Below are positions 1 through 58,255 of a DNA stretch of 58,255 nucleotides, piece by piece. The stretch comes from an uncultured Sulfurimonas sp. (GTDB lineage: Bacteria; Campylobacterota; Campylobacteria; Campylobacterales; Sulfurimonadaceae). The stretch lies in NCBI GenBank assembly GCA_964481625.1, contig CAYZUN010000001.1, forward strand, positions 1-58,255, given 5' to 3'. Each line of letters begins with the position of its first letter. Positions within the stretch are counted from its first letter, which is position 1. Below the pieces are notes generated by a model. The model ran no database searches. It was not told the DNA's origin and was given only the letters and a program-made list of their open reading frames with translations. Position numbers and translations under genes: made by a program.

Positions 1-3000
1 ACGACCATTGAGGCGGACAGTATCATAGTTATTTAAAATACAATCATTTTCATTAACTTCAAAGTTTCTTGTCACAGTATGATGACGCATTAATGATGGA
101 TCATAATCAACACGTGTCCAGTTATGATCAATAATATTGACACGATATTCCCCAACATTAGGAAGTATTGAATAAAATGCTCCACTTTTTCCATGTATAA
201 AACTTGGTTCACTGTTGTCTGCTTGAACAAAGTTCCTATTGGTAATGTCATTACAATTTACATTTCTAGCTACTACATTTGTTGTTGGATTCCAAAAAAG
301 TGTTGCATTAATCTCTTTAGGTTCAACGGTGTAATTTTGTGTTGCCAAAAAATTGAAATGATTGGTTGCTGTAAAATCAAAACGATAATTATATCTTGCA
401 GCAACATTAATGCGATTGGTTATTGTTGCCGGTGCAGATACATTTGCTTCGTAGCCATATTGTCTGGAGAGACTTCGTGGAATATTTGTCGTATTGTTGT
501 AATCTATTCCGCTATCATACATGGTAATCATAAGAGCTTCGGGTCTAATGGCAAAGTTGTCACGTGAACATGTTGCAGTAGTATAATTTTGTCTTATACA
601 GTTAAAACAATCAATACTATTAGGATTAGATCCACACGCACTGCTGGCACTACACAGAGTATGTTTTGCATTATTGTAAAGTCCATTAATGTAGTTGGTT
701 GTGCCATTTTCATCAACAACAGTCCAATTTGGAATTATGCTGTTGTTGCCATCATGAAAGTGCCAAACTCTAAAGGCGGCATTTTTAGCTGCAGAAGCAT
801 AAAAAGCAGGCCCTTGCGTTGGAATACTGGTCTTGTTAATTGCCGATGTTGTAATGGAGTTAACAAATATTGGCTGCGTAATACTTGCATCAGGATCGTT
901 ACAAGTTGAGGTATTAATATCATTAAATGAGTTAGCATTAATAATATCTACCATTACAGTGGTATTAAAGTCGAAGTCCGGTTTTTTGAATCCTCCACTT
1001 ATAAGATCTGCCTCATACAAGACTAAATCAACATTAAATGGATTTTGAGCTACTTGAGTAAATAGATTGTTATAATAGTCGTTAGTGCCATCTCTACTTG
1101 CATTAAGACCACGATCAATGACATTAAACACGCCCCATTTTGGATTGTAGCCGTTAGAAGGAGGACACCTTGTTACTTCAACACCTAATGTATATTCATA
1201 AGGAATAGGTATGGTTCCGGTTGGAGGAACAATGTAATAGTCAAGTTTTACATCAAGTGAAATGTTGGCATCACCTGAAAAGCCAGAGGGGTCAAGCTCA
1301 AATTTGGTGTACATATATTCTAATGAAGCTAAAGCACCGCTGCGATTTTGTCCATATCCAGTGGCTCCTTCTCCTAAACCAATACGCACATTGCCACTGT
1401 TTTGACAGACTCTGCTGGTGGTACCTTCATCGGTATAGTTACACGTACCGGTTACTTCAGAATAAGGGCTATAAATTGGACTATTAGGTTCAGAAATATA
1501 AGTGCTACCAGAGATGTATTGAATTTTAGAGGTGTTCATATCTGTAGAGAGTGAAATTCCTTGAACAGGGAAATCAGATTGCGTACTGCGTAAGTAAAAA
1601 CCTGCTTCAATCGGCGAAGAGGAGTCAATGTAGCCCTCAATAGTCGGTAGTCGCGATTCGTTGTTATCTTTTGAAAGATAGCGTCCATTTTGTTTATAAG
1701 TGTAGTCATAACACAGTGTTGGAGCAATCAATTCGGTCTGAAAGGCAATCATTGATGGCCAATAGGTGTCACTTTCATTGCCTGTAGCTGTCTTTATAGT
1801 AGTTGTTTTAAAATGAAATTCCATGTCGGTCTGTTTGGCTACGAGATTATCACCAATATTAAAAGTCTGAATATCAATACCGTTATTGTTTATTAGATTT
1901 GGAGCACGTCCAGCGCCTCCTGAAACGGAGGAGTCAAAGGTGTTTGTACCACTTGAGGGAAGTGTCACTACCGTGCCATCATTGTAATTAATGGTTGTTA
2001 GGGTATCAGTAGCAATATTTTTGTCACCCTCCGCCGCAAATATTGACACTGATGAAGTGATAGGATCAGTTGTATTAGGTGTGTAAAAGCCTGACACATC
2101 TACTTGAACATCATTGGGACCGGTACCCTGAATTATTTGCCAACCATCAAACACGGAAAAACTTCGAAATTTTTCTACAGGATTTAAACTATCTTCATAA
2201 ATAACAACAAGGGTCCATGCACCGTAAGCCCCGAGAGTTCCTACTCTACCTTCGGTAACCGGAACATCAGCTACTACATAAGTTCCGGCTTCCCAACCAT
2301 TAGTTTTAAAAATAGAAGTGACATCAGTAAATGCAGAATAACTGGTAAAACCGCCTATGCCTGCATCGTGCATATAGTCTAAAATATCAGGAGAGACCGT
2401 AGTGTAACTTGCACCATCTTTTTTGAGCTTAATGCTCATGGTGGTTCCAAAGTCGGTACTAAGAACCAATGCTTGCCAGTAAAGCCCTACCCACGCAATA
2501 TTAGCATCAGCAGGCATTACTAAATCTGCTGAAGTAGAGTTGTTGGTTGTTCCGGGTTCTAATTGATATTCACATAAGTAATAGTAGTTGTTGGGTTCGG
2601 TAGCATCTGTAATAAAGGTACCGTTAGTGTAGCTGTCACACATGTTACCGCTTATATCGTTAGTATTTACTGTCGATGCTGTTTGTGTTGGAGGAACCAG
2701 TACTGTGTTCCCGATGGTTTTCATATTTCCTTTTAGATACATTTGCGTGCGCAGTGTAAAATCACGGTAGTTTTCAGAGATGGCTTCTTTAACTGTTAAG
2801 GTGACGTTTGCGCTTAATGTGATGGTACCAGAGCCGTCCAAGACTTCATAGGTAAAGCTGTCAGTACCATCGTAGCCAGCATTAGGCTGATAAGTCACGC
2901 GTCCGTCCGAGAGGATAGTCGTAGTTCCATGAGAAACATCTGAGGTAATAACAACCGTAGCAGGATTCACTCCGCTATCATTTTGTAAGATGTCAATGAC

Positions 3001-3837
3001 AGTGGTAGAATTGTGTGCTACTGTTAAGGTGTCATCCGTAGCATAGGGAGGTATGTAAGTAAAAGTAAAATCAATTGAATAGGCTTGAGTTGTAGAGTAG
3101 CGTCTCTCTAAAGCAATAACTATGTGTTGATTGGCATTGACGTTAATTTGGGGTGATGATTTGCTCTGAGAATCATTCGTATTACTCCATAAATCTACGC
3201 CGCATCCATCTTTAATGAACAGAGAGTTGGCGGTGCCGCCTACCCATGAATCGATCTGAATGGTTCCTGTAACCTGAGGAGTAAAGTAGTAGTAATAAGT
3301 GTTGCCGTCTCTTATGTTGCCGCTATTAGAATCGGTAGTACTTGTCGTTGTTCCATCAAGATTACTAATAACATCACCGGGACAGCTAAGGTTAGTGGCT
3401 TCTGGAGTAAGGTCAATATCTAAATCATACGTCATCAAACTATTATATCTTCGTTCAATTTTCACGTAAACAGTAGTGCCCGCAGTCACGGAAAAAGGAG
3501 CAGGATTTTTTGTAGTTGAATCAGCCGTACCATTGTAATAGTTATTCCCGTCACAGCTAGAACCAATAAAGAGTGAATTATTTAATTTATCGGTTGAAAA
3601 GTACATATCAATCTCTGCATTAACGGCAACGGTAAATTGATAATAGTCATATTTATCGGTAGACTCGTAAACTGTTCCGCTTTCGGTATGAGATGCTGCA
3701 ACCGAAATGTTATTGAGTTCTCCAATAGTTTCAACATTGCTACAATCACCATTGAATTCAGCGTCAGCATGTAAAAACATACCAGATAATAATAATAAAG
3801 TTAAATTTAATCGAAAAAAAGATAGCAAATTTTTCAT
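1..3837 (-). CDS. Large secreted surface/adhesin-like protein, C-terminus cut by the window edge (>=1279 aa). Contains a signal peptide, two PPC-like modules, a cadherin-like (VCBS/Tandem-95 type) domain and a long Cys-containing beta-rich region (reminiscent of MshQ/DUF6701, unverified).
   Basis: Not in the supplied ORF track because it has no stop codon in the window. Hand translation of the minus strand from ATG 3837..3835 gives MKNLLSFFRLNLTLLLLSGMFLHA/DAEFNGDCS... It stayed open everywhere I spot-checked (3837-2821, 660-541, 60-1). Motifs read: DKYDYYQFTV...YVKIERRY and NTYYYYFTPQV...IALERRY (two similar modules); DDTLTVAHNSTTVIDILQNDSG...DGRVTYQPNAGYDGTDSFTYEVLDGSG; CSASSACGSNPNSIDCFNCIRQNYTTATCSRDNFAIRP. 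No competing ORF of >=60 aa is listed between 1728 and 3581. Confidence 0.8.
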   Translation of the reverse strand, partial: MKNLLSFFRLNLTLLLLSGMFLHADAEFNGDCSNVETIGELNNISVAASHTESGTVYESTDKYDYYQFTVAVNAEIDMYFSTDKLNNSLFIGSSCDGNNYYNGTADSTTKNPAPFSVTAGTTVYVKIERRYNSLMTYDLDIDLTPEATNLSCPGDVISNLDGTTTSTTDSNSGNIRDGNTYYYYFTPQVTGTIQIDSWVGGTANSLFIKDGCGVDLWSNTNDSQSKSSPQINVNANQHIVIALERRYSTTQAYSIDFTFTYIPPYATDDTLTVAHNSTTVIDILQNDSGVNPATVVITSDVSHGTTTILSDGRVTYQPNAGYDGTDSFTYEVLDGSGTITLSANVTLTVKEAISENYRDFTLRTQMYLKGNMKTIGNTVLVPPTQTASTVNTNDISGNMCDSYTNGTFITDATEPNNYYYLCEYQLEPGTTNNSTSADLVMPADANIAWVGLYWQALVLSTDFGTTMSIKLKKDGASYTTVSPDILDYMHDAGIGGFTSYSAFTDVTSIFKTNGWEAGTYVVADVPVTEGRVGTLGAYGAWTLVVIYEDSLNPVEKFRSFSVFDGWQIIQGTGPNDVQVDVSGFYTPNTTDPITSSVSIFAAEGDKNIATDTLTTINYNDGTVVTLPSSGTNTFDSSVSGGAGRAPNLINNNGIDIQTFNIGDNLVAKQTDMEFHFKTTTIKTATGNESDTYWPSMIAFQTELIAPTLCYDYTYKQNGRYLSKDNNESRLPTIEGYIDSSSPIEAGFYLRSTQSDFPVQGISLSTDMNTSKIQYISGSTYISEPNSPIYSPYSEVTGTCNYTDEGTTSRVCQNSGNVRIGLGEGATGYGQNRSGALASLEYMYTKFELDPSGFSGDANISLDVKLDYYIVPPTGTIPIPYEYTLGVEVTRCPPSNGYNPKWGVFNVIDRGLNASRDGTNDYYNNLFTQVAQNPFNVDLVLYEADLISGGFKKPDFDFNTTVMVDIINANSFNDINTSTCNDPDASITQPIFVNSITTSAINKTSIPTQGPAFYASAAKNAAFRVWHFHDGNNSIIPNWTVVDENGTTNYINGLYNNAKHTLCSASSACGSNPNSIDCFNCIRQNYTTATCSRDNFAIRPEALMITMYDSGIDYNNTTNIPRSLSRQYGYEANVSAPATITNRINVAARYNYRFDFTATNHFNFLATQNYTVEPKEINATLFWNPTTNVVARNVNCNDITNRNFVQADNSEPSFIHGKSGAFYSILPNVGEYRVNIIDHNWTRVDYDPSLMRHHTVTRNFEVNENDCILNNYDTVRLNGR

Positions 3838-3991
3838 GCATTCCCTTCTATTGCTAAATAGCCAATAGCACTAATATCGACTATTTACATGTATTTATTA
3901 ATTAATCTTCGTAATTATAAACGTATTTTTACTTTAATACGACTAAAACTTTGAATATAATTTAACGATAGATAGTTATAAAAATCTGTTT

Positions 3992-4756
3992 TTAGAGCTT
4001 TTCAGCTCTATTATAGGCACTTTCAATTGCAGCAATAAACCCTTGGCGTACGGCAGATTTTTCTAATGCACCGTAACCTGCTGCGGTGGTACCGCCCGGG
4101 CTCATGACACCATCTTTAAGCAGAGCAGGGTGAATCTCTTGAATGAGTGTACCAAAGCCATCAAAAAGACCGCGCATAAGTGTCATGGCATCATCACGTT
4201 TAAGTCCTTGTTTCACAGCACCATCAGCAAGTGCTTCAGCAACAAGCGCTAAATATGCCGGACCGCTTCCCGCAAGAGCAGTGGCAATGTCAAGCTCTTT
4301 TTCACTGTTTAACCACAATGTTGTGCCAATGGAGGCAAAAAGCTCTTGAGCCTCTATTTTACATGTAGTTTCACCTGTTAGTGTTGTCATGGATTTTCCG
4401 ACAGTAGCTGCGAGGTTTGGCATGGCTCTGACATAAGATACAGCCTCAATGTTCTGCGTTAACGTTTCAAGTGTTGTTCCAGCTAAAACAGAGTACAGTG
4501 TTTTGGCACGACCTTTTAAGAGTGATTGCATTTCAAGAATATTAGCAGGTTTGACACAAAGAATAATGGTTTTATCGGTGATATCAAAACCATTGATATC
4601 AGCTTTTAGAATTTTTACATATAAATTTTCTTCAAAAGCTTCAAGTTTACCGCTGTTACGTCCCGCTACCTCAATGTCATAACGTTCCTTCAGACTCACT
4701 GCCATTGCCATTGCCATATTGCCATTTCCAATAAATGTGATAGTTTCGCGCATCAT
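3992..4756 (-). CDS. proC: Pyrroline-5-carboxylate reductase
   Basis: 254 aa. N-terminal Rossmann motif FIGNGNMAMAMA; GSGPAYLALVAEALADGAVKQGL and MSPGGTTAAG motifs are typical of ProC. Overlaps fliW by 4 nt. Confidence 0.9.
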   Translation of the reverse strand: MMRETITFIGNGNMAMAMAVSLKERYDIEVAGRNSGKLEAFEENLYVKILKADINGFDITDKTIILCVKPANILEMQSLLKGRAKTLYSVLAGTTLETLTQNIEAVSYVRAMPNLAATVGKSMTTLTGETTCKIEAQELFASIGTTLWLNSEKELDIATALAGSGPAYLALVAEALADGAVKQGLKRDDAMTLMRGLFDGFGTLIQEIHPALLKDGVMSPGGTTAAGYGALEKSAVRQGFIAAIESAYNRAEKL

Positions 4757-5136
4757 TGAGCCTTTAAAAATGTCGAAATAGGTTCGGCAATATCAAGCGA
4801 TGCGTTATCACTAATAATGATTTGTCCCGCTTTCTTACAGCTAGTATTAAAAATTATGGGTGCAATAAAATTGACGACAGAGTTCTCAATAGGTGTTTGG
4901 ATAATAATAATATTGTAAATAAGTATATTACTGGCGTCATTAATTTCTAAGGCACTTTGAACTGATGCGGGAATCTCAAATGAGTACTCACGCAGTGCAA
5001 AAGGGTCAACCAGGGTAAAGGCAATCTTTTTAGAGTCAGGAGACTCAAGATGCATGAAAATATCGTCTATCTTTTCAAGTTTTAACTGCTTGATCTCTTC
5101 AAAACCAAGCAGAGGCTGTGTTACTTCAAATAGCAT
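4753..5136 (-). CDS. fliW: Flagellar assembly factor FliW
   Basis: 127 aa. N-terminus MLFEVTQPLLGFEEIKQLKLEKIDD..F..LES and the FTLVDPFALREYSFEIP pattern match the FliW family. The fliW-proC pairing next to bamD-lon is as I recall for Campylobacter jejuni. Confidence 0.8.
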   Translation of the reverse strand: MLFEVTQPLLGFEEIKQLKLEKIDDIFMHLESPDSKKIAFTLVDPFALREYSFEIPASVQSALEINDASNILIYNIIIIQTPIENSVVNFIAPIIFNTSCKKAGQIIISDNASLDIAEPISTFLKAQ

Positions 5137-5232
5137 AATTAGGCACCTATTGATTGTATTAGATGGGAGTATTATACAATATTTTATTTTCTTTAGCTAA
5201 AATACCATCTATTTTAAATAACGGTGTAAACG

Positions 5233-5943
5233 ATGCTAAAAAATATAATAATTTTTATAACGGCGCTGATGTTATTAACAGGTTGTCAAAAAGAGGAACC
5301 TGAGTATAATAAACCGGCAATTTACTGGTATCAGCAGATGGTTAATGCAGTTTCAAACTCTATGTTGGAAAAAGCAGATAATTTCTACAGTTCGCTTCAA
5401 AGTGAGCATATTGCTTCACCGCTTTTAAAAGAGGCGACACTGATTATGGCACAAGCGCATATGCATAATGAAGAGTATCTTTTAAGTGATCACTTCTTAA
5501 GTGAATACTTAAAGCGTTATGCTACGCAGAGTGAGCATGAGTATATCGAGTATTTACGGATGAGAGCAAAATATATGGCACTGCCAAATGCCTCACGAGA
5601 TCAAGGACTTATTACCAATGCTATTGTCACAGGTGAGAATTATAAACGCAACTATCGGCACTCTCAGTACTACAGTATTGTAGATAGTATGGTTACACGT
5701 CTTTATGTTGCACAGGGGGCATTAAATGAGAATATTGCTAAGCTTTATGATCGATTAGATAAACCTAAAGCAGCAGAGTTTTATCGTAATATTAAACCTG
5801 AATTATGGATTGTATGGGATGAAATTGAACCTGCCTCTGTACCATTTTACCGCAGCGTTTTTGAAGGTGACGGCGATGACAGCTGGTATTCTTTTGTCAT
5901 ACCTGATACCCAAAGTGTTGTCTCACGACGCACTAATAATTAA
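5233..5943 (+). CDS. bamD: Outer membrane protein assembly factor BamD (ComL-like lipoprotein)
   Basis: 236 aa. Lipobox LLTGC at the N-terminus, TPR-like helical repeats, and a position directly upstream of lon as in other Campylobacterota. Confidence 0.65.
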   Translation: MLKNIIIFITALMLLTGCQKEEPEYNKPAIYWYQQMVNAVSNSMLEKADNFYSSLQSEHIASPLLKEATLIMAQAHMHNEEYLLSDHFLSEYLKRYATQSEHEYIEYLRMRAKYMALPNASRDQGLITNAIVTGENYKRNYRHSQYYSIVDSMVTRLYVAQGALNENIAKLYDRLDKPKAAEFYRNIKPELWIVWDEIEPASVPFYRSVFEGDGDDSWYSFVIPDTQSVVSRRTNN

Positions 5944-5967
5944 AATATAAATTTTAGGATTATTATA

Positions 5968-8391
5968 ATGCAATTAAGCAGTTATGGAGAATTTCCACAA
6001 ACACTACCCATTATTTCCGAAGAGGAGATTTTTTTATATCCTTTTATGATTTCACCGCTTTTTTTAAGTGATGATGAAAATATTAATGCAGCAACAGATG
6101 CAATCGAGAGCGATTCATTGGTAATTGTATGCCCGACTAAACCTCAAAGTGACGGAAGTCACAATTTTGAGAACATTTACGATGCCGGGGTGATTGGCTC
6201 AATAATGCGAAAAGTATCACTGCCTGATGGACGCATTAAAATTTTGTTTCAAGGTCTTGCCCGTGGCCGTGTGCTACAAGAAGTTGAGGGTGACTATTTA
6301 AAAGGTGTGGTAAGTATTATTGAACCGCAAGCCGGTAATGCCCTGAAAATGGAGGCCATCTTAGAAGTAGTGCGTGAAAAGGTGCGCATACTTTCTCAAA
6401 TTAGCAGCTATTTTCCTCCTGATCTACTTCGTACCATTGAAGAGAATCATGAGCATAGCCGTATTGCTGATTTGATTTGTAGTTCGATTAAACTAAAAAA
6501 AGATCAGGCATATAAACTCTTTATTGAAGAGAATATTGAACAGCGATTTTTGATGTTGATTGATTATTTAATCGAAGAGATTGAAGCCAATAAACTTCAA
6601 AAAGAGATTCGCTCTAAAGTACATACAAAAATTGAAAGGGTCAATAAAGAATACTTTTTAAAAGAGCAACTCAAGCAGATTCAACGTGAACTTGGAACCG
6701 ATACTCAGCGTGAAGAAGAGATTGAAGAGTACAAAGAGAAGCTTGAAGCTAAAAAAAAGGATATGAGCCAAGAGGCGTATAAAGAGACCAACAAGCAGAT
6801 TGAACGTTATGCTCGAATGCACCCTGACTCTGCCGATGCGGGAATGATTCAGAGTTATTTAGAGTGGGTATTGGAGATTCCTTTTGGTGATGTAGCAAAA
6901 AAACCACTCAAAATTCAAGATGTTGAAGCGCAGTTAGACAATGACCACTTTTCGCTTACAAAACCTAAAGAGCGTATTTCCGAATTTTTCTCGGTTAAAG
7001 AGCTGCTTGAGCTTCGAGGTATTAAAGATCGAGAAGGCAACGGAGCCATTCTTTGCTTTGTAGGCCCTCCGGGTGTGGGTAAGACCTCTTTAGCCAATTC
7101 GATTGCCCAAGCTTTGAAACGTCCGTTAGTTCGTATTGCTCTGGGCGGTTTAGAAGATGTTAATGAGCTTCGAGGACATCGTCGTACTTACATTGGTGCG
7201 ATGCCCGGACGTATTGTTCAAGGTCTCATTGATGCAAAGAAGATGAATCCGGTAATCGTTCTTGATGAGATTGATAAAGTAGGACGCTCTCAACGGGGTG
7301 ATCCTACCGCAGTACTATTGGAAATTTTAGATCCGGAGCAAAATAACCATTTTAGAGATTACTATCTGAATTTTAGTATTGATTTAAGTAGAGTGATTTT
7401 TATTGCTACGGCAAATGATCTTGGAGGTATTCCTGCACCTCTGCGTGATCGTATGGAATTTATTCATATTAGTAGTTATACGCCTCAAGAGAAGTTTGAG
7501 ATTGCAAAGCGTTACTTAATTCCGCAAGAGCTTAAAAAGCACGGACTTAAAGCCAGAGAGGTTAATATTACCAAAGCGGCACTTTGTGAAATTGTTGAAA
7601 AATATACTCGTGAAGCCGGAGTACGAAACTTGCGTCGTCGTATTGCAGATATCATTCGTAAATCTGCTAAGATTATTTTAGAAGATGCTTCCATTTTAAA
7701 AGTTACCGTCAATCTCAAAAATATTAAAGAGTTTTTGGACAAAATAGTTTTTGAAATTGAACCCAGTGGCGGTGTAGCACAACTCGGAATTGTCAATGGT
7801 TTGGCTTGGACTTCCGTTGGCGGTGATGTCTTAAAGATTGAGACTGTCAAAATCAAAGGCAAAGGAACACTAAAACTTACCGGTAGTCTTGGTGACGTTA
7901 TGAAAGAGTCTGTTCATATTGCACTCAGTGTGATTAAGACACTCATTGACAGTGGTATTTTAGATGTTGATCATGCAATTATTCCTAAAACATTTAAAGA
8001 AAAAGAGGAAGATATTGTACTTGATGCGAGTGAAGTTTACAAACGCTACGATTTACATGTACATGTTCCAGCGGGTGCGACTCCAAAGGATGGTCCCAGT
8101 GCCGGTATTGCTATGGCAACGGCAATAGGGTCAATTTTGAGTAATAAAAAAGTGCGCGCCGATATTGCCATGACAGGAGAAGTGTCACTTACCGGAGATG
8201 TCCTTCCCATCGGTGGGCTTAAAGAAAAACTCATTGCAGCTCATCGTGCAAAAATGTGTAAAGTATTGATTCCAGAGAAAAATTACGAGCGTGACTTGGA
8301 TGATCTGCCAACTGAAGTAACCCAAAATTTAGAGATCATCGGAGTAAAACGTATTGAAGAAGTACTGGAGATGATGCTGATTCAAAGATAA
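5968..8391 (+). CDS. lon: ATP-dependent Lon protease
   Basis: 807 aa. LON N-domain, Walker A GPPGVGKTS, Walker B VLDEIDK, and a proteolytic domain with PKDGPSAGIAMATAI (catalytic Ser). Confidence 0.97.
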   Translation: MQLSSYGEFPQTLPIISEEEIFLYPFMISPLFLSDDENINAATDAIESDSLVIVCPTKPQSDGSHNFENIYDAGVIGSIMRKVSLPDGRIKILFQGLARGRVLQEVEGDYLKGVVSIIEPQAGNALKMEAILEVVREKVRILSQISSYFPPDLLRTIEENHEHSRIADLICSSIKLKKDQAYKLFIEENIEQRFLMLIDYLIEEIEANKLQKEIRSKVHTKIERVNKEYFLKEQLKQIQRELGTDTQREEEIEEYKEKLEAKKKDMSQEAYKETNKQIERYARMHPDSADAGMIQSYLEWVLEIPFGDVAKKPLKIQDVEAQLDNDHFSLTKPKERISEFFSVKELLELRGIKDREGNGAILCFVGPPGVGKTSLANSIAQALKRPLVRIALGGLEDVNELRGHRRTYIGAMPGRIVQGLIDAKKMNPVIVLDEIDKVGRSQRGDPTAVLLEILDPEQNNHFRDYYLNFSIDLSRVIFIATANDLGGIPAPLRDRMEFIHISSYTPQEKFEIAKRYLIPQELKKHGLKAREVNITKAALCEIVEKYTREAGVRNLRRRIADIIRKSAKIILEDASILKVTVNLKNIKEFLDKIVFEIEPSGGVAQLGIVNGLAWTSVGGDVLKIETVKIKGKGTLKLTGSLGDVMKESVHIALSVIKTLIDSGILDVDHAIIPKTFKEKEEDIVLDASEVYKRYDLHVHVPAGATPKDGPSAGIAMATAIGSILSNKKVRADIAMTGEVSLTGDVLPIGGLKEKLIAAHRAKMCKVLIPEKNYERDLDDLPTEVTQNLEIIGVKRIEEVLEMMLIQR

Positions 8392-8398
8392 GAAAAGA

Positions 8399-8779
8399 TT
8401 AAATAGAAGTCCACCTCATAATTTTACCCATCACATCTTTTTCTCTGATGGGCTTCATTAAAAAATCGTTAGCACCACACTCTAACGCTTCTGTTTTTTT
8501 TGTCTCATCTGTGGTTAAAACAATAACCGGTATCGCTTTGAGTTCATCATCGGCACGTATGACTTTAAGCATCTCAATACCGCCCATCACAGGCATAATA
8601 ATATCAAGAAGTACCAGATCAATACCAGGCTGTGTTTTTAAAACAGCAATCGCATCAGCACCATTTTTGGCTTCAATAACCTCTGCAATTGAATCAGACT
8701 TACGTAACATTGACTTCAGAAGTTTTAAGTTAATCATGTCATCATCAACAGCTAATATTTTCAGGTTTGTTTTTGTCAT
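8399..8779 (-). CDS. Single-domain response regulator (CheY-like receiver)
   Basis: 126 aa. ILAVDDD..., LVLLDIIMPVMGG, VIVLTT and K-P motifs of a REC domain. Overlaps the upstream kinase gene by 1 nt. Confidence 0.9.
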   Translation of the reverse strand: MTKTNLKILAVDDDMINLKLLKSMLRKSDSIAEVIEAKNGADAIAVLKTQPGIDLVLLDIIMPVMGGIEMLKVIRADDELKAIPVIVLTTDETKKTEALECGANDFLMKPIREKDVMGKIMRWTSI

Positions 8780-11700
8780 TATGCGACCTTATTTTTAATA
8801 ATAAATTTTTCGAAAACTAAACGTAATAGATCTTTGTTAATAATGTTTTTAATAATCTCATGTACATAAAGAGCATCATCGTCATCGAGTGTCGTTGTTG
8901 GATCTGTTAACATAATTAAAGCGATGTCACTGTTAATCTCTCTTACTATGTCACTTAGCTCTTTAATGTTAACATTAGGAAGCTCTTTGTCAAAAAGAGC
9001 AACTCTAAACCGTTTTTCATTCAGCATGGATTTAAAATCGGTAATGTTTGAAACACTTTGGTAATTATATCCAAGGTCATCAAGTATCCTACAAAAAAGC
9101 TTATTTTCTAAAAGAGTTTTTTTCGCTACAAGAATATCAGCATCATAATGGATCTCTTGAGCTTCAGGCTCTTTGGCAGCCACTGCTTCGATTATACTGT
9201 TTTGAGGTTGAGGTATTTCTTGTTCCACTTGTTCTAAAAGAGGCTCATTGGAACTATTTTGTGCAGAAACTGCCTTGTTGCCTATGAACATATTTAAGAT
9301 AGCTATAATCTCTGTGCGCACAAGAGGTTTTGTAGTGTATTCATCCATACCGGCTTCCATAAATCGCTCTCTGTCACCTTTGAGGGCATTGGCTGTCAGT
9401 GCAACGATTGGAACATGTGTTAAGTTATTATCGGCTTCATAATCAAGTATTTCCATAGTCGACTCAATACCATCAAGTACCGGCATCTGTATATCCATAA
9501 AGATGATGTCAAAGTCAGCATTTTTACGTTGTTCAAAAGCTTCAAGACCGTTGTCGGCTAATGCTACGGTAAGACCAAGGTCCTGAAGCGTTTTTTGAAT
9601 GAGTTTCTGGTTGATGAGATTATCTTCAGCTACAAGAACATTAGCATTAAATTTAGAAGCCCGTGATTGGATACGTTTTCGCTGAGCTTCTTTGACCTCT
9701 TTTTTACTAGTAAACTCTTCAATATCATAAGATTGAATAATGTTTTTGATTTTTGTACCATTAAGAGGCTCATAGATAATTTTAAATAGATCAAGATCCA
9801 TTGAATCAATCTTTTTCATATAGAGCGACTTCATAATGAGTATTACTTCAGCAGGTGAATTGACATACTCCACAAGGTCTTCATCGTTAGTTAAATCAAA
9901 ATCTATAAACAAGAGGTCGTAATTGATTTGTGTCTGAAGGTTTCTGAGCTCTTGGAGTGAGGTAAATCTTTGGAAGTTGACACCATAATAACGCAGATAT
10001 GCTTTTAAATACTCATGGTGTGCTTTTTGTTTTGTATCAGACTCTAAGATGGCTACATTGATATTTGTGTAGACTCCTAAAGTACTCTCTTCGAGTGTTT
10101 CAAGCTCTTCAAACTCAAGGGTAAAGAAGAAAGATGTACCGTTTTCCGGTGAACTTTCAAGGTCAAGTTGACCTCCCATTAGTTCTACAAAACGGCTTGA
10201 AATGGTAAGTCCTAGACCCGTACCGCCATATTTTCTGGTAATGGAAGTATCTGCTTGTGAAAAGGCATCAAAAATTTTGGCTTTTTGTTGTGCTCCAATA
10301 CCGATACCGCTGTCACTGACTTCAAATCGAATTTTGACACGGTTAGGTTCATCACATGGTTCGCGGCGAATATCGACATGAATATCACCATTATTATTAG
10401 TAAATTTAATGGCATTGCTAAGGAGGTTAATGATGACCTCTTTGATTTTAGTCGGATCCCCTTTGATGGGGCACTCTAACGTTGGGTCAATAAAACATGA
10501 TAGGTTAATATGCTTCTCAGATGCTCTTACACCGTAAACTTCAACGGCACTTTCAAACTCGTCAGTAAGATCAAAAGCAATCTCTTCAATCTCAAGCTTA
10601 TTGCTTTCAATTTTAGAGAGGTCAAGAACATTATTGATAATTTCAAGGAGATTTTCTGAACTCTTTTCAATAATATCAATAAACTCTTTTTGCTCCTCTT
10701 GCAGGTCTGTATCTTTAAGAAGTTCGGTAAAGCCGACAATACCATTGAGCGGCGTACGAATCTCATGCGACATATTAGCCAAAAACATCGATTTTGCTTC
10801 ACTTGCATCAACGGCATAGGCTTTATCTCGACGGGTCTGTTCAATAATATTTTCTAAGATAATATAGGCTTGCTCTGTTCCTTTAGAGGTGTCAAGATTA
10901 ATATCGTGTGCAATATTTTTTGACTCTTCATCAGCACTATCTTCTGCAACACGTTTAAGAACAGACTCTAAAGTTTTAATATTACGTGCAATACCGGTAG
11001 ATACTATGTAACCAACAATTGCAATCAAGAAGGTGATAATCCAGATAGTGACTGCAATAATCAAGACCTGAAGCTCTTTATCTTTGATGGTATCGGCACG
11101 ATTGTCCATAGCATTGAGCAAGATCAGTTCTATTTCATTAAAAAGGTTGATTTTTTCTGAGAGAGTGTTAAACCAGATACTAGGATCAGTTTGAAATACA
11201 CCGCTATTTAAGGAGCGAAAAATATTTAGACGTTCCGCCGTGACATCTCTAAAGAGTTCTAAGTTGTCTTCATTATCAAAAAGGTTGGTGATCTCTTTTT
11301 TAACGTCTTCATTTATTAAACTTCTATAAGAGAGTGTATCTGTTTTATCAATAAGAAAGAACCAGTTTGTGAGCTCTGTATCACTAAGCGGTTTTGCTTT
11401 TGTTAGAAGAAATGCAATAAATCCACGCTCTTGAGCAGTATACTCTTTTGCTTGCAAAAAAGAGTGATACGTAGAGGCTAATGAGGTAATCTCTTCTTCA
11501 ATATGAAATGATGGATCATTTCCTAAAAGATCAATAAAATGTTCAATGGTGCGGCTGTATGAATCATAAAAAACTGTATTGAAATCATCTGTTTTGGTGT
11601 CAACTAATATTCTGGCTTCTTTGATTTTCTCAAAAAGTTCAGAGCTTTTTTTGAGACTGTTGCAGGTATTACATACGGCTTCACCTTTGCTATGGTTATG

Positions 11701-12012
11701 CAAAGAGTCATTTTGTTTGGTATAGCGAAGATACTCTTGAAATTTTTGATCAACGATGATTCGTTGCGCATGAAGTGATTTAAGAGCATTATCGGTTGCA
11801 TCACCAAGGTATATTGCAGACATACCGCGCTCTCTAGGAATATTAGTGATTAGTGCATTAAGATAACGACTCTCTTTGAGTTTAATTTGGAGTTGCTCAG
11901 CACCTTTATAGCTTGTATAAGAGTTATATACATGATAGCTGGCAAGTAGTAATAAGATAACAATAGGAACAAGACTGATCAGTCTAAGTCTGTTTGTAAT
12001 TCCAAAGTTCAT
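8779..12012 (-). CDS. Hybrid sensor histidine kinase with a periplasmic NIT (nitrate/nitrite-sensing type) domain, HisKA, HATPase_c, one canonical receiver and two degenerate receiver-like modules
   Basis: 1077 aa. N-terminal TM segment, two ERG-containing helical segments ([12 protein letters not shown]; [11 protein letters not shown]) typical of NIT, and a second TM. H-box [11 protein letters not shown]; G-boxes DSGIGI and GGTGLGL. REC with [13 protein letters not shown] / [14 protein letters not shown] / ALTANA. Confidence 0.85.
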
Positions 12013-12025
12013 TTTCTATCCTTAG

Positions 12026-13738
12026 TTATAGTTGTTTAAGATAATGATAAAGTTGATCGACAAGACGTTTGGCATCGTTTGCATTATTACTTTTAATAAG
12101 TTCTTCTAATGTTAATGAAACATCGCTAATACGGAGGTTGTCACTAGTTCCTTTAAGTTCGAGGGCTATCTGTTTATATGTGGCATCATCAGCACTCTCT
12201 AAAGCAATCGCAAACTCATCTTTATGGCTTAGCGTTTGAGTAATAAAATCATCTTTTAACTCATTTATAAACTCAGGATCAATGCCAAGTTCATAAGCAG
12301 CTTTTGATTGATTGTAATGAATATCTTGATATGTTATGGTTTCTAAAGGTGTTTCATCAGCAGTTATCTCAGTCTCTTGAACTTTTTCTATTTCTATTTC
12401 TTCAACGACCGGAATCTCCGGTACTTCTTGGATCTCTTCAGTTGTAAAATGGTCTTCTTTGACAAGATCATCAAAACTATAAAGATCCTCTTCTATTAGA
12501 GAACTCTTAGGTTCCTCAAAATTCTCTTTATCTACTACATCTAAATCATAAAGGTCATTATTTGGTGGTGGAGTATAGGTATCAGGCGCATCAATGGGTT
12601 TTGCAGAAGTTTCAAATTGATAAATGTCATCATCAAATGTTGCAGTCTCAGCAGTTTTTGATTCAAGATCCGTTTTTTCTGCCTCTTGACTTGGTACGAC
12701 AATATTATTAACTTCTTTACCTTCAAGTTTGGCAATCATGCTGTAAAAATATTTGAGATAGGTTTTAGCCTCATGTATATCATGGGTAGTATTAAGTAAA
12801 TTCAATACTTCAAAAGAGTCTTCAATACGTAAGTTTGCAGCAACACCTTTGAGTTTATGTGAGAGGTTCTTTATGTTGTCAAAATTGTGATCATTTATTG
12901 AATCAAAGAGTTCATCTTTAAACTCATAGGATTGAGTAATAAAATCGCCAATAAACTCTTCAATGAGATCAACCGGCAGACCCAATTCATCAGCAGCAAC
13001 TTGTGGAGTATGTTGATACTCAGGATTAACTTCAAGTTCGTTGATTAGGAGTTGCTCTTCGCTGCTCATGAGATAGTCGCCAAGCATTGGTTTTTCTTGA
13101 ACAGTCGATGCCGCCGTGTCAGATACTTCTAGCGGTGGTGCATGCGTTGGGATGTCCGGTTCAATGATGTTTTTAGCTACCTCAGCAGAATCGACTAAAA
13201 ATGGTGACTCAGGATTATACAGAGCTAAATCAGGTTGTTGCTCAAGTTCATCAAATTCACTATGCTCAGGAACATCTAAAGGATCAGGTTCGACAAGAGT
13301 TGTTGCTTCAATCTCATCAAAACTAGGAAGTTGTGTAGGGATGTGATGTGTTGCTTCAAATGTTTCAGTTGATTGGAATGGTTCATTGAATGAACTACTC
13401 TCTTCATCATCTTTTAAATTCTTGAGGTGCATTAGTTCTATGAGATAACCGGACTCATTGGGCGAGTCTGACAGATAGATGGTTTTTATTTTAAGAGATG
13501 CGCAAAAGGTTTTTTTGTTAGCAGATATAAGTACTTTGGATTCATCTGAATCAGAGTGCATAACAAAATCAATCCATTTAAAATTTTTGAAGTTGTGAAT
13601 GTAACCAGGTTTTTTAACAAAGAGATCTGCAAAATCAGAACAGTTGTTCAATAAGTCACTAAAAGAGCGATAATGCAACTTTTGCAGATCATCTAAATCA
13701 ATACCGATAAACTCTTTTTTATGGTTGTAAATTAGCAA
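12026..13738 (-). CDS. Phosphorelay protein with two tandem Hpt-like domains (the first has the phospho-accepting His, the second is degenerate) separated by acidic low-complexity linkers
   Basis: 570 aa. Hpt signature LSHKLKGVAANLRIED. A second copy, IALELKGTSDNLRISD, has Leu at the His position. The preceding segments also look duplicated (ELGLPVDLIEEFIGDFITQ vs ELGIDPEFINELKDDFITQ). First gene of the operon with the kinase and receiver. Confidence 0.7.
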   Translation of the reverse strand: MLIYNHKKEFIGIDLDDLQKLHYRSFSDLLNNCSDFADLFVKKPGYIHNFKNFKWIDFVMHSDSDESKVLISANKKTFCASLKIKTIYLSDSPNESGYLIELMHLKNLKDDEESSSFNEPFQSTETFEATHHIPTQLPSFDEIEATTLVEPDPLDVPEHSEFDELEQQPDLALYNPESPFLVDSAEVAKNIIEPDIPTHAPPLEVSDTAASTVQEKPMLGDYLMSSEEQLLINELEVNPEYQHTPQVAADELGLPVDLIEEFIGDFITQSYEFKDELFDSINDHNFDNIKNLSHKLKGVAANLRIEDSFEVLNLLNTTHDIHEAKTYLKYFYSMIAKLEGKEVNNIVVPSQEAEKTDLESKTAETATFDDDIYQFETSAKPIDAPDTYTPPPNNDLYDLDVVDKENFEEPKSSLIEEDLYSFDDLVKEDHFTTEEIQEVPEIPVVEEIEIEKVQETEITADETPLETITYQDIHYNQSKAAYELGIDPEFINELKDDFITQTLSHKDEFAIALESADDATYKQIALELKGTSDNLRISDVSLTLEELIKSNNANDAKRLVDQLYHYLKQL

Positions 13739-13819
13739 GCCTTCTCCTTTTGAAATTTTGAATTTGACACATAGTCAATTATTGTTGAATAATATATCAT
13801 AAAAATAGCCAGAGAAAAC

Positions 13820-15616
13820 TTACATGTAAATATTATTAATGCTATTAGCATCTTTTTTATTTAATATAGAAGCAATTTCATCAATATTGGCAGTTTTTAT
13901 TGCTTCAAATGTTCCAAAATGTTGAAGGAGTTTTTTTATTTTTGCAACGGAAATTCCCTTGGCATTTAACATTTTTAATTCATTATCATGTTTGAGTTTT
14001 GTTTTTTTATGAAAGGTTATGGCACTTCGATGTGCTTCATCACGCAGTCGTTGTATCCAAAGGAGTCGTTTATCGGTTGCAAGTAGTTTGATTGGATTGT
14101 CAATAGCATGTAAAATATCGTGTGCTTTTCCCTTTGCACGATTGGATTTGGCATCAATTTTCTCTTTAGAAATAGCAATCACATCAAGATTGACTCCGGC
14201 AGAATCAAGTAGCTCTCGTGCTAATTTTAAGAGGGTTTGACCGCCATCAATGACCCACAAATCCGGTGGTGGGCTTTTCTCAAAACTTTCCATCCGTCGT
14301 GTTAAGGTTTCACGCATCTGTGCATATTCATCTTTGGCTTGAAGGTGGTAGCGGCGATATGAGGATTTATGAAATGCTCCATTATCATAGACTACCATAG
14401 CCCCCACAGTTGCTTGAGAGGCCATATGAGAGTTGTCGAAAATCTCAATACGCTCCGGAAGTATTTGCAGTTCAAACAATTCTTGTAGTGATTGTTGTGC
14501 TTCATAGTCATTATTTTTAGGGGCGTGCTTGAGCAGTTCAACTGCATTTTTACGAGCTAAATCTATAAGTAATTTTTTAGAACCGCGTTGCGGTTGGATT
14601 ATAGAGGCTTTTTTACCAAAAACCGTAGAGAGATGTTCTGTTACAAGATCACTGCTATTAAATGTATCTGCTACTAAAATAGGAGCAATAACAGGGGGCT
14701 TTTCATTGTTGTAAAAATCTAAAATAGCGCGTTCATACCCTTCATCTTTATCGAAAAACTCATTAATAGTAATGCTATTATGAGCGGTTGAGACAATCTT
14801 GCCATGACGCATAAAAAGTTTTAATATGACTGCTTTAGAGCTGTTGTGTGCAATACAGAAAATATCATAGTGCTCTTTTGAGGCAAAATCTATTTGTGAA
14901 TGTATAGCACTTTTTTTAATACGCTCTATAGTATCGCGCAATTGGGTAGCTTCTTCAAAACGAAGTTGTTTGGCGAGCAGTTGCATTTTTACATGTAAGT
15001 CATCAGCTAACAAGTTTTTATTTTCTATGTAAGAAATTGCTTTATCAACAATAAGTGAATACTCCTGTGCAGTTATTTTACCTTCACAGGGTGCTTTGCA
15101 CTTTTTTAATTGGTAGTAAAGACACGCTTTTTTACCTTTTAAGCAACCTTTTTTTTGCACAAGAGCACATAATTCATAAATAGAGTCTAAAATGTCTCGT
15201 GCCGCAGTGGAGTAGGGACCAAAATAGCTGATATTTTTTCCTTTAATCACCCGACGGGTCATTTCAAAACGTGGAAATTCCTCATTATTATTAATGTATA
15301 TATAGGGATAGGTTTTATCATCACGCAGTAAAATATTATATTTTGGTTTGAGCTGCTTAATAAGAGAGTTCTCTAAAATCAGTGCATCATGCTCACTCTC
15401 AACTATTATGTAGTTTAGTGATACGGTCTCAGAGATCATCTTTTGAATTCTGAGATTTAGGCTTGGATTGCAGTGAAGCGAGGGTGTGAAACGGAAGTAG
15501 CTTTTGACGCGCTTTGAGAGATCTTTTGCTTTACCAATATAGAGCAGACGGTTGTTTTTGTCAAAGTACTGATAGACACCAGCACTACGCGGAAGTGCCT
15601 GAATTCTTTGTAACAC
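13820..15616 (-). CDS. uvrC: Excinuclease ABC subunit C
   Basis: 598 aa. GIY-YIG N-terminus (GVYQYFD...LLYIGKAK), UVR domain, RNase H-like endonuclease domain and C-terminal HhH. Confidence 0.95.
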
Positions 15617-15700
15617 TCTATTTTACCTTTATATTTAAAGATTTTTTTATAAATTCTATTATATCATCAAACAATTACTTACCAAGATTAAGAGAGACCT

Positions 15701-15823
15701 TTGAATATTAATAAAAAGTTCACCCTGTTTTTTTATAGTTTGATTATATCATTAGCTCTATTAAGCATTACAGGGTGTGGTTATAAAGCAGATCCGTTTT
15801 ACGATAAAAAAGAGCAGCAATGA
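15701..15823 (+). CDS. Small lipoprotein (40 aa, TTG start), LptM/YifL-like
   Basis: Hand translation: (M)NINKKFTLFFYSLIISLALLSITGCGYKADPFYDKKEQQ*. It has a lipobox (ITGC) followed by a G-x-K-x-D/P-x-Y pattern, like small LPAM_2/LptM lipoproteins. A purine-rich AGAGAG lies 4-9 nt upstream. The stop TGA overlaps the nadB ATG (ATGA). Too short for the ORF track. Confidence 0.45.
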   Translation: MNINKKFTLFFYSLIISLALLSITGCGYKADPFYDKKEQQ

Positions 15824-17265
15824 AGTATGATATACTCATTATTGGCGCGGGAGTAGCGGGACTTTATGCCGCTATGAATCTTCCTAAAAATAAAAAAGTT
15901 TTAGTCATTAACAAATCGCACCCTTGGGAGTGTAATACCTATTATGCTCAAGGTGGTGTGACGACGGCGTATAATAAAGAAGATATTAAATTACATGTAA
16001 ATGATACCATAGATGCCGGTGATGGAATGTGTAATAAAGAAGCAGTAGAAGTGATGAGCAAAGGAAGCCTTGCTGTTATAGATGATCTTATTACTCGTGG
16101 TTTTGAGTTTGATAAAGCTGATGATGGAACACTGCTTTACACCAAGGAGGCAGCCCATTCGCGTGATCGTATTTTACATGCCGGAGGTGATGCAACAGGA
16201 AGATACCTGCACTACTTTTTACTGCAGCAAAATCCGCATCCAATGCTCTGTAATGCTACAGTTATTGACCTGATTATGGACGAGGGACAGTGTTGTGGTG
16301 TTGTCATTGAACATGAGAATAAAATTAAGACAATTGAAGCCGCACATACTGTTATTGCCAGTGGCGGTGTAGGTTCGTTGTATGAATACCACACCAATGC
16401 CAGAACCATTAGCGGAGATATTCACGGTATCTGTGTTGAGAAAGGGATTGCCTTAGAAAACATGGAGATGATGCAATTTCATCCAACGGTTTATGTCGGT
16501 AATGAATCAGCACAAAAACAGCTCTTAACTGAAGCTCTACGCGGTGAAGGAGCACATATTGTTGATGAGAACGGCTATCGTTTTTTATATGAGTATGATA
16601 AAAATGCAGAATTGGCATCACGTGATATTGTTAGTTATGCCATTTATGATTATACACAGCGCACCGGAATGCAGGCATATTTAGATTTGAATGTTTTTGA
16701 TGAGAGTTATTTTAGAAAACGGTTTCCTAATATTTATGGTGCACTCAATCTTTTAGGCTTTAAGGTGCCTGCTCAAAAGGTTCCTATTTCGCCGGCATTT
16801 CATTACGCTATAGGAGGGATTAAAACCTCCTTTGATGGAGAAGTAGCTGGAATTAAAGGTCTCTATGCCATTGGTGAGGCAGCATCCACCGGTGTTCACG
16901 GAGCAAATAGGCTAGCGAGCAACTCTCTTCTTGAGGGCTTAGTATTTTCTAAGCGCGCCAGTAAAAAAATTCTTAAAGACAGTACAAGATTTTGTGCGAA
17001 ATTAGTAATGGTGGAAGACTATATTTTGGCAGAATCTCAAGATAAAGTAAAAAAAGATAAATTACGTAGTATAATGTGGAAAAATGTTTCTATTGCCCGC
17101 ACTAAAAAAGGGTTACATGAAGCAAAGAAAGAGATAGAAGCGATGTTAACCAATAAGGTTGGTAGACTTTTGAAGTTGAGACTACTTACAGCACATGCCA
17201 TAGTTGAAGCAGCTTTAAAACGTGATGAATCTATTGGTGTGCACCATATGAAAGAGGAGAATTGA
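15820..17265 (+). CDS. nadB: L-aspartate oxidase
   Basis: 481 aa. FAD-binding DILIIGAGVAGLYAA, plus YAQGG and RxxHAGGD..G motifs of the succinate dehydrogenase/fumarate reductase flavoprotein family. Size and C-terminus fit NadB. Confidence 0.9.
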   Translation: MKYDILIIGAGVAGLYAAMNLPKNKKVLVINKSHPWECNTYYAQGGVTTAYNKEDIKLHVNDTIDAGDGMCNKEAVEVMSKGSLAVIDDLITRGFEFDKADDGTLLYTKEAAHSRDRILHAGGDATGRYLHYFLLQQNPHPMLCNATVIDLIMDEGQCCGVVIEHENKIKTIEAAHTVIASGGVGSLYEYHTNARTISGDIHGICVEKGIALENMEMMQFHPTVYVGNESAQKQLLTEALRGEGAHIVDENGYRFLYEYDKNAELASRDIVSYAIYDYTQRTGMQAYLDLNVFDESYFRKRFPNIYGALNLLGFKVPAQKVPISPAFHYAIGGIKTSFDGEVAGIKGLYAIGEAASTGVHGANRLASNSLLEGLVFSKRASKKILKDSTRFCAKLVMVEDYILAESQDKVKKDKLRSIMWKNVSIARTKKGLHEAKKEIEAMLTNKVGRLLKLRLLTAHAIVEAALKRDESIGVHHMKEEN

Positions 17266-18647
17266 TGTTGAAATTATTAATGTTGGGCTTACTAAGTGTT
17301 AGCCTATTTGCAAGTGGCGGGAGTGCTACAGCAGAAGCAATACCGGACTTAACCATGACGTGGGTCGGATTTCTTTGTATAATTATTTTTGTTGTTGGAT
17401 ACTATTTTGTAGCGATGGAAGAGAAATATCATATTGATAAAGCGAAACCGGCACTACTGACGGGTACATTTCTATTTATTCTAATTGGAATTTACTATGC
17501 TATGAACGATCTGAATATGGATCTTGTCCATACGCAAGCACAGCACCTTATTTTAGAGATCGCAGAGATCTTTTTCTTCTTATTTGTTGCAATGACCTAC
17601 ATTGAATCAATGATTCATATGGGCGTCTTTGACCGTTTGAAATATAATTTAGTCTCAAAAGGGCATAGTTATAGAAAGCTTTTCTGGATAACAGGATTTT
17701 TAGCATTTTTTATCTCACCGATTGCTGATAACTTAACAACAGCTCTGATTCTTTCAACAGTACTGATTACTATTACCAAAACAAAACGCTCTTTCTTGGT
17801 TCCGGGTGCGATTAACATTGTTGTCGCAGCCAATGCCGGTGGTGCGTGGAGTCCGTTTGGAGATATCACGACACTTATGGCATGGACGGCAGGAAAAGGG
17901 AGCTTTGTTGACTTCTTATTCCTCTTTCCGGCATCGATTCTGGGATATTTAATAACAGCATTTTTACTTAGTAAAGTGGTACCGGATGAGAAACCGGATT
18001 TTGATGCTTCAACTGAGAAAAAACCGATGATGATGAAAGGTGCCAATGTTGTTATTGGTCTTGGAGTCTTTACAATCTTTTGTGCCGTAATGTCGCATCA
18101 GGTACTTCACTTGCCTGCGATGTGGGGAATGATGTTTGGTCTCTCACTGCTTAAAATCTATAGCTATCGTCTCAAACGCGTACACAATAGTGAGTTTGAT
18201 GTCTTCCACTCCATGGCAAAAATTGAGAATAATACATTGATGTTCTTTTTTGGTATTTTAGCGGCAGTCGGAGCACTCTACTTTTTAGGCTGGTTGGCAC
18301 TTGCAGCAGTAGTTTATGATCCTTCAGTACTAGGACCTACCTGGTCAAATATCGGTGTTGGATTCCTCTCGGCGATTATTGATAATGTTCCGGTGATGTC
18401 TGCGGTGCTTAAAGCAAATCCTACGATGGGTCTGGATCAATGGATGCTTGTTACACTCACTGCCGGTGTGGGCGGTTCACTCATTAGTTTTGGTAGTGCT
18501 GCGGGTGTTGGTGTTATGGGTAAACTGCCGGGTATTTATACTTTCAGTGCTCATATGAGATACTCATGGATGATTTTTATCGGATATGTGGTTTCCGTTG
18601 CTGTATGGTATGTTCAGTATGAAGTTTTAGGATTCTATCCTCATTAA
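17262..18647 (+). CDS. nhaD: NhaD-type Na+/H+ antiporter (ArsB/NhaD permease superfamily)
   Basis: 461 aa, polytopic. N-terminal signal-like segment followed by the ...EEKYHIDKAKPALL motif and DNLTTALI / IIDNVPVMSAVL repeats characteristic of NhaD. Confidence 0.7.
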   Translation: MMLKLLMLGLLSVSLFASGGSATAEAIPDLTMTWVGFLCIIIFVVGYYFVAMEEKYHIDKAKPALLTGTFLFILIGIYYAMNDLNMDLVHTQAQHLILEIAEIFFFLFVAMTYIESMIHMGVFDRLKYNLVSKGHSYRKLFWITGFLAFFISPIADNLTTALILSTVLITITKTKRSFLVPGAINIVVAANAGGAWSPFGDITTLMAWTAGKGSFVDFLFLFPASILGYLITAFLLSKVVPDEKPDFDASTEKKPMMMKGANVVIGLGVFTIFCAVMSHQVLHLPAMWGMMFGLSLLKIYSYRLKRVHNSEFDVFHSMAKIENNTLMFFFGILAAVGALYFLGWLALAAVVYDPSVLGPTWSNIGVGFLSAIIDNVPVMSAVLKANPTMGLDQWMLVTLTAGVGGSLISFGSAAGVGVMGKLPGIYTFSAHMRYSWMIFIGYVVSVAVWYVQYEVLGFYPH

Positions 18648-18751
18648 TTATCCTCGTTATATCCAATCTTAATCTACTTTTTTGTACCCTTTCACTATCG
18701 AAAGGGTATAGCCCTCAATATGAATTCAATTATTATTAAAGGAATAGCAAA

Positions 18752-20302
18752 ATGAAAGATGTCAGTATCATCGTCCTTGATTTTGGTTCACAATATACAC
18801 AGTTAATTGCACGAAGATTACGTGAAGAGCGCGTCTATTGTGAGATTCTTCCGTATCATACAAAAGTCGATGCTATTAAAGCGAAAAACCCTCAAGGAAT
18901 TATTTTAAGTGGTGGTCCGTCATCGGTCTACAATAAAGATGCTTATGAAGTTGATCAAGAAGTTTACAATCTAGGACTTCCTGTTTTAGGAATTTGTTAT
19001 GGAATGCAGCGTATTGCTGTTGATTTTGGCGGTTCAGTGGTTCGAAGTGATCATCATGAGTATGGTAAGGCAGAACTTCTTATTAATCAAGAGCATAGCG
19101 AGAGTTCACCACTGTTTGAAGGGTGTGATGACAGTCGTACTGTCTGGATGAGTCATAGTGACCGTGTTGATGAACTACCTGAGGGTTTTAAGCCTATTGC
19201 TCATTCAGATAACTCGCCGTTTGCGGCCATTGCCAATGAAGAGAAACGTGTTTATGCAATGCAGTACCATCCTGAAGTTCAGCACTCCCAAGAGGGCTAT
19301 TTGATGCTTCGTAACTTTGCACGTAACATCTGTGGTGTGACTGAGAAATGGAAGATGGAGCACTTTGTTAAAGAGCAGATTTTAAAAATTCGTGAACAAG
19401 TTGGTGATGCAAAAGTACTTTGTGGTCTTAGTGGCGGAGTTGATTCTTCTGTTACTGCTGCAATTATTTACGAAGCCATTGGCGATCAGCTTATTCCTGT
19501 TTTTGTTGATAATGGACTGCTGAGAAAAGGGGAGCGTGAACAAGTTGAAGAGGTCTTTAAAATTAATCTCAAAGTACCTCTAATTACTATTGATGCAGTT
19601 GATAACTTTTTAGGAAAACTTGAAGGTATTTCTGATCCTGAAACTAAACGTAAAATTATTGGACATACTTTCATTGAAGAGTTTGAAAAAGAGGCGAAAA
19701 AACATGATGGTATTAAGTTCTTAGCACAAGGAACCCTCTACCCTGATGTTATTGAATCCATTTCAGTTAACGGTCCATCAGAAGTTATTAAGTCTCACCA
19801 TAATGTAGGTGGTCTGCCGGACTGGATGGACTTTGAACTCATCGAGCCACTGCGTGAACTCTTTAAAGATGAGGTTCGTAAAATGGGTCTTGAGCTTGGA
19901 CTTCCATCAGGTATGATTAACCGTCATCCATTTCCTGGACCTGGGCTTGCGATTCGTATTATGGGTGATGTAAATCGTCTTGACTTGACACTGCTTCGTG
20001 AGGCTGATGTTATTTTACTCGATGAACTTAAAGCAAGTGGGTACTACGCCAAAACGTGGCAGGCATTTGCAGTACTGTTAAATGTAAAATCAGTTGGTGT
20101 TATGGGTGACAATAGAACGTATGATAATACCGTATGTGTACGTGTTGTTGAAGCAGTTGATGGAATGACGGCAACCTTTGCACATCTTCCACATAATTTA
20201 CTAGAGCGTATCAGTCGTCGTATTATTAATGAAGTTGATGGTATTAACCGCGTTGTTTACGATATTAGCTCCAAGCCTCCAGCAACAATTGAGTGGGAGT
20301 AG
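18752..20302 (+). CDS. guaA: GMP synthase (glutamine-hydrolysing)
   Basis: 516 aa. GATase1 domain (GICYGMQ, catalytic Cys; HPE), ATP-PPase SGGVDSS, and C-terminal ...KPPATIEWE. Confidence 0.97.
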
Positions 20303-20333
20303 AAATTACATGTAAATTTACATGTAATTTCTA
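20300..20333. repeat. Perfect 34-bp palindrome TAGAAATTACATGTAAATTTACATGTAATTTCTA, made of two copies of the abundant TTACATGTAA motif. It includes the guaA stop codon and may act as a terminator or stem-loop.
   Basis: Read directly from the sequence. The two arms are exact reverse complements around 20316/20317. The motif copies are at 20306-20315 and 20318-20327. Confidence 0.9.
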
Positions 20334-20339
20334 ATATAT

Positions 20340-20972
20340 ATGTCACGCAAAATTTACCTTTTTTCAAAAACAGAGAACTCTGAAGTAAATCACGTTCCCA
20401 TCTTACTAACAGAGTTTTTAGAGCCCGAAATTAATTATGACAATTACGATGCGATTGTTTTAACCTCAAAACAATCGGTGATCGCACTGGAAAATATTAA
20501 TCATGAGTGGATTAAACTGCCTGTTTTAACCATTGCCAACTTTACCGCCAATCAAGCCCGCGCGGCGGGGGCTGAAGTGCTTGAACATGGCACGGGTTAT
20601 GGGAATTCACTTGCTGAAATAATCATTAATGGTTACCCTGATAAACGGTGGCTCTATCCCCGTCCTAAGGTGGTTGCATCTGATTTTGCTCTTAAAGTAG
20701 CTGAGGCTGGTATTGCCATGGAGGGAGTTGTTGTTTATAAAACTACATGTAATTTAGATGTAGCATCGTTAGAATTAGAGAATGATGCCATATTGATTTT
20801 TACTTCACCACTAACCATTGAGTGTTTTTTAAAGCAGCATCAATTTAAAATGAGTCAAAGTGTTATAGCTATTGGAAAAACTACGGCTGCTACATTGCCT
20901 CAAGATATAGATATCTTAATGCCAAAAGAGACATCGGTTCAAGGCTGTGTTGATTTAGCAAAATTACTTTAG
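20340..20972 (+). CDS. hemD: Putative uroporphyrinogen-III synthase
   Basis: 210 aa. Two-lobed HEM4-like pattern (LTSKQSV..., IFTSPLTIECF, IGKTTA), and the size is typical of epsilonproteobacterial HemD. Motif-level evidence only. Confidence 0.55.
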   Translation: MSRKIYLFSKTENSEVNHVPILLTEFLEPEINYDNYDAIVLTSKQSVIALENINHEWIKLPVLTIANFTANQARAAGAEVLEHGTGYGNSLAEIIINGYPDKRWLYPRPKVVASDFALKVAEAGIAMEGVVVYKTTCNLDVASLELENDAILIFTSPLTIECFLKQHQFKMSQSVIAIGKTTAATLPQDIDILMPKETSVQGCVDLAKLL

Positions 20973-20999
20973 CTTTAAGAACTTTTTTAAGTAAAAACT

Positions 21000-21008
21000 T
21001 GCTATAAT
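21000..21008 (+). promoter_or_regulatory. Extended -10 promoter element TGCTATAAT for the downstream structured RNA
   Basis: Exact TGnTATAAT at 21000-21008. The predicted TSS is near 21015, which coincides with the 5' arm of the terminal stem of the RNA candidate. Confidence 0.55.
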
Positions 21009-21012
21009 TTTA

Positions 21013-21207
21013 TTAGTCTGAGTGGTGCGATTACTCGCAATACAGGGGGTTCTACATATTCATTCAGTGAATTACGTAGTCACTTTTGTGTGTCAGCGAT
21101 CTTGCTTGAGGCTTCGGTTTAGAGATTGCCGCCTAATAAGGTGCTCGCTTCGCTATTTTCGGCTTTGAGAACCAAAGCACACTGCGGAACGGCCACTTGG
21201 GCTAACT
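21013..21207 (+). ncRNA. ssrS: Candidate 6S RNA (ssrS)
   Basis: A roughly 195-nt intergenic element that is clearly more GC-rich than its surroundings. A long closing stem pairs 21013-21025 (UUAGUCUGAGUGG) with 21193-21205 (CCACUUGGGCUAA), allowing G-U pairs. Internal hairpins are UGCGA-UUAC-UCGCA and GCUUUG-AGAAC-CAAAGC. It has its own extended -10 promoter. It lies immediately upstream of purD, where I recall epsilonproteobacterial 6S RNA genes sit. Confidence 0.55.
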
Positions 21208-21281
21208 AATAAGTATTGATACAAGATTTTCATTTTGTATGAATACTTACCTCGACTCAAAGAACAATCACGGAGAATTTT

Positions 21282-22547
21282 ATGAATGTAATGGTTATGG
21301 GAAGCGGCGGACGCGAATACTCAATTGGACGTATGCTTTCACAAGAAGAGGATGTTGAGAAGCTCTATTTTGTACCGGGAAATGGTGCTACATCGGCATT
21401 GGGTGAAAACTTAGCTATTAAAGATTACAATGAGTTGGCTGATTTTGCACAAGAAAATAACATTGACTTAACGATTGTTGGCCCGGAAGCTCCGCTAGTT
21501 AATGGTGTTGTTAATATTTTTAAAGCTCGTGATCTAACGATTTTTGGCCCTTCAAAAGAAGCTGCACAGCTTGAAGGCTCTAAAGTTTACATGAAAAACT
21601 TTTTAGCAAAATATGAGATTCCAACGGCACGTTTCATTGAAACAGACCATATTGAGACCGCATTTAAGTTTATTGAGACGCTTCCCCTTCCAGTAGTCGT
21701 GAAAGCCGATGGTCTGTGTGCGGGTAAAGGTGTTATTATTGCTATGAGTCATGATGAAGCTAAAAAAGCAACGTCTGAGATGCTCAGTGGAAAATCATTT
21801 GGCGATGCTGGAAAAAAAGTTATTATTGAAGAGTTTTTAGATGGTTATGAACTCTCAATGTTTGCTATTTGTGATGGTAAAGATTATATTTTACTACCAG
21901 CAGCACAAGATCATAAGCGATTGTTAAATAATGATGAAGGACCAAACACCGGTGGTATGGGAGCGTATGCACCAACGCCATTAGTTAATGATGAGATCTA
22001 CCAAAAAGTAAAAGATCGCGTGATTCGACCTACCTTAGATGGAATGCAAAACGAAGGTGCACCATTTGAAGGCGTGCTTTTTATTGGTCTGATGATTGTT
22101 AATGGCGAGCCTATTACTTTAGAATTTAATGTCCGTTTTGGAGACCCGGAATGTGAAATTATTATGCCACTGATGAAAAGTTCGGTTTCTAAACTGTTTT
22201 ATAAAGCGGCAACTTCGCAACTCCATGATTTACATGTAGAATTTTCTAAGCAGTATGGTGTTGGTGTTGTAATGGCAAGTCGTGATTATCCCTATAAAAG
22301 TTCAGAACCGGTTGAAATTATTGTTGATGAAATCGTTCATGATGATTTGAGAGAAAATGCACACATTTCATATGCAGGTGTAAGTGAAGAAGATGGAAAA
22401 CTTTTTGCTACGGGTGGACGTGTACTTGTCTGTGTCGGTCTGGGTGACTCCATTAAAGAAGCACGAGATCGTGCCTATATGCTCTGTGGTCAAGTGCACT
22501 TTTCGGGTAAAAAAATCCGAACTGATATCGCTTACCAAGCACTTTAA
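21282..22547 (+). CDS. purD: Phosphoribosylamine--glycine ligase
   Basis: 421 aa. ATP-grasp fold with [23 protein letters not shown] and [10 protein letters not shown] motifs. Confidence 0.96.
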
Positions 22548-22559
22548 AAGGTCACTGTA

Positions 22560-23009
22560 ATGCAGGAAGAACTCCAAGAGAAATTGCAGCGTGAAGAGTT
22601 AACGATTGCACCAATTAAAAAACGTGCTATGTCTATGTTTATTGATGAGATGCTACTATCGCTACTACTTATTATTGTGCTATGGGACTCATTTACATCG
22701 GCTGTAACGGTTGAAGATATGATCGTATTAACCAATACGTTTGTATTGGAGTTTATGGCGATGAAAATCATTTATCAGACATTTTTCATTATGCAATATG
22801 GTGCGACACTCGGTAAAATTATTATGAAAATTCAAGTTATTGAAGTTTCGACACTCTCAACACCATCATTTCAAAGCGCATTCAATCGAGGTGTCTTTAG
22901 AATTATCAGTGAACTGTTTCTCTATTTAGGATTTTTATGGGGAACCATGAACCCGCTGCACCAGACGTGGCATGATAAGACAGCTCGAACATTGGTAGTT
23001 AATGCGTAA
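22560..23009 (+). CDS. RDD family membrane protein
   Basis: 149 aa with 3 TM segments. N-terminal APIKKRAMSMFIDEML and C-terminal WHDKTARTLVV match the RDD family pattern. Confidence 0.7.
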   Translation: MQEELQEKLQREELTIAPIKKRAMSMFIDEMLLSLLLIIVLWDSFTSAVTVEDMIVLTNTFVLEFMAMKIIYQTFFIMQYGATLGKIIMKIQVIEVSTLSTPSFQSAFNRGVFRIISELFLYLGFLWGTMNPLHQTWHDKTARTLVVNA

Positions 23010-25140
23010 ACTCATTATATTTCTACTCATTGCTTTAGGTTCAATATCTGAAGCTGAGATAGTAGAAGTATTTGCGACAAAGATAGATTCAAATGCAACC
23101 CATTTTAAAGCAAGTAATGATGTTGTGGTCTTGTACGGTGATCAGTATTTAAGTGCTAATAGCATTGTGTATGAACAAAACAGTACCGTACTGGAACTTT
23201 TTGGTAAGATTACCATTTTAAAAGGAGCTTCATACCACATTATCGGGGAGTATGCCAGAATTCAACTCAATGAAGATGATAGGATTTTTGAACCCTTTTA
23301 TCTATTAGAAAAAAAACAAGATGTTTGGATGAGCACTCAAAAAGCGTGTTCTAAACAAAATCTAATTAGCTTAGAGGAGGGGATGATTTCAGGATGTGAT
23401 CCCACTAATCCTTTGTGGCGACTGCGTTTTCAAAGTGCCAAATATGATGATGATTCCAAATGGATGGATGTCTATCACGCCTCACTGCTACTTTATGATG
23501 TTCCTGTGTTCTATTTTCCTTATTTGGGTTATTCCCTTGATTTTAAGCGTCGTACCGGTCTTTTGGTACCGTCATTTGGTCTTTCTAAGACAGAAGGCTT
23601 CTTTTATCAACAACCTATCTATATCGCAACAGACGATAGTTGGGATGTAGAACTTTTCCCTCAAATTAGAAGCAGTCGCGGTGCTGGACTTTATGCAACA
23701 CTGCGTTTTGTTGATTCAGAGGTTTCAAAAGGTGAACTGACTTTAGGGTATTTTAAAGAAAGCTCAAGTTATTTAAAAGAGTATGATTTAGCCAATAGTA
23801 AACACTATGGTTTTGATTTTAATTACATTAACCATAATCCAATTAAGGAGTGGTTTGGTTATGCGCATTCAGGTCAATCTGCTCTGTTTGCTGATATGAC
23901 ATGGATGAATGATATCGAGTATATTAATCTCAAAGGAAATGATGAGATAAAATATCCCACTTCCAATCAGATTTATTCTAGAATCAACTCTTTTTATACG
24001 GATGAAAGTGATTATTACGGGCTCTACTTTAAATATTTTTTGGATTTGAGCAAGAAAAACAATGATGAAACCATACAGAGTCTGCCTGTCTTTCAATATC
24101 ATCACTACTTAGATGCACTGTTTAAAGATTATCTTTTTTATAGTGTTGATGCAACGGCAACCAATCAGTACCGTAGTGCAGGGAAAAAAGCGTTTCAGAG
24201 TGAACTTAATATTCCTATAACAGTGAGAAACTCATTTTTTGATGATTATATTGAGCTTAGTTATACGATGCAGCTACATGGTCGACATATTTTTTTTAGT
24301 GGCGATGATGTGATTGCTGACCCAAATAACCTCTATAATAATGGGGTATTTGCACGAAACTATCATACTTTTCATATTGAGAGTTCATTAACTAAAGGTT
24401 ATGAAGACTTCTCTCATGTTATGACACTCAATGCCTCTTATGTAAATGGTGGCAGTGATTACAAGAGTGGTTATTATGAAGAGTCTCAAGAGATCTGTAG
24501 TCGTGACTATATTTATAGTAATCCACTGTGTGATTATTATGATATTATTGATATTGAAAATGCCGCTGAGTTGGGAATTACCCAGTTTTTTTTTAATACT
24601 AAAGGGCATCAACTGCTCTATCATAAGCTCTCTCAAAAGATTACTAATGAGCTAAACAGTGATGCCTTAGGAAAGCTAGAAAATGAGTTGGATCTGAGAT
24701 TAAATGATTATTTTTCCTACTATAATGGTACCCTTTATAATCATGATGTAGCACGCATAACTAAGTTTCTTAATGCATTACGATATAATGACGAAACCAT
24801 AGCATTTGATGTGACACATCTGTATGAAAACTATAGTGATGTAACGTTAAAAAAGAGTAGCTATCTAATTATGGATGTTGCGTATCAATACAATAAATAT
24901 TATAAATATTTTGCAAAAGCAGCGTATGATGTTGAAGATGCAGTCAAAAAACATATGGAAATTGGATTTTTATATTCAAAACGGTGTTGGGATTTTGGAG
25001 TGCGATATGTTGAGAATAATCGACCAAGATTAACCAATAATGACGTGGCATCAATTTTTGATAAATATATTTATTTTACAATTTCGTTAAAACCAATTGG
25101 CGGTACTGATATTAAAGCATGGGATTTTGATGATAATTAA
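23002..25140 (+). CDS. lptD: LPS-assembly outer membrane protein LptD
   Basis: 712 aa. Signal peptide, an OstA-like N-terminal beta-jellyroll (...VVLYGDQYLSANSIVYEQN...), and a large beta-barrel region with PYLGYSLDFKRRTGLLVPSFG, typical of LptD. Confidence 0.8.
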   Translation: MRKLIIFLLIALGSISEAEIVEVFATKIDSNATHFKASNDVVVLYGDQYLSANSIVYEQNSTVLELFGKITILKGASYHIIGEYARIQLNEDDRIFEPFYLLEKKQDVWMSTQKACSKQNLISLEEGMISGCDPTNPLWRLRFQSAKYDDDSKWMDVYHASLLLYDVPVFYFPYLGYSLDFKRRTGLLVPSFGLSKTEGFFYQQPIYIATDDSWDVELFPQIRSSRGAGLYATLRFVDSEVSKGELTLGYFKESSSYLKEYDLANSKHYGFDFNYINHNPIKEWFGYAHSGQSALFADMTWMNDIEYINLKGNDEIKYPTSNQIYSRINSFYTDESDYYGLYFKYFLDLSKKNNDETIQSLPVFQYHHYLDALFKDYLFYSVDATATNQYRSAGKKAFQSELNIPITVRNSFFDDYIELSYTMQLHGRHIFFSGDDVIADPNNLYNNGVFARNYHTFHIESSLTKGYEDFSHVMTLNASYVNGGSDYKSGYYEESQEICSRDYIYSNPLCDYYDIIDIENAAELGITQFFFNTKGHQLLYHKLSQKITNELNSDALGKLENELDLRLNDYFSYYNGTLYNHDVARITKFLNALRYNDETIAFDVTHLYENYSDVTLKKSSYLIMDVAYQYNKYYKYFAKAAYDVEDAVKKHMEIGFLYSKRCWDFGVRYVENNRPRLTNNDVASIFDKYIYFTISLKPIGGTDIKAWDFDDN

Positions 25141-25169
25141 AAGAATGAATTTATAAGAAGGGTGAAGGA

Positions 25170-26564
25170 ATGAAACTTGAAGCAAAAATCGGTCTTTTTG
25201 TTATTTTAGGCCTAGTAGCACTCTTTTTGTTATCAACTCAAGTTACTAAGTTTGGAACATTTGATGAAAAAGGGTACGAAATTAGTGCTTATTTGGATGA
25301 TGCTACAGGTTTAGAGCTTCAAAGTAAAGTAAATATGAACGGTGTAGCCATTGGAGAAGTAGCTAGACTCTATATCGAAGGACGTCGTGTCAGGCTGGTA
25401 TTAAATATTGAGCAACAGGTAAAAATACCGACAGACTCTCTTATTGTTGTCTCACAAGAGAGTGTTCTTGGGGCAAAAACAATTAATATACTCTCAGGCG
25501 AGAGTGAAGAAAATATAGCAGTGGATGGTCTATTAGAACATTCAAAACAGTATGCTGCCTTTGATGAAACGAGTGATACGGTTAATGCAGCAGCGAGTGA
25601 GATGCAGCTGTTGCTCAAAGATTTTAGAAATATTCTTGATGCGCAGCGTCAAGAAGAGATAAAAGAGATGATTACCGCTTTTAAAAATGTTAGTGTTAAT
25701 TTAGATAAAATTGTACTAGAAAATCGCTCTGCTCTTAAAGAAGCTATTGAAGGTATGCGCGATATGGGAGAAGGATTTTCTCAGACAGCAACTACTGTAA
25801 ATAAAGACCTGCCGCAGATTATGGCACGTTTGGATTCCTTAACACGGCGTCTTGACAGTATCGCTTTAACATTAGATGATAAACTTCCCATCGCTATGGA
25901 TAAGTTCATTGCAATTGAAGATAACGTTTCAAGTTTGATTGAAGAGAACCGTGAGTCGTTAAACAGCACGTTAGCCTCAGCAGATAGTTTTTTTGATAAT
26001 GGGCAAAGTGCTTTTTCTAAGGTTGACTCAATACTCTCTAATTTTACGGTGAGTGAACTTCAAGTGAGTGCTCAAGCTGACTATATGGTTAATGACTCTA
26101 CTATGAAAACAACGGCGGGTATCATCTATCTTCCTAATCCTGAAACGTATTATATGCTTGATATGATTTCGACGGATGATTACAGTGTAATAGGTGTTAT
26201 GCCAGATGTCCATGATGAGAGTGAGACCTATATTTCAGCACAGTATGGAAAACGCTTTGAGAATCTTCTGCTGCGTGCGGGTATGATTGAATCTACCGGA
26301 GGTTTCGGAGTTGATTATTTTACTAAGAATGACCGATTTAAGTTTTCTGCAGATGCTTATGACTTTAATGCTGTTAATGATGTCAGAGGTAAGAATGCCC
26401 ATTTTAAAGTAGGGGTGCGCTATCGAATGCTAAAACATTTAGAACTTTTTGGCGGATGGGATAACTTTGCAAATTCAGAGTCTCAAACATTTTACTTTGG
26501 TATAGGAATGCGCTTTATTGATAATAATTTGAAATATGTACTTGGCAGTGCATCTGGTTTTTAA
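25170..26564 (+). CDS. MCE/MlaD-family protein with a long helical region and a C-terminal beta-strand-rich extension ending in Phe
   Basis: 464 aa. N-terminal TM anchor plus MCE domain (YEISAYLDDATGLELQSKVNMNGVAIGEVARL). Central coiled-coil-like repeats. C-terminus has alternating hydrophobic strands ...HFKVGVRYRMLKHLELFGGWDNF...FYFGIGMRFID...GSASGF. Confidence 0.7.
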   Translation: MKLEAKIGLFVILGLVALFLLSTQVTKFGTFDEKGYEISAYLDDATGLELQSKVNMNGVAIGEVARLYIEGRRVRLVLNIEQQVKIPTDSLIVVSQESVLGAKTINILSGESEENIAVDGLLEHSKQYAAFDETSDTVNAAASEMQLLLKDFRNILDAQRQEEIKEMITAFKNVSVNLDKIVLENRSALKEAIEGMRDMGEGFSQTATTVNKDLPQIMARLDSLTRRLDSIALTLDDKLPIAMDKFIAIEDNVSSLIEENRESLNSTLASADSFFDNGQSAFSKVDSILSNFTVSELQVSAQADYMVNDSTMKTTAGIIYLPNPETYYMLDMISTDDYSVIGVMPDVHDESETYISAQYGKRFENLLLRAGMIESTGGFGVDYFTKNDRFKFSADAYDFNAVNDVRGKNAHFKVGVRYRMLKHLELFGGWDNFANSESQTFYFGIGMRFIDNNLKYVLGSASGF

Positions 26565-26579
26565 GAGCAGGAGGAAGCG

Positions 26580-27242
26580 ATGGAGTATCAAAAAGAAATT
26601 TTTATAGATCGGAGTGATGCGGCAACACAGCTTTTAGAGTTTTTACCGATTGAAAAAATACGCAGTGAATCTTGGAACTTGATTGCTGTATCGTTTGGCG
26701 GTTTGCAAATTGCTGAAGTTTTCAATAAACGATTGAAAACAAATGTTGATATTCTCTTTACGGAACCGGTTTATGCTCCTTTAAATGAAGAGTGTGAGAT
26801 TGCCCGTGTCAGTGAAACAGAAGAGCTAGTGATTCACGAAGCGTTATGTGACTCTTTTAATATCAGTCTGGATTATGTTTATGGCGAAGCTCATCGAAAA
26901 CATGAAGAGCAGATACTTACTTCTATTTATCAATATCGAAAAGGGAGACATTTTGTACCTTTAGAGGGAAAAATTGTTCTCTTAATTGATGATGGCAGTG
27001 AGACAGGTTTAAAGTTTTTAACCGCCATTAAAACGGTGTTGGCAATGAAACCAAAGGCCGTATATGTGACTGCTCCGATTATTCCACATGATGTTCTAGA
27101 GACATTGGATTCGTTGGTTGATCATATATATTATTTACATGATGTGAAAGATTATTTAACGACCTCGTCATATTATGAAAATTTTGAAATATTAAGTACA
27201 GAAAGTATTGAATCAATATTAGGAGAGAACAATGAATTATAA
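26580..27242 (+). CDS. Phosphoribosyltransferase-family protein
   Basis: 220 aa. PRPP-binding loop VLLIDDGSETG. Overlaps the pnp start by 11 nt. Confidence 0.65.
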   Translation: MEYQKEIFIDRSDAATQLLEFLPIEKIRSESWNLIAVSFGGLQIAEVFNKRLKTNVDILFTEPVYAPLNEECEIARVSETEELVIHEALCDSFNISLDYVYGEAHRKHEEQILTSIYQYRKGRHFVPLEGKIVLLIDDGSETGLKFLTAIKTVLAMKPKAVYVTAPIIPHDVLETLDSLVDHIYYLHDVKDYLTTSSYYENFEILSTESIESILGENNEL

Positions 27243-29400
27243 TGAAGTTATTGAGTTAGAAAACAGGGTTGAAAGTTACGCTTTTAATCAAGTGGCAAAG
27301 CAAGCAAATGGTACGGTGTGGTTAAAAAGTGCTAATACAGTAATGCTGGCAACCGTAGTTATTGATGAAACTGATTTTGTCTCTGAAGAGTTTTTACCAC
27401 TGACGGTTCAATATATTGAGAAAACGTATGCAGCAGGAAAATTTCCGGGTGGTTTTTTTAAACGTGAAACAAAACCGAGTGATTTTGAGACACTGACATC
27501 ACGAATTGTTGACCGTTCGTTGCGTCCACTCTTTCCAAAAGGCTTTGCTAACCCCATTCAAGTGACCATTATGGTTTTAAGTGCTGACAGTGATGCTGAC
27601 TTACAAGTATTAGCACTTAATGCTGCTTCCGCTGCTTTATTTGTTTCTGATATTGATATTAATAACTCTGTAACAGCGGTTCGTGTTGGTAAAATTGATG
27701 GTGAGATAATTATTAATCCTACAATGGGGCAACTTGAAGAGAGTACGTTAGACCTTTACCTTTCAGGAAGTAAAGAAGACCTTCTTATGATTGAGATGCG
27801 CTCTTTTGGTTCAACTGAGGTAGAACTGCTTGATTTGCCAATGATTGACCCAATGATTGATCCCGCACTCTCAGCTGAGGTGCTAAGCAAGCACATGTCA
27901 AATGCAGTTTGTGAAGAGGAATTTGTAGAGATTCTTTCTCGCGCAGGTGATTACCTAGCAGTTGTTAATAAAACGTATGAAGAGCGTTTTGGTGCGTACT
28001 CTAAAGAGTGTATGCCATTGGTATGTTTAGAACTCGCAGCATCTACTGAGATGATTGAATATATAGATGCTAATCATATTGAGACGGTTAAAGATGCAAT
28101 TAGTGAAATGGCTCGAACCGAACGCTCAACTGCTCTTAAGCGATTGCGTAAAGAGATTCTTATAGCAAAACCTGAGTGGGATGAGAAAGAACTCAAACGT
28201 GCCATTGAAGCTGTGAAATACAATACTGTTCGCGCACAGATTTTAGATGAAAACTGTAGAGCTGATGGTAGAGCATTGACAGAAATACGTCCTATCTCAA
28301 TTGAGACAAATATCTTACCTTCTGCCCATGCATCAGCACTCTTTACACGGGGTCAGACACAAGCTCTTGTTGTCTTAACTATTGGTGGTAATAAAGATGC
28401 GCAGATGTTTGAAAAATTAACCGATAGTGCAACTCAAAATGAGACCTTTATGGTGCACTATAACTTCCCGGGTTTCTCAGTAGGTGAACCGTCTCCCGTT
28501 GGTCCTCCTCGTCGTAGAGAGCTAGGTCACGGTAACTTAGCAAAACGTGCATTAGAGTCATCACTTAATGCATCAGACCAAACCATTCGGTTAGTTTCTG
28601 AAATTATGGAATCAAATGGCTCATCATCTATGGCAACAGTATGTGGAGGCTACATGGCACTTCGAGCCGGTGATATTGAGATGAGTGATACGATTGCCGG
28701 TGTCGCAATGGGGATGGTCAGCGAAGGTGATCGTTACGCAATTTTAAGCGATATTACGGGTCTTGAAGATCATGATGGTGATTTAGACTTTAAAGTAACG
28801 GGTTCTAAAGAGGGTATTACAGCGCTTCAAATGGATATAAAACTCGGTGGCATCAGTTTAAAAGTTTTAGCAGAAGCATTAATTCAAGCCAAAGAGGCAC
28901 GTTCTCATATTATTGACATTATGATTGATGCTGAAGAAGAAATTGAGCTAAATGAAGAGAGCCTTCCAAGTAGTGATCTATTCCATATTGATCCAAGTTT
29001 TGTAGGTGATATTATTGGTCAAGCAGGTAAAACAATTCGTGAAATCATTGAGATGTTTGAAGTAGCAATTGATATTGACAAAAAACAGGGTCATGTTAAA
29101 GTAACGGGTAAAAACAAAAAAGGGGTAGAGGGTGCACGTGCCCATATTGAAGGCATCATTAGTAATGCTCCTGAAAAAATTGAGTATCATGTCGGTGATG
29201 TAGCCGATGGTAAAGTTAAAAAGATTGTCGATTTTGGTGCTTTCATTGAACTGCCTGGTGGGATTGATGGACTGCTTCATATCTCAAAAGTATCGAATGA
29301 ACGTGTAAGTAAAGTTTCTGATGTTTTGAGTGAAGGTGATGCAATCAAAGTTAAAATCATTGAATTCAAAGGAAATAAGATTAGTTTGGATCGCGCATAA
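27232..29400 (+). CDS. pnp: Polyribonucleotide nucleotidyltransferase (PNPase)
   Basis: 722 aa. Two RNase PH domains, a KH domain (GQAGKTIREI) and an S1 domain (GKVKKIVDFGAFIEL..GLLHIS). Confidence 0.96.
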   Translation: MNYNEVIELENRVESYAFNQVAKQANGTVWLKSANTVMLATVVIDETDFVSEEFLPLTVQYIEKTYAAGKFPGGFFKRETKPSDFETLTSRIVDRSLRPLFPKGFANPIQVTIMVLSADSDADLQVLALNAASAALFVSDIDINNSVTAVRVGKIDGEIIINPTMGQLEESTLDLYLSGSKEDLLMIEMRSFGSTEVELLDLPMIDPMIDPALSAEVLSKHMSNAVCEEEFVEILSRAGDYLAVVNKTYEERFGAYSKECMPLVCLELAASTEMIEYIDANHIETVKDAISEMARTERSTALKRLRKEILIAKPEWDEKELKRAIEAVKYNTVRAQILDENCRADGRALTEIRPISIETNILPSAHASALFTRGQTQALVVLTIGGNKDAQMFEKLTDSATQNETFMVHYNFPGFSVGEPSPVGPPRRRELGHGNLAKRALESSLNASDQTIRLVSEIMESNGSSSMATVCGGYMALRAGDIEMSDTIAGVAMGMVSEGDRYAILSDITGLEDHDGDLDFKVTGSKEGITALQMDIKLGGISLKVLAEALIQAKEARSHIIDIMIDAEEEIELNEESLPSSDLFHIDPSFVGDIIGQAGKTIREIIEMFEVAIDIDKKQGHVKVTGKNKKGVEGARAHIEGIISNAPEKIEYHVGDVADGKVKKIVDFGAFIELPGGIDGLLHISKVSNERVSKVSDVLSEGDAIKVKIIEFKGNKISLDRA

Positions 29401-29547
29401 GCATTTTTTTAGTACATAGTGTTTATAATTCCGCTATCAAAGTGATTTAGTAGGGAAACAGAGGCATTTATGTTTTTGTTGGCATCTCTTTTAGAGGTGT
29501 TTACGCTATCCGAACGGGCTTTGTAATAATATTTTTGGAGATATCTA

Positions 29548-29862
29548 ATGAAAAAAATTCTTTTCTTAATGGTAGCATTAACTGCTGCTGCATTCGCTGC
29601 TGAAGTAGAAGTTGCTAACCAAACTCTTAAAGCGTACTCAATGATCGCTGCCGGTGTTGGTCTTGGTCTTGCTGCACTTGGTGGAGCAATTGGTATGGGT
29701 CATACTGCTGCTGCAACAATTGCCGGTACTGCACGTAACCCAGGTCTTGGCGGTAAACTAATGACTACAATGTTCATCGCTCTTGCAATGATCGAAGCGC
29801 AAGTTATCTATACTCTAGTAATTGCACTTATCGCACTATATGCGAACCCGTACCTAGGTTAA
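29548..29862 (+). CDS. atpE: F0F1 ATP synthase subunit c
   Basis: 104 aa. Gly-rich helix GLGLAALGGAIGMG, loop ARNPG, and a second helix with the carboxylate IEAQVIY. Confidence 0.9.
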   Translation: MKKILFLMVALTAAAFAAEVEVANQTLKAYSMIAAGVGLGLAALGGAIGMGHTAAATIAGTARNPGLGGKLMTTMFIALAMIEAQVIYTLVIALIALYANPYLG

Positions 29863-29877
29863 TCCTAAGTATTTTTC

Positions 29878-29895
29878 ACTCAGCTTCGGCTGAGT
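29878..29895 (+). terminator. Stem-loop ACUCAGC-UUCG-GCUGAGU between atpE and tRNA-Leu (terminator or processing/stability hairpin)
   Basis: Perfect 7-bp stem with a UUCG tetraloop, read from the sequence. No U-tract follows, so intrinsic termination is uncertain. Confidence 0.35.
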
Positions 29896-29900
29896 TAAAT

Positions 29901-29984
29901 GCACCAGTGGCGGAACGGTAGACGCGCGGGCTTGAGGGGCTCGTTTCGAGAGAAGTGGAAGTTCAAATCTTCTCTGGTGCACCA
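29901..29984 (+). tRNA. tRNA-Leu (anticodon GAG), class II with long variable arm, CCA encoded
   Basis: Cloverleaf folded by hand. Acceptor GCACCAG/CTGGTGC; D-arm GCG-GAACGGTAGA-CGC; anticodon stem CGGGC/GCTCG with loop TTGAGGG; 13-nt variable arm; T-arm GGAAG-TTCAAAT-CTTCT; discriminator A + CCA. Confidence 0.9.
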
Positions 29985-30329
29985 CTCTTAAACCCTTATA
30001 TTTAGGGACTTCATTTACAAGTAACAACAAAAAAAATAAATAACAGTTGACAGAATCTTGTGACATAAGACATCAACAAACCTTCTAATAAACAAAAATA
30101 CCACACTATATTCTTACATTGATTTTTTAACAAATATTGTCATTCTGTAGTGATTTTGACAATGATATTACACAAGTTATTACACAGTTTTTAGAAAATA
30201 TACGAAAATGAGCTAGTTATTACACAGAAGTTTAAGTAATTATTAAGAATCATAAATTATTAGAATATTTCCCTTATAGATATAATAGTTGTGTCATATG
30301 ACATAAAAACTATATCATACGAACTATGA

Positions 30330-31169
30330 CTAAATAATCCCTGCTTCACTCAACGCATTAGCAAACTCAGCACTCGCCACTTTAGATACTCTTTCTACTT
30401 GTTTCTTATGTTTTATATACATCTGTTTATGTTCATCAGTATCTTGTAATAGAGTCTCTTCAAAGTATCTGCTATATTCTAAAAACTCTTTGAGCATTGT
30501 ATCTATCTTTTGATGATATTCATCGCCACCAATAGACTTAACTTCAACATGATTAGGTTCAACTTTTTCTACATTCCAAACTGTTCCCTTTTTTGTCTTA
30601 ATCTTTCTACTTGCTTGCTTTGTGTAAGAAGAGAGTATATCCATTACATTCTGGCTATAACCAATTCTTGGTTCCCATGATGATAGTAGGCTAGCTTTAT
30701 CACATAACAACATGAACTTATAGAAGTTAAAGTTGATACCATCTCTTGCAGTAGTAGAAATATGGATGTGGAAGCCAGTCTCTTCGTTTGTGTAGCCATA
30801 CTTGTCAATGATAGGACATATTGTTTCTATGTAATGCTTTATTCCTGAAGCGGTAGTTATAGGTACTGAAATTTCAATGCCATTATCTTCAAGTGATATA
30901 TCTGGTTTTATCTGTATGCAGTTATTTTTGTCAGCATCTGTTGGTAGATTAACTGTGTCAACTAATATTTCTGCATTTGTAACCGCATAAATCTCTTTCG
31001 TAATGCTGTCGATGGTAGAGTTGAAGTCATGAACTTTCGTATCGATGTAAAACTCAAACTCACAACCATACTGGTACTCATCAGTTTCTTTTACTGCATG
31101 CCCATTGTAGTCGCAATTAAGATTAGCTTTGTATCTTTTTGTAGTACCGTTAGTTATATACTTCATCAT
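30330..31169 (-). CDS. Amidoligase (glutamine synthetase-like fold, Amidoligase_2-type COOH-NH2 ligase)
   Basis: 279 aa. Ordered motifs of the family read in the translation: YGCEFEFY (E-x-E strand); IQIKPDISLEDNGIEISVP (D.S....E.xS.P); ETGFHIHIS (H-x-H); NHVEVKSIGGD (E-x-K/R...GG). The start overlaps the upstream gene stop (ATGA). Confidence 0.65.
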   Translation of the reverse strand: MMKYITNGTTKRYKANLNCDYNGHAVKETDEYQYGCEFEFYIDTKVHDFNSTIDSITKEIYAVTNAEILVDTVNLPTDADKNNCIQIKPDISLEDNGIEISVPITTASGIKHYIETICPIIDKYGYTNEETGFHIHISTTARDGINFNFYKFMLLCDKASLLSSWEPRIGYSQNVMDILSSYTKQASRKIKTKKGTVWNVEKVEPNHVEVKSIGGDEYHQKIDTMLKEFLEYSRYFEETLLQDTDEHKQMYIKHKKQVERVSKVASAEFANALSEAGII

Positions 31170-31774
31170 CCCTCAATCATTGCATCTAAGGTGCTATGCA
31201 ATCTTCCAATTTTGTAATCAACATTATTAGTCCACTCTTTTAATGCTTGCTGGTCACTAGGTACATCAGAATCCTCTCGAATATATACAAAAGCTCTCTG
31301 TACACCATGATGAGATTTAACTTCTATTCTTTTTCTTACATAATAATCAGGTGCACCTTCAAACTCATCTATCTTTTTCATCAGTTCAGATCTTGTAATT
31401 TTATATAGTTCACCTTGTATCTTGGCATGTGGTGCATCTACAAGATAAGGGTAATTTCCAAAAGAGTCTTCAAACATAGCAAATTTTTTCACTGTATGTG
31501 CCTTGCCAAGTCTTTTAGCATATTTGCTAAGAAGGTTGTGGTTATCAAAGCCTTTCTTTAGTGATCCGTATACAAAGAGTAGTTCGTTGAATGTCTCTTC
31601 TTTTTTGAAGTGACCTTTGCTTACAATAGTAATAACACCATTGTCATGAAGTCTATGTAGAATCTTTCTAGTTGTATCAGTAGAAACACTATCTATCTTA
31701 GCAGCAGAAAATGGTAAAGTTGTATCTGAATCTAATGACTGCACTTTACGATGAATCTTTTCAATATAAGACAT
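31166..31774 (-). CDS. Fusion protein: N-terminal AbiEi-like winged-HTH plus C-terminal gamma-glutamylcyclotransferase (GGACT/AIG2-like)
   Basis: 202 aa. Residues ~20-58, FSAAKIDSVSTDTTRKILHRLHDNGVITIVSKGHF, resemble the AbiEi/wHTH N-domain. From residue 65: LFVYGSLKKGFDNHNLL ... IQGELYKI ... IDEFEGAPDYYVRKRIEV ... AFVYI. This is the YGSL-x-x-G and catalytic Glu (GELY) pattern of the GGCT fold. RBS AAGGAG lies 6 nt upstream of the ATG. Confidence 0.65.
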   Translation of the reverse strand: MSYIEKIHRKVQSLDSDTTLPFSAAKIDSVSTDTTRKILHRLHDNGVITIVSKGHFKKEETFNELLFVYGSLKKGFDNHNLLSKYAKRLGKAHTVKKFAMFEDSFGNYPYLVDAPHAKIQGELYKITRSELMKKIDEFEGAPDYYVRKRIEVKSHHGVQRAFVYIREDSDVPSDQQALKEWTNNVDYKIGRLHSTLDAMIEG

Positions 31775-31795
31775 TTTCTACTCCTTTAAGCTATC

Positions 31796-31832
31796 GTGAC
31801 AATATTATAGCAAAATTATATAATATTGTCAC
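31796..31832 (-). promoter_or_regulatory. Promoter and operator of the wHTH-GGCT/amidoligase cassette: perfect 14-bp inverted repeat GTGACAATATTATA-N9-TATAATATTGTCAC overlapping an extended -10
   Basis: Arms at 31796-31809 and 31819-31832 are exact reverse complements. On the minus strand, TGCTATAAT (plus-strand coordinates 31804-31812) lies 16 nt downstream of TGACAA. The gene ATG is at 31774. Confidence 0.6.
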
Positions 31833-32140
31833 TATAGTTTTTCTGTTGACTTATCTGTATAATGGACTTTAATATGAAGTATTGAATACTTTTATTCATC
31901 AGGTTGGTATTTATAAAACAAAGTAATATTATGAAATAATTGAGATTACAGTATCTTATATTTTTTTATTCTACCATCAAGTTTTATAATAATATTATCT
32001 GCCTCAGCTTTTATAAGCTGTCTAACTCATCCTAACCATAGTAGGAAATTTTATAACTATTTGAGTACTTATATGCCTGATTGGAAGAAGAGGAAAGAGC
32101 GGTTGGAACTACCTCAGTAATCTTATTATTTGTAGGGTGT

Positions 32141-32168
32141 AGGAGTTCAAATCTCCCCGATCGCACCA
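32141..32168 (+). pseudogene. tRNA 3'-end fragment (T-arm, acceptor 3' strand and CCA) with no matching 5' half
   Basis: AGGAGTTCAAATCTCCCCGATCGCACCA resembles the tRNA-Leu 3' end GGAAGTTCAAATCTTCTCTGGTGCACCA. They share GTTCAAATCT and GCACCA, and the following TCTT..AA is also similar. I could not find a complementary 5' acceptor strand (GCGATCG) upstream. Confidence 0.5.
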
Positions 32169-32184
32169 TCTTCAAGAAGTAAAC

Positions 32185-33477
32185 TTACATTGATAAATAT
32201 TGCCACTTATAAAATGGCACTAGTTTTATCTCAATATCATCTTGAATAATTTCATCTTCACTATCATATGTGACAATAATACCACTACTGAGATTAAAAT
32301 TTTTACATGCCGCAACAAGACCTTTAGTTTCTCTATATTTAGTATCTTCATCACTCATATCATAGGTAACTTGAATAGCATGTGTAATTGAATTTTGTTC
32401 GTGAATAATAAAATCACATTCGCTGTTTGAGTCACGATAATAAAATATTTCTTTGTTGTTTCTTCTAAGTTCTAAAAATACTGCATTTTCTAAAGATTTA
32501 CCAATGTTATCAGAGAACTTAAACTCAGTGGCATTGTTTAGCCCTATATCTATACTATAAATCTTTTTCTCACCAAGTTCTTTATTTACAAGTGACTTGT
32601 CATAACGGTGCAGTGTTAGTGCTAGGTAAATGTTCTGTACATAATCTAAAAAATCATAGAGTGTATTTTTACCTATTTTGATGCCATTAGATTTGAGTTC
32701 ATTGTAAATTTTGTTAATAGATATTTGCTTTGTTGAAGAAGCTATTATTCGTTTCAAAAAGAATTTTAAAGCAACAGTATTACTAATATTATATCTCTCT
32801 GCTAGGTCTTTATAGAGTAGTACATTAAAATACTCTTGTAATGTTTGGTTTCTATACCGTTCTTCTAAAAATAGTGTTTCAGGAAAACTACCATTTTTTA
32901 AAAAGCTCTCCTGTGCATTTTTGATATGAGCTAAACTTTTTGAAGAGTATAAATCTACTTCAATATCTTTGAATAAAAGGTACTCACTAAAAGAGAGAGG
33001 ATAAACTTCATAAGATAAAGTTCGCCCTCTTAAACTTGTGGCAATTTCAGAACTAAGTAGTTTTGAGTTGGAACCGGTGATGAATATGTTTTTACTGATG
33101 GTGTCATACACCCGTCTTATAAACTTTTCCCATCCGGTAATATTTTGAATTTCATCAAAGAAGAGATAACATTCATTTAGGTTTTGATCAGGATAAAGCT
33201 CATTAAAGCTTTGAAGTATTAAATCAAGTTTATCGACCTCTAGCTCAAGTCGCTCATCTTCAAAGTTAAGAAATAGTATTTTTGTTTTATCGATGCTGTT
33301 AGACAGTTGATTTATCATGTCATATAATATTGATGTTTTTCCACATCGTCTAACACCTATAAGTGTAATAATCTTTTTAGTGTCAAGCGGAGGTTGCAGT
33401 GCACGAGGTTTTACATCAAAATTATCATTAAGATGGAAATCTCTAATAATATGTTTTAGCTGTTCTTTCTTTTTCAT
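32185..33477 (-). CDS. AAA+ ATPase with C-terminal DUF4143-like (restriction-endonuclease-like) domain (COG1373 type)
   Basis: 430 aa. Walker A GVRRCGKTS, Walker B LFFDEIQ, and overall architecture and length typical of AAA_14 + DUF4143 ATP-binding proteins. Confidence 0.7.
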   Translation of the reverse strand: MKKKEQLKHIIRDFHLNDNFDVKPRALQPPLDTKKIITLIGVRRCGKTSILYDMINQLSNSIDKTKILFLNFEDERLELEVDKLDLILQSFNELYPDQNLNECYLFFDEIQNITGWEKFIRRVYDTISKNIFITGSNSKLLSSEIATSLRGRTLSYEVYPLSFSEYLLFKDIEVDLYSSKSLAHIKNAQESFLKNGSFPETLFLEERYRNQTLQEYFNVLLYKDLAERYNISNTVALKFFLKRIIASSTKQISINKIYNELKSNGIKIGKNTLYDFLDYVQNIYLALTLHRYDKSLVNKELGEKKIYSIDIGLNNATEFKFSDNIGKSLENAVFLELRRNNKEIFYYRDSNSECDFIIHEQNSITHAIQVTYDMSDEDTKYRETKGLVAACKNFNLSSGIIVTYDSEDEIIQDDIEIKLVPFYKWQYLSM

Positions 33478-33620
33478 AAGGAAGATTATATATGATTTTA
33501 TCTTTTATATAGATAAAGTTGAGTTTTGTATAGATTAGATTTTTTTCAGAAATTTTCATCATTTTTAGGTTATGATAAAGTCTATATATGTAGTTTATGT
33601 TTAAAAAAAGGCATTAGTTT

Positions 33621-34397
33621 ATGAAAATAGATGGTCGTTTCTGGCTTACTAAAAATGGACAGAGTTTTCTCGGTAATGGACGGATTGAACTGCTTGAGCA
33701 GATTGACAAGACAGGTTCCATGAATGCCGCGGCTAAAGCTATGAAGATGAGCTATAAAGCGGCATGGGAACGTGTTAATCAGATGAATAATCTTGCTGAT
33801 GTCCCAATGATTGAAAAAATTAAAGGAGGCAAGGGTGGTGGAGGTACTGTTCTTACTCCTCATGCTCATGAACTCATTAAAACCTTTAAACGCTTTGAAG
33901 TCTTGCATAGAGAGTTTATTGAACGCTTTGCTGAAGCGGGGGATGATCCTGAACGCTTGGCACGAATACTGAGTCGGATGTTTTTAACTACAAGTGCTCG
34001 AAATCAATTTACATGTAAAATAAAATCTATAAAAGAACATGGTGTAAGTGGTGCCATGGAGTTACAACTTTCAGGGGGCAATAAACTCTCAGCAGACATT
34101 ACGCTTAAATCAATTCGCAGTATGGGGCTTAGTGTTGGGTGTGATGCCTATGCTATTATTAAATCGAGTGATGTAATCATTGTCAATGAAGCTCCTAAAA
34201 ATAGCAATACACTCAATATTCTCCAAGGTATTATTGTTAAGATTGAATCTTCAGGTGAAAATGCCGAGGTCACATTTGTTTTAGAGGGTGGTGAAGAACT
34301 CATTGGTGTAATTAGTTTACAAGAGAGCAGCTCATTAAAGCTAAAGGAACCTGCTTACGCTTGCATTGAACAACGTCATATTATCCTAGGATTATAA
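33621..34397 (+). CDS. modE: Molybdate-responsive transcriptional regulator ModE (HTH plus two TOBE/Mop domains)
   Basis: 258 aa. N-terminus GRIELLEQIDKTGSMNAAAKAMKMSYKAAWERVNQMN is the ModE-type HTH. The C-terminal half carries tandem TOBE repeats (SARNQFTCKIKSI..., NILQGIIVKIE...). Confidence 0.85.
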   Translation: MKIDGRFWLTKNGQSFLGNGRIELLEQIDKTGSMNAAAKAMKMSYKAAWERVNQMNNLADVPMIEKIKGGKGGGGTVLTPHAHELIKTFKRFEVLHREFIERFAEAGDDPERLARILSRMFLTTSARNQFTCKIKSIKEHGVSGAMELQLSGGNKLSADITLKSIRSMGLSVGCDAYAIIKSSDVIIVNEAPKNSNTLNILQGIIVKIESSGENAEVTFVLEGGEELIGVISLQESSSLKLKEPAYACIEQRHIILGL

Positions 34398-34424
34398 TCT
34401 CCTTAAGATTTATTTTAGAAGAAT

Positions 34425-34448
34425 CGTTATATCATTTGAAACATAACG
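34425..34448 (+). promoter_or_regulatory. Predicted ModE operator CGTTATAT-N8-ACATAACG upstream of modA
   Basis: Imperfect inverted repeat read at 34425-34432 / 34441-34448. The half-sites and 8-nt spacing match my recollection of the E. coli modA operator (CGTTATAT-N8-ACATAACG). It sits 18 nt upstream of the preferred modA start. Confidence 0.55.
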
Positions 34449-34465
34449 AAAAATCAGGGCTTAAG

Positions 34466-35215
34466 ATGTTAAAAAAATTACTACTGGGAAGTTTACTTTT
34501 AGGAAGTTCTCTATTTGCAGGAAGCATCACCGTAGCAGTTGCCGCAAATGTAAGTTATGCCATTGAGACTCTTAAAAAAGAATTTAACATACTTTATCCA
34601 AACACAGAGGTAAAAGTAACCCTTGGAAGCAGTGGAAAACTAACGGCTCAAATAAAAAATGGTGCTCCCTATGAGCTTTTTATGGCAGCAGATATGAAAT
34701 ACCCCAATGCCTTGTATGAAGAGGGTATCGCAGTGACGAGACCCCTTATTTATGCCCAAGGAGGTTTGGCGCATCTGAGCATCAAAAAACAGGATTTCTC
34801 AAAAGGTATCAACCTTGTTAAGGATAGTAAAATCTCTAAAATTGCTATTGCCAATCCAAAAACAGCTCCTTATGGTAAAGCTGCTGTTGAGGCTATGAAA
34901 AATGGCGGTGTATATGACGAAGCAGCAAAAAAATTTGTTTATGCAGAATCTGCTTCGCAAACCGTATCGTATGCCGTTATTGCCGCTGATCTTGGATTTA
35001 TAGCTAAGTCTGCACTTTACAGTCCAAAAATGGCTCACTATAAAAAAGGCATTAATTGGGCTGAGGTAGATCCTAAACTTTATACTCCTATTAATCAAGG
35101 AATAGTAATACTTAAAAATGGTGAAACCAATAGTGAAGTAGCAGCTTTTTACAGTTTTATTTTCAGTAAAAAGGCAGCAAAAATATTTAACGATTTTGGA
35201 TACGCGGTACCATGA
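34466..35215 (+). CDS. modA: Molybdate ABC transporter substrate-binding protein
   Basis: Signal peptide MLKKLLLGSLLLGSSLFAGS followed by ITVAVAANVSYA..., GSSGKL..QI..GAP.DLF..AD pattern of ModA. I prefer the ATG at 34466 over the ORF-track start at 34436, which would lie inside the ModE box. Confidence 0.85.
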   Translation: MLKKLLLGSLLLGSSLFAGSITVAVAANVSYAIETLKKEFNILYPNTEVKVTLGSSGKLTAQIKNGAPYELFMAADMKYPNALYEEGIAVTRPLIYAQGGLAHLSIKKQDFSKGINLVKDSKISKIAIANPKTAPYGKAAVEAMKNGGVYDEAAKKFVYAESASQTVSYAVIAADLGFIAKSALYSPKMAHYKKGINWAEVDPKLYTPINQGIVILKNGETNSEVAAFYSFIFSKKAAKIFNDFGYAVP

Positions 35216-35607
35216 GTAAGCTAGAAGCTCTCATTAAGCAGATTGACACAATTGATAATCTCAACATTGTCACCTTTGATTTTTATGGGACACATTTACA
35301 AATGATGAGTCTTGATTTAAGTGAGAAAATGAAAGTCGGTAAAAGAGTATTATTAAGTGTTAACCCAACTGTTGTAGCAATTGGCAAAGATTTTAGTGGT
35401 AGACTTAGTTATTCAAACCAAATTAACGCCACAATACAATCTATTGAAAAAGGGGAGCTTCTTAGCAGCATAAAACTCTCTTTACACGCTAATTCTTTAG
35501 AATCAATCATTACAACGCACTCTGTAAGAAATATGAATCTAAACGTTGGAGATGAAGTGACAGCTTTAATCAACGCTAGTGATCTCTCAATTGCAAAGAC
35601 TTTATAA
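35212..35607 (+). CDS. TOBE/Mop-domain molybdate-binding protein
   Basis: 131 aa with two TOBE-like halves (e.g. [21 protein letters not shown]), located between modA and modB as in Campylobacter mod loci. Confidence 0.6.
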
Positions 35608-36299
35608 TGATAGAGCTGCTTAAATCTATAGAATTTGCCCCTTTTTTACTCTCTTTTAAACTTGCTGGCATCACTACTTTAATTCTGTTTGTAATCAGTT
35701 TGCCTCTTGCTTGGTATCTGTCTCAAACCAAATCAAAAGCGAAGCCGTTTCTTGAAGCCATTACTGCACTCCCCATTGTTTTACCACCCTCTGTTTTGGG
35801 ATTTTATATTCTTGTCGCACTCTCTCAAAATTCCCCAATAGGAGCATTTTTTGAAGAATATTTTGGAGTTAAACTGGTTTTTAATTTTACGGGATTGGTA
35901 GTTGCTAGCTGTTTTTATTCTCTGCCTTTTATGGTTCAGCCATTGCAGAGCGGTTTTGAGAGTTTAAATAAGAATATGCTTGAAGCGAGTTACATTAGTG
36001 GAAAAAGTAGATTTGAAACTGTTTTAAAAGTAGCATTGCCAAATATTAAACCGGCACTGCTTACGGCAATTATTGTAACCTTTGCGCACACTGTCGGCGA
36101 GTTTGGAGTGGTTTTGATGGTAGGGGGAAGTATCCCCGGTGAGACTAAAGTCGCTTCGGTAGCAATATACGAGTTTGTTGAGATCATGGATTATGAATCT
36201 GCTCATATTTATAGTGCGATTATGGTGGTCATTAGCTTTTTAGTTCTTTTGAGTGTTTATATTTTTAATCATAAGCAAAATAGAAAATTTGGTATCTGA
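35607..36299 (+). CDS. modB: Molybdate ABC transporter permease
   Basis: 230 aa, 5-6 TM. EAA-like loop [26 protein letters not shown]. Confidence 0.88.
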
Positions 36300-36300
36300 A

Positions 36301-37161
36301 ATGATAAAAATCAACATCAATAAAAAACTTCATGGCAGCGATGGAGCAATGGATTTACATGTAAATGTTGAGATAAAAGAGCATGATTTTATTGCACTTA
36401 CGGGGCAGAGTGGAAGCGGAAAAACGACACTGCTTAGAATTTTGGCGGGGCTTGAAGATGCAAAAGGAATCTTGAAAATTGATAATGAAGTGTGGCAAGA
36501 TGCTTCGCAGTCCCTACCATCACAAAAAAGAGGCATCGGTTTTGTTTTTCAAGATTATGCACTGTTTCCCAATATGACTATAGAAGAGAATCTGCTTTTT
36601 GTAAACAAAGACAAAAATTTGGCACATCATCTTTTAGAGCTAACTGAGTTAGAATCACTTAAAAACAGAGTGCCAAACACCCTAAGTGGCGGGCAGCAAC
36701 AGCGTGTTGCTCTGTGCCGTGCTTTAATGAATCGACCAAAACTTCTGCTGATGGATGAACCGCTTTCAGCATTAGACCCTCTTATGAGAACAAAACTTCA
36801 AAATGAGATTTTAACACTGCATCGTGAGTTTGGGACGACTACCATTATGGTCAGCCATGACCCCAGTGAAATTTATCGCCTTGCCAATCGTGTCGTAGTG
36901 TTGCATCAAGGGAAAATCATTAATGACGGTACACCAAAAGAGGTACTGCTTAAAACCAGCGGCTCTCAAAAGTTTTCGTTTGAGGGAGAGCTGCTTGAGA
37001 TTGTCAAAGTAGATGTGATCTATATCGCTATCATATCCATAGGACAACAGCTTGTGGAGGTAGTCGTTACTAGCGAAGAAGCTAAGAATTTGAAAATAGG
37101 TGAGCGTGTCAGCGTAAGCACGAAAGCATTTGCACCAAATATACATGTAATTTTAAAATGA
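36301..37161 (+). CDS. modC: Molybdate ABC transporter ATP-binding protein with C-terminal TOBE domain
   Basis: Walker A GQSGSGKTT, signature LSGGQQQRV, Walker B LLLMDEP. I prefer the ATG at 36301 (MIKININKKL), right after the modB stop, over the ORF-track start at 36253, which overlaps modB. Confidence 0.88.
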   Translation: MIKININKKLHGSDGAMDLHVNVEIKEHDFIALTGQSGSGKTTLLRILAGLEDAKGILKIDNEVWQDASQSLPSQKRGIGFVFQDYALFPNMTIEENLLFVNKDKNLAHHLLELTELESLKNRVPNTLSGGQQQRVALCRALMNRPKLLLMDEPLSALDPLMRTKLQNEILTLHREFGTTTIMVSHDPSEIYRLANRVVVLHQGKIINDGTPKEVLLKTSGSQKFSFEGELLEIVKVDVIYIAIISIGQQLVEVVVTSEEAKNLKIGERVSVSTKAFAPNIHVILK

Positions 37162-37198
37162 TGTATAATATGTCAAATTATAATAAAGGGGAGAGAGA

Positions 37199-37708
37199 AT
37201 GGATACTACAAAGTTTAAGGGAACAACGGTCAATCTTATAGATGAGAGTGTTAATGTGGGGGATGTAGCTCCCATAGCTACGGCTATTGCAACGGATTTG
37301 AGTGATATTCAAGTGGGTGGTGCTCAAGATAAAATTCAGCTTATTGTCACCGTACCCTCTTTAGATACGGGAACTTGTGCAGCAGAGACACGCCGTTTTA
37401 ACAGCGATGTCAATAATTTAGATATCTGTACAACAACGGTTATCTCAATGGATCTTCCATTCGCATCCGATCGTTTCTGTAGCACTGAAGGCATTGAAAA
37501 CTTAACCGTAGCATCCGATTACCTAGACAAAGAGGTTAGTCGTGCGTATGGTGTGCTGATGAAAGATGGAAAACTTAAAGGTTTAAGTGCACGTACCGTA
37601 TTTGTCGTTGATCGTAGCGGTACGGTTGTTTATAAAGAGATTGTTGAAGAAGTTACCGATGAGCCTAATTATGAAGCAGCACTTGATGCGATCAAGGAAG
37701 CACGTTAA
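37199..37708 (+). CDS. tpx: Thiol peroxidase (atypical 2-Cys peroxiredoxin Tpx)
   Basis: 169 aa. VPSLDTGTCAAE active-site motif and a second Cys in FASDRFCS. Confidence 0.88.
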   Translation: MDTTKFKGTTVNLIDESVNVGDVAPIATAIATDLSDIQVGGAQDKIQLIVTVPSLDTGTCAAETRRFNSDVNNLDICTTTVISMDLPFASDRFCSTEGIENLTVASDYLDKEVSRAYGVLMKDGKLKGLSARTVFVVDRSGTVVYKEIVEEVTDEPNYEAALDAIKEAR

Positions 37709-37726
37709 TTTTCACAGGAGAAGAAG

Positions 37727-38341
37727 ATGAGTAGTGTTGAAAAAATTGCACTTATCTTTTTTTCCCTACTGCTTGTTATTTTTCTTTTTAAAGAGAAAGA
37801 GGGTGCTATTGAAGTGTTGCATAAAGAATATAAGACGGTACTAGCCTTTGGTGACAGTCTCACTTTTGGTTACGGTACTGTTGCCTCTCAAAGTTATCCA
37901 AGCCATCTTTCAAACCTCTTAGGTGTTGAAGTAATTAATGAAGGTATTTCAGGTGAAGTTTCATCTGATGGACTCAAACGCCTCCCTAAACTATTAAAAG
38001 AGTACCAACCCGATTTAATTATTATCTGTCATGGCGGTAATGACATACTGCGTAAAGTATCTAAAGAGGTATTGCGGCAAAATTTAGAGTCAATGGTTCA
38101 GATTTCTCAAGCTGTTGGGGTTGATGTACTGCTTGTCGCAGTTCCTAACTTATCGCTTTTTGGGCTTGATGTTATGCCGCTTTATGAAGAAATTTCTCAA
38201 AAGTACAATACTTTGTTTGAAGAAGATATTTTAAGTAAAACACTTAGTAATAGTGACTTAAAAAGTGATCAAATTCATCCCAATGCACAAGGATATTTAG
38301 AGATGGCAAAAGCATTTAGAATGGTTATTCAAGTTGATTAA
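37727..38341 (+). CDS. SGNH/GDSL-family arylesterase/lipase (TesA-like)
   Basis: 204 aa. N-terminal anchor, block I AFGDSLTFGYG, block III CHGGND, block V DQIHPN. Confidence 0.8.
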   Translation: MSSVEKIALIFFSLLLVIFLFKEKEGAIEVLHKEYKTVLAFGDSLTFGYGTVASQSYPSHLSNLLGVEVINEGISGEVSSDGLKRLPKLLKEYQPDLIIICHGGNDILRKVSKEVLRQNLESMVQISQAVGVDVLLVAVPNLSLFGLDVMPLYEEISQKYNTLFEEDILSKTLSNSDLKSDQIHPNAQGYLEMAKAFRMVIQVD

Positions 38342-38430
38342 AAATTAATCAGTTGTAATATAGTTTTTTTTAAATACTATATTATAATATAATAACCTGT
38401 TTCAAAAGCGTATTACTTACAGTTTGGAGT

Positions 38431-39492
38431 CTATTTTCCCCCATATGTAGATTCCAGCGCAGTAATTAACAGTCTACTCTCCTTATAACCGATAACACAA
38501 TATTTTGGCATCGTCTCATAGAGTATGGGACTGTCAAGATCAATCAATTTTATGACATCCTGATTTGCCATTGCCAGATGCATTGCCGCTTCGATTGACG
38601 TTGTTCCTTCGAGCATAGAACCGAGCATACACGAAATATTGTGGTGACGACACAGCTCAATAATCTCTAAAGCCTTGCTAATTCCTCCGCATTTCATCAG
38701 TTTGATGTTAATAATATCGGCAGCCTTACGGTTAATAATTTCTCTGGCATCATCAATACTAAAGACGGCTTCATCAGCAATAATGGGAATGTGTGAGTAT
38801 TGTGTTATTGCTTGGAGTGAATCAATATCATTGGCAATAACGGGCTGCTCGATTGCAACAATCTCTATATCTTTTAATGCGTTGATAATGCTCACACTTT
38901 TCTCATAGCTCCATGCTTGATTGGCATCAATAATAAGCTTGGCATCAGGTATCGCTTGTTTTACATGTAAAATTCTTTGCAAATCATTACCATCATTAGA
39001 ACCCACTTTTATTTTTAGTAGAGTAAAACCATTGCCATAAGCCTCTACAGCATCCTTTACCATCATTTCCACAGCATTGAGACTGATGGTGATGTAGGTA
39101 GATATTGGAGTGTAATTGCCGCCAAGAAAACTAAAAAGCGGTTGATGCGATTCTTGAGCAAAGAGGTTATAAACTGCCATATCAACAGCAGCTTTTGCAC
39201 TGCTGTTTTTACTACAGCTATTGTGAATTACATGTAAAAGTTCTGTGATATGAGAGAAATTAGTATGTAGAATTTTTGGTGCAATAATAGTTTCTATGGT
39301 ATGAATAATGGATTCACTGCTTTCACCGGTAATAGCTACCGTAGGCGGTGCCTCACCAAATCCTGTTATACCGCTTTGGGTTGTAAGTGTCACTAAAATA
39401 CTCTGGACACAATCAACACGACGCAGTGCGGTAATAAAGGGTTTTTTGAGTGGAATCGCTTTAAGCTCCGTTGTTATAGAGGTAATTGTCAT
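38431..39492 (-). CDS. Dipeptide epimerase (L-Ala-D/L-Glu epimerase type, enolase superfamily)
   Basis: 353 aa. KIKVG, IIDANQAW, IEQP, IIADE and IKLMKCGG motifs of the MR/MLE subgroup. Confidence 0.75.
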   Translation of the reverse strand: MTITSITTELKAIPLKKPFITALRRVDCVQSILVTLTTQSGITGFGEAPPTVAITGESSESIIHTIETIIAPKILHTNFSHITELLHVIHNSCSKNSSAKAAVDMAVYNLFAQESHQPLFSFLGGNYTPISTYITISLNAVEMMVKDAVEAYGNGFTLLKIKVGSNDGNDLQRILHVKQAIPDAKLIIDANQAWSYEKSVSIINALKDIEIVAIEQPVIANDIDSLQAITQYSHIPIIADEAVFSIDDAREIINRKAADIINIKLMKCGGISKALEIIELCRHHNISCMLGSMLEGTTSIEAAMHLAMANQDVIKLIDLDSPILYETMPKYCVIGYKESRLLITALESTYGGK

Positions 39493-40646
39493 GAGGCGAT
39501 ACTTTGTAAAATATGAGCCACACCAAGCCCGGCAAAAGTACCGATTAAGTAGCCCATAATTGCCATAAGTACAGCAATTCCAATAAGAGAACGGTGATAA
39601 CTTGCAGCTAAAATGGGAGCAGAGGCCACACCGCCGATATTTGCTAACGATGCCACAGCAATGCTAAAAAGATCAAGCTTGAAAATCTTTGCAGCCATCA
39701 CCATGATGAGCGCATGAATCGCTAAAATTGTAACCCCGGCAAGCAGATAAACAGGAACACTGCCCATCCCCTCAAAACTCGCGCGAGAACCGATAAGTGC
39801 TACTAATAAGTAGAGCATGGTTGAGGCGATATTACTGCTGCCGTTTATGCGTTTTAGCGGGGTAAATGAGGCTATTACACCAAAGAGTGTGGCTAAAAGC
39901 ACCATCCATGTCGTACTGCTTAATCCACTGAGTTGTGCTGAAAGCATTTGTGTTATGAGGGCAACGGCTAAGGCTAAAAGCAGTAGTATCCAATACCGAG
40001 GTGCTCCCATTTCACAAGCACAGCCAATATCATTTACATGTAAATCAGATGCTTTAGCTTTTACAAAGGTATTAAACCGTGAAGAGTAGGGCACAAGAGC
40101 GAGTAAGAACATCACCCACAGGGCGTAATCTACCGAATCAACCACTAAAGCATAACCCATCATATTCTCACTCACTTCAAGTGCCGAAGCAATGGCAAGC
40201 ATATTGGCTGTTCCTCCCATCCAACTGCCGCATAGGGCTGAAAAGAGTCCTGCTTCATCACTGTTAAAATTAAAAAGTGTAAAGACTACAATAAAAGCAA
40301 ACGCAATGGAAAGTGTCGCACTTACATAGGCAATAAGTAAGGTACGTCCAAGCCCTGCAAATGCTTTAAAATCAAGTTGTGAGAGCATTAAGAAAAGCAT
40401 GGCGGGAAGGAGGTTGTTTTTTGCTGTTTTATAGACACTGCTGATGACTTCATTTTGTTCCCAGAGACCTAGTGAAGCAAGGAGCATTGAGACGGCATAA
40501 ATTAAAACTACAGCAGGAATAGTTTTAAAAATTTTTGAGAGATTTTTATGCTCGCTAATACCAAAAACGGCGGCAATGAGTGCAATACTAATGAGATAAA
40601 AAAGAGCTGTTTGAATCATGTGCAATTGTATCATAAGCAAAACCAT
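39489..40646 (-). CDS. Polytopic membrane protein, DUF819-like putative transporter
   Basis: 385 aa, about 10-12 TM segments. Overlaps the epimerase gene by 4 nt (operon). The family assignment comes from the general sequence pattern only. Confidence 0.5.
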   Translation of the reverse strand: MVLLMIQLHMIQTALFYLISIALIAAVFGISEHKNLSKIFKTIPAVVLIYAVSMLLASLGLWEQNEVISSVYKTAKNNLLPAMLFLMLSQLDFKAFAGLGRTLLIAYVSATLSIAFAFIVVFTLFNFNSDEAGLFSALCGSWMGGTANMLAIASALEVSENMMGYALVVDSVDYALWVMFLLALVPYSSRFNTFVKAKASDLHVNDIGCACEMGAPRYWILLLLALAVALITQMLSAQLSGLSSTTWMVLLATLFGVIASFTPLKRINGSSNIASTMLYLLVALIGSRASFEGMGSVPVYLLAGVTILAIHALIMVMAAKIFKLDLFSIAVASLANIGGVASAPILAASYHRSLIGIAVLMAIMGYLIGTFAGLGVAHILQSIAS

Positions 40647-40661
40647 GGCACAATTATTATT

Positions 40662-40961
40662 ATGTATTACGATTTTGAATATTGGGTACTTTTTATCACT
40701 TTCTTTTTAATTTTGACGTATCTGGTGCTGGGCTTCATTATTGCATTTGAGGTGACACTAGCCATGAGCGATTCACCTGTAGCTATGGAGTGGATTAAAA
40801 AACATTGTAGCTATAAAGAACTTTATGCGGAGGTAATTATCTTTTACCCGATGATACTGTTAGCTTACTTTTTTCTTGAGGTGGTACCGTACTATGTTTT
40901 TGGTGTGAGTAAAGTGGAATTCGATATTCAAGATCTATTTAACAGACTTTATCAAAATTAA
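40662..40961 (+). CDS. Small hypothetical membrane protein (99 aa)
   Basis: An internal ATG of ORF 40548..40961 that avoids overlap with the divergent gene. Two predicted TM helices. No recognisable motif. Confidence 0.35.
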   Translation: MYYDFEYWVLFITFFLILTYLVLGFIIAFEVTLAMSDSPVAMEWIKKHCSYKELYAEVIIFYPMILLAYFFLEVVPYYVFGVSKVEFDIQDLFNRLYQN

Positions 40962-40977
40962 CACAAAGACTATTTTT

Positions 40978-41718
40978 ATGCCAAAATATATAATTTTAGA
41001 TACCGAAACAACGGGCACAGGTGAGACAGACAGAATTATTCAGTTAGGTTATCTGGTTTTAGACAATAGAGATATTAGTGTCTACAATGAGTTTTGCTAC
41101 AGTGATGTGCCCATTTCTTATGGTGCCATGGAAGTGCATGGTATTACACCCGAGATGATTGAAGGCAAGCCCTCATGCAGTGAAACTATGGCGTATCAAA
41201 CCCTAAATGAACTCAACACAGATGAGAACTATATGATTATTCATAATGCTCCGTTTGATCTGACAATGTTACAAAAAGAGGGTTTTACATGTAAAATGAA
41301 ACTCATTGATACCTTGCGCGTTGCCAAACATATTTTTGAAGATGAAGAGGCACATCGACTACAATATTTTCGCTATAAAATGGGCATTTACAAAAAAGAG
41401 CAAGCCGAGGCAGAAGCGTTGGGCATTGTAGTCAAAGCTCATGATGCCATTGGTGATGTTTTGGTATTAAAACTTTTCTTAAGTGAACTTCGTAAAGCGG
41501 TTCAAGAGAAATTTGCCAATGTTAATCCCGTAGAGATGATGATAGAACTTTCACAAAAACCCATTCTCATAAAAAAGTTTCGTTTTGGAAAACATCGCGG
41601 TAAAATGGTTGCCGATGTGGCAGTTGAAGATGCAGGTTACTTAAAATGGATGCTAGCAAACATGGAGAATTTAGACGAGGATATGCGCTATACCATCAAC
41701 TACTATTTAAACCCTTAA
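40978..41718 (+). CDS. DEDDh 3'-5' exonuclease (DnaQ/ExoX-like) with C-terminal DUF3820-like domain
   Basis: 246 aa. Exo I ILDTETTG, Exo II HNAPFDL, Exo III HDAIGDV. The C-terminus FRFGKHRGKMVADV...GYLKWM resembles DUF3820. Confidence 0.8.
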   Translation: MPKYIILDTETTGTGETDRIIQLGYLVLDNRDISVYNEFCYSDVPISYGAMEVHGITPEMIEGKPSCSETMAYQTLNELNTDENYMIIHNAPFDLTMLQKEGFTCKMKLIDTLRVAKHIFEDEEAHRLQYFRYKMGIYKKEQAEAEALGIVVKAHDAIGDVLVLKLFLSELRKAVQEKFANVNPVEMMIELSQKPILIKKFRFGKHRGKMVADVAVEDAGYLKWMLANMENLDEDMRYTINYYLNP

Positions 41719-41978
41719 AAGGTTGTTTTGGTTGATGTGACTATTTCAGAAAGGCGGTATGCAGCATCTCGATGACGACTTCGTGCGGCTTTTTTCCATA
41801 ACTGCTGTGCTTGGGTTATGTCCTTAATAACACCATTACCCTCAAAATACATTAAACCTAAATAGTACTGTGCTTCTGCATTACGCTCATAAGTAGCTAA
41901 TGGGTAAAAAAACTCATACGCTTCTTTATACTTTTTCTTCTGATAAAGTGCTATGGCATCATCAAGTTTTGGTTGCAC
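41715..41978 (-). CDS. Sel1-like repeat protein
   Basis: 87 aa. AEAQYYLGLMYFEGNGVIKDITQAQQLWKKAA is a canonical SEL1 repeat. Confidence 0.65.
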   Translation of the reverse strand: MQPKLDDAIALYQKKKYKEAYEFFYPLATYERNAEAQYYLGLMYFEGNGVIKDITQAQQLWKKAARSRHRDAAYRLSEIVTSTKTTF

Positions 41979-42008
41979 ATCACCCCTTTTTTGGTTATAG
42001 TCATAGTT

Positions 42009-43385
42009 ATGAAAAAATATTTTCCACTAACGTATCATCTTGATTTAATAAAACTGTTTATTTCATTAAACGGTAAGTCAGCATTTGCATCGTTACTTTC
42101 AGCATTTTTTATAATGGTTGTATTTTACAACCATCTACCTATAAATATTCTTTCAAGTTGGTTTGCTTTAAGTCTCATTTATCTTTTTTTAAAAATAACT
42201 GTTGTCAATAGACTTCATGCCAATATTGACAGTCAGCAAAAAAGAGAATATTTTATTAGATTGCTTGTGGGTGTTACACTTTTTAGCGGCTTACTATGGG
42301 GTTCACTAAGTTGGATAGTAGTGCTGTATGCAGAGACACATTACAGTTTTCTGATCTTAGGAATCTTGTTTGGTCTAATGGCAGGTGCTATTTCAACACT
42401 GAGTCCACTTTTTATTGTTTATGTAGCATTCAGTAGTCCAATGATTGTGATGCTTTTTACATCATTTTTATATACATCAGAAGAGATGTATATTTATATT
42501 GCCATAATGCTATTACTGTTTACCTACATTATTATGTCGGCTTCATATCAAATGTACAGGTCATTAGAGCGTGCTGTTATTTTAAAAGATATGGTTGAGA
42601 CATCACAAAAAGAGCTTGAAGAGATTAATTTATCATTAGAGAGTCGTATTGAAAAGGCGGTACAAAAAAGTCGTGATCAAGAGTTAAGAATATTGCAGCA
42701 GTCACGTTTAGCGCAGATGGGAGAGATGATTAGCATGATTGCCCATCAATGGCGTCAACCGCTTTCGGCGATCTCTTCAACTGCAGCATCACTTAACTTG
42801 AAAGTTGGTCTAAATAAATATGATAAAAAATACTTCTATGATAATATTAATAAAATAGCCCAATTTTCACAACATCTCTCTGACACTATTGATGATTTTA
42901 GACACTTTTTTAAGAGTAATAAAAACCAAGAAGAGTTCTTTATGTGTGATGTGGCTAAAGGATCGCTTACAATCATTGGCACCTCTTTGGAAAATAAAAA
43001 TATAGAAGTGATTACGGATTATGCAAGCCAAAAAAGTGTTTATAGCTACTTTAATGAACTCAAACAGGTCTGTCTGAATCTCATTAAAAATGCTGAAGAT
43101 ATTCTTTTATCCAAAGGGGCGGGGAATCCAACAATTTGGATACGAACCTACAATGATAATGATAATGTTTATTTAGAAATTGCAGATAATGCCGGAGGTA
43201 TTGATAAAATCATTATTGATAGAATTTTTGATCCTTACTTTACGACAAAAGAGCAGTATGACGGTACAGGTTTAGGTCTGTATATGAGCAAGACGATTGT
43301 TGAAGAGCACTGTGGGGGTAGTTTAAATATTACTAACGATAAATCGGGCGCTGTCTTTACCGTTTCTCTTCCCCTTTCTGTTTAA
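42009..43385 (+). CDS. Membrane-bound sensor histidine kinase (orphan, no adjacent response regulator)
   Basis: About 6 N-terminal TM helices. H-box IAHQWRQPL. HATPase_c with NLIKNAED, DNAGGI and GTGLGLYMS. I prefer the start at 42009 (MKKYFPL), which avoids overlap with the Sel1 gene. Confidence 0.8.
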   Translation: MKKYFPLTYHLDLIKLFISLNGKSAFASLLSAFFIMVVFYNHLPINILSSWFALSLIYLFLKITVVNRLHANIDSQQKREYFIRLLVGVTLFSGLLWGSLSWIVVLYAETHYSFLILGILFGLMAGAISTLSPLFIVYVAFSSPMIVMLFTSFLYTSEEMYIYIAIMLLLFTYIIMSASYQMYRSLERAVILKDMVETSQKELEEINLSLESRIEKAVQKSRDQELRILQQSRLAQMGEMISMIAHQWRQPLSAISSTAASLNLKVGLNKYDKKYFYDNINKIAQFSQHLSDTIDDFRHFFKSNKNQEEFFMCDVAKGSLTIIGTSLENKNIEVITDYASQKSVYSYFNELKQVCLNLIKNAEDILLSKGAGNPTIWIRTYNDNDNVYLEIADNAGGIDKIIIDRIFDPYFTTKEQYDGTGLGLYMSKTIVEEHCGGSLNITNDKSGAVFTVSLPLSV

Positions 43386-44217
43386 ATAGAGCGTTAACCT
43401 GTTGGTGAAAATGCAGCGGATCCACCTGGGTACCGTTTAACATAATAGCATAGTGCAGATGGGGTCCAGTTACACGTCCTGTCATACCGCTAAGTCCTAG
43501 AATATCGCCTTGTTTTACCTTATCGCCCACTTTTACATGTAATTTACTTAAGTGGTAATAACATGAGTAAATTCCCTCTCCATGATCAATGACAACAGAG
43601 TTTCCTGCATAGTAGCGATCTTTTGCAATAGCAACGACACCATCATTGGTAGCATGAAGCGGCGTACCGATTGCCGCTCTATAATCCGTACCGCTATGAT
43701 AGCTTCTTAAGCTGTTGTTGTACATTCGAGCCGTTCCAAATTGACTGGTAATATGCGAGTCCATAGGGTCTATAAAAGGCTGTCGCCAATAGCGTTTTTT
43801 TGTAAAGGTACCATAAGCTCTCATCGCTTCTTTGTATTCACGCGCAGTACGTTCTTTTTGCTTTTTATTGGGTGTGACTTTAGAAGATGCTACAGTAATA
43901 GTTTCGGATTTATAAGTGCCGTTAGTGACATTAATATTAACAGTTTTGTTACCATCGCTATAGGCAATTTTCAGCTCTTTAGCTCCAAGGCTTGAGCGAT
44001 AGTTAACCGGAATAAAAGCAACACTTTTTAAACTGTCGGTCGGGTGTTTTAAAAGAGGAATGTTTTTTTTACCATACTTAAGTGTCGCGTCACTGGGAAT
44101 TTTTAAAAAGGTTATTACTTTAGTGGTGCCTTTAATGACATCATCACCAAACAGTGAGAGTGAAAGTAGTGTTATGAGTGCAATAAAAAATTTCAATAGA
44201 TTCCTTTTTTGGTACAA
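43357..44217 (-). CDS. M23-family (LytM-type) metallopeptidase
   Basis: 286 aa. Signal peptide, HSGTDY and GPHLHY zinc-ligand motifs. Confidence 0.88.
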   Translation of the reverse strand: MYQKRNLLKFFIALITLLSLSLFGDDVIKGTTKVITFLKIPSDATLKYGKKNIPLLKHPTDSLKSVAFIPVNYRSSLGAKELKIAYSDGNKTVNINVTNGTYKSETITVASSKVTPNKKQKERTAREYKEAMRAYGTFTKKRYWRQPFIDPMDSHITSQFGTARMYNNSLRSYHSGTDYRAAIGTPLHATNDGVVAIAKDRYYAGNSVVIDHGEGIYSCYYHLSKLHVKVGDKVKQGDILGLSGMTGRVTGPHLHYAIMLNGTQVDPLHFHQQVNALFKQKGEEKR

Positions 44218-44225
44218 TTGCTATA

Positions 44226-45482
44226 ATGGATAAATTAAAAGATATTGTAGCCAAACTTGAAGCAAATCAAAACGTTTTTCTAACCGGTGGTGCAGGAGTG
44301 GGAAAAACAACTTTGACCCGTCAGGCTATTGCACATTTTGAAGCAGAGGGTAAAAAAGTTGCCCGGCTTGCTTCAACGGGAATGGCGGCAACACTTTTAG
44401 ACGGTCAGACCCTGCATAGTTTTTTAGATCTGGGCATTGCTAATAATATTGCTGATTTAGAGTTGCGTAAAAAGCTTCAGATCAAAAAGAAGATTAAAAA
44501 ACTGATTGCTTCCATGAATCTTATTGTGATTGATGAAATTTCCATGGTCAGTGCAGAACTTTTTGAGATGGTTCGGTTGCGACTGCTCCAAGCTGAGTTT
44601 CAGGGCGTACTGTTAGTTGTGGGTGATTTCTTACAACTGCCTCCTGTGGTGAGAGGCTATGGCAGTGTTAATTTTGCATTTGAATCGGATTCATGGCAGC
44701 GGTGTGATTTTGAAACAATAACACTGAGTACCGTCTATCGTACGAGTGATGAAGATTTTATTACTCTGTTAGATGCGGTGCGTTTTGCTCGTATTACAGA
44801 GCAAGATGAACTCTTTTTAAATTCACTTGTTAAGATGTTGCCTCATGATCTTTCAACCGTAACCTTCCTCTTTGGTAAGAATAACAGCGCCTTAGCTCAT
44901 AACAGAAGACTTTTAGAGACACTTGAAGGAGATTTACATGTATTTAAGACTGAAACGATGTTACATGTAAAAACAGTAACGCCCAAAGAGGTAAAGCGTT
45001 ATTTAGAAGATGCACGTGTTCCAGAAGTTTTAGAGCTAAAAATTGGAGTTCCTATTCTCTTTACCAGAAATGCATGGAACTACTTTAATGGTGAACGCGG
45101 ACGGGTTATTAACATTAAAGAGCATATTGTCTATGTTGAGAAAGATGATGGTCAAATTGTTAAACTTGAAAGAGCATCAATGAGCAAAAGCCGATGGGAA
45201 GAGAAGTTAGTTGAGGGTAAAAAAGAGATGATAGAAGTATCGCTTATTACACTCTACCAATACCCCATTGCATTAGCATTTGCCATTACCATTCATAAGT
45301 CTCAAGGAATGAGTTTGAATGATTTAGTTATTGAGAGCAATGAAATTTTTGCACCTTCACAGTTTTATGTAGCAATTTCACGAGCAATTTCACCGCACAG
45401 ACTTACCCTGATAGCACCAAATCGTTCATGGCAACAGTTAAACTTTGTCAATAAAAAAGCAGTTGATTTTGTAAAGAAATAG
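44226..45482 (+). CDS. SF1 helicase of the PIF1/RecD-like family
   Basis: 418 aa. Walker A GGAGVGKTT, motif II VIDEISMV, GDFLQLPPV, and C-terminal AITIHKSQGMS. Confidence 0.8.
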   Translation: MDKLKDIVAKLEANQNVFLTGGAGVGKTTLTRQAIAHFEAEGKKVARLASTGMAATLLDGQTLHSFLDLGIANNIADLELRKKLQIKKKIKKLIASMNLIVIDEISMVSAELFEMVRLRLLQAEFQGVLLVVGDFLQLPPVVRGYGSVNFAFESDSWQRCDFETITLSTVYRTSDEDFITLLDAVRFARITEQDELFLNSLVKMLPHDLSTVTFLFGKNNSALAHNRRLLETLEGDLHVFKTETMLHVKTVTPKEVKRYLEDARVPEVLELKIGVPILFTRNAWNYFNGERGRVINIKEHIVYVEKDDGQIVKLERASMSKSRWEEKLVEGKKEMIEVSLITLYQYPIALAFAITIHKSQGMSLNDLVIESNEIFAPSQFYVAISRAISPHRLTLIAPNRSWQQLNFVNKKAVDFVKK

Positions 45483-45652
45483 TAAATTTAAATTTAGTTT
45501 TGGAAAGTTTGTGAAGTTTTAGTTAAGTGCGGTTCACTGCACGTGGGCTTTACGCCGAGTATTTATGTTCTATGCCATTTCAAAGCATAGAATAAAACTC
45601 AGCGTTAGCGTAGTCAAATGGGCTTTTGCTCATTTGGTGTAATAATGAATTT

Positions 45653-46249
45653 TTATAAATCTTTTTCGTGATCAGCAAGATACTCTGCAACACCTTCAGT
45701 TGATGCTTTCATACCTTCGTCACCTTTTACCCAACCAGCAGGACATACATCACCGTGTTCATTAGTAAATAGCATTGTATCAACCATACGAATCATTTCA
45801 TCAATGTTACGTCCAAGTGGAAGGTCATTGATTACCGCGTGACGTACTGTACCGTCTTTGTCAATCAAAAATGATCCACGAAGCGCAACACTTTCGCCAA
45901 ATAGTACATCATAATCTTTAGAGATGCTTTTTGATAAGTCAGCAACAAGAGGATACTTAACTCTACCAATACCACCGTTATTTACAGGAGTTTCTCTCCA
46001 TGCAAAGTGAGAAAACTGTGAATCTACAGAACAACCGATAACATTAATGCCACGACTCTGGAACTCTTCAATTCTGTGAGAGAATGCAATAATTTCTGAT
46101 GGACATACGAATGTGAAGTCAAGTGGGTAAAAGAACAGAACGGTTCCATTTTCACCAAAATTTTCATAAAGATTAAAATCTTCTACGATTGAGCCATCGG
46201 CTAAAACTGTGGTTGCTGTAAAGTCAGGTGCTTTGTTTGTTACTAACAT
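45653..46249 (-). CDS. ahpC: Alkyl hydroperoxide reductase C / typical 2-Cys peroxiredoxin
   Basis: 198 aa. FFYPLDFTFVCPSE (peroxidatic Cys) and GDVCPAGW (resolving Cys). Confidence 0.93.
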   Translation of the reverse strand: MLVTNKAPDFTATTVLADGSIVEDFNLYENFGENGTVLFFYPLDFTFVCPSEIIAFSHRIEEFQSRGINVIGCSVDSQFSHFAWRETPVNNGGIGRVKYPLVADLSKSISKDYDVLFGESVALRGSFLIDKDGTVRHAVINDLPLGRNIDEMIRMVDTMLFTNEHGDVCPAGWVKGDEGMKASTEGVAEYLADHEKDL

Positions 46250-46398
46250 TTAGTATCCTTGGATAAATTTTATTTCGAAATTATATCTTAATAAAAATAA
46301 ATATCTGGAATCAACAGAGAGAGTAGGGAGATTTTTTAAATTTTTTTAAAGTATTTTTGACAACAAAATGACACTATACTGACAATTGTTACAAAAGT

Positions 46399-46423
46399 GT
46401 TAAGTTTCTTAGAGAAACTTAAC
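46399..46423. promoter_or_regulatory. Perfect inverted repeat GTTAAGTTTCT-TAG-AGAAACTTAAC in the ahpC/nosZ intergenic region
   Basis: 11-bp arms are exact reverse complements. The right arm overlaps the left half-site of the Crp/Fnr-like box. Confidence 0.5.
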
Positions 46424-46432
46424 GTAAATCAA
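46419..46432 (+). promoter_or_regulatory. Crp/Fnr-family (NssR-type) binding site candidate TTAAC-GTAA-ATCAA, centred at -41.5 from a predicted nosZ promoter
   Basis: The left half equals my recalled C. jejuni NssR half-site TTAAC. The right half equals the Fnr half-site ATCAA. The -10 candidate TACAAT at 46455-46460 puts the TSS near 46467, so the box centre (46425.5) is at -41.5. Confidence 0.45.
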
Positions 46433-46580
46433 ATAGTTTTCAGGTTTAAAGAGTTACAATATTCTATGCTTGATAACTATAATAAGTATAAGTTATTATA
46501 TTGTCGCATTGAGTCGAGTCATTTTGAGTGAGGGGGTTTACTTGAAATCGGCTCCAAGTTTTAATTTAGGAGAAGAGAAA

Positions 46581-49175
46581 ATGAATCATAGTTTAAATAA
46601 ACTTTCAACTTTAGTTCTTGGTTCTGCAATCGCTGCGACAACAGCGTTTAGCGCAGGTACTTTAGAGAAGGTAATGAAGGAACGTGGCTTAACTGAGACT
46701 GATGTCATTCGTGCTGCTAAAACTTACATGCCTACCGGTGGTCGTGACGAGTATGTAGTATTTAGTTCGGGCGGACAATCAGGTCAAGTAATCGTTTACG
46801 GTGTTCCGTCAATGAGAATTTTGAAATATATTGCCGTATTTACACCAGAGCCGTGGCAAGGTTACGGTTATGATGTAGATAGTCTTGCAGTCTTACGCCA
46901 AGGTAACATTCGCGGACGTGAAATTAACTGGGGAGATACGCATCACCCGGCACTTTCAGAAGTAGACGGAAAATATGATGGTAAATGGCTTATTATTAAT
47001 GATAAAGCCAATCCACGTCTTGGAGTAATTGACTTGCACGATTTTGAGACAAAACAGATTGTTGTCAATCCAGTTTTTAAATCAGCGCACGGTGGCGCTT
47101 TCTTTACTCAAAACAGTGACTATATTATAGAAGCTGCGCAATATGCAGCACCGTTTGATAACAATTATCATCCGATTGAAGACTATAAAGAGAGTTACCG
47201 TGGTGGAGTGACCATGTGGAAATTTGATTCTAAAATAGGTCGGATTATTGAAGATGAAACGTTTACAATTGAGATGCCTCCTTACATGCAGGATTTGAGT
47301 GATGCGGGTAAAGCTGTTTCTGATGGTTGGGGATTCACTAACTCATTTAACACCGAGATGTACACGGGTGGTATTGAAGTAGGTATGCCGCCAAATGAAG
47401 CGGGTATGTCCCGTAACGATACTGACTTTTTACATGTATATAACTGGAAAAAGTTAGCTGAAGTGGCTAAGAATAAGAAAAATGTAAAAATCATTAATGG
47501 TCACAAGGTCATTCCGATGGACGTTGCTATTAAAAATGATGCACTTTTCTTAATTCCAGAGCCAAAATCGCCACACGGCGTTGATGTCTCTCCAGATGGT
47601 GAGTACATTACCGTTTGTGGTAAGTTAGATACGCATGCTTCTGTTTTTAGTTTCTCAAAAATTATGAAACTGATTAAAGCTAAAGAATATGTGGGCAGAG
47701 ATCCTTACGGGATTCCTATCTTAGATATGAAAAAATCACTTCATGGACAGGTTGAACTAGGTCTGGGGCCATTGCATAATCAATATTCGCCAGTTGACGG
47801 TGAAATCTATACATCACTGTATGTTGATTCACAAGTTGTTAAATGGAACTACAAAACTTTAAAAGTAATTGATAAAGTAAATGTTCACTATAACATCGGT
47901 CACCTTTGTGGTATGGAAGGTAAGTCAGCAGATCCTCAGGGTGATTACATCATTGCACTTAATAAACTCTCAATCGATCGTTTCCAACCTGTTGGTCCGC
48001 TTCACCCGCAAAATCATCAGTTAATTGATATTCGTGGTAAAAAAATGGACTTATTGGTAGATATGCCGCTTCCATTGGGTGAACCTCACCAAGCCGTAGC
48101 AATTCGCGCTAGTAAACTACATCCACATGTACGTTACAAAATTGGTACCAACTCTAGAACGGGTAAAATCCATGAAGGTAAAACGCTTGCGGGTCAAGAG
48201 CGTATTGAGCGTAATGGAAACAAAGTAGTTGTATATGCTACTATGGTTCGTTCACACATTAACCCTGAACGTATTACGGTAAATAAAGGTGATGAAGTCA
48301 CAATTTACCTGACAAATCTTGAACGTGCTCAAGATGAGACTCACGGTTTTACAGTTGACCATTATGATGTACATGCATCATTAGAACCGGGTGAAACAAC
48401 TACAATTAGATTTATTGCAGACATTGAAGGGGTTTTCCCTTATTACTGCACTGAATTTTGTTCAGCACTTCACTTAGAGATGATGGGTTACTTAATGGTT
48501 AAAGATCCTAACAAAAAATATGTTAGTGCTCAAAAACTTAAAATGAAAACAATGACACCTGAGCAGTTAAAAGCTGAGTATGACAAAACGGTTGCTGTCA
48601 ATGATGCTACAGATGCAGTTATTCAAAGTGTTGTTAAATTCTTAAAAGAGAATAATTTTGATAAGTATCCGATAGTTGCAGACCTGGTAACGGATGCATT
48701 TGATCAATACGGTAAAATTCCTGCACAGAAAAAACTATCAGATAAAGCAGTAAAATCCGGAGATATGGAAAAAGCGATTCTTTTTGAAAATATGATTTGG
48801 CAACTTATGGTTAAGACCGCAGATGTTGGTATTCGTGCAAAAGATACACTGGTGTCTAAAATTGCTACACCAAAAGGTGCAGCAGCAGAGCGTGGAGCAC
48901 TTGCCTTTGATGAAGGTGGTTGTTCTGGTTGTCATGTGGTTGGTAAAGTAAGTTCAGGACCTGATTTAACTGGTGTACTGCAGCGCCACGAAAATGCGGA
49001 AAAATGGGTAAAAGATTTCATTATGAAACCTGAGGCAATGTATGATGACCCTTATGTTAAATCTATGATTGAGTACTTCAACTTAAAAATGCCAAATCAA
49101 GGTATGAGCGAAGCGGAGACATTGGATATGATTGAATATTTCAAATGGATCGACGAAAACGCAAACCTTTTCTAG
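46581..49175 (+). CDS. nosZ: Clade II nitrous oxide reductase with C-terminal monohaem cytochrome c domain (cNosZ), Sec-type signal peptide
   Basis: 864 aa from the ATG at 46581 (RBS AGGAGAAG 5 nt upstream; the ORF-track start at 46470 adds an implausible leader). CuA motif CTEFCSALHLEMMGY, seven-bladed propeller His-rich region, C-terminal CSGCH haem site. No twin-arginine motif in the signal peptide. Confidence 0.95.
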   Translation: MNHSLNKLSTLVLGSAIAATTAFSAGTLEKVMKERGLTETDVIRAAKTYMPTGGRDEYVVFSSGGQSGQVIVYGVPSMRILKYIAVFTPEPWQGYGYDVDSLAVLRQGNIRGREINWGDTHHPALSEVDGKYDGKWLIINDKANPRLGVIDLHDFETKQIVVNPVFKSAHGGAFFTQNSDYIIEAAQYAAPFDNNYHPIEDYKESYRGGVTMWKFDSKIGRIIEDETFTIEMPPYMQDLSDAGKAVSDGWGFTNSFNTEMYTGGIEVGMPPNEAGMSRNDTDFLHVYNWKKLAEVAKNKKNVKIINGHKVIPMDVAIKNDALFLIPEPKSPHGVDVSPDGEYITVCGKLDTHASVFSFSKIMKLIKAKEYVGRDPYGIPILDMKKSLHGQVELGLGPLHNQYSPVDGEIYTSLYVDSQVVKWNYKTLKVIDKVNVHYNIGHLCGMEGKSADPQGDYIIALNKLSIDRFQPVGPLHPQNHQLIDIRGKKMDLLVDMPLPLGEPHQAVAIRASKLHPHVRYKIGTNSRTGKIHEGKTLAGQERIERNGNKVVVYATMVRSHINPERITVNKGDEVTIYLTNLERAQDETHGFTVDHYDVHASLEPGETTTIRFIADIEGVFPYYCTEFCSALHLEMMGYLMVKDPNKKYVSAQKLKMKTMTPEQLKAEYDKTVAVNDATDAVIQSVVKFLKENNFDKYPIVADLVTDAFDQYGKIPAQKKLSDKAVKSGDMEKAILFENMIWQLMVKTADVGIRAKDTLVSKIATPKGAAAERGALAFDEGGCSGCHVVGKVSSGPDLTGVLQRHENAEKWVKDFIMKPEAMYDDPYVKSMIEYFNLKMPNQGMSEAETLDMIEYFKWIDENANLF

Positions 49176-49188
49176 GCACTTTCATTTC

Positions 49189-49215
49189 AAACACAAGAGC
49201 GTTTCTCTTGTGTTT
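49189..49215 (+). terminator. Stem-loop after nosZ (AAACACAAGAG-CGUUU-CUCUUGUGUUU) followed by U; likely a partial terminator or attenuator
   Basis: 11-bp perfect stem (49189-49199 / 49205-49215), read by hand. The U-rich 3' arm runs into UUUUG. Confidence 0.5.
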
Positions 49216-49331
49216 TGATATCAATCAATTTATTAGTTACTAAAGTAAGTTATACTTCTTTGTATCATAAAATTTATTTATGAAATAGTTAAGTACATTT
49301 TATATGTAAAGTTTATTGAAGAGGAGATACT

Positions 49332-50114
49332 ATGCATCCAAGTTTTCTAAAGTCAAAAATATTCGCAAGTGTTGCATTGATTATTTTATCAGTGGCGTTT
49401 ATATTTCCTATGGTTGTATTTCATGGGACACTCAATAAAGTTCATGAAGATAGAATTGATGAGATTTCACCCTTTACTGCAAAGGTATGGAATATGTACT
49501 CACAGGGACGTTACATTAGTACGACAACCCCTCAAGCAGCTCATAATAATCTGATGCAGATGATTGAACACTCTGCAGAACTTGGTGTGGCCTCGTTGCC
49601 GCTTTGGGCGGTATCACTCGAAGCGCCTAACTATCCAAAAGAGGCGTTTCCCGAAGGAATTCCGGTGTTTTTTCACTTTGATGGTTATAGTGGTGAAGTT
49701 CATGAGATGAATACAATCAATCACTACGTGGGAATGGATCCGATGTGGGTTGGTGGTACCTTTGAGCGTGAAATTGCTATTTATGCTCTACTGCTTTTGA
49801 GTTTAGGTATGATCTATTTCATAGCCTTCAATCAAAAAATATGGAGTTATGTAATGCTAGTACCGGCAGCACTGCCGGTACTATTTATAGCAGATTATTC
49901 CTATTGGCTCTACTGGTTTGGTCATAATCTTCATGATTGGGGTGCATTTAAAATTAAACCTTTTATGCCGACAGTTTTTGGTGATGGAAAGATTGCACAG
50001 TTTACAACACACTCGTACCCGACTATTGGATTTTACTTACTGCTAGTTATTGCTCTGTTTTCACTTTTAGCAATTTTAGCGCGAAGTAAGGCAATTAAAG
50101 AGTCCGGGGAGTAG
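49332..50114 (+). CDS. nosB: NosB membrane protein (clade II nos clusters)
   Basis: 260 aa, multi-TM. Located directly after nosZ as in the Wolinella succinogenes cluster. Called from position and topology only. Confidence 0.7.
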   Translation: MHPSFLKSKIFASVALIILSVAFIFPMVVFHGTLNKVHEDRIDEISPFTAKVWNMYSQGRYISTTTPQAAHNNLMQMIEHSAELGVASLPLWAVSLEAPNYPKEAFPEGIPVFFHFDGYSGEVHEMNTINHYVGMDPMWVGGTFEREIAIYALLLLSLGMIYFIAFNQKIWSYVMLVPAALPVLFIADYSYWLYWFGHNLHDWGAFKIKPFMPTVFGDGKIAQFTTHSYPTIGFYLLLVIALFSLLAILARSKAIKESGE

Positions 50115-50123
50115 GTACGACAG

Positions 50124-51341
50124 ATGATTATTAGAGCCTTTCTTACCTTTTTAATTTTACATGTAATTTTAGAAGCTTCAGTGCTACAAGATGCTATTGA
50201 TAGTGCTGATGAAGGCTCAATTATTCGTCTTAAAGCAGGGATCTATAAGGGCTCAATAAATATTACTAAACCCATTACTATACTTGGCACTGAAAAAGGT
50301 GTCATTATTGACGGTGAGGGTAACGGAACTATTGTTACCATTAAAAGCTCTTACGTTACACTCAAAAATCTTACATTGAGAAATAGTGGTTCTCGTCATG
50401 ATAAACTCGATGCTGCCATTTTAATGTTAGAAGCTAAGCAGTGTGAAGTGAGTGACTGCATCATTGAAGATGCTCTTTTTGGTATTGATATGCAGATGGT
50501 GAATAATTCCATAATTGCAAATAATACGATCTCATCAAAAGATTATGACCTTGGACTTCGAGGTGATGGTCTGCGTCTATGGTATAGCAACGATAATATT
50601 ATTCGAAAAAATTCACTTATTAAATCGCGTGATATGGTTGTTTGGTATTCACACGGTAATTTGATTGAAGAGAATTTCGGTGAGTATTGTCGTTATTCAC
50701 TGCATTTTATGTATGCCGGTAAGAATTATGTCAAAAATAATACCTTTCAGTTTAATTCGGTAGGTATCTTCTTTATGTACTCAAAAGATACTATTGCAAC
50801 AGGCAATGTTATTAAAAGCTCATTAGGTGCTACAGGTATGGGTATTGGACTTAAAGATGTTTCAAATTTTACACTAAAGAACAATACGGTACTTTACAAT
50901 GCCCAAGGCATATACATTGACCGTTCACCTTTTGAGCCTGATACGAATAATTTTATTCATAATAATAAAATACTCTATAATGCAGAAGCCTTGCATTTTC
51001 ATTCACTTAGTGAAAACAATATAATAAAAGACAATACTATTCTAGGTAATATTGAAGATATTGTTAACGATTCTCGTGGAAGTAAAACCTATAAGAATGA
51101 GTTTGTGGGTAACTACTGGGATAGTTATGAGGGATTTGATAGAGATGGTGACAATATTGGCGATACACCGCATAAAGTATTTCAATATGCTGATAAACTC
51201 TGGCTGTACAATCCGGAGGTAAAGTTTTTTTACGGATCACCGGTGATTTCACTGCTAAACTTTTTAGCAAAACTGGCTCCATTTTCAGAGCCGGTATTTT
51301 TGCTTGAAGATAAAAAGCCTAGATTGAAAGAAGAGGTATAG
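50124..51341 (+). CDS. nosD: NosD periplasmic beta-helix copper-maturation protein
   Basis: 405 aa. N-terminus LQDAIDSADEGSIIRLKAGIYKGSINITKPITILG and repeated parallel beta-helix (N-x-I) repeats. Confidence 0.88.
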   Translation: MIIRAFLTFLILHVILEASVLQDAIDSADEGSIIRLKAGIYKGSINITKPITILGTEKGVIIDGEGNGTIVTIKSSYVTLKNLTLRNSGSRHDKLDAAILMLEAKQCEVSDCIIEDALFGIDMQMVNNSIIANNTISSKDYDLGLRGDGLRLWYSNDNIIRKNSLIKSRDMVVWYSHGNLIEENFGEYCRYSLHFMYAGKNYVKNNTFQFNSVGIFFMYSKDTIATGNVIKSSLGATGMGIGLKDVSNFTLKNNTVLYNAQGIYIDRSPFEPDTNNFIHNNKILYNAEALHFHSLSENNIIKDNTILGNIEDIVNDSRGSKTYKNEFVGNYWDSYEGFDRDGDNIGDTPHKVFQYADKLWLYNPEVKFFYGSPVISLLNFLAKLAPFSEPVFLLEDKKPRLKEEV

Positions 51342-51343
51342 TC

Positions 51344-52087
51344 ATGAGTGAAACAATAAAAAAAGAGCGACGACAGTTTATTCAATGGACAACACTAGGT
51401 GCCTTAGCTGTCTTTATGGGTGTTGGTATTGTTGGAGCACCTTATTTAAATGGAGTAGAAACGCGTCTTAGACCTCCTGGAGCTCCGGGTGAAAAAGAAT
51501 TTTTAGCACTGTGTATTAAATGCGGGCAGTGTCTGCAAGTGTGTCCCTATCACTCCATTAAATTAGCAGACATTGGTAAAGGTTATGGTATTGGAACACC
51601 GTATATTGATGCAAGAGAACGTGGCTGTTACGCGTGTGAAGCAGTTCCGTGCGTACTTGCGTGTCCAAGTGGTGCTTTAGATCATGCTACGGAAAAAGCT
51701 ATTGATATTAAGATGGGTATTGCTGTATTAGAGTTTGCTAATACATGTATTGCTATGAAAAATGAGCCGGTACCTAAGGGACACTCAATCAGAATGCATG
51801 AATTTATTGATAGTCAGATTAACGTAACACAGCTGGAGCGTGATGTATTAGAAAAATTTGATGCATTTGAAGGCAAGCAATGTACATTATGTGCGGATAT
51901 GTGCCCAATGCCAAATCCGCTTAGTGCCATTGCTATGGTGCCTGATGCTAATGGTGGAAAACGTCCAGAAATTTATGATGGTTGTACGGGCTGTGGAGTT
52001 TGTGAAGAGGTCTGCCCAGTGAGCCAACCCTCTATTGTAGTAAAAAAAAATTTAACCTATGAAGAGTATTATGAAAAAGGAGTGTGA
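51344..52087 (+). CDS. nosG: NosG, NapG-like periplasmic polyferredoxin (Tat signal)
   Basis: 247 aa. Twin-arginine ERRQFIQW. Four Cys clusters: CIKCGQCLQVCP, CYACEAVPCVLACP, CTLCADMCP, CTGCGVCEEVCP. Confidence 0.88.
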   Translation: MSETIKKERRQFIQWTTLGALAVFMGVGIVGAPYLNGVETRLRPPGAPGEKEFLALCIKCGQCLQVCPYHSIKLADIGKGYGIGTPYIDARERGCYACEAVPCVLACPSGALDHATEKAIDIKMGIAVLEFANTCIAMKNEPVPKGHSIRMHEFIDSQINVTQLERDVLEKFDAFEGKQCTLCADMCPMPNPLSAIAMVPDANGGKRPEIYDGCTGCGVCEEVCPVSQPSIVVKKNLTYEEYYEKGV

Positions 52088-52644
52088 CTATGAGATTAGC
52101 AACAGTAAGTTTAGCAGCGGTATTATTATTGGCGGGATGTTCTGAAACAAAAGAAAAATCTGAAGGTGCTTCAAGTGAAGTGGCTGGAGGTATTGAAATT
52201 GTTAAAAATGAGGATGCTTTTAAAGATAAGGTAGAAGTCAAAAAAAGTGATGATAAAAGTAATCAAAAATATTATTACGATTACAATAATGACAAAAGTG
52301 TCAATAAAGATAAAACCTATACGAAAATGGATGCTAACTTAAGAGTGAGAAGCCCTTACGAACAAGTTGAAATAGAGTTGTTGGTCAATAAACTCAGTAA
52401 AAAGTTTATTGTTAAATGTTCTGCATGTCATAACGATTATGCCAACGGTATTATTGGACCATCACTTTTAGACAAAGATGCAACATTTATTGCAGGAACT
52501 ATTGCTAAATATAAAACAGGTGAGAAAGAAAATGTTTTAATGACGGCATTAGTGAAGCAGATGAGTGATGAAGAGATTCAAACGTTGGCCAATGAGATTG
52601 CAACATTTAATAAAGAGATAGCAGCGCTAAGAGGAAGAAAATAG
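52084..52644 (+). CDS. nosC1: NosC1 monohaem cytochrome c lipoprotein
   Basis: 186 aa. Lipobox LLAGC and haem motif CSACH. Confidence 0.8.
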   Translation: MTMRLATVSLAAVLLLAGCSETKEKSEGASSEVAGGIEIVKNEDAFKDKVEVKKSDDKSNQKYYYDYNNDKSVNKDKTYTKMDANLRVRSPYEQVEIELLVNKLSKKFIVKCSACHNDYANGIIGPSLLDKDATFIAGTIAKYKTGEKENVLMTALVKQMSDEEIQTLANEIATFNKEIAALRGRK

Positions 52645-53123
52645 TGAAAAATATTATTGTAGCACTATTAACCGTAATTATTATTGGATTGATGGCATAC
52701 ACTGCCTCCCAAGGTGGTGCATATCATGGCGGTGAAGCAGGTAAAGTTATTGAAGATATGGGAAGTAAAATGGCAGCTGCAACTATGGATGCCCCTAAAG
52801 CAAAAGATGACAGAAAAATTGAGGAAGATAAACTCAAAGCACTTCGCGACAAAGCGGGTAATATTGGTAGGTTTAAAGTCTCTCAAAGCTATAAAATAAA
52901 ATGTGCATCGTGTCACGGTATGAATGGCGAGGGAATTATTGGTCCAAAACTGATTGGTCTTGAATCTGATGCAGTGTATCAAATGTTACTAGATTATAAA
53001 TCGGGACGTAAAGAGAACCTTGTTATGAAAGGTCTGCTCATTAAACTTAGTGAAGAAGATTTACGTGAGTATGCAGATGAGATTGGTGAGTTTGAACAAA
53101 GAGCAGCAGCACTACAAGAATAG
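52644..53123 (+). CDS. nosC2: NosC2 monohaem cytochrome c
   Basis: 159 aa. N-terminal anchor and haem motif CASCH. The C-terminal half is paralogous to NosC1 (..NGEGIIGPKL.. vs ..ANGIIGPSL..). Confidence 0.8.
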   Translation: MKNIIVALLTVIIIGLMAYTASQGGAYHGGEAGKVIEDMGSKMAAATMDAPKAKDDRKIEEDKLKALRDKAGNIGRFKVSQSYKIKCASCHGMNGEGIIGPKLIGLESDAVYQMLLDYKSGRKENLVMKGLLIKLSEEDLREYADEIGEFEQRAAALQE

Positions 53124-53135
53124 TCGGAGTGAGTC

Positions 53136-54041
53136 ATGGATAAGTATAACAGCAGAGCGACGATTAAGAATACGACCTTTTTATCTACATTTACGGATAA
53201 AACAAGAGAAGGTAAAACAAAGCTAAGCTATAGAACTAAGCGATGGGTTATGGTTATTGCAATGCACCTGCTATTTTTTCTTTCGTTTAATATTGATATT
53301 CAGATACTTGAAGGAACGTTAACCGGATCACGTTTTTTAGGCTTTCACCTTATTGATATTTTTGCAACGATGCAGCTTTTTTTAGCAACACATCAGCTTC
53401 CGGTCAACATGATTATTGGAACGGTTACGATTATTGTGGTCTACATTATTATTGGCGGACGAACCTATTGTGCCTGGGTCTGCCCTTACGGGCTTTTGAG
53501 TGAGATTGGTGAGAAAATACATAACACTTTAGTAGATAAAAAGATTATTAAAGAGCATGAGTTCGACCATAGAGTCCGTTATGTTTTTTGGGGAATTTTC
53601 TTAGTCTTAGCATTTACAAGCGGTTATTTGGTATTTGAGATTTTTAATGTTGTTGGAATACTAAGTCGGTTTATTGCTTATGGCTGGAGTGTGGCGCTGA
53701 CATGGGTTTTTGCTGTTTTAGTTGTAGAAATCTTTTTCTCAAGACGTGCATGGTGCCGTTATGTCTGTCCATTGGGAACTACCTATGGGTTAATGGGGCC
53801 ACTTAGTGCAACACGTATTGAGTGGAATGACAATTGTGATCACTGTATGGTCTGTCATGATGTCTGTTTTGAAAATCAGGTATTAGAACTGACCAAAGCA
53901 AAATATGATAAAGAGCGTGAGGAGCAGGGTATTAAAACACAATTTGTTACCGGTGCGGATTGTACTTTATGTGGACGCTGTATTGATGTCTGTCATGAAG
54001 ATGCACTCAATTTTGAATTTAGACTAAAGTCGTTGGTATGA
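53136..54041 (+). CDS. nosH: NosH, NapH-like membrane-bound iron-sulfur quinol dehydrogenase subunit
   Basis: 301 aa. 4 TM with CAWVCPYG and CRYVCPLG motifs, then two ferredoxin motifs CDHCMVCHDVC and CTLCGRCIDVC. Confidence 0.88.
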   Translation: MDKYNSRATIKNTTFLSTFTDKTREGKTKLSYRTKRWVMVIAMHLLFFLSFNIDIQILEGTLTGSRFLGFHLIDIFATMQLFLATHQLPVNMIIGTVTIIVVYIIIGGRTYCAWVCPYGLLSEIGEKIHNTLVDKKIIKEHEFDHRVRYVFWGIFLVLAFTSGYLVFEIFNVVGILSRFIAYGWSVALTWVFAVLVVEIFFSRRAWCRYVCPLGTTYGLMGPLSATRIEWNDNCDHCMVCHDVCFENQVLELTKAKYDKEREEQGIKTQFVTGADCTLCGRCIDVCHEDALNFEFRLKSLV

Positions 54042-54676
54042 TTGAAGTTACTAATTTAACGAAAAAATTTGGTAAAACCATCTCGCTGAACAATGTTTCC
54101 ATCAATTTTAATAAAAATGATGCCATAGCACTTATGGGTGCTAATGGTGCGGGAAAAACAACACTGATTCGTCTGATTTTAGGTTATTACCATCCTAACA
54201 GTGGTCAAGTGCGTATTAATGGGCTTGACCCTATTAAAGATCGAATAGATATTTTAAAGCATGTCAGTTTTGTACCGCAGCTTCCGCCTCCAATAAAACT
54301 TAGTTTAAATGAACTTATTTCGTACATTTGTAAAAGCTCAGGAGTTGATCAAAACCTGATTTATCACTATGCCAATGAAATGAAGCTTGACATAAACCCC
54401 AATCTTAATAAATCATTTTTTAAGCTCTCAGGTGGAATGAAACAGAAGCTTCTTATTGCTATCTCATTGGCAAAACAGAGTGATATAATAATCTATGATG
54501 AGCCCACAGCCAATCTTGACCCCAAAGCTAGAAATGACTTTTACCGACTTTTAAAAGAAAATGAAAAAGACAAGCTGGCACTTTTTGTGACGCACCGAAT
54601 TGAAGAGGTTAAAGAGATTGTCAATCGTCAAGTCTATATGGACTTAGGAGAAGTGGTATCTGATGAAATATTTTAA
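54038..54676 (+). CDS. nosF: NosF ABC transporter ATPase
   Basis: 212 aa. Walker A GANGAGKTT, signature LSGGMKQK, Walker B IIIYDEP. Confidence 0.88.
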   Translation: MIEVTNLTKKFGKTISLNNVSINFNKNDAIALMGANGAGKTTLIRLILGYYHPNSGQVRINGLDPIKDRIDILKHVSFVPQLPPPIKLSLNELISYICKSSGVDQNLIYHYANEMKLDINPNLNKSFFKLSGGMKQKLLIAISLAKQSDIIIYDEPTANLDPKARNDFYRLLKENEKDKLALFVTHRIEEVKEIVNRQVYMDLGEVVSDEIF

Positions 54677-55130
54677 GCAGATTTTTTTAACTATTGGTGT
54701 ACTGTTGAGTTTTAGTGCTTGTGAACGTGAAGTCTCAACAGAGCTTAAAAAAGTACACTGGGATCGTGACATGTGTGAACGTTGCAAGATGGTGGTGAGT
54801 GATAGGACTCATGCCGTTCAAGTCATTAATATGAAAACAGGGCGCAGTTACATGTTTGATGATATTGGCTGTACGATTTTATGGTTTGATGATGAGAAGA
54901 TTGAATGGGCACCGCAAGCTAAAATCTGGATTACCGATGTTGTTACGGGTAAGTGGACTGATGCACGAACCGCTCTGTATGATACCAACAATATCACACC
55001 GATGGCGTATGGCTTTGCTGCACATGAGAATAACAGTACGATTAAAGTGGGTGAAGAAATTCTTGATTTCACAGAAATTACGCGACGTATTTTTGAAATT
55101 GAAGAAAAGAAAAATAGGAAAGCATATTGA
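54663..55130 (+). CDS. nosL: NosL copper-chaperone lipoprotein
   Basis: 155 aa. Lipobox FSAC. CERCKMVV (C-x-x-C-x-M), FDDIGC and PMAYGFAAH motifs of the NosL family. Confidence 0.8.
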   Translation: MKYFKQIFLTIGVLLSFSACEREVSTELKKVHWDRDMCERCKMVVSDRTHAVQVINMKTGRSYMFDDIGCTILWFDDEKIEWAPQAKIWITDVVTGKWTDARTALYDTNNITPMAYGFAAHENNSTIKVGEEILDFTEITRRIFEIEEKKNRKAY

Positions 55131-55954
55131 AAAATTTACTTTTAATAGCATATCTTGACCTAAAAGAGTCAATTCGAGCAAATTGGTTTATTGTTTATTC
55201 TCTAGTATTTGGCGGGTTAATTGCACTCTTTTTTATTGCAGGAATTACCGAATCTCAAGTGATGGGCTTTAGTGGCTTGAGTAGATTGTTGCTTATGTAT
55301 ATTCAAGTTACCGTTATTATTTTGCCGATATTTATTCTCATCACTACGGTACGTTCCATTTCAGGTGATCGTGACAGTCATATTTTAGAGTATATGCTCT
55401 CGTTTCCAATTTCATTGAAACAGTATTATTGGGGTAAGGTTTTTGGACGATTTATTACAGTATTTTTACCTGTATTTATGGCTATGTTCTTTGCAATAAT
55501 TTACGGTGTCTTTAAAGATGCTTCTGTACCTTGGGATATTTTCTTTCTCTACACCGGTCTACTGTTTTCGATGAGTTCAGCATTTTTAGGGATTGCTTTT
55601 TTTATCTCTTCAATTGTGAAATCATCAGAAATGGCATTGGGAATCTCATTTTTTGTATGGATTTTTTTACTTGCCTTTATTGATATTGCGCTAATCAGTC
55701 TGATGCTTCAAAATAGAATGAGTGAAGAGCTAATCATTAGTATCGCACTGCTTAATCCGATGGAAGTATTTAGAGTTGCAGCTATCAGTCTGTTTGACCC
55801 GGAACTCACCGTAATGGGACCCGTAGCATTTTACATACTCGATCTGTTTTCTCAAGGTATGTTTATTTTCCTTTCAATACTCTACCCCATAATAATTGGC
55901 GTAGTGTTTGCATACTTTGGTTATGCTATATTTAGTAAGAAAGATTTAGTTTAA
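55127..55954 (+). CDS. nosY: NosY ABC-2 type permease
   Basis: 275 aa, 6 TM. Overlaps the upstream gene by 4 nt. The position and topology are those of NosY. Confidence 0.82.
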   Translation: MKNLLLIAYLDLKESIRANWFIVYSLVFGGLIALFFIAGITESQVMGFSGLSRLLLMYIQVTVIILPIFILITTVRSISGDRDSHILEYMLSFPISLKQYYWGKVFGRFITVFLPVFMAMFFAIIYGVFKDASVPWDIFFLYTGLLFSMSSAFLGIAFFISSIVKSSEMALGISFFVWIFLLAFIDIALISLMLQNRMSEELIISIALLNPMEVFRVAAISLFDPELTVMGPVAFYILDLFSQGMFIFLSILYPIIIGVVFAYFGYAIFSKKDLV

Positions 55955-55959
55955 GGACA

Positions 55960-56433
55960 ATGATGAAAAAAATACTACTATTGAGCGTGTTTATACTCTC
56001 ACTGCTTCATGCACAAAATATTAAAGTTGACAAAGATGCATTATGTTTAATCCGCAAGGTTAAAGTCTACAAAGAGCCGCGATGGGTTGCAAAAGTAGTA
56101 ACAATTCAAGATAAATCGGTCTATTTAAGTAGTCCAAAATCGATGTTTGAGTATATATTTACAGCATCTCGCTGGCCGGAACTCGGCGCACTGAATATTG
56201 ATGATATGAAAAGTATTCAAGTAACTGACTTTAAAACACTTGATGCTATTGATGCAAAAACTGCCTATTATGTCTATGGAAGCAATCAAACCTCACCTGG
56301 CGGTGATGACTTAGTTCCTTTTGCAACTAAAGCCGAGGCCGAGGCCTATATGAAGAGCAATAACGGAAAACGAATATTACGTTTTTCTGAGATTAAAATT
56401 AGTCTTATTAATCTTATTAATGGTCGTATTTAA
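55960..56433 (+). CDS. Second NosL-family protein (lacks the C-x-x-C-x-M motif)
   Basis: 157 aa. Signal peptide. SPKSMFEY..., YYVYGSNQTSPGGDDLVPFATKAEAEAYMKSNNGKRILRFSEI resembles the NosL C-terminal half. Confidence 0.6.
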   Translation: MMKKILLLSVFILSLLHAQNIKVDKDALCLIRKVKVYKEPRWVAKVVTIQDKSVYLSSPKSMFEYIFTASRWPELGALNIDDMKSIQVTDFKTLDAIDAKTAYYVYGSNQTSPGGDDLVPFATKAEAEAYMKSNNGKRILRFSEIKISLINLINGRI

Positions 56434-56717
56434 TGAAATTATTTACATGTATTTTATTGCTTAGTGTTACGGTATTTGCGGCATCAGTCAATAAAAAAGC
56501 CGTTGCTTGTGAACTTCAAGACAACGTTGAGAGAGCTTATTTTTTATGGGAAAATAATGGAAGCAAGGGCTTCATTAAATTTATGACACGTAATCAGTGT
56601 GAGCTTTTACATCAAGATGCAAAAGTCGAAATTATAGCAAAAGGGGGTGATTACTATAAAGTGACACCTATTAACTTAAGAGAGTTATGGATACGCAAAG
56701 AAGTGATTACAAAATAG
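56433..56717 (+). CDS. Small secreted protein of unknown function, translationally coupled to the nos cluster
   Basis: 94 aa. Signal peptide MKLFTCILLLSVTVFAAS and two mature-region Cys. Its start overlaps the previous stop (TAATG). Confidence 0.5.
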   Translation: MKLFTCILLLSVTVFAASVNKKAVACELQDNVERAYFLWENNGSKGFIKFMTRNQCELLHQDAKVEIIAKGGDYYKVTPINLRELWIRKEVITK

Positions 56718-56729
56718 AGTAATGTTGCT

Positions 56730-57581
56730 CTATTTCTTAATAACCGTCCCCACGCCTTCATTAGTAAAAATCTCCAATAGCAGTGCATGCTCAACACGTC
56801 CATCAATAATATGTGCTTTTTCAACACCACCGTCAATCGCTTCAATACAGGCATCAACTTTAGGAATCATACCACCGATAATAGTACGATTTTCTTTAAA
56901 TACATGGATCTCATCTTCTGTTAATGTATCGAGTAGATTTTTTTCTTTGTCTAAAACCCCTGGAGTATCCGTCATAAAAATAATTTTTCGAGCACCAATA
57001 CTTGCAGCAATCTTACTCGCAGCAAGATCAGCATTAATGTTGTAACCCGGATGATTTGTCTCATCACTTGTTCCAATAGGAGCAATGACGGGAATAAACT
57101 TTTCTGCAATAAGGTTTTTAACAACAGTAGCATCAATATGAGTGATTTTACCAACGAATCCATATTTTTGAGCATCTACGGGTTTGGCTTTAATAAAACC
57201 GGCATCTTTACCACTGATACCAATGGCTTTAGCACCATGTTGATTAATTAAGGTAGTAATCTCTTTGTTGATATTGCCAGAGAGTACCATCTCAACAATC
57301 TCCATTACTTTTTCATCGGTAATACGAAGACCATCAACAAATTCAGTTCCAATTTGAAGTTTATCGAGCATGGAACTAATTTTATTCCCGCCACCATGAA
57401 CAATAACGGGTTTAATACCTACAAGATACATTAACAAAATATCTTGAGCAAATTTGTCTTTGAGCATCGGATTAATTTGTGCCGAGCCGCCATATTTGAC
57501 AACAAAAACTTCATTGCGATATTGCTTAATGTAGGGTAGGGCATCTAAAAGGGTTTTGACCTGATCTATTTTTTTTTGCAA
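56730..57581 (-). CDS. argB: Acetylglutamate kinase
   Basis: 283 aa. VVKYGGSA, VHGGG and amino-acid-kinase fold motifs, with C-terminal GVGTVI. Confidence 0.95.
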   Translation of the reverse strand: MQKKIDQVKTLLDALPYIKQYRNEVFVVKYGGSAQINPMLKDKFAQDILLMYLVGIKPVIVHGGGNKISSMLDKLQIGTEFVDGLRITDEKVMEIVEMVLSGNINKEITTLINQHGAKAIGISGKDAGFIKAKPVDAQKYGFVGKITHIDATVVKNLIAEKFIPVIAPIGTSDETNHPGYNINADLAASKIAASIGARKIIFMTDTPGVLDKEKNLLDTLTEDEIHVFKENRTIIGGMIPKVDACIEAIDGGVEKAHIIDGRVEHALLLEIFTNEGVGTVIKK

Positions 57582-57738
57582 AATGTCTCTTTATACTTCA
57601 GTTTTGTAACAGTATTTTACTTAAAAAATATAAAAAGTGTAGACAGGTTTAAGATTTACTTAACATAGTGGAATATTTTTATTGGCTTTTTTTCATTTAA
57701 CTCTTCAGTAAATTGATTAATTTCATAATGCCCTAATC

Positions 57739-58255
57739 TTACATCAAATCATAAGCAGCTGCTAAATCAACCTCCAATTCATTTATCTCTTTACTTATGT
57801 CGAGTTGTAAAGTTTTTGCAGTAGTACTTAGAGTAAAATCTGCTTTTTTGTGTTGGCTATTTAATTTTATTGTCGGTAATCTCATATCACTTAGTGCATT
57901 ATAAAGAGGATCTAAGTCATTGGAGTCGGAGATAATAATGATTTGATTTTCTCCAAGGTATCCTATAAATTTACCGGGTGAATGCTTTTGTACAACTTCT
58001 TTTACTATGGTAGAAAACTCAGTCTTAACTGCTATTGTTTCTGCTTTTCCATGCCATTTTTCTATATTGTCAAAATTTTTTACGCTAAGTAATATTGTAC
58101 TTAACTTATTTGTATATTGTTTTAAGATTTCAATTTCTTCCCAAACAAATTTTCTCATCGGCAGTTTTGTATGACTCTCAAGGTACATAGCGTCATAAAT
58201 AGCCGTGATATCACTAAATGTGAGTATATAGCTATCTTTATCTTCTAGTTTTGTC
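57739..58255 (-). CDS. Signalling protein fragment with a degenerate GGDEF domain, N-terminus outside the window
   Basis: The reading frame stays open upstream of the ORF-track Met to the window edge (...TKLEDKDSYILTFSDITAIYDAMYLESHTKLPMRKF...). It has a GGDEF-like layout (LP-x-R-x-F linker; SVKNFDNIEKWHG in place of D-x-D-x-FK..ND..GH; GYLGENQIIII in place of R-x-GGDEF), so the catalytic motif is degenerate. Confidence 0.5.
   Translation of the reverse strand, partial: TKLEDKDSYILTFSDITAIYDAMYLESHTKLPMRKFVWEEIEILKQYTNKLSTILLSVKNFDNIEKWHGKAETIAVKTEFSTIVKEVVQKHSPGKFIGYLGENQIIIISDSNDLDPLYNALSDMRLPTIKLNSQHKKADFTLSTTAKTLQLDISKEINELEVDLAAAYDLM

Follow-up and report, generated by a model that had tools for sequence, protein, structure and literature searches.

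Among described systems, the closest to the word studied here is the highly iterated palindrome of cyanobacteria, HIP1 (GCGATCGC), with its alternate HIPs. Like the word in the 58-kb stretch of DNA analyzed here (the window), these are built on a palindromic octamer that allows symmetrical extension, lie mostly within genes in several reading frames, are conserved between species above control words, and are absent from lineages interspersed among lineages that have them. The density is ~410–460 per Mb here and 300–2700 per Mb for HIP1 (PMC4390886), and the observed/expected ratio here is above 16, the threshold for HIP1-rich genomes (PMC5861425). However, HIP1 is GC-rich with a GATC/CGATCG center, whereas our word is AT-rich with a CATG center. 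It also departs from HIP1 in its phylum (Campylobacterota), in that no cognate methyltransferase was found in the window or compared loci, and in that Sulfurospirillum copies are strongly enriched between genes and variants one base off are not enriched.

The uptake sequences of Neisseria (DUS) and Pasteurellaceae (USS) are, like our word, 10–12 bp long and present at ~0.5 per kb. They share with it the placement in genes at tolerant protein positions, the enrichment between genes, inverted pairs giving a hairpin after a gene (predicted at 20301–20330 of the window), and flank "dialects" that vary among related lineages, the word itself being common to whole genera. DUS and USS are nevertheless asymmetric, whereas our word is a perfect palindrome with near-match variants that are not enriched, and no receptor for it was found in the window or compared loci. 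Within the same phylum, PMC10046745 describes the Campylobacter jejuni sequence RAATTY, methylated by CtsM, a palindrome with an A/T-rich core that marks self-DNA for import. Unlike our word, it is a degenerate hexamer, common by composition. To our knowledge, no report describes RAATTY as hyper-abundant or credits it with reshaping proteins. Finally, the Noc/ParB-type palindromes of 14–16 bp (NBS ATTTCCCGGGAAAT, parS) resemble our word in the 14-bp dyad, the A/T-rich arms and the many intragenic copies, but they number about 10–100 sites per genome and leave no proteome-wide imprint. No ParB/Noc-like reader of the word was found in the window or compared loci.

The core TACATGTA occurs 24 times in the window, against 1.43 expected from dinucleotide shuffles (maximum 5) and 0.7–2.2 from Markov models of order 0–4 of the window, and is the commonest of all its 8-mers on both strands. 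The exact 10-mer TTACATGTAA occurs 14 times versus 0.20 expected, and in the genes of the window its excess over chance is about 17- to 70-fold. A maximal-order Markov test is uninformative here, since almost all occurrences of the 6- and 7-mer sub-words are themselves motif copies. A first-pass annotation had listed 24 copies, including 14 exact 10-mers, and guessed that chance would give ~2 and ~0.2; the recount gave the same two copy numbers, and 23 of its starts stand, the last being 56444 rather than 56454. It had also placed the signal in the extended palindrome and not in the hexamer, as is borne out by ACATGT itself (32 copies versus 20.6 expected), which has T...A flanks in 24/32 cases. 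Flank preferences widen the palindrome to roughly W-T-T-TACATGTA-A-W-T, a dyad of 14 bp whose arms are rich in A/T (ATTTACATGTAAAT). Outside these 14 bp the sequences around the copies are unrelated to each other, and the copies are therefore not part of a longer repeat. The copies are given below with their peptide readings; L001, L002, L053 and L271 are loci of compared relatives.

3886–3893, core, intergenic, between the ORF of a large Ig-domain protein (1–3837, minus strand) and proC (3992–4756, minus strand)
4360–4367, core, proC (minus strand), T-T-C-K; other residues in the L001 and L053 orthologues
8054–8061, core, lon (plus strand), D-L-H-V-H; common to L001 and L002, with DLHIH and no word in most other relatives
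13820–13829, 10-mer, uvrC stop codon (..IYM*); common to L001 and L002
14989–14998, 10-mer, uvrC, D-L-H-V-K; one base off in L002 (TACATGTC)
15991–16000, 10-mer, nadB-like FAD oxidoreductase gene (plus strand), K-L-H-V-N; common to L001
20306–20315 and 20318–20327, two 10-mers, between the guaA stop and hemD; together a perfect 30-nt palindrome (20301–20330) directly 3' of the guaA stop, predicted to form an RNA hairpin of –17.1 kcal/mol (z = –6.1)
20744–20751, core, hemD (plus strand), K-T-T-C-N; E-T/S-x-C-S/N and no word in relatives
22231–22238, core, purD (plus strand), D-L-H-V-E; E-I-K-V-E in 23/36 relatives
34009–34018, 10-mer, ModE-like regulator gene (plus strand), F-T-C-K
36355–36364, 10-mer, modC-like ABC ATPase gene (plus strand), D-L-H-V-N
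37142–37149, core, 3' end of the same modC-like gene, N-I-H-V-I
38961–38970, 10-mer, MR_MLE enolase-superfamily gene (minus strand), I-L-H-V-K
39228–39237, 10-mer, same MR_MLE gene (minus strand), L-L-H-V-I
40034–40043, 10-mer, DUF819 membrane protein gene (minus strand), D-L-H-V-N
41285–41294, 10-mer, ExoX-like exonuclease gene (plus strand), F-T-C-K
43533–43542, 10-mer, M23 peptidase gene (minus strand), K-L-H-V-K
44935–44942, core, PIF1/RecD-like helicase gene (plus strand), D-L-H-V-F
44961–44970, 10-mer, same helicase gene, 27 nt downstream of the 44935 copy, M-L-H-V-K
47431–47438, core, nosZ (plus strand), F-L-H-V-Y
50157–50166, 10-mer, nosD (plus strand), near the 5' end, I-L-H-V-I
51742–51749, core, nos-cluster Fe-S protein gene (plus strand), N-T-C-I
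56444–56451, core, ORF of 94 aa (plus strand), near the 5' end, F-T-C-I

ORF mapping places 21 of the 24 copies within ORFs, read as (L/I)-H-V (14), T-C-x (6) or the uvrC stop (1), and so agrees with the earlier description of 21 intragenic copies in unrelated genes, in the L-H-V or T-C frames, with the third frame used only at the uvrC stop. The first-pass annotation had called for codon-shuffled controls, which the enrichment survives: 21 CDS copies are observed, against 4.3 ± 1.8 (maximum 10) after synonymous-codon shuffling and 1.2 (maximum 5) after codon-order permutation. LHV is the top over-represented tripeptide of the window (13 versus 2.4 expected) and is spelled TTACATGTA in 13/13 copies.

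The orthologue comparison, also proposed there, showed that sites are made by substitution, including non-synonymous changes at variable protein positions: KLKEK to DLHVK in uvrC, EIKVE to DLHVE in purD and ETSCN to KTTCN in hemD. The uvrC site at 14989–14998 arose non-synonymously, since the 78 most distant of the 80 relatives have K-L-K/Q/E-E-K-type residues there. At ~75% nucleotide identity, orthologous motif sites are common to species in 57–100% of cases, versus 11–20% for all 8-mers in the same comparison (P from 1e-5 to 0.04 per species pair).

The enrichment is not confined to the window, a doubt raised by the first-pass annotation, and recurs in three Sulfurospirillum genomes and one Hydrocurvibacter-like genome, counted in loci from complete genomes chosen without regard to the motif. 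The motif-rich lineages, namely the Sulfurimonas-related clade of the window, a Hydrocurvibacter-like clade, and Sulfurospirillum with its relatives, are separate clades in the UvrC tree. Among cultured Sulfurospirillum species, S. halorespirans and S. barnesii each carry 11 copies over 22 kb, and S. deleyianum carries 9 over 23 kb; pooled (68 kb), this makes 31 copies versus 1.09 expected and 29 10-mers versus 0.14. Sulfurimonas sp. HSL3-2 has 8 copies in 22 kb. The other Sulfurimonas loci (about 75–77, 1.2 Mb) hold 13 copies versus 23 expected; a glnS site is present also in one motif-poor Sulfurimonas. In Sulfurospirillum the word is widened to the 14-bp dyad cTTTACATGTAAAg, and 39% of copies lie outside CDS versus 5.8% intergenic DNA (P = 8e-8). 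Flank preferences extending to 14 bp are present in intergenic copies too and are therefore not codon-derived; they vary by lineage in a dialect-like manner. Density is uneven, with 1 copy in 9.3 kb beyond the window and clusters of copies in L053 and L271. The ribosomal protein/EF-Tu/RpoB stretch of L271 has no copies.

We conclude with high confidence that TTACATGTAA, built on the core TACATGTA with weaker dyad preferences reaching 14 bp, belongs to the HIP1/DUS class of genome-wide signals at the DNA level, and that it is hyper-abundant and dispersed in unrelated genes and spacers, arises by substitutions that prevail over both the choice of codon and the amino-acid sequence, is maintained at orthologous positions across species and is restricted to certain lineages. 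The controls, site conservation and lineage specificity thus support the initial likening of the motif to HIP1, a DNA uptake signal or a protein-binding signal. The first-pass annotation was not aware of the word in Campylobacterota, and no description of it in bacteria was found in the searchable literature.

The mechanism that we tentatively place first is that the word tags self-DNA for uptake or recombination, perhaps in a methylation-dependent manner like the C. jejuni signal. A dimeric, dyad-symmetric, sequence-specific protein of the DNA uptake and recombination pathway would read the word as a self mark, for which methylation of the central CATG may be needed, and word-bearing fragments would be preferentially taken up or recombined. 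Molecular drive and selection would then fix new copies where the protein tolerates L-H-V or T-C, most easily between genes. According to PMC10046745, which cites Beauchamp et al. 2017, C. jejuni imports only DNA with the CtsM-methylated palindrome RAm6ATTY. Transformation of Synechococcus is up to 100-fold higher with methylated HIP1 (bioRxiv 10.1101/2024.09.10.611283), and DNA-uptake genes co-vary with HIP1 abundance (bioRxiv 10.64898/2026.06.24.733823). We counted for the uptake tag the intergenic enrichment, the flank dialects, the hairpin after guaA, the ribosomal-stretch gap of L271, and 14-bp preferences that exceed a typical Type II methyltransferase site. Counted against it were the non-palindromic nature of classical DUS/USS, the uneven motif density (the counts being from loci), and the lack of enrichment of variants one base off, whereas USS/DUS genomes have many near-matches; moreover, architectural-protein and repair-driven rivals predict conservation and drive equally. 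No uptake or transformation data for these organisms were found in the searchable literature, and no receptor, methyltransferase or nuclease for the word in the window or compared loci.

In Elhai's model for HIP, which we hold to be a rather unlikely explanation here, an orphan methyltransferase would mark the CATG or ACATGT core, and methylation-directed mismatch or very-short-patch repair would turn near-matches into the word and protect copies, abundance being a by-product of biased repair or serving strand discrimination. A palindrome with a CATG core is the form read by methyltransferases, each cyanobacterial HIP variant has a cognate one (PMC4390886), and the patchy phylogenetic spread fits a mobile methyltransferase gene. 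Variants one base off the 8-mer are if anything depleted, as conversion predicts (44 observed versus 58 expected, most at 0.45–0.9 of expectation), but the deamination product TATATGTA is not (9 versus 7.9 expected), and lost or gained orthologous sites differ without a dominant transition. Flank preferences reaching 12–14 bp, even in intergenic copies, exceed known Type II methyltransferase specificities, and no methyltransferase or Vsr gene was seen in the compared loci.

We also think it unlikely that the word is the binding site of a chromosome-organizing or nucleoid-associated dimeric protein (with Noc/ParB-, SlmA- or SeqA-like logic), whose many dispersed high-affinity sites would be kept by selection acting on nucleoid structure, on segregation or on the control of replication. 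The strong site conservation and the 14-bp dyad with graded flanks, typical of a dimeric DNA-binding protein, speak for it, as does a core made entirely of pyrimidine-purine steps that, with the A/T tracts, reads as very bendable. In unrelated phages the same 10-mer is the center of clustered 16-bp operator-like palindromes, and therefore proteins reading TTACATGTAA exist. Known systems, however, have tens to ~100 sites per genome versus ~800–1,400 here (from 0.4–0.5 per kb) and are not known to force proteome-wide amino-acid changes, and no candidate protein was found in the window or compared loci.

Very improbable is a Chi-like recombination hotspot, read by AddAB in double-strand-break repair and over-represented as a self marker. 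AddAB is used by Campylobacterota, and Chi sites are lineage-specific, over-represented 5–8-mers. A study of HIP1 in transformation points to a Chi-like contribution (bioRxiv 10.1101/2024.09.10.611283). Yet Chi is non-palindromic and strand-biased (PMC5861425) with an excess that is usually few-fold only, whereas our word is perfectly palindromic, has flank preferences reaching 14 bp and is in 17- to 200-fold excess. That the word has no function and reflects base composition, codon usage, a frequent peptide motif or the remnants of a small mobile element is effectively refuted by the shuffles and motif-poor sister lineages. The genome is indeed rich in A and T, the codons TTA, CAT and GTA are all acceptable, and a few copies, such as that in glnS, are protein-constrained. 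But every composition or codon null fails by 5- to 70-fold, related genomes of equal composition lack the word, copies occur in spacers as well as in three different frame contexts, and flanks beyond 14 bp are unrelated.

Our data thus bring a genomic word of the HIP1/DUS class to a new phylum, the Campylobacterota. For the uptake or recombination tag that we tentatively favor, CtsM and RAATTY (PMC10046745) provide a mechanistic template within that phylum, an orphan methyltransferase coupled to methylation-dependent uptake.

We counted 24 copies of the palindromic 8-mer TACATGTA in the window of 58,255 bases, against a mean of 1.43 and a maximum of 5 in 100 dinucleotide-preserving shuffles (O/E 17); no other 8-mer is as frequent when both strands are counted. 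The 10-mer form, TTACATGTAA, is present in 14 copies where 0.20 are expected. We used Markov models of orders 0 to 4 together with the shuffles, and these models predict 0.7–2.2 copies of the 8-mer and 0.09–0.38 of the 10-mer in the window. The maximal-order z-scores suggested in the first-pass annotation did not flag the word in the window, a statistic that is uninformative here because the 6- and 7-mer sub-words are almost wholly motif copies. That annotation had also listed 24 start positions, 23 of which are correct, the last copy beginning at 56444 and not at 56454, and it rightly placed the signal in the extended palindrome instead of the hexamer: of 32 ACATGT hexamers, where 20.6 would be expected, 24 have T...A flanks. 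Aligned window copies carry T at –1 in 21/24 cases, T at –2 in 17/24 and A/T at –3 in 24/24, and their 3' side mirrors these preferences, extending the palindrome to a consensus of approximately ATTTACATGTAAAT. The likeness ends about 3 bp outside the core, and flanks past about 14 bp are unrelated.

Coding sequence makes up 94% of the window, and its genes are of ordinary housekeeping kinds (proC, fliW, a bamD-like gene, lon, two-component genes, uvrC, a nadB-like gene, guaA, hemD, purD, pnp, modABC, genes for an ExoX-like exonuclease and a PIF1/RecD-like helicase, ahpC, the nos cluster and argB). Twenty-one of the 24 copies (88%) lie inside 17 different ORFs, in three frame contexts and at relative positions of 0.03–1.0 within the gene body; they read as (L/I)-H-V in 14 cases, as T-C-x in 6 and as the uvrC stop in 1. 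Only 4.3 ± 1.8 copies (maximum 10) remain when synonymous codons are shuffled gene by gene, and 1.2 (maximum 5) when codon order is permuted, so the excess survives the codon control proposed earlier, and both codon choice and amino-acid sequence are bent to the word. LHV is the most over-represented tripeptide of the window proteome, with 13 occurrences where 2.4 are expected; every one of them uses TTACATGTA, one of 48 possible spellings. The ribosomal-protein/EF-Tu/rpoB stretch of locus L271 has zero copies, which fits the expectation that genes under strong protein and codon constraint would resist the word. Density is otherwise uneven, with 1 copy in the 9.3 kb past the right end of the window and clusters of copies in L271 and in L053, the locus of a relative; the motif-free gap of 11.8 kb at 22.2–34.0 kb of the window is not significant (P = 0.11). 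Two parts of the window are listed here for their gene content.

30330-33477, minus strand: a 279-aa protein without Pfam hit, a GGACT-domain protein and an AAA_14/DUF4143 ATPase, within the motif-free stretch; possibly recently acquired DNA.
46470-56433: a nitrous-oxide reductase cluster that looks complete, comprising nosZ (which has a cytochrome c domain), nosD, nosL, Fe-S proteins and an ABC transporter; four copies of the word lie in it.

A UvrC scan gave 80 syntenic loci from Sulfurimonas-related genomes, among which only three are rich in the word: the nearest relatives of the window, L001 (6 copies in 14 kb) and L002 (3 in 10.7 kb), and L053 (6 in 21.8 kb). In the remaining 77 loci, 1.2 Mb in all, the word is found 13 times where 23 would be expected. 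The UvrC tree groups the window with L001 and L002 and puts L053 in a separate clade. Import of the motif-rich 5' part of L053 from Sulfurospirillum was considered and rejected, its RecQ being native to Sulfurimonadaceae (71% identity to Sulfurimonas sp. HSL3-2/Hydrocurvibacter). Sulfurimonas sp. HSL3-2 itself, a cultured strain with a complete genome, carries the word 8 times in a locus of 21.8 kb.

A metagenome scan for pairs of the 10-mer recovered many contigs with a dispersed, high density of copies, which proteins place in Sulfurospirillaceae (GlnRS 87% identical to S. arsenophilum, CcsBA 54% identical to Sulfurospirillum, and further local matches). Sulfurospirillum loci were then retrieved through glnS or ccsBA, a selection independent of the motif, each genome being sampled as a stretch of about 20 kb. 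They contain 11 copies in S. halorespirans (CP017111), 11 in S. barnesii (CP003333) and 9 in S. deleyianum (CP001816), or 0.46 per kb, close to the 0.41 per kb of the window. Pooled over the three species, TACATGTA occurs 31 times against 1.09 expected (O/E 29), TTACATGTAA 29 times against 0.14, TTTACATGTAAA 13 times against 0.024 and CTTTACATGTAAAG 5 times against 0.001. Controls retrieved in the same way gave 1 copy in 12 kb of Sulfurovum, 1 in 22 kb of Sulfurimonas and 3 in 23 kb of a deep Sulfurospirillaceae relative. The word thus belongs to whole lineages and not to this window, and is patchily distributed in Campylobacterota. A 34.8-kb 'viral' contig, L101 (IMGVR_UViG_3300026382_000037; GC 35%), has 6 dispersed copies in 14.5 kb, a host-like density; it may come from a phage or prophage whose host is a motif-rich Campylobacterota lineage.

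Comparison of orthologues, a check suggested at the first pass, shows that sites arise by substitution. A uvrC site reads D-L-H-V-K in the window and K-L-K/Q/E-E-K in distant relatives, the purD site D-L-H-V-E against E-I-K-V-E in 23 of 36 relatives, and the hemD site K-T-T-C-N against E-T/S-x-C-S/N. The differing residues indicate that copies were made by non-synonymous substitution at variable protein positions. Copies common to the window and L001/L002 include those in lon, nadB and the uvrC stop, and further window copies are at least one base off in these relatives, which indicates turnover. We measured conservation in twelve genome pairs of 74–80% nucleotide identity, drawn from the window, L001 and L002 and from S. 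halorespirans, S. barnesii and a Sulfurospirillum metagenome contig. Of the copies that can be aligned, 57–100% are preserved in the partner genome, against 11–20% for all 8-mers in the same alignments, with per-pair P values from 1e-5 to 0.04. Selection on HIP1, the highly iterated palindrome of cyanobacteria, was argued with the same test and the same outcome (PMC5861425). A sequence-specific force acting at the DNA level creates and keeps the word despite a cost to proteins, in some lineages only. One glnS copy of TACATGTA (position 11245; L263, L264, L270) sits at one shared codon position in S. halorespirans, S. barnesii and a motif-poor Sulfurimonas, so a minority of copies are protein-constrained coincidences and not products of this drive.

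Two further assemblies carry counterparts of the window, and near-identical strains have therefore been assembled at least twice.

17232-39400 and 46730-58255: 15 and 11 single-base differences from L081/L082 (GCA_054028195.1, contig JBPNWG010000015.1, which begins about 3.9 kb inside the window).
54383-58255: identical across 3.9 kb to L083 (GCA_006243085.1, contig VAPK010011314.1).

None of the SNPs between these strains falls inside any copy, but they are too few to be informative.

Twelve of the 31 Sulfurospirillum copies lie outside CDS, where only 5.8% of the sequence is intergenic (P = 8e-8); the 3 of 24 in the window, with about 6% of its DNA intergenic, are not significant on their own. 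In Sulfurospirillum, 60 of 62 half-sites have T at ±5, and the flanks further favour T at ±6 and C at ±7; since intergenic copies show the same preferences, these are not a codon effect. The dyad that is recognised measures up to 14 bp. It has flank dialects, w-T-T in the window clade against c-t-T in Sulfurospirillum, with A/T against C/G at ±7. The pair of copies following guaA in the window, between guaA and hemD, forms a perfect 30-nt palindrome with a predicted RNA hairpin of –17.1 kcal/mol (z = –6.1), and several intergenic Sulfurospirillum copies are likewise the centre of longer palindromes. Those at L266 6408-6431 and L263 9834-9855 centre perfect 22–24-bp palindromes, e.g. TCTACCTTTACATGTAAAGGTAGA, which suggests that they serve as hairpins or terminators, or that longer dyads are selected.

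The closest known counterpart is the HIP class of cyanobacteria. Membership of that class is set at an O/E above 16 over the composition expectation (PMC5861425), and the word reaches 17 in the window and 29 in Sulfurospirillum; it is dispersed through coding and non-coding DNA outside any longer repeat and is conserved at orthologous sites above control words in all twelve pairs. HIP-rich genomes also have a cognate methyltransferase reading the core; in the loci examined here, samples of about 20 kb per genome, the one DNA methyltransferase gene seen is of Type IIG (in L198). The word is not HIP1 itself, because word and phylum both differ (GCGATCGC in cyanobacteria, TACATGTA in Campylobacterota). 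The uptake sequences of Neisseria (DUS) and Pasteurellaceae (USS) are words of 9–12 bp at about 0.5–1 per kb; TACATGTA resembles them in density (0.41 per kb in the window, 0.46 in Sulfurospirillum), genus-wide occurrence, dialects, intergenic enrichment (Sulfurospirillum, P = 8e-8) and inverted hairpin pairs (guaA-hemD in the window). However, DUS/USS words are asymmetric and occur in both orientations, whereas TACATGTA is a perfect palindrome. REP/MITE-type elements are imperfect palindromes of 20–40 bp or more, intergenic only and alike over their full length; we rejected this identity, since genes contain 88% of the window copies and the copies resemble each other only to about 3 bp beyond the core. 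A transcription-factor or phage operator, with few sites clustered in control regions, was rejected as well, window copies being dispersed through gene bodies. Searches of open-access full text returned TACATGTA/TTACATGTAA only as eukaryotic promoter motifs and primers, an earlier description elsewhere being possible, and returned no paper that ties Sulfurospirillum to uptake sequences.

What reads the word was sought among nearby genes. The window contains no methyltransferase, restriction, Vsr or competence gene, and a motif screen across the examined loci found no DNA methyltransferase with a palindromic target, returning false positives and one Type IIG gene. Some metagenomic and viral contigs carry the 10-mer in other settings.

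L198 1282-4257, motif-rich metagenome contig: a Type IIG (Eco57I/MmeI-like) restriction-modification gene with three copies of the word.
L115 7577-11553, L130 603-2841, L114/L123 and L100 358-538: unrelated phages of GC 28–48%, in which the 10-mer centres longer palindromes with their own flanks (e.g. ATCTTACATGTAAGAT, seven times in L115).
L151 2369-2904, soil/sediment metagenome contig: a 38-bp tandem repeat of 14 units, 97% identical, with TTACATGTAA in each.

The target of the Type IIG enzyme would be asymmetric, which makes it an unlikely reader. The phage copies form tight clusters in control-region-like DNA, and a phage regulator probably uses them as operators or promoters, so DNA-binding proteins reading TTACATGTAA exist. 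With their clustering and different flanks, these viral contigs were rejected as instances of the same phenomenon, and the satellite-like array of L151 appears unrelated to the dispersed word.

As to mechanism, we tentatively rank first a tag of self-DNA for uptake or recombination, on account of the element's length and dyad form, its enrichment between genes, the hairpin pairs, the dialects, the genus-wide sharing, and two precedents. C. jejuni, of the same phylum, imports only DNA with the CtsM-methylated palindrome RAm6ATTY (PMC10046745). In cyanobacteria, methylated HIP1 boosts transformation (bioRxiv 10.1101/2024.09.10.611283) and HIP1 abundance tracks DNA-uptake genes (bioRxiv 10.64898/2026.06.24.733823). 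One-off variants of the 8-mer show no enrichment (44 against 58 expected), which counts against simple uptake-drive models. Possible too, and held with more reserve, is the fuller proposal that TTACATGTAA is a palindromic uptake or self-recognition sequence of free-living Campylobacterota. The competence machinery would read it, probably after methylation of the CATG centre, and the specificity determinant would have a history of several gains or losses, Sulfurospirillum, the window clade and a Hydrocurvibacter-like clade being carriers and core Sulfurimonas and Sulfurovum non-carriers.

A word driven by methyltransferase and repair, as in Elhai's model of HIP, would fit the palindrome and its patchy distribution; we find it rather doubtful, as the deamination variant TATATGTA is undepleted (9 against 7.9 expected), so that the signature of very-short-patch repair is absent, and the 14-bp footprint is unsupportive. 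Slightly more doubtful is a site for an abundant architectural protein: the number of sites required would exceed that of every known system of the kind about tenfold, even if the dyad and its bendable, all-pyrimidine-purine core suit one. A Chi-like hotspot is very improbable, being at odds with palindromy: Chi, AIMS and KOPS-type octamers are non-palindromic and strand-biased with replication direction (PMC5861425), and a palindromic word cannot carry strand bias. An artefact of composition, codons or mobile elements has next to no chance, being excluded by the controls.

The role of HIP1 has been debated for 30 years, and only recent data point to methylation-dependent DNA uptake. A second hyper-abundant palindrome, of unrelated sequence and in another phylum, offers an independent test of that idea, and it is found in cultured organisms whose genomes are complete (S. 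halorespirans, S. barnesii, S. deleyianum and Sulfurimonas sp. HSL3-2). Since rich and poor sister lineages stand side by side, phylogenetic profiling can single out which gene reads or writes the word. For metagenomic contigs the word is, in addition, a sharp marker for binning and taxonomy, and its presence in donor DNA, methylated if needed, could ease transformation of these organohalide-respiring and sulfur-oxidising bacteria. If TTACATGTAA is indeed an uptake sequence, it would extend DUS-type systems for the first time beyond Neisseriaceae and Pasteurellaceae and independently give the view of HIP elements as uptake signals a second case.

Follow-up and report, generated by a model that had tools for sequence, protein, structure and literature searches.

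A mobile two-gene cassette of Campylobacterota encoding a winged-helix cyclotransferase and a putative minimal amidoligase: a possible toxin-antitoxin-like module

The locus and its predicted operator

The stretch of DNA analysed in the present study (58,255 nucleotides from an uncultured Sulfurimonas sp.; hereinafter, the window) contains a self-contained cassette of about 1.5 kb, comprising two genes located on the minus strand (31166–31774, then 30330–31169). The features of the cassette and its neighbours are as follows.

31166–31774, minus strand: gene 1, 202 aa, fusion of a winged helix-turn-helix (wHTH) and a GGACT domain; proposed autorepressor and antitoxin-like de-modifying enzyme
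31595–31774, minus strand: N-terminal wHTH of gene 1, residues 1–60; putative recognition helix DTtRKiLHRLHD
31232–31579, minus strand: GGACT/AIG2-like gamma-glutamylamine cyclotransferase domain of gene 1, residues 66–181; Pfam PF06094, E 6.5e-24
30330–31169, minus strand: gene 2, 279 aa, minimal Amidoligase_2-type carboxylate-amine ligase with a predicted glutamine synthetase (GS) fold; proposed toxin/effector
31166–31169, minus strand: stop/start overlap ATGA; alternative gene 2 start, ATG at 31166–31164
31781–31786, minus strand: Shine-Dalgarno sequence AAGGAG, 6 nt 5' of the gene 1 ATG, read from the sequence
31796–31832, no strand assigned: predicted palindromic operator GTGACAATATTATA-N9-TATAATATTGTCAC; conserved core GTGAC-N27-GTCAC
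31804–31832, minus strand: sigma-70-type promoter; -35 GTGACA (31832–31827), 17 nt, extended -10 TGcTATAAT (31812–31804)
29901–29984: tRNA-Leu(GAG)
32185–33477: AAA_14+DUF4143 ATPase

The open reading frames of 202 and 279 aa share 4 nt (ATGA), as described in the earlier note, and this overlap implies translational coupling of the two genes. Gene 2 also possesses an alternative ATG 3 nt downstream, which would turn the ATGA overlap into TGATG and which agrees with the 278-aa length of P0001, a cluster 100% identical to the gene 2 product.

The earlier note placed the cassette in a low-GC islet next to a tRNA gene and an AAA/DUF4143 ATPase gene. Both neighbours are present, and the surrounding 3.6-kb stretch (29985–33580) does have the lowest GC content of the window (0.306 versus a mean of 0.369, sd 0.017), but the description does not extend to the cassette taken alone, which is mildly low at 0.338 (7th percentile of the window). 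A part for the ATPase in a larger system was rejected, since its gene does not accompany the cassette at other loci, and so was a tRNA-flanked island with an att duplication; the 30-nt match between the 3' end of tRNA-Leu and positions 32139–32168 is only 73% identical and belongs to a different tRNA-like remnant. The ATPase, lying outside the cassette, matches the PADLOC-DB 2.0 model PDC-S01; NCBIfam gave no informative match to the three proteins scanned.

The promoter (match 11/12, with a TG-extended -10) was said to be embedded in a perfect 14-bp inverted repeat, and the arms are indeed perfect over 14 nt (22 nt at 91% when extended, with the imperfect extension spanning 31788–31840), with the -35 and -10 boxes inside the palindrome. 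The left half-site is the -35 box GTGACA itself; the right half-site, TGTCAC (31801–31796), covers the expected transcription start. Perfect inverted repeats of at least 14 nt with a loop of up to 30 nt occur at two sites only in the 58-kb window, and dinucleotide shuffles of the window contain a mean of 0.02 such repeats, which points to a non-random palindrome. In 854 kb of related loci, GTGAC-N27/28-GTCAC occurs 35 times, and 34 of these sites are located directly upstream of a wHTH-GGACT gene, 12–27 nt before its start; the -35 box, the -10 box and their spacing are kept across the loci that share the operator, and five relatives whose GGACT protein has no wHTH also have no such site. Conservation of the predicted operator across 34 loci supports the putative autoregulatory layout suggested earlier. 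Measured between their centres, the half-sites are separated by about 32 bp, a wide spacing for a simple wHTH dimer.

Predicted products of the two genes

The C-terminal part of the gene 1 product was clearly recognised by HMM searches as a GGACT/AIG2-like domain, in agreement with the first assignment. Pfam PF06094 scores 85.2 bits (cut-off 22.8) over profile positions 1–118 of 120, PHROG 2520 matches with an E-value of 2.8e-22, and a PDB profile search aligned 1vkb, 2kl2 and 3jub (E 2.5e-9 to 1.8e-7), the matches including GGACT of mouse and human, whose catalytic Glu falls into register. YGSLKKG (residues 69–75) and GELY, which contains the putative catalytic residue E122, align with YGTLKRG and GEIY/GEVY of these structures; the catalytic Glu of human GGACT is E82. 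The motifs YGSLKKG, GELY and FEG..YYVR are invariant in 26 homologs. The AlphaFold 2 (AF2) model of this protein is usable for residues 1–60 only, the pLDDT of the GGACT domain being 30–50, probably because the alignment is shallow and its sequences are closely related; the GGACT assignment is therefore based on the HMMs.

The N-terminal domain is modelled with a pLDDT of 80–91 and an H-b-H-H-b-b topology, and all of its Foldseek and HMM matches are winged-helix DNA-binding domains; the Foldseek search with the gene 1 model gave wHTH matches only, with non-significant global E-values. The description of this domain as AbiEi-like is supported as regards the winged helix, but not specifically as regards AbiEi. 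PADLOC AbiEi models match residues 1–60 with E-values of 1.3e-4 (residues 1–58) and 1.9e-3, no Pfam AbiEi family matches gene 1 in the Pfam scan, the AbiEi structure 6y8q gives an E-value of 0.5 over 19 residues, and Lrp, GntR, DpnI_C and MecI score equally well or better. The specific claim was dropped after these PADLOC, Pfam and PDB profile comparisons, and the domain is predicted to be a generic winged helix.

The gene 2 product contains, in order, the motifs CEFEF (E37, E39), EISVP (E99, S101, P103), HIHIS (H134, H136) and VEVKSIGG (E209, K211, G214, G215), so that the whole series E-x-E, E-x-S-x-P, H-x-H and E-x-K..GG, noticed earlier, is present and is near-invariant in 27 sequences. 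Residues E37, E39, E99, P103, H134, S138, R168, E209, G214 and G215 are invariant down to 19–40% identity, H136 is nearly invariant across the 27 sequences, down to 19% identity, and K211 is replaced by R in distant relatives. The conserved residues are the putative equivalents of the metal-, ATP- and carboxylate-binding residues of GS.

Gene 2 itself scores 15.4 bits (E 0.017) against the Pfam family Amidoligase_2 (PF12224), below the cut-off of 22, so its assignment to this family depends on relatives and on the fold. PF12224 matches 21 of 30 close homologs (best E 4e-5), and relatives found with the family profile (E 1e-74 to 1e-10) exceed the cut-off with 23–68 bits. A sequence-only PDB search with the ligase profile yielded only noise (prefoldin, uL24m, E about 1), making a fold comparison necessary. 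In a Foldseek search of the PDB with the AF2 model (pLDDT 80.8, pTM 0.81), the top 50 matches were glutamine synthetases, 1-naphthylamine GS among the matches, and gamma-glutamylmethylamide synthetase (best E 8.7e-6, TM about 0.36–0.40). The best structural matches are phage amidoligases, "Amidoligase enzyme" models in BFVD (E 1e-10, query-normalised TM 0.45–0.57). Profile and fold comparisons together support the prediction of a GS fold for the gene 2 product and its placement as a minimal, divergent member of Amidoligase_2. Judged by their conserved motifs, both enzymes look catalytically intact. Among the system models of PADLOC-DB 2.0, the ligase matches none, and its partner has only the weak AbiEi wHTH match.

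Linkage, decay and distribution

The genome scan was conducted with alignment A1, the broad alignment A2 being too divergent. Of 40 distinct complete ligase genes, 39 have a GGACT gene immediately upstream (gap -8 to +6 nt), and the fortieth has it two genes downstream. The pairing, whose conservation in other genomes was a check proposed in the earlier note, is kept in relatives with 31–35% identity and is near-obligate.

The two genes decay unequally. Insertions of IS21 (L055) and IS3 (L059) split the ligase gene, and truncation or internal deletion affects it in L052, L067 and L068, with the GGACT gene intact in each of these five loci, all from metagenome bins; among the loci examined, there was no intact ligase gene with a missing or broken GGACT gene.

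The cassette is a sharply bounded mobile unit: blastn alignments of different loci break off precisely at the palindrome on one side and the stop codon on the other, and the 91% identity with L069 is confined to positions 30330–31835. It is common in sulfur-oxidising Campylobacterota, where its distribution is patchy and horizontally mobile, on plasmids and islands; two plasmids of Aliarcobacter butzleri carry it with HicAB and recombinases nearby, and it occurs on plasmids of the cultured strain A. butzleri P1100 / DSM 105472. At other loci, the flanking genes encode NB-ARC/TPR and patatin proteins, a TIR protein, MksE, Rhs toxins, CBASS with AIPR and AbiE, a type I restriction-modification system, integrases and transposases. 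The 140 neighbouring ORFs from 25 further loci include AbiE, SspH, SoFic, DpdF, PsyrT and PDC candidates together with many housekeeping genes, and in L074 the cassette lies amid housekeeping genes, adjoining groESL. The expected defence and mobile neighbourhoods are therefore found in part: defence, toxin-antitoxin and mobile genes and plasmids recur, but many loci lie among housekeeping genes, and the tally, uncorrected for background, is qualitative.

A phage origin of the cassette was considered and rejected. The tblastn search of 50,697 phage records gave zero matches, and of the 19 matches in IMG/VR a single one contains the genuine pair; it lies where a Mu-like prophage contig ends and may belong to the host. 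The remaining 18 matches are long phage amidoligases, only distantly related, and a GGACT-like ORF is found nearby in L017 only.

Possible functions of the cassette

The reading preferred in the present study, by analogy with known systems, is that of an autorepressed, mobile enzyme/anti-enzyme module that may work like a toxin-antitoxin (TA) pair with an enzymatic antitoxin; it is held tentatively, at slightly less than even chances. The gene 2 product would be an ATP-dependent ligase joining a carboxylate to an amine of a cellular or phage target, and the carboxylate, going by the family of the partner alone, would most plausibly be the gamma-carboxyl of glutamate. The GGACT domain would undo the modification, cyclising the gamma-glutamyl group to 5-oxoproline and freeing the amine, as the chemistry of its family suggests. 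The conserved operator suggests that the winged helix may bind GTGAC-N27-GTCAC, and, with both the -35 box and the expected transcription start covered by the operator, binding of the gene 1 product would keep the operon tightly repressed. This reading builds on the domain identities, strict linkage, implied translational coupling, a conserved operator, a bounded mobile unit and asymmetric decay, all seen in the sequences, and on the gene order, in which the gene for the regulator/antidote precedes that for the effector, as it does in type II and type IV TA operons. The many loci among housekeeping genes count against it, as do the wide half-site spacing, the sub-threshold PF12224 score of gene 2, the small number of decayed loci (five) and the metabolic interpretation published for such neighbourhoods, and the gene 1 protein is at least as conserved as the gene 2 protein, which is unusual for a TA pair. 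To our knowledge, the GGACT enzymes characterised to date act on free gamma-glutamyl-amines, not on protein-bound ones. A further-reaching version, in which the amidoligase poisons an essential host or phage target and the DNA-binding cyclotransferase is both antidote and autorepressor, would make the cassette the first TA or abortive-infection system to use reversible gamma-glutamylation; this is doubtful.

The earlier note knew of no characterised system with this architecture, which stands as far as experiments are concerned, but the neighbourhood itself was reported in 2008 by Iyer, Burroughs and Aravind, who described Amidoligase_2 genes beside an Aig2 cyclotransferase or a GAT-like peptidase and read the Aig2 neighbourhood as metabolite synthesis (PMC2588565). 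Neither the fusion of a wHTH to the cyclotransferase nor a TA-like arrangement of the amidoligase/GGACT pair is known to have been described. Amidoligase_2/Aig2 neighbourhoods of Firmicutes, prophages and LUZ24-like phages are reportedly treated also by Iyer et al. in Mol Biosyst in 2009. The cassette resembles the published neighbourhoods in that a GS-fold carboxylate-amine ligase of the same superfamily adjoins an AIG2/GGACT cyclotransferase; the profile search ties the cassette clade to proteins above the PF12224 threshold, and distant relatives keep the GGACT neighbour. It differs in its minimal ligase (279 aa), in the absence of GATase, ATP-grasp and COOH-NH2_lig partners, in a cyclotransferase that carries an N-terminal wHTH and comes first, in the conserved palindromic operator, and in being a mobile unit of Campylobacterota, whereas the published reading is not that of a conflict module.

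Other known pairs offer partial parallels. DarT/DarG and other TA systems with enzymatic antitoxins combine a modifying toxin with an antitoxin that removes the modification enzymatically, as is proposed by analogy here, and DarT/DarG is likewise bicistronic, mobile and found in defence islands and on plasmids; its gene order differs, and neither its folds nor its chemistry are related to those of the cassette, ADP-ribosylation and a macrodomain standing in contrast to the ATP-dependent amide ligation and cyclotransfer predicted from the genes of the cassette. In AbiEi/AbiEii, the first product combines a winged helix at the N-terminus with a neutralising domain at the C-terminus (as proposed for gene 1), the effector gene comes second, and promoter inverted repeats are consistent with negative autoregulation, but the cassette contains no AbiEii nucleotidyltransferase; its partner gene encodes an amidoligase, and a GGACT domain takes the place of the C-terminal AbiEi antitoxin domain. 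A further possible analogy for the cassette is offered by PafA/Dop (pupylation) and BtrJ/BtrG (butirosin), in which a gamma-glutamyl amide is formed by an ATP-dependent ligase and removed by a second enzyme. BtrG is an AIG2-like cyclotransferase; BtrJ, unlike the gene 2 product, is an ATP-grasp enzyme in a large biosynthetic cluster. PafA is a GS/GCS-fold ligase (PMC2588565), but no Pup-like small ORF or proteasome genes were found with the cassette. Neither pair is a mobile autoregulated two-gene cassette.

The two enzymes could cooperate instead of opposing each other: the ligase would make a gamma-glutamyl-amine that GGACT cyclises at once, with the net conversion of glutamate and ATP to 5-oxoproline, ADP and Pi, and this regulated futile cycle or 5-oxoproline generator, held off by the wHTH until a signal arrives, would act either as an effector of growth arrest or abortive infection or as a switch in metabolism. 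Gamma-glutamyl cycle chemistry and growth inhibition by 5-oxoproline are established, the two activities should be expressed at about the same level given co-transcription and translational coupling, conservation is strict at both active sites, a tight repressor layout suits a costly activity, and the defence-island contexts fit as well as under the TA-like reading. Cooperation would, however, lead one to expect that the loss of either gene is tolerated equally, whereas only the ligase was found disrupted and was never found without GGACT, and no sensor or trigger domain is evident besides the wHTH; we consider it unlikely.

A small-molecule pathway with no conflict function is rather improbable. 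Here, the ligase would build a gamma-glutamyl or glutathione-like peptide or a secondary metabolite, the cyclotransferase would trim or recycle the product or deprotect a gamma-glutamyl group in the manner of BtrG in butirosin synthesis, and the wHTH would respond to the product. The Amidoligase-Aig2 neighbourhood was interpreted in this way when it was published (PMC2588565); small gamma-glutamyl compounds are the products of many GS-fold ligases, the Foldseek matches include gamma-glutamylmethylamide synthetase and 1-naphthylamine GS, and several loci lie among metabolic or housekeeping genes. The two genes occur, however, without transporter or pathway genes, in unrelated contexts and within homology limits set by their own promoter and stop codon; they recur beside defence, TA and mobile genes, their plasmid copies lie beside HicAB and recombinases, and IS insertions affect the ligase gene only. 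Mobility, plasmids, defence contexts and IS insertions are more in keeping with a selfish or conflict module than with a metabolic unit. Even a metabolic cassette, with its wHTH-enzyme fusion and conserved operator, would provide a tidy model of a one-component regulator doubling as an enzyme.

Least probable, and indeed very unlikely, is modification of the envelope or of a phage component, e.g., the addition of an amino acid to a receptor, phage DNA or protein that excludes phages and leaves the host unharmed, with GGACT merely tuning or proofreading: phage and prophage Amidoligase_2 genes are common and occur with GATase, ATP-grasp and AIG2 genes (PMC3890496; PMC11318856), amidoligase genes accompany thymidine-hypermodification clusters (PMC8989533), the phiEco32 amidoligase has been proposed to modify a receptor (PMC11318856, citing Iyer 2009), and phage enzymes are the closest in structure to gene 2, but both proteins look cytoplasmic, the Pfam scan having found no signal-peptide, transmembrane or envelope domains, the cassette has no DNA-modification partner (kinase, glycosylase or hydroxymethylase), the tblastn search of phage records was empty, and the single viral-contig copy, at a Mu-like prophage edge, may be host DNA.

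If the TA-like reading is true, the list of known toxin activities would grow by ATP-dependent amide ligation or glutamylation, antidotes would have a new chemistry in cyclotransfer to 5-oxoproline, and bacterial and phage GGACT/AIG2 proteins would acquire a concrete role; Amidoligase_2, a large, phage-rich family with no experimental function known since it was noticed in 2008, would gain its first one. Perhaps some of the widespread and unexplained phage GGCT genes (PHROG 2520) could then be counter-defences of the orphan-antitoxin type against such ligases, a parallel being the phage-encoded orphan antitoxins that, according to PMC11825919, neutralise DarTG1. The cassette is tractable, being 1.5 kb long and self-contained, having a sharply defined predicted operator and occurring on plasmids of the cultured A. 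butzleri strain.

Organisation of the cassette and its promoter region

The cassette consists of two minus-strand genes, gene 1, encoding a winged helix-turn-helix (wHTH) domain fused to a GGACT cyclotransferase, and gene 2, encoding a putative amidoligase (the ligase), and is flanked by a tRNA gene and an ATPase gene:

29901-29984, tRNA-Leu(GAG), one flank of the cassette
30330-31169, minus, gene 2 ORF, 279 aa
31166-31774, minus, gene 1 ORF, 202 aa
6 nt before the gene 1 ATG, minus, ribosome-binding site AAGGAG
31812-31804, minus, -10 element TGcTATAAT
31832-31827, minus, -35 box GTGACA, followed by a 17-nt spacer
32185-33477, minus, AAA_14 + DUF4143 ATPase, the other flank

The ORFs share an ATGA overlap; if gene 2 instead starts at an in-frame ATG located 3 nt further on, the overlap becomes TGATG, and this alternative start fits the 278-aa length of P0001, a sequence cluster 100% identical to the gene 2 protein. 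The predicted promoter upstream of gene 1 is near-consensus and is enclosed by an inverted repeat, the arms of which are perfect over 14 nt and 91% identical over 22 nt. Perfect inverted repeats that are 14 nt or longer and have no more than 30 nt in the loop occur in two places in the 58-kb window (mean of dinucleotide shuffles, 0.02). The second long perfect palindrome, AGAAATTACATGTAAATTTACATGTAATTTCT (about 32 nt, 20300-20334), lies directly after a stop codon and, being AT-rich, is not a classic terminator. The palindromy of the operator also creates a mirror-image promoter-like site, GTGACA-N17-TATAAT (11/12), at 31796-31824 on the plus strand, pointing away from the cassette into a 350-nt non-coding stretch (31833-32184); this site is probably incidental, since the inner arms are asymmetric in other loci.

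The fetched loci (854 kb) contain the pattern GTGAC-N27/28-GTCAC 35 times; 34 of these occurrences are located 12-27 nt upstream of a wHTH-GGACT start, and three further loci contain the operator with one mismatch. The order of the elements is constant (GTGACA as the -35 box, then TGcTATAAT, then [T/A]GTCAC); the GTGAC/GTCAC cores and their spacing are kept across loci, in contrast to the variable inner arms. The right half-site is retained though it is not a promoter element, which argues for a protein-binding site, and the operator is absent in all five relatives whose GGACT protein is without the wHTH. That the wHTH may read the operator is best supported by this co-occurrence; the half-sites lie about 32 bp, or about three helical turns, apart from centre to centre, which suggests the binding of more than a simple dimer.

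The region 29985-33580 has the lowest GC content of all 3.6-kb segments in the window (0.306 vs. 0.369), and that of the cassette is 0.338. The overlapping genes, the promoter within an inverted repeat and the low-GC islet beside a tRNA and an AAA/DUF4143 gene, all described in the earlier note, are thus borne out, and its predicted autoregulatory layout gains support from the operator-promoter arrangement kept upstream of homologous genes at 34 loci.

The ATPase, whose gene has the lowest GC content of the islet genes (0.297), is a match (E 1e-108) to PDC-S01, which PADLOC lists as a candidate defence system of one gene, and does not accompany the cassette at other loci. Immediately downstream of its gene, at 32099-32168 (+), lies a tRNA-like remnant with a 7-8 bp acceptor stem, a T-arm (GGAGTTCAAATCTCC), a CCA end, a cloverleaf-like fold and an aberrant anticodon arm, for which ARAGORN and Rfam gave no call. 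The final 30 nt of the remnant share 73% identity with the 3' end of tRNA-Leu (29955-29984); the remnant could represent a relic att site or else a pseudo-tRNA at an island border. The very AT-rich spacer between tRNA-Leu and the cassette (GC 0.246), also present in the related locus L029, contains a 13-nt perfect direct repeat, AGTTATTACACAG, at 30175-30187 and 30215-30227, 40 nt apart.

Predicted domains of the encoded proteins

Residues 66-181 of the gene 1 protein match the Pfam GGACT/AIG2-like family (85 bits, cut-off 22.8, E 6.5e-24) and PHROG 2520 "gamma-glutamyl cyclotransferase" (E 2.8e-22), and a profile of 26 homologs revealed similarity to the gamma-glutamylamine cyclotransferase structures 1vkb, 2kl2 and 3jub (mouse/human; E 2.5e-9 to 1.8e-7). 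In the alignments to these structures, YGSLKKG falls on YGTLKRG and GELY (E122) on the GEIY/GEVY catalytic-Glu motif, and both motifs are invariant across the gene 1 family, so that the predicted GGACT assignment of the C-terminal part is a strong one. Residues 1-60 are modelled as an H-beta-H-H-beta-beta winged helix (pLDDT 80-91), and all structural and profile neighbours of this domain are winged-helix DNA-binding domains (DpnI C-domain, FadR/GntR, CRP, Lrp, MecI). The AbiEi-specific signal comes from a PADLOC model match alone (E 1.3e-4); none of the Pfam AbiEi families matched, and the AbiEi structure 6y8q gave E 0.5, so the domain is called here a generic wHTH. Two defining features of AbiE, an AbiEii nucleotidyltransferase partner and the AbiEi C-terminal antitoxin domain, were looked for and not found; the cassette is therefore not an AbiE system.

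The gene 2 protein scores 15.4 bits against Amidoligase_2, under the 22-bit threshold; 21 of its 30 close homologs match this family, and when 1.8 billion representatives were searched with a profile, the gene 2 clade was joined continuously to longer proteins above the PF12224 threshold, with scores up to 68 bits. The AlphaFold model (pLDDT 81, pTM 0.81) is similar to PDB structures of glutamine synthetases (GS) and gamma-glutamylmethylamide synthetase (best E 8.7e-6) with a TM of about 0.36-0.40, as expected when a 279-aa core is compared with 400-490-aa enzymes; the matches to models of phage proteins named "Amidoligase enzyme" are better (E 1e-10, query-normalised TM 0.45-0.57). Residues E37, E39, E99, P103, H134, S138, R168, E209, G214 and G215 are invariant in homologs down to 19-40% identity, and H136 is nearly so. 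The order E-x-E / E / H-x-H / R / E-x-R presumably corresponds to GS-type metal, ATP and carboxylate sites, and with this conserved pattern the enzyme looks catalytically competent. Sequence comparison and modelling together support the assignment of gene 2 as a minimal GS-fold amidoligase. Of the interpretation in the earlier note, the fused wHTH and cyclotransferase domains, the GS-fold ligase and the predicted autoregulatory layout stand, and the designation "AbiEi-like" finds no specific support.

Linkage, distribution and genomic context

Homolog searches yielded at least 372 ligase clusters and at least 468 partner clusters, almost all from Campylobacterota (Sulfurimonas, Sulfurovum, Sulfuricurvum, Arcobacter/Aliarcobacter, Nitratifractor and Nautiliaceae), with a few stray bins of other phyla. 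The pair proved to be a conserved neighbourhood: of the 40 ligase genes in the fetched loci that are distinct and complete, 39 are immediately preceded on the same strand by a GGACT gene, at a distance of -8 to +6 nt (35 with the wHTH fusion, four with GGACT only). Relatives at 31-40% identity keep this arrangement, and the lone exception, the most distant relative (23% identity), has the GGACT gene two genes downstream.

A blastn search of the region against all loci found homology from the ligase stop codon (30325-30330) to the palindrome (31832-31847); at locus L069, the 91% identity to the window is confined to 30330-31835, and homology on the tRNA-Leu side was found in L029 only.

Flanks of the cassette at homologous loci
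L001: NB-ARC/TPR, DUF4062, patatin, integrase, RelE, transposase
L002: MksE/DUF3584, glycosyltransferases
L005: NB-ARC, TIR-TPR, integrase, NucA/SMI1
L069: integrase, rve transposase
L070: Rhs toxins
L072: AIPR, CBASS (CD-NTase, Cap15), NERD, AbiEii/AbiEi
L074: housekeeping genes; the cassette adjoins groESL
L078: type I R-M with AAA_21

Among 140 further neighbour ORFs, defence or toxin-antitoxin matches (AbiEii, AbiEi, SspH, SoFic, DpdF, PsyrT, PDC-S04/M60C) were found together with integrases, Fic domains and many housekeeping families. The pair is also encoded on two Aliarcobacter butzleri plasmids, NZ_CP104379.1 (L080) and NZ_CP104333.1 (64-kb and 83-kb), from a cultured poultry isolate that represents a tractable source strain. 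The plasmid cassette (53% identity) neighbours two tyrosine recombinases, HicAB, tet(H), tet(M) and an IS21 element, and the RefSeq annotation of the pair is "gamma-glutamylcyclotransferase family protein" and "hypothetical protein", nothing more. Judged qualitatively, the distribution is that of a selfish or conflict module, situated often, not exclusively, in defence islands.

Asymmetric decay and the proposed mode of action

Several loci contain damaged ligase genes:

L055: ligase split by an IS21 element (istA/istB) at 2934-5484, after the HIH motif; GGACT intact
L059: ligase split by an IS3-type element at 2177-3335; GGACT intact
L052: ligase truncated at residue 190; GGACT intact
L067: ligase internally deleted; GGACT intact
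L068: ligase internally deleted; GGACT intact
L062: C-terminal half of the ligase only, 5'-truncated, from residue 131; GGACT lost

The insertions in L055 and L059 are independent, and both hit the gene inside, or shortly behind, the region of the GFHIHxS motif. No intact ligase without GGACT was found among the loci examined. The numbers are small (five loci), and this direction of decay would be expected if a ligase lacking its partner did harm and the partner by itself did none. In L062 (3880-6014), the ligase remnant adjoins an ArsR/permease pair and itself lies immediately upstream of a pair of the AbiEii nucleotidyltransferase type.

The comparisons above establish which domains are present, that the genes are linked, that the operator is conserved, that the unit is mobile and that its decay is asymmetric. 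The most likely reading, at a little short of an even chance, is an autorepressed enzyme/anti-enzyme module, the chemistry, toxicity and regulation of which we infer. At the expense of ATP, the ligase would place an amide modification on its target, most plausibly, given the family of its partner, by gamma-glutamylation of an amine; removal as 5-oxoproline would fall to the GGACT domain, and repression of the operon to the wHTH. The cassette would then work like DarTG-type modules with enzymatic antitoxins, yet it is unrelated to them. The asymmetry of decay and the absence of orphan ligases among the loci examined make it unlikely that the enzymes instead cooperate, with a futile cycle from glutamate and ATP to 5-oxoproline as the effector. 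Somewhat less likely still is that the pair serves the synthesis or recycling of a small molecule, as in the published reading of the Amidoligase_2/Aig2 neighbourhood, for which glutathione-like or peptide-metabolite synthesis was proposed in 2008 (PMC2588565); the sharp limits of the cassette, its independence of context and its presence on plasmids and in islands speak against it. Modification of an envelope or phage component that excludes phages is improbable, as no envelope signals were found in the Pfam scan, nor any DNA-modification partners. A toxin-antitoxin or defence function of this candidate enzyme/anti-enzyme cassette is plausible.

The pairing of the two enzymes is already known from the 2008 report and from phages and prophages: PF12224, GATase, ATP-grasp and AIG2 genes co-occur in LUZ24-like phages (PMC3890496), and Clostridium clostridioforme prophages have amidoligase and GGCT genes near each other (PMC11318856). 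Amidoligase genes have also been found with thymidine-hypermodification clusters (PMC8989533). No paper tying amidoligases to toxin-antitoxin or anti-phage function was found in the literature searched, and PADLOC contains no model for the ligase. What the present analysis adds is a minimal pair that stands alone, a wHTH fused to the cyclotransferase and combined with a defined operator, the mobility of the unit as a cassette in Campylobacterota, and indirect signs that the ligase may be toxic. The cassette is a clean, cheap-to-test candidate for new toxin/antidote chemistry and would supply the first function for a large orphan enzyme family.

A search of 50,697 phage records revealed zero copies of the cassette. 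Large phage contigs (L010-L027) encode long (426-760 aa), distant Amidoligase_2 proteins, two of them in tandem in L024; only L017 has a small GGACT-like ORF (8743-9099, minus) beside the ligase, on the opposite strand, so the phage versions are mostly without the tight GGACT pairing of the bacterial cassette. The sole IMG/VR contig with the pair, IMGVR_UViG_3300010965_000219 (L009, 1-9237), carries the end of a Mu-like transposable prophage (MuA-type transposase, MuB-like AAA protein, S24 repressor). Beyond the repressor, at the contig end, lies the cassette, which may be a prophage moron or part of the flanking host DNA.
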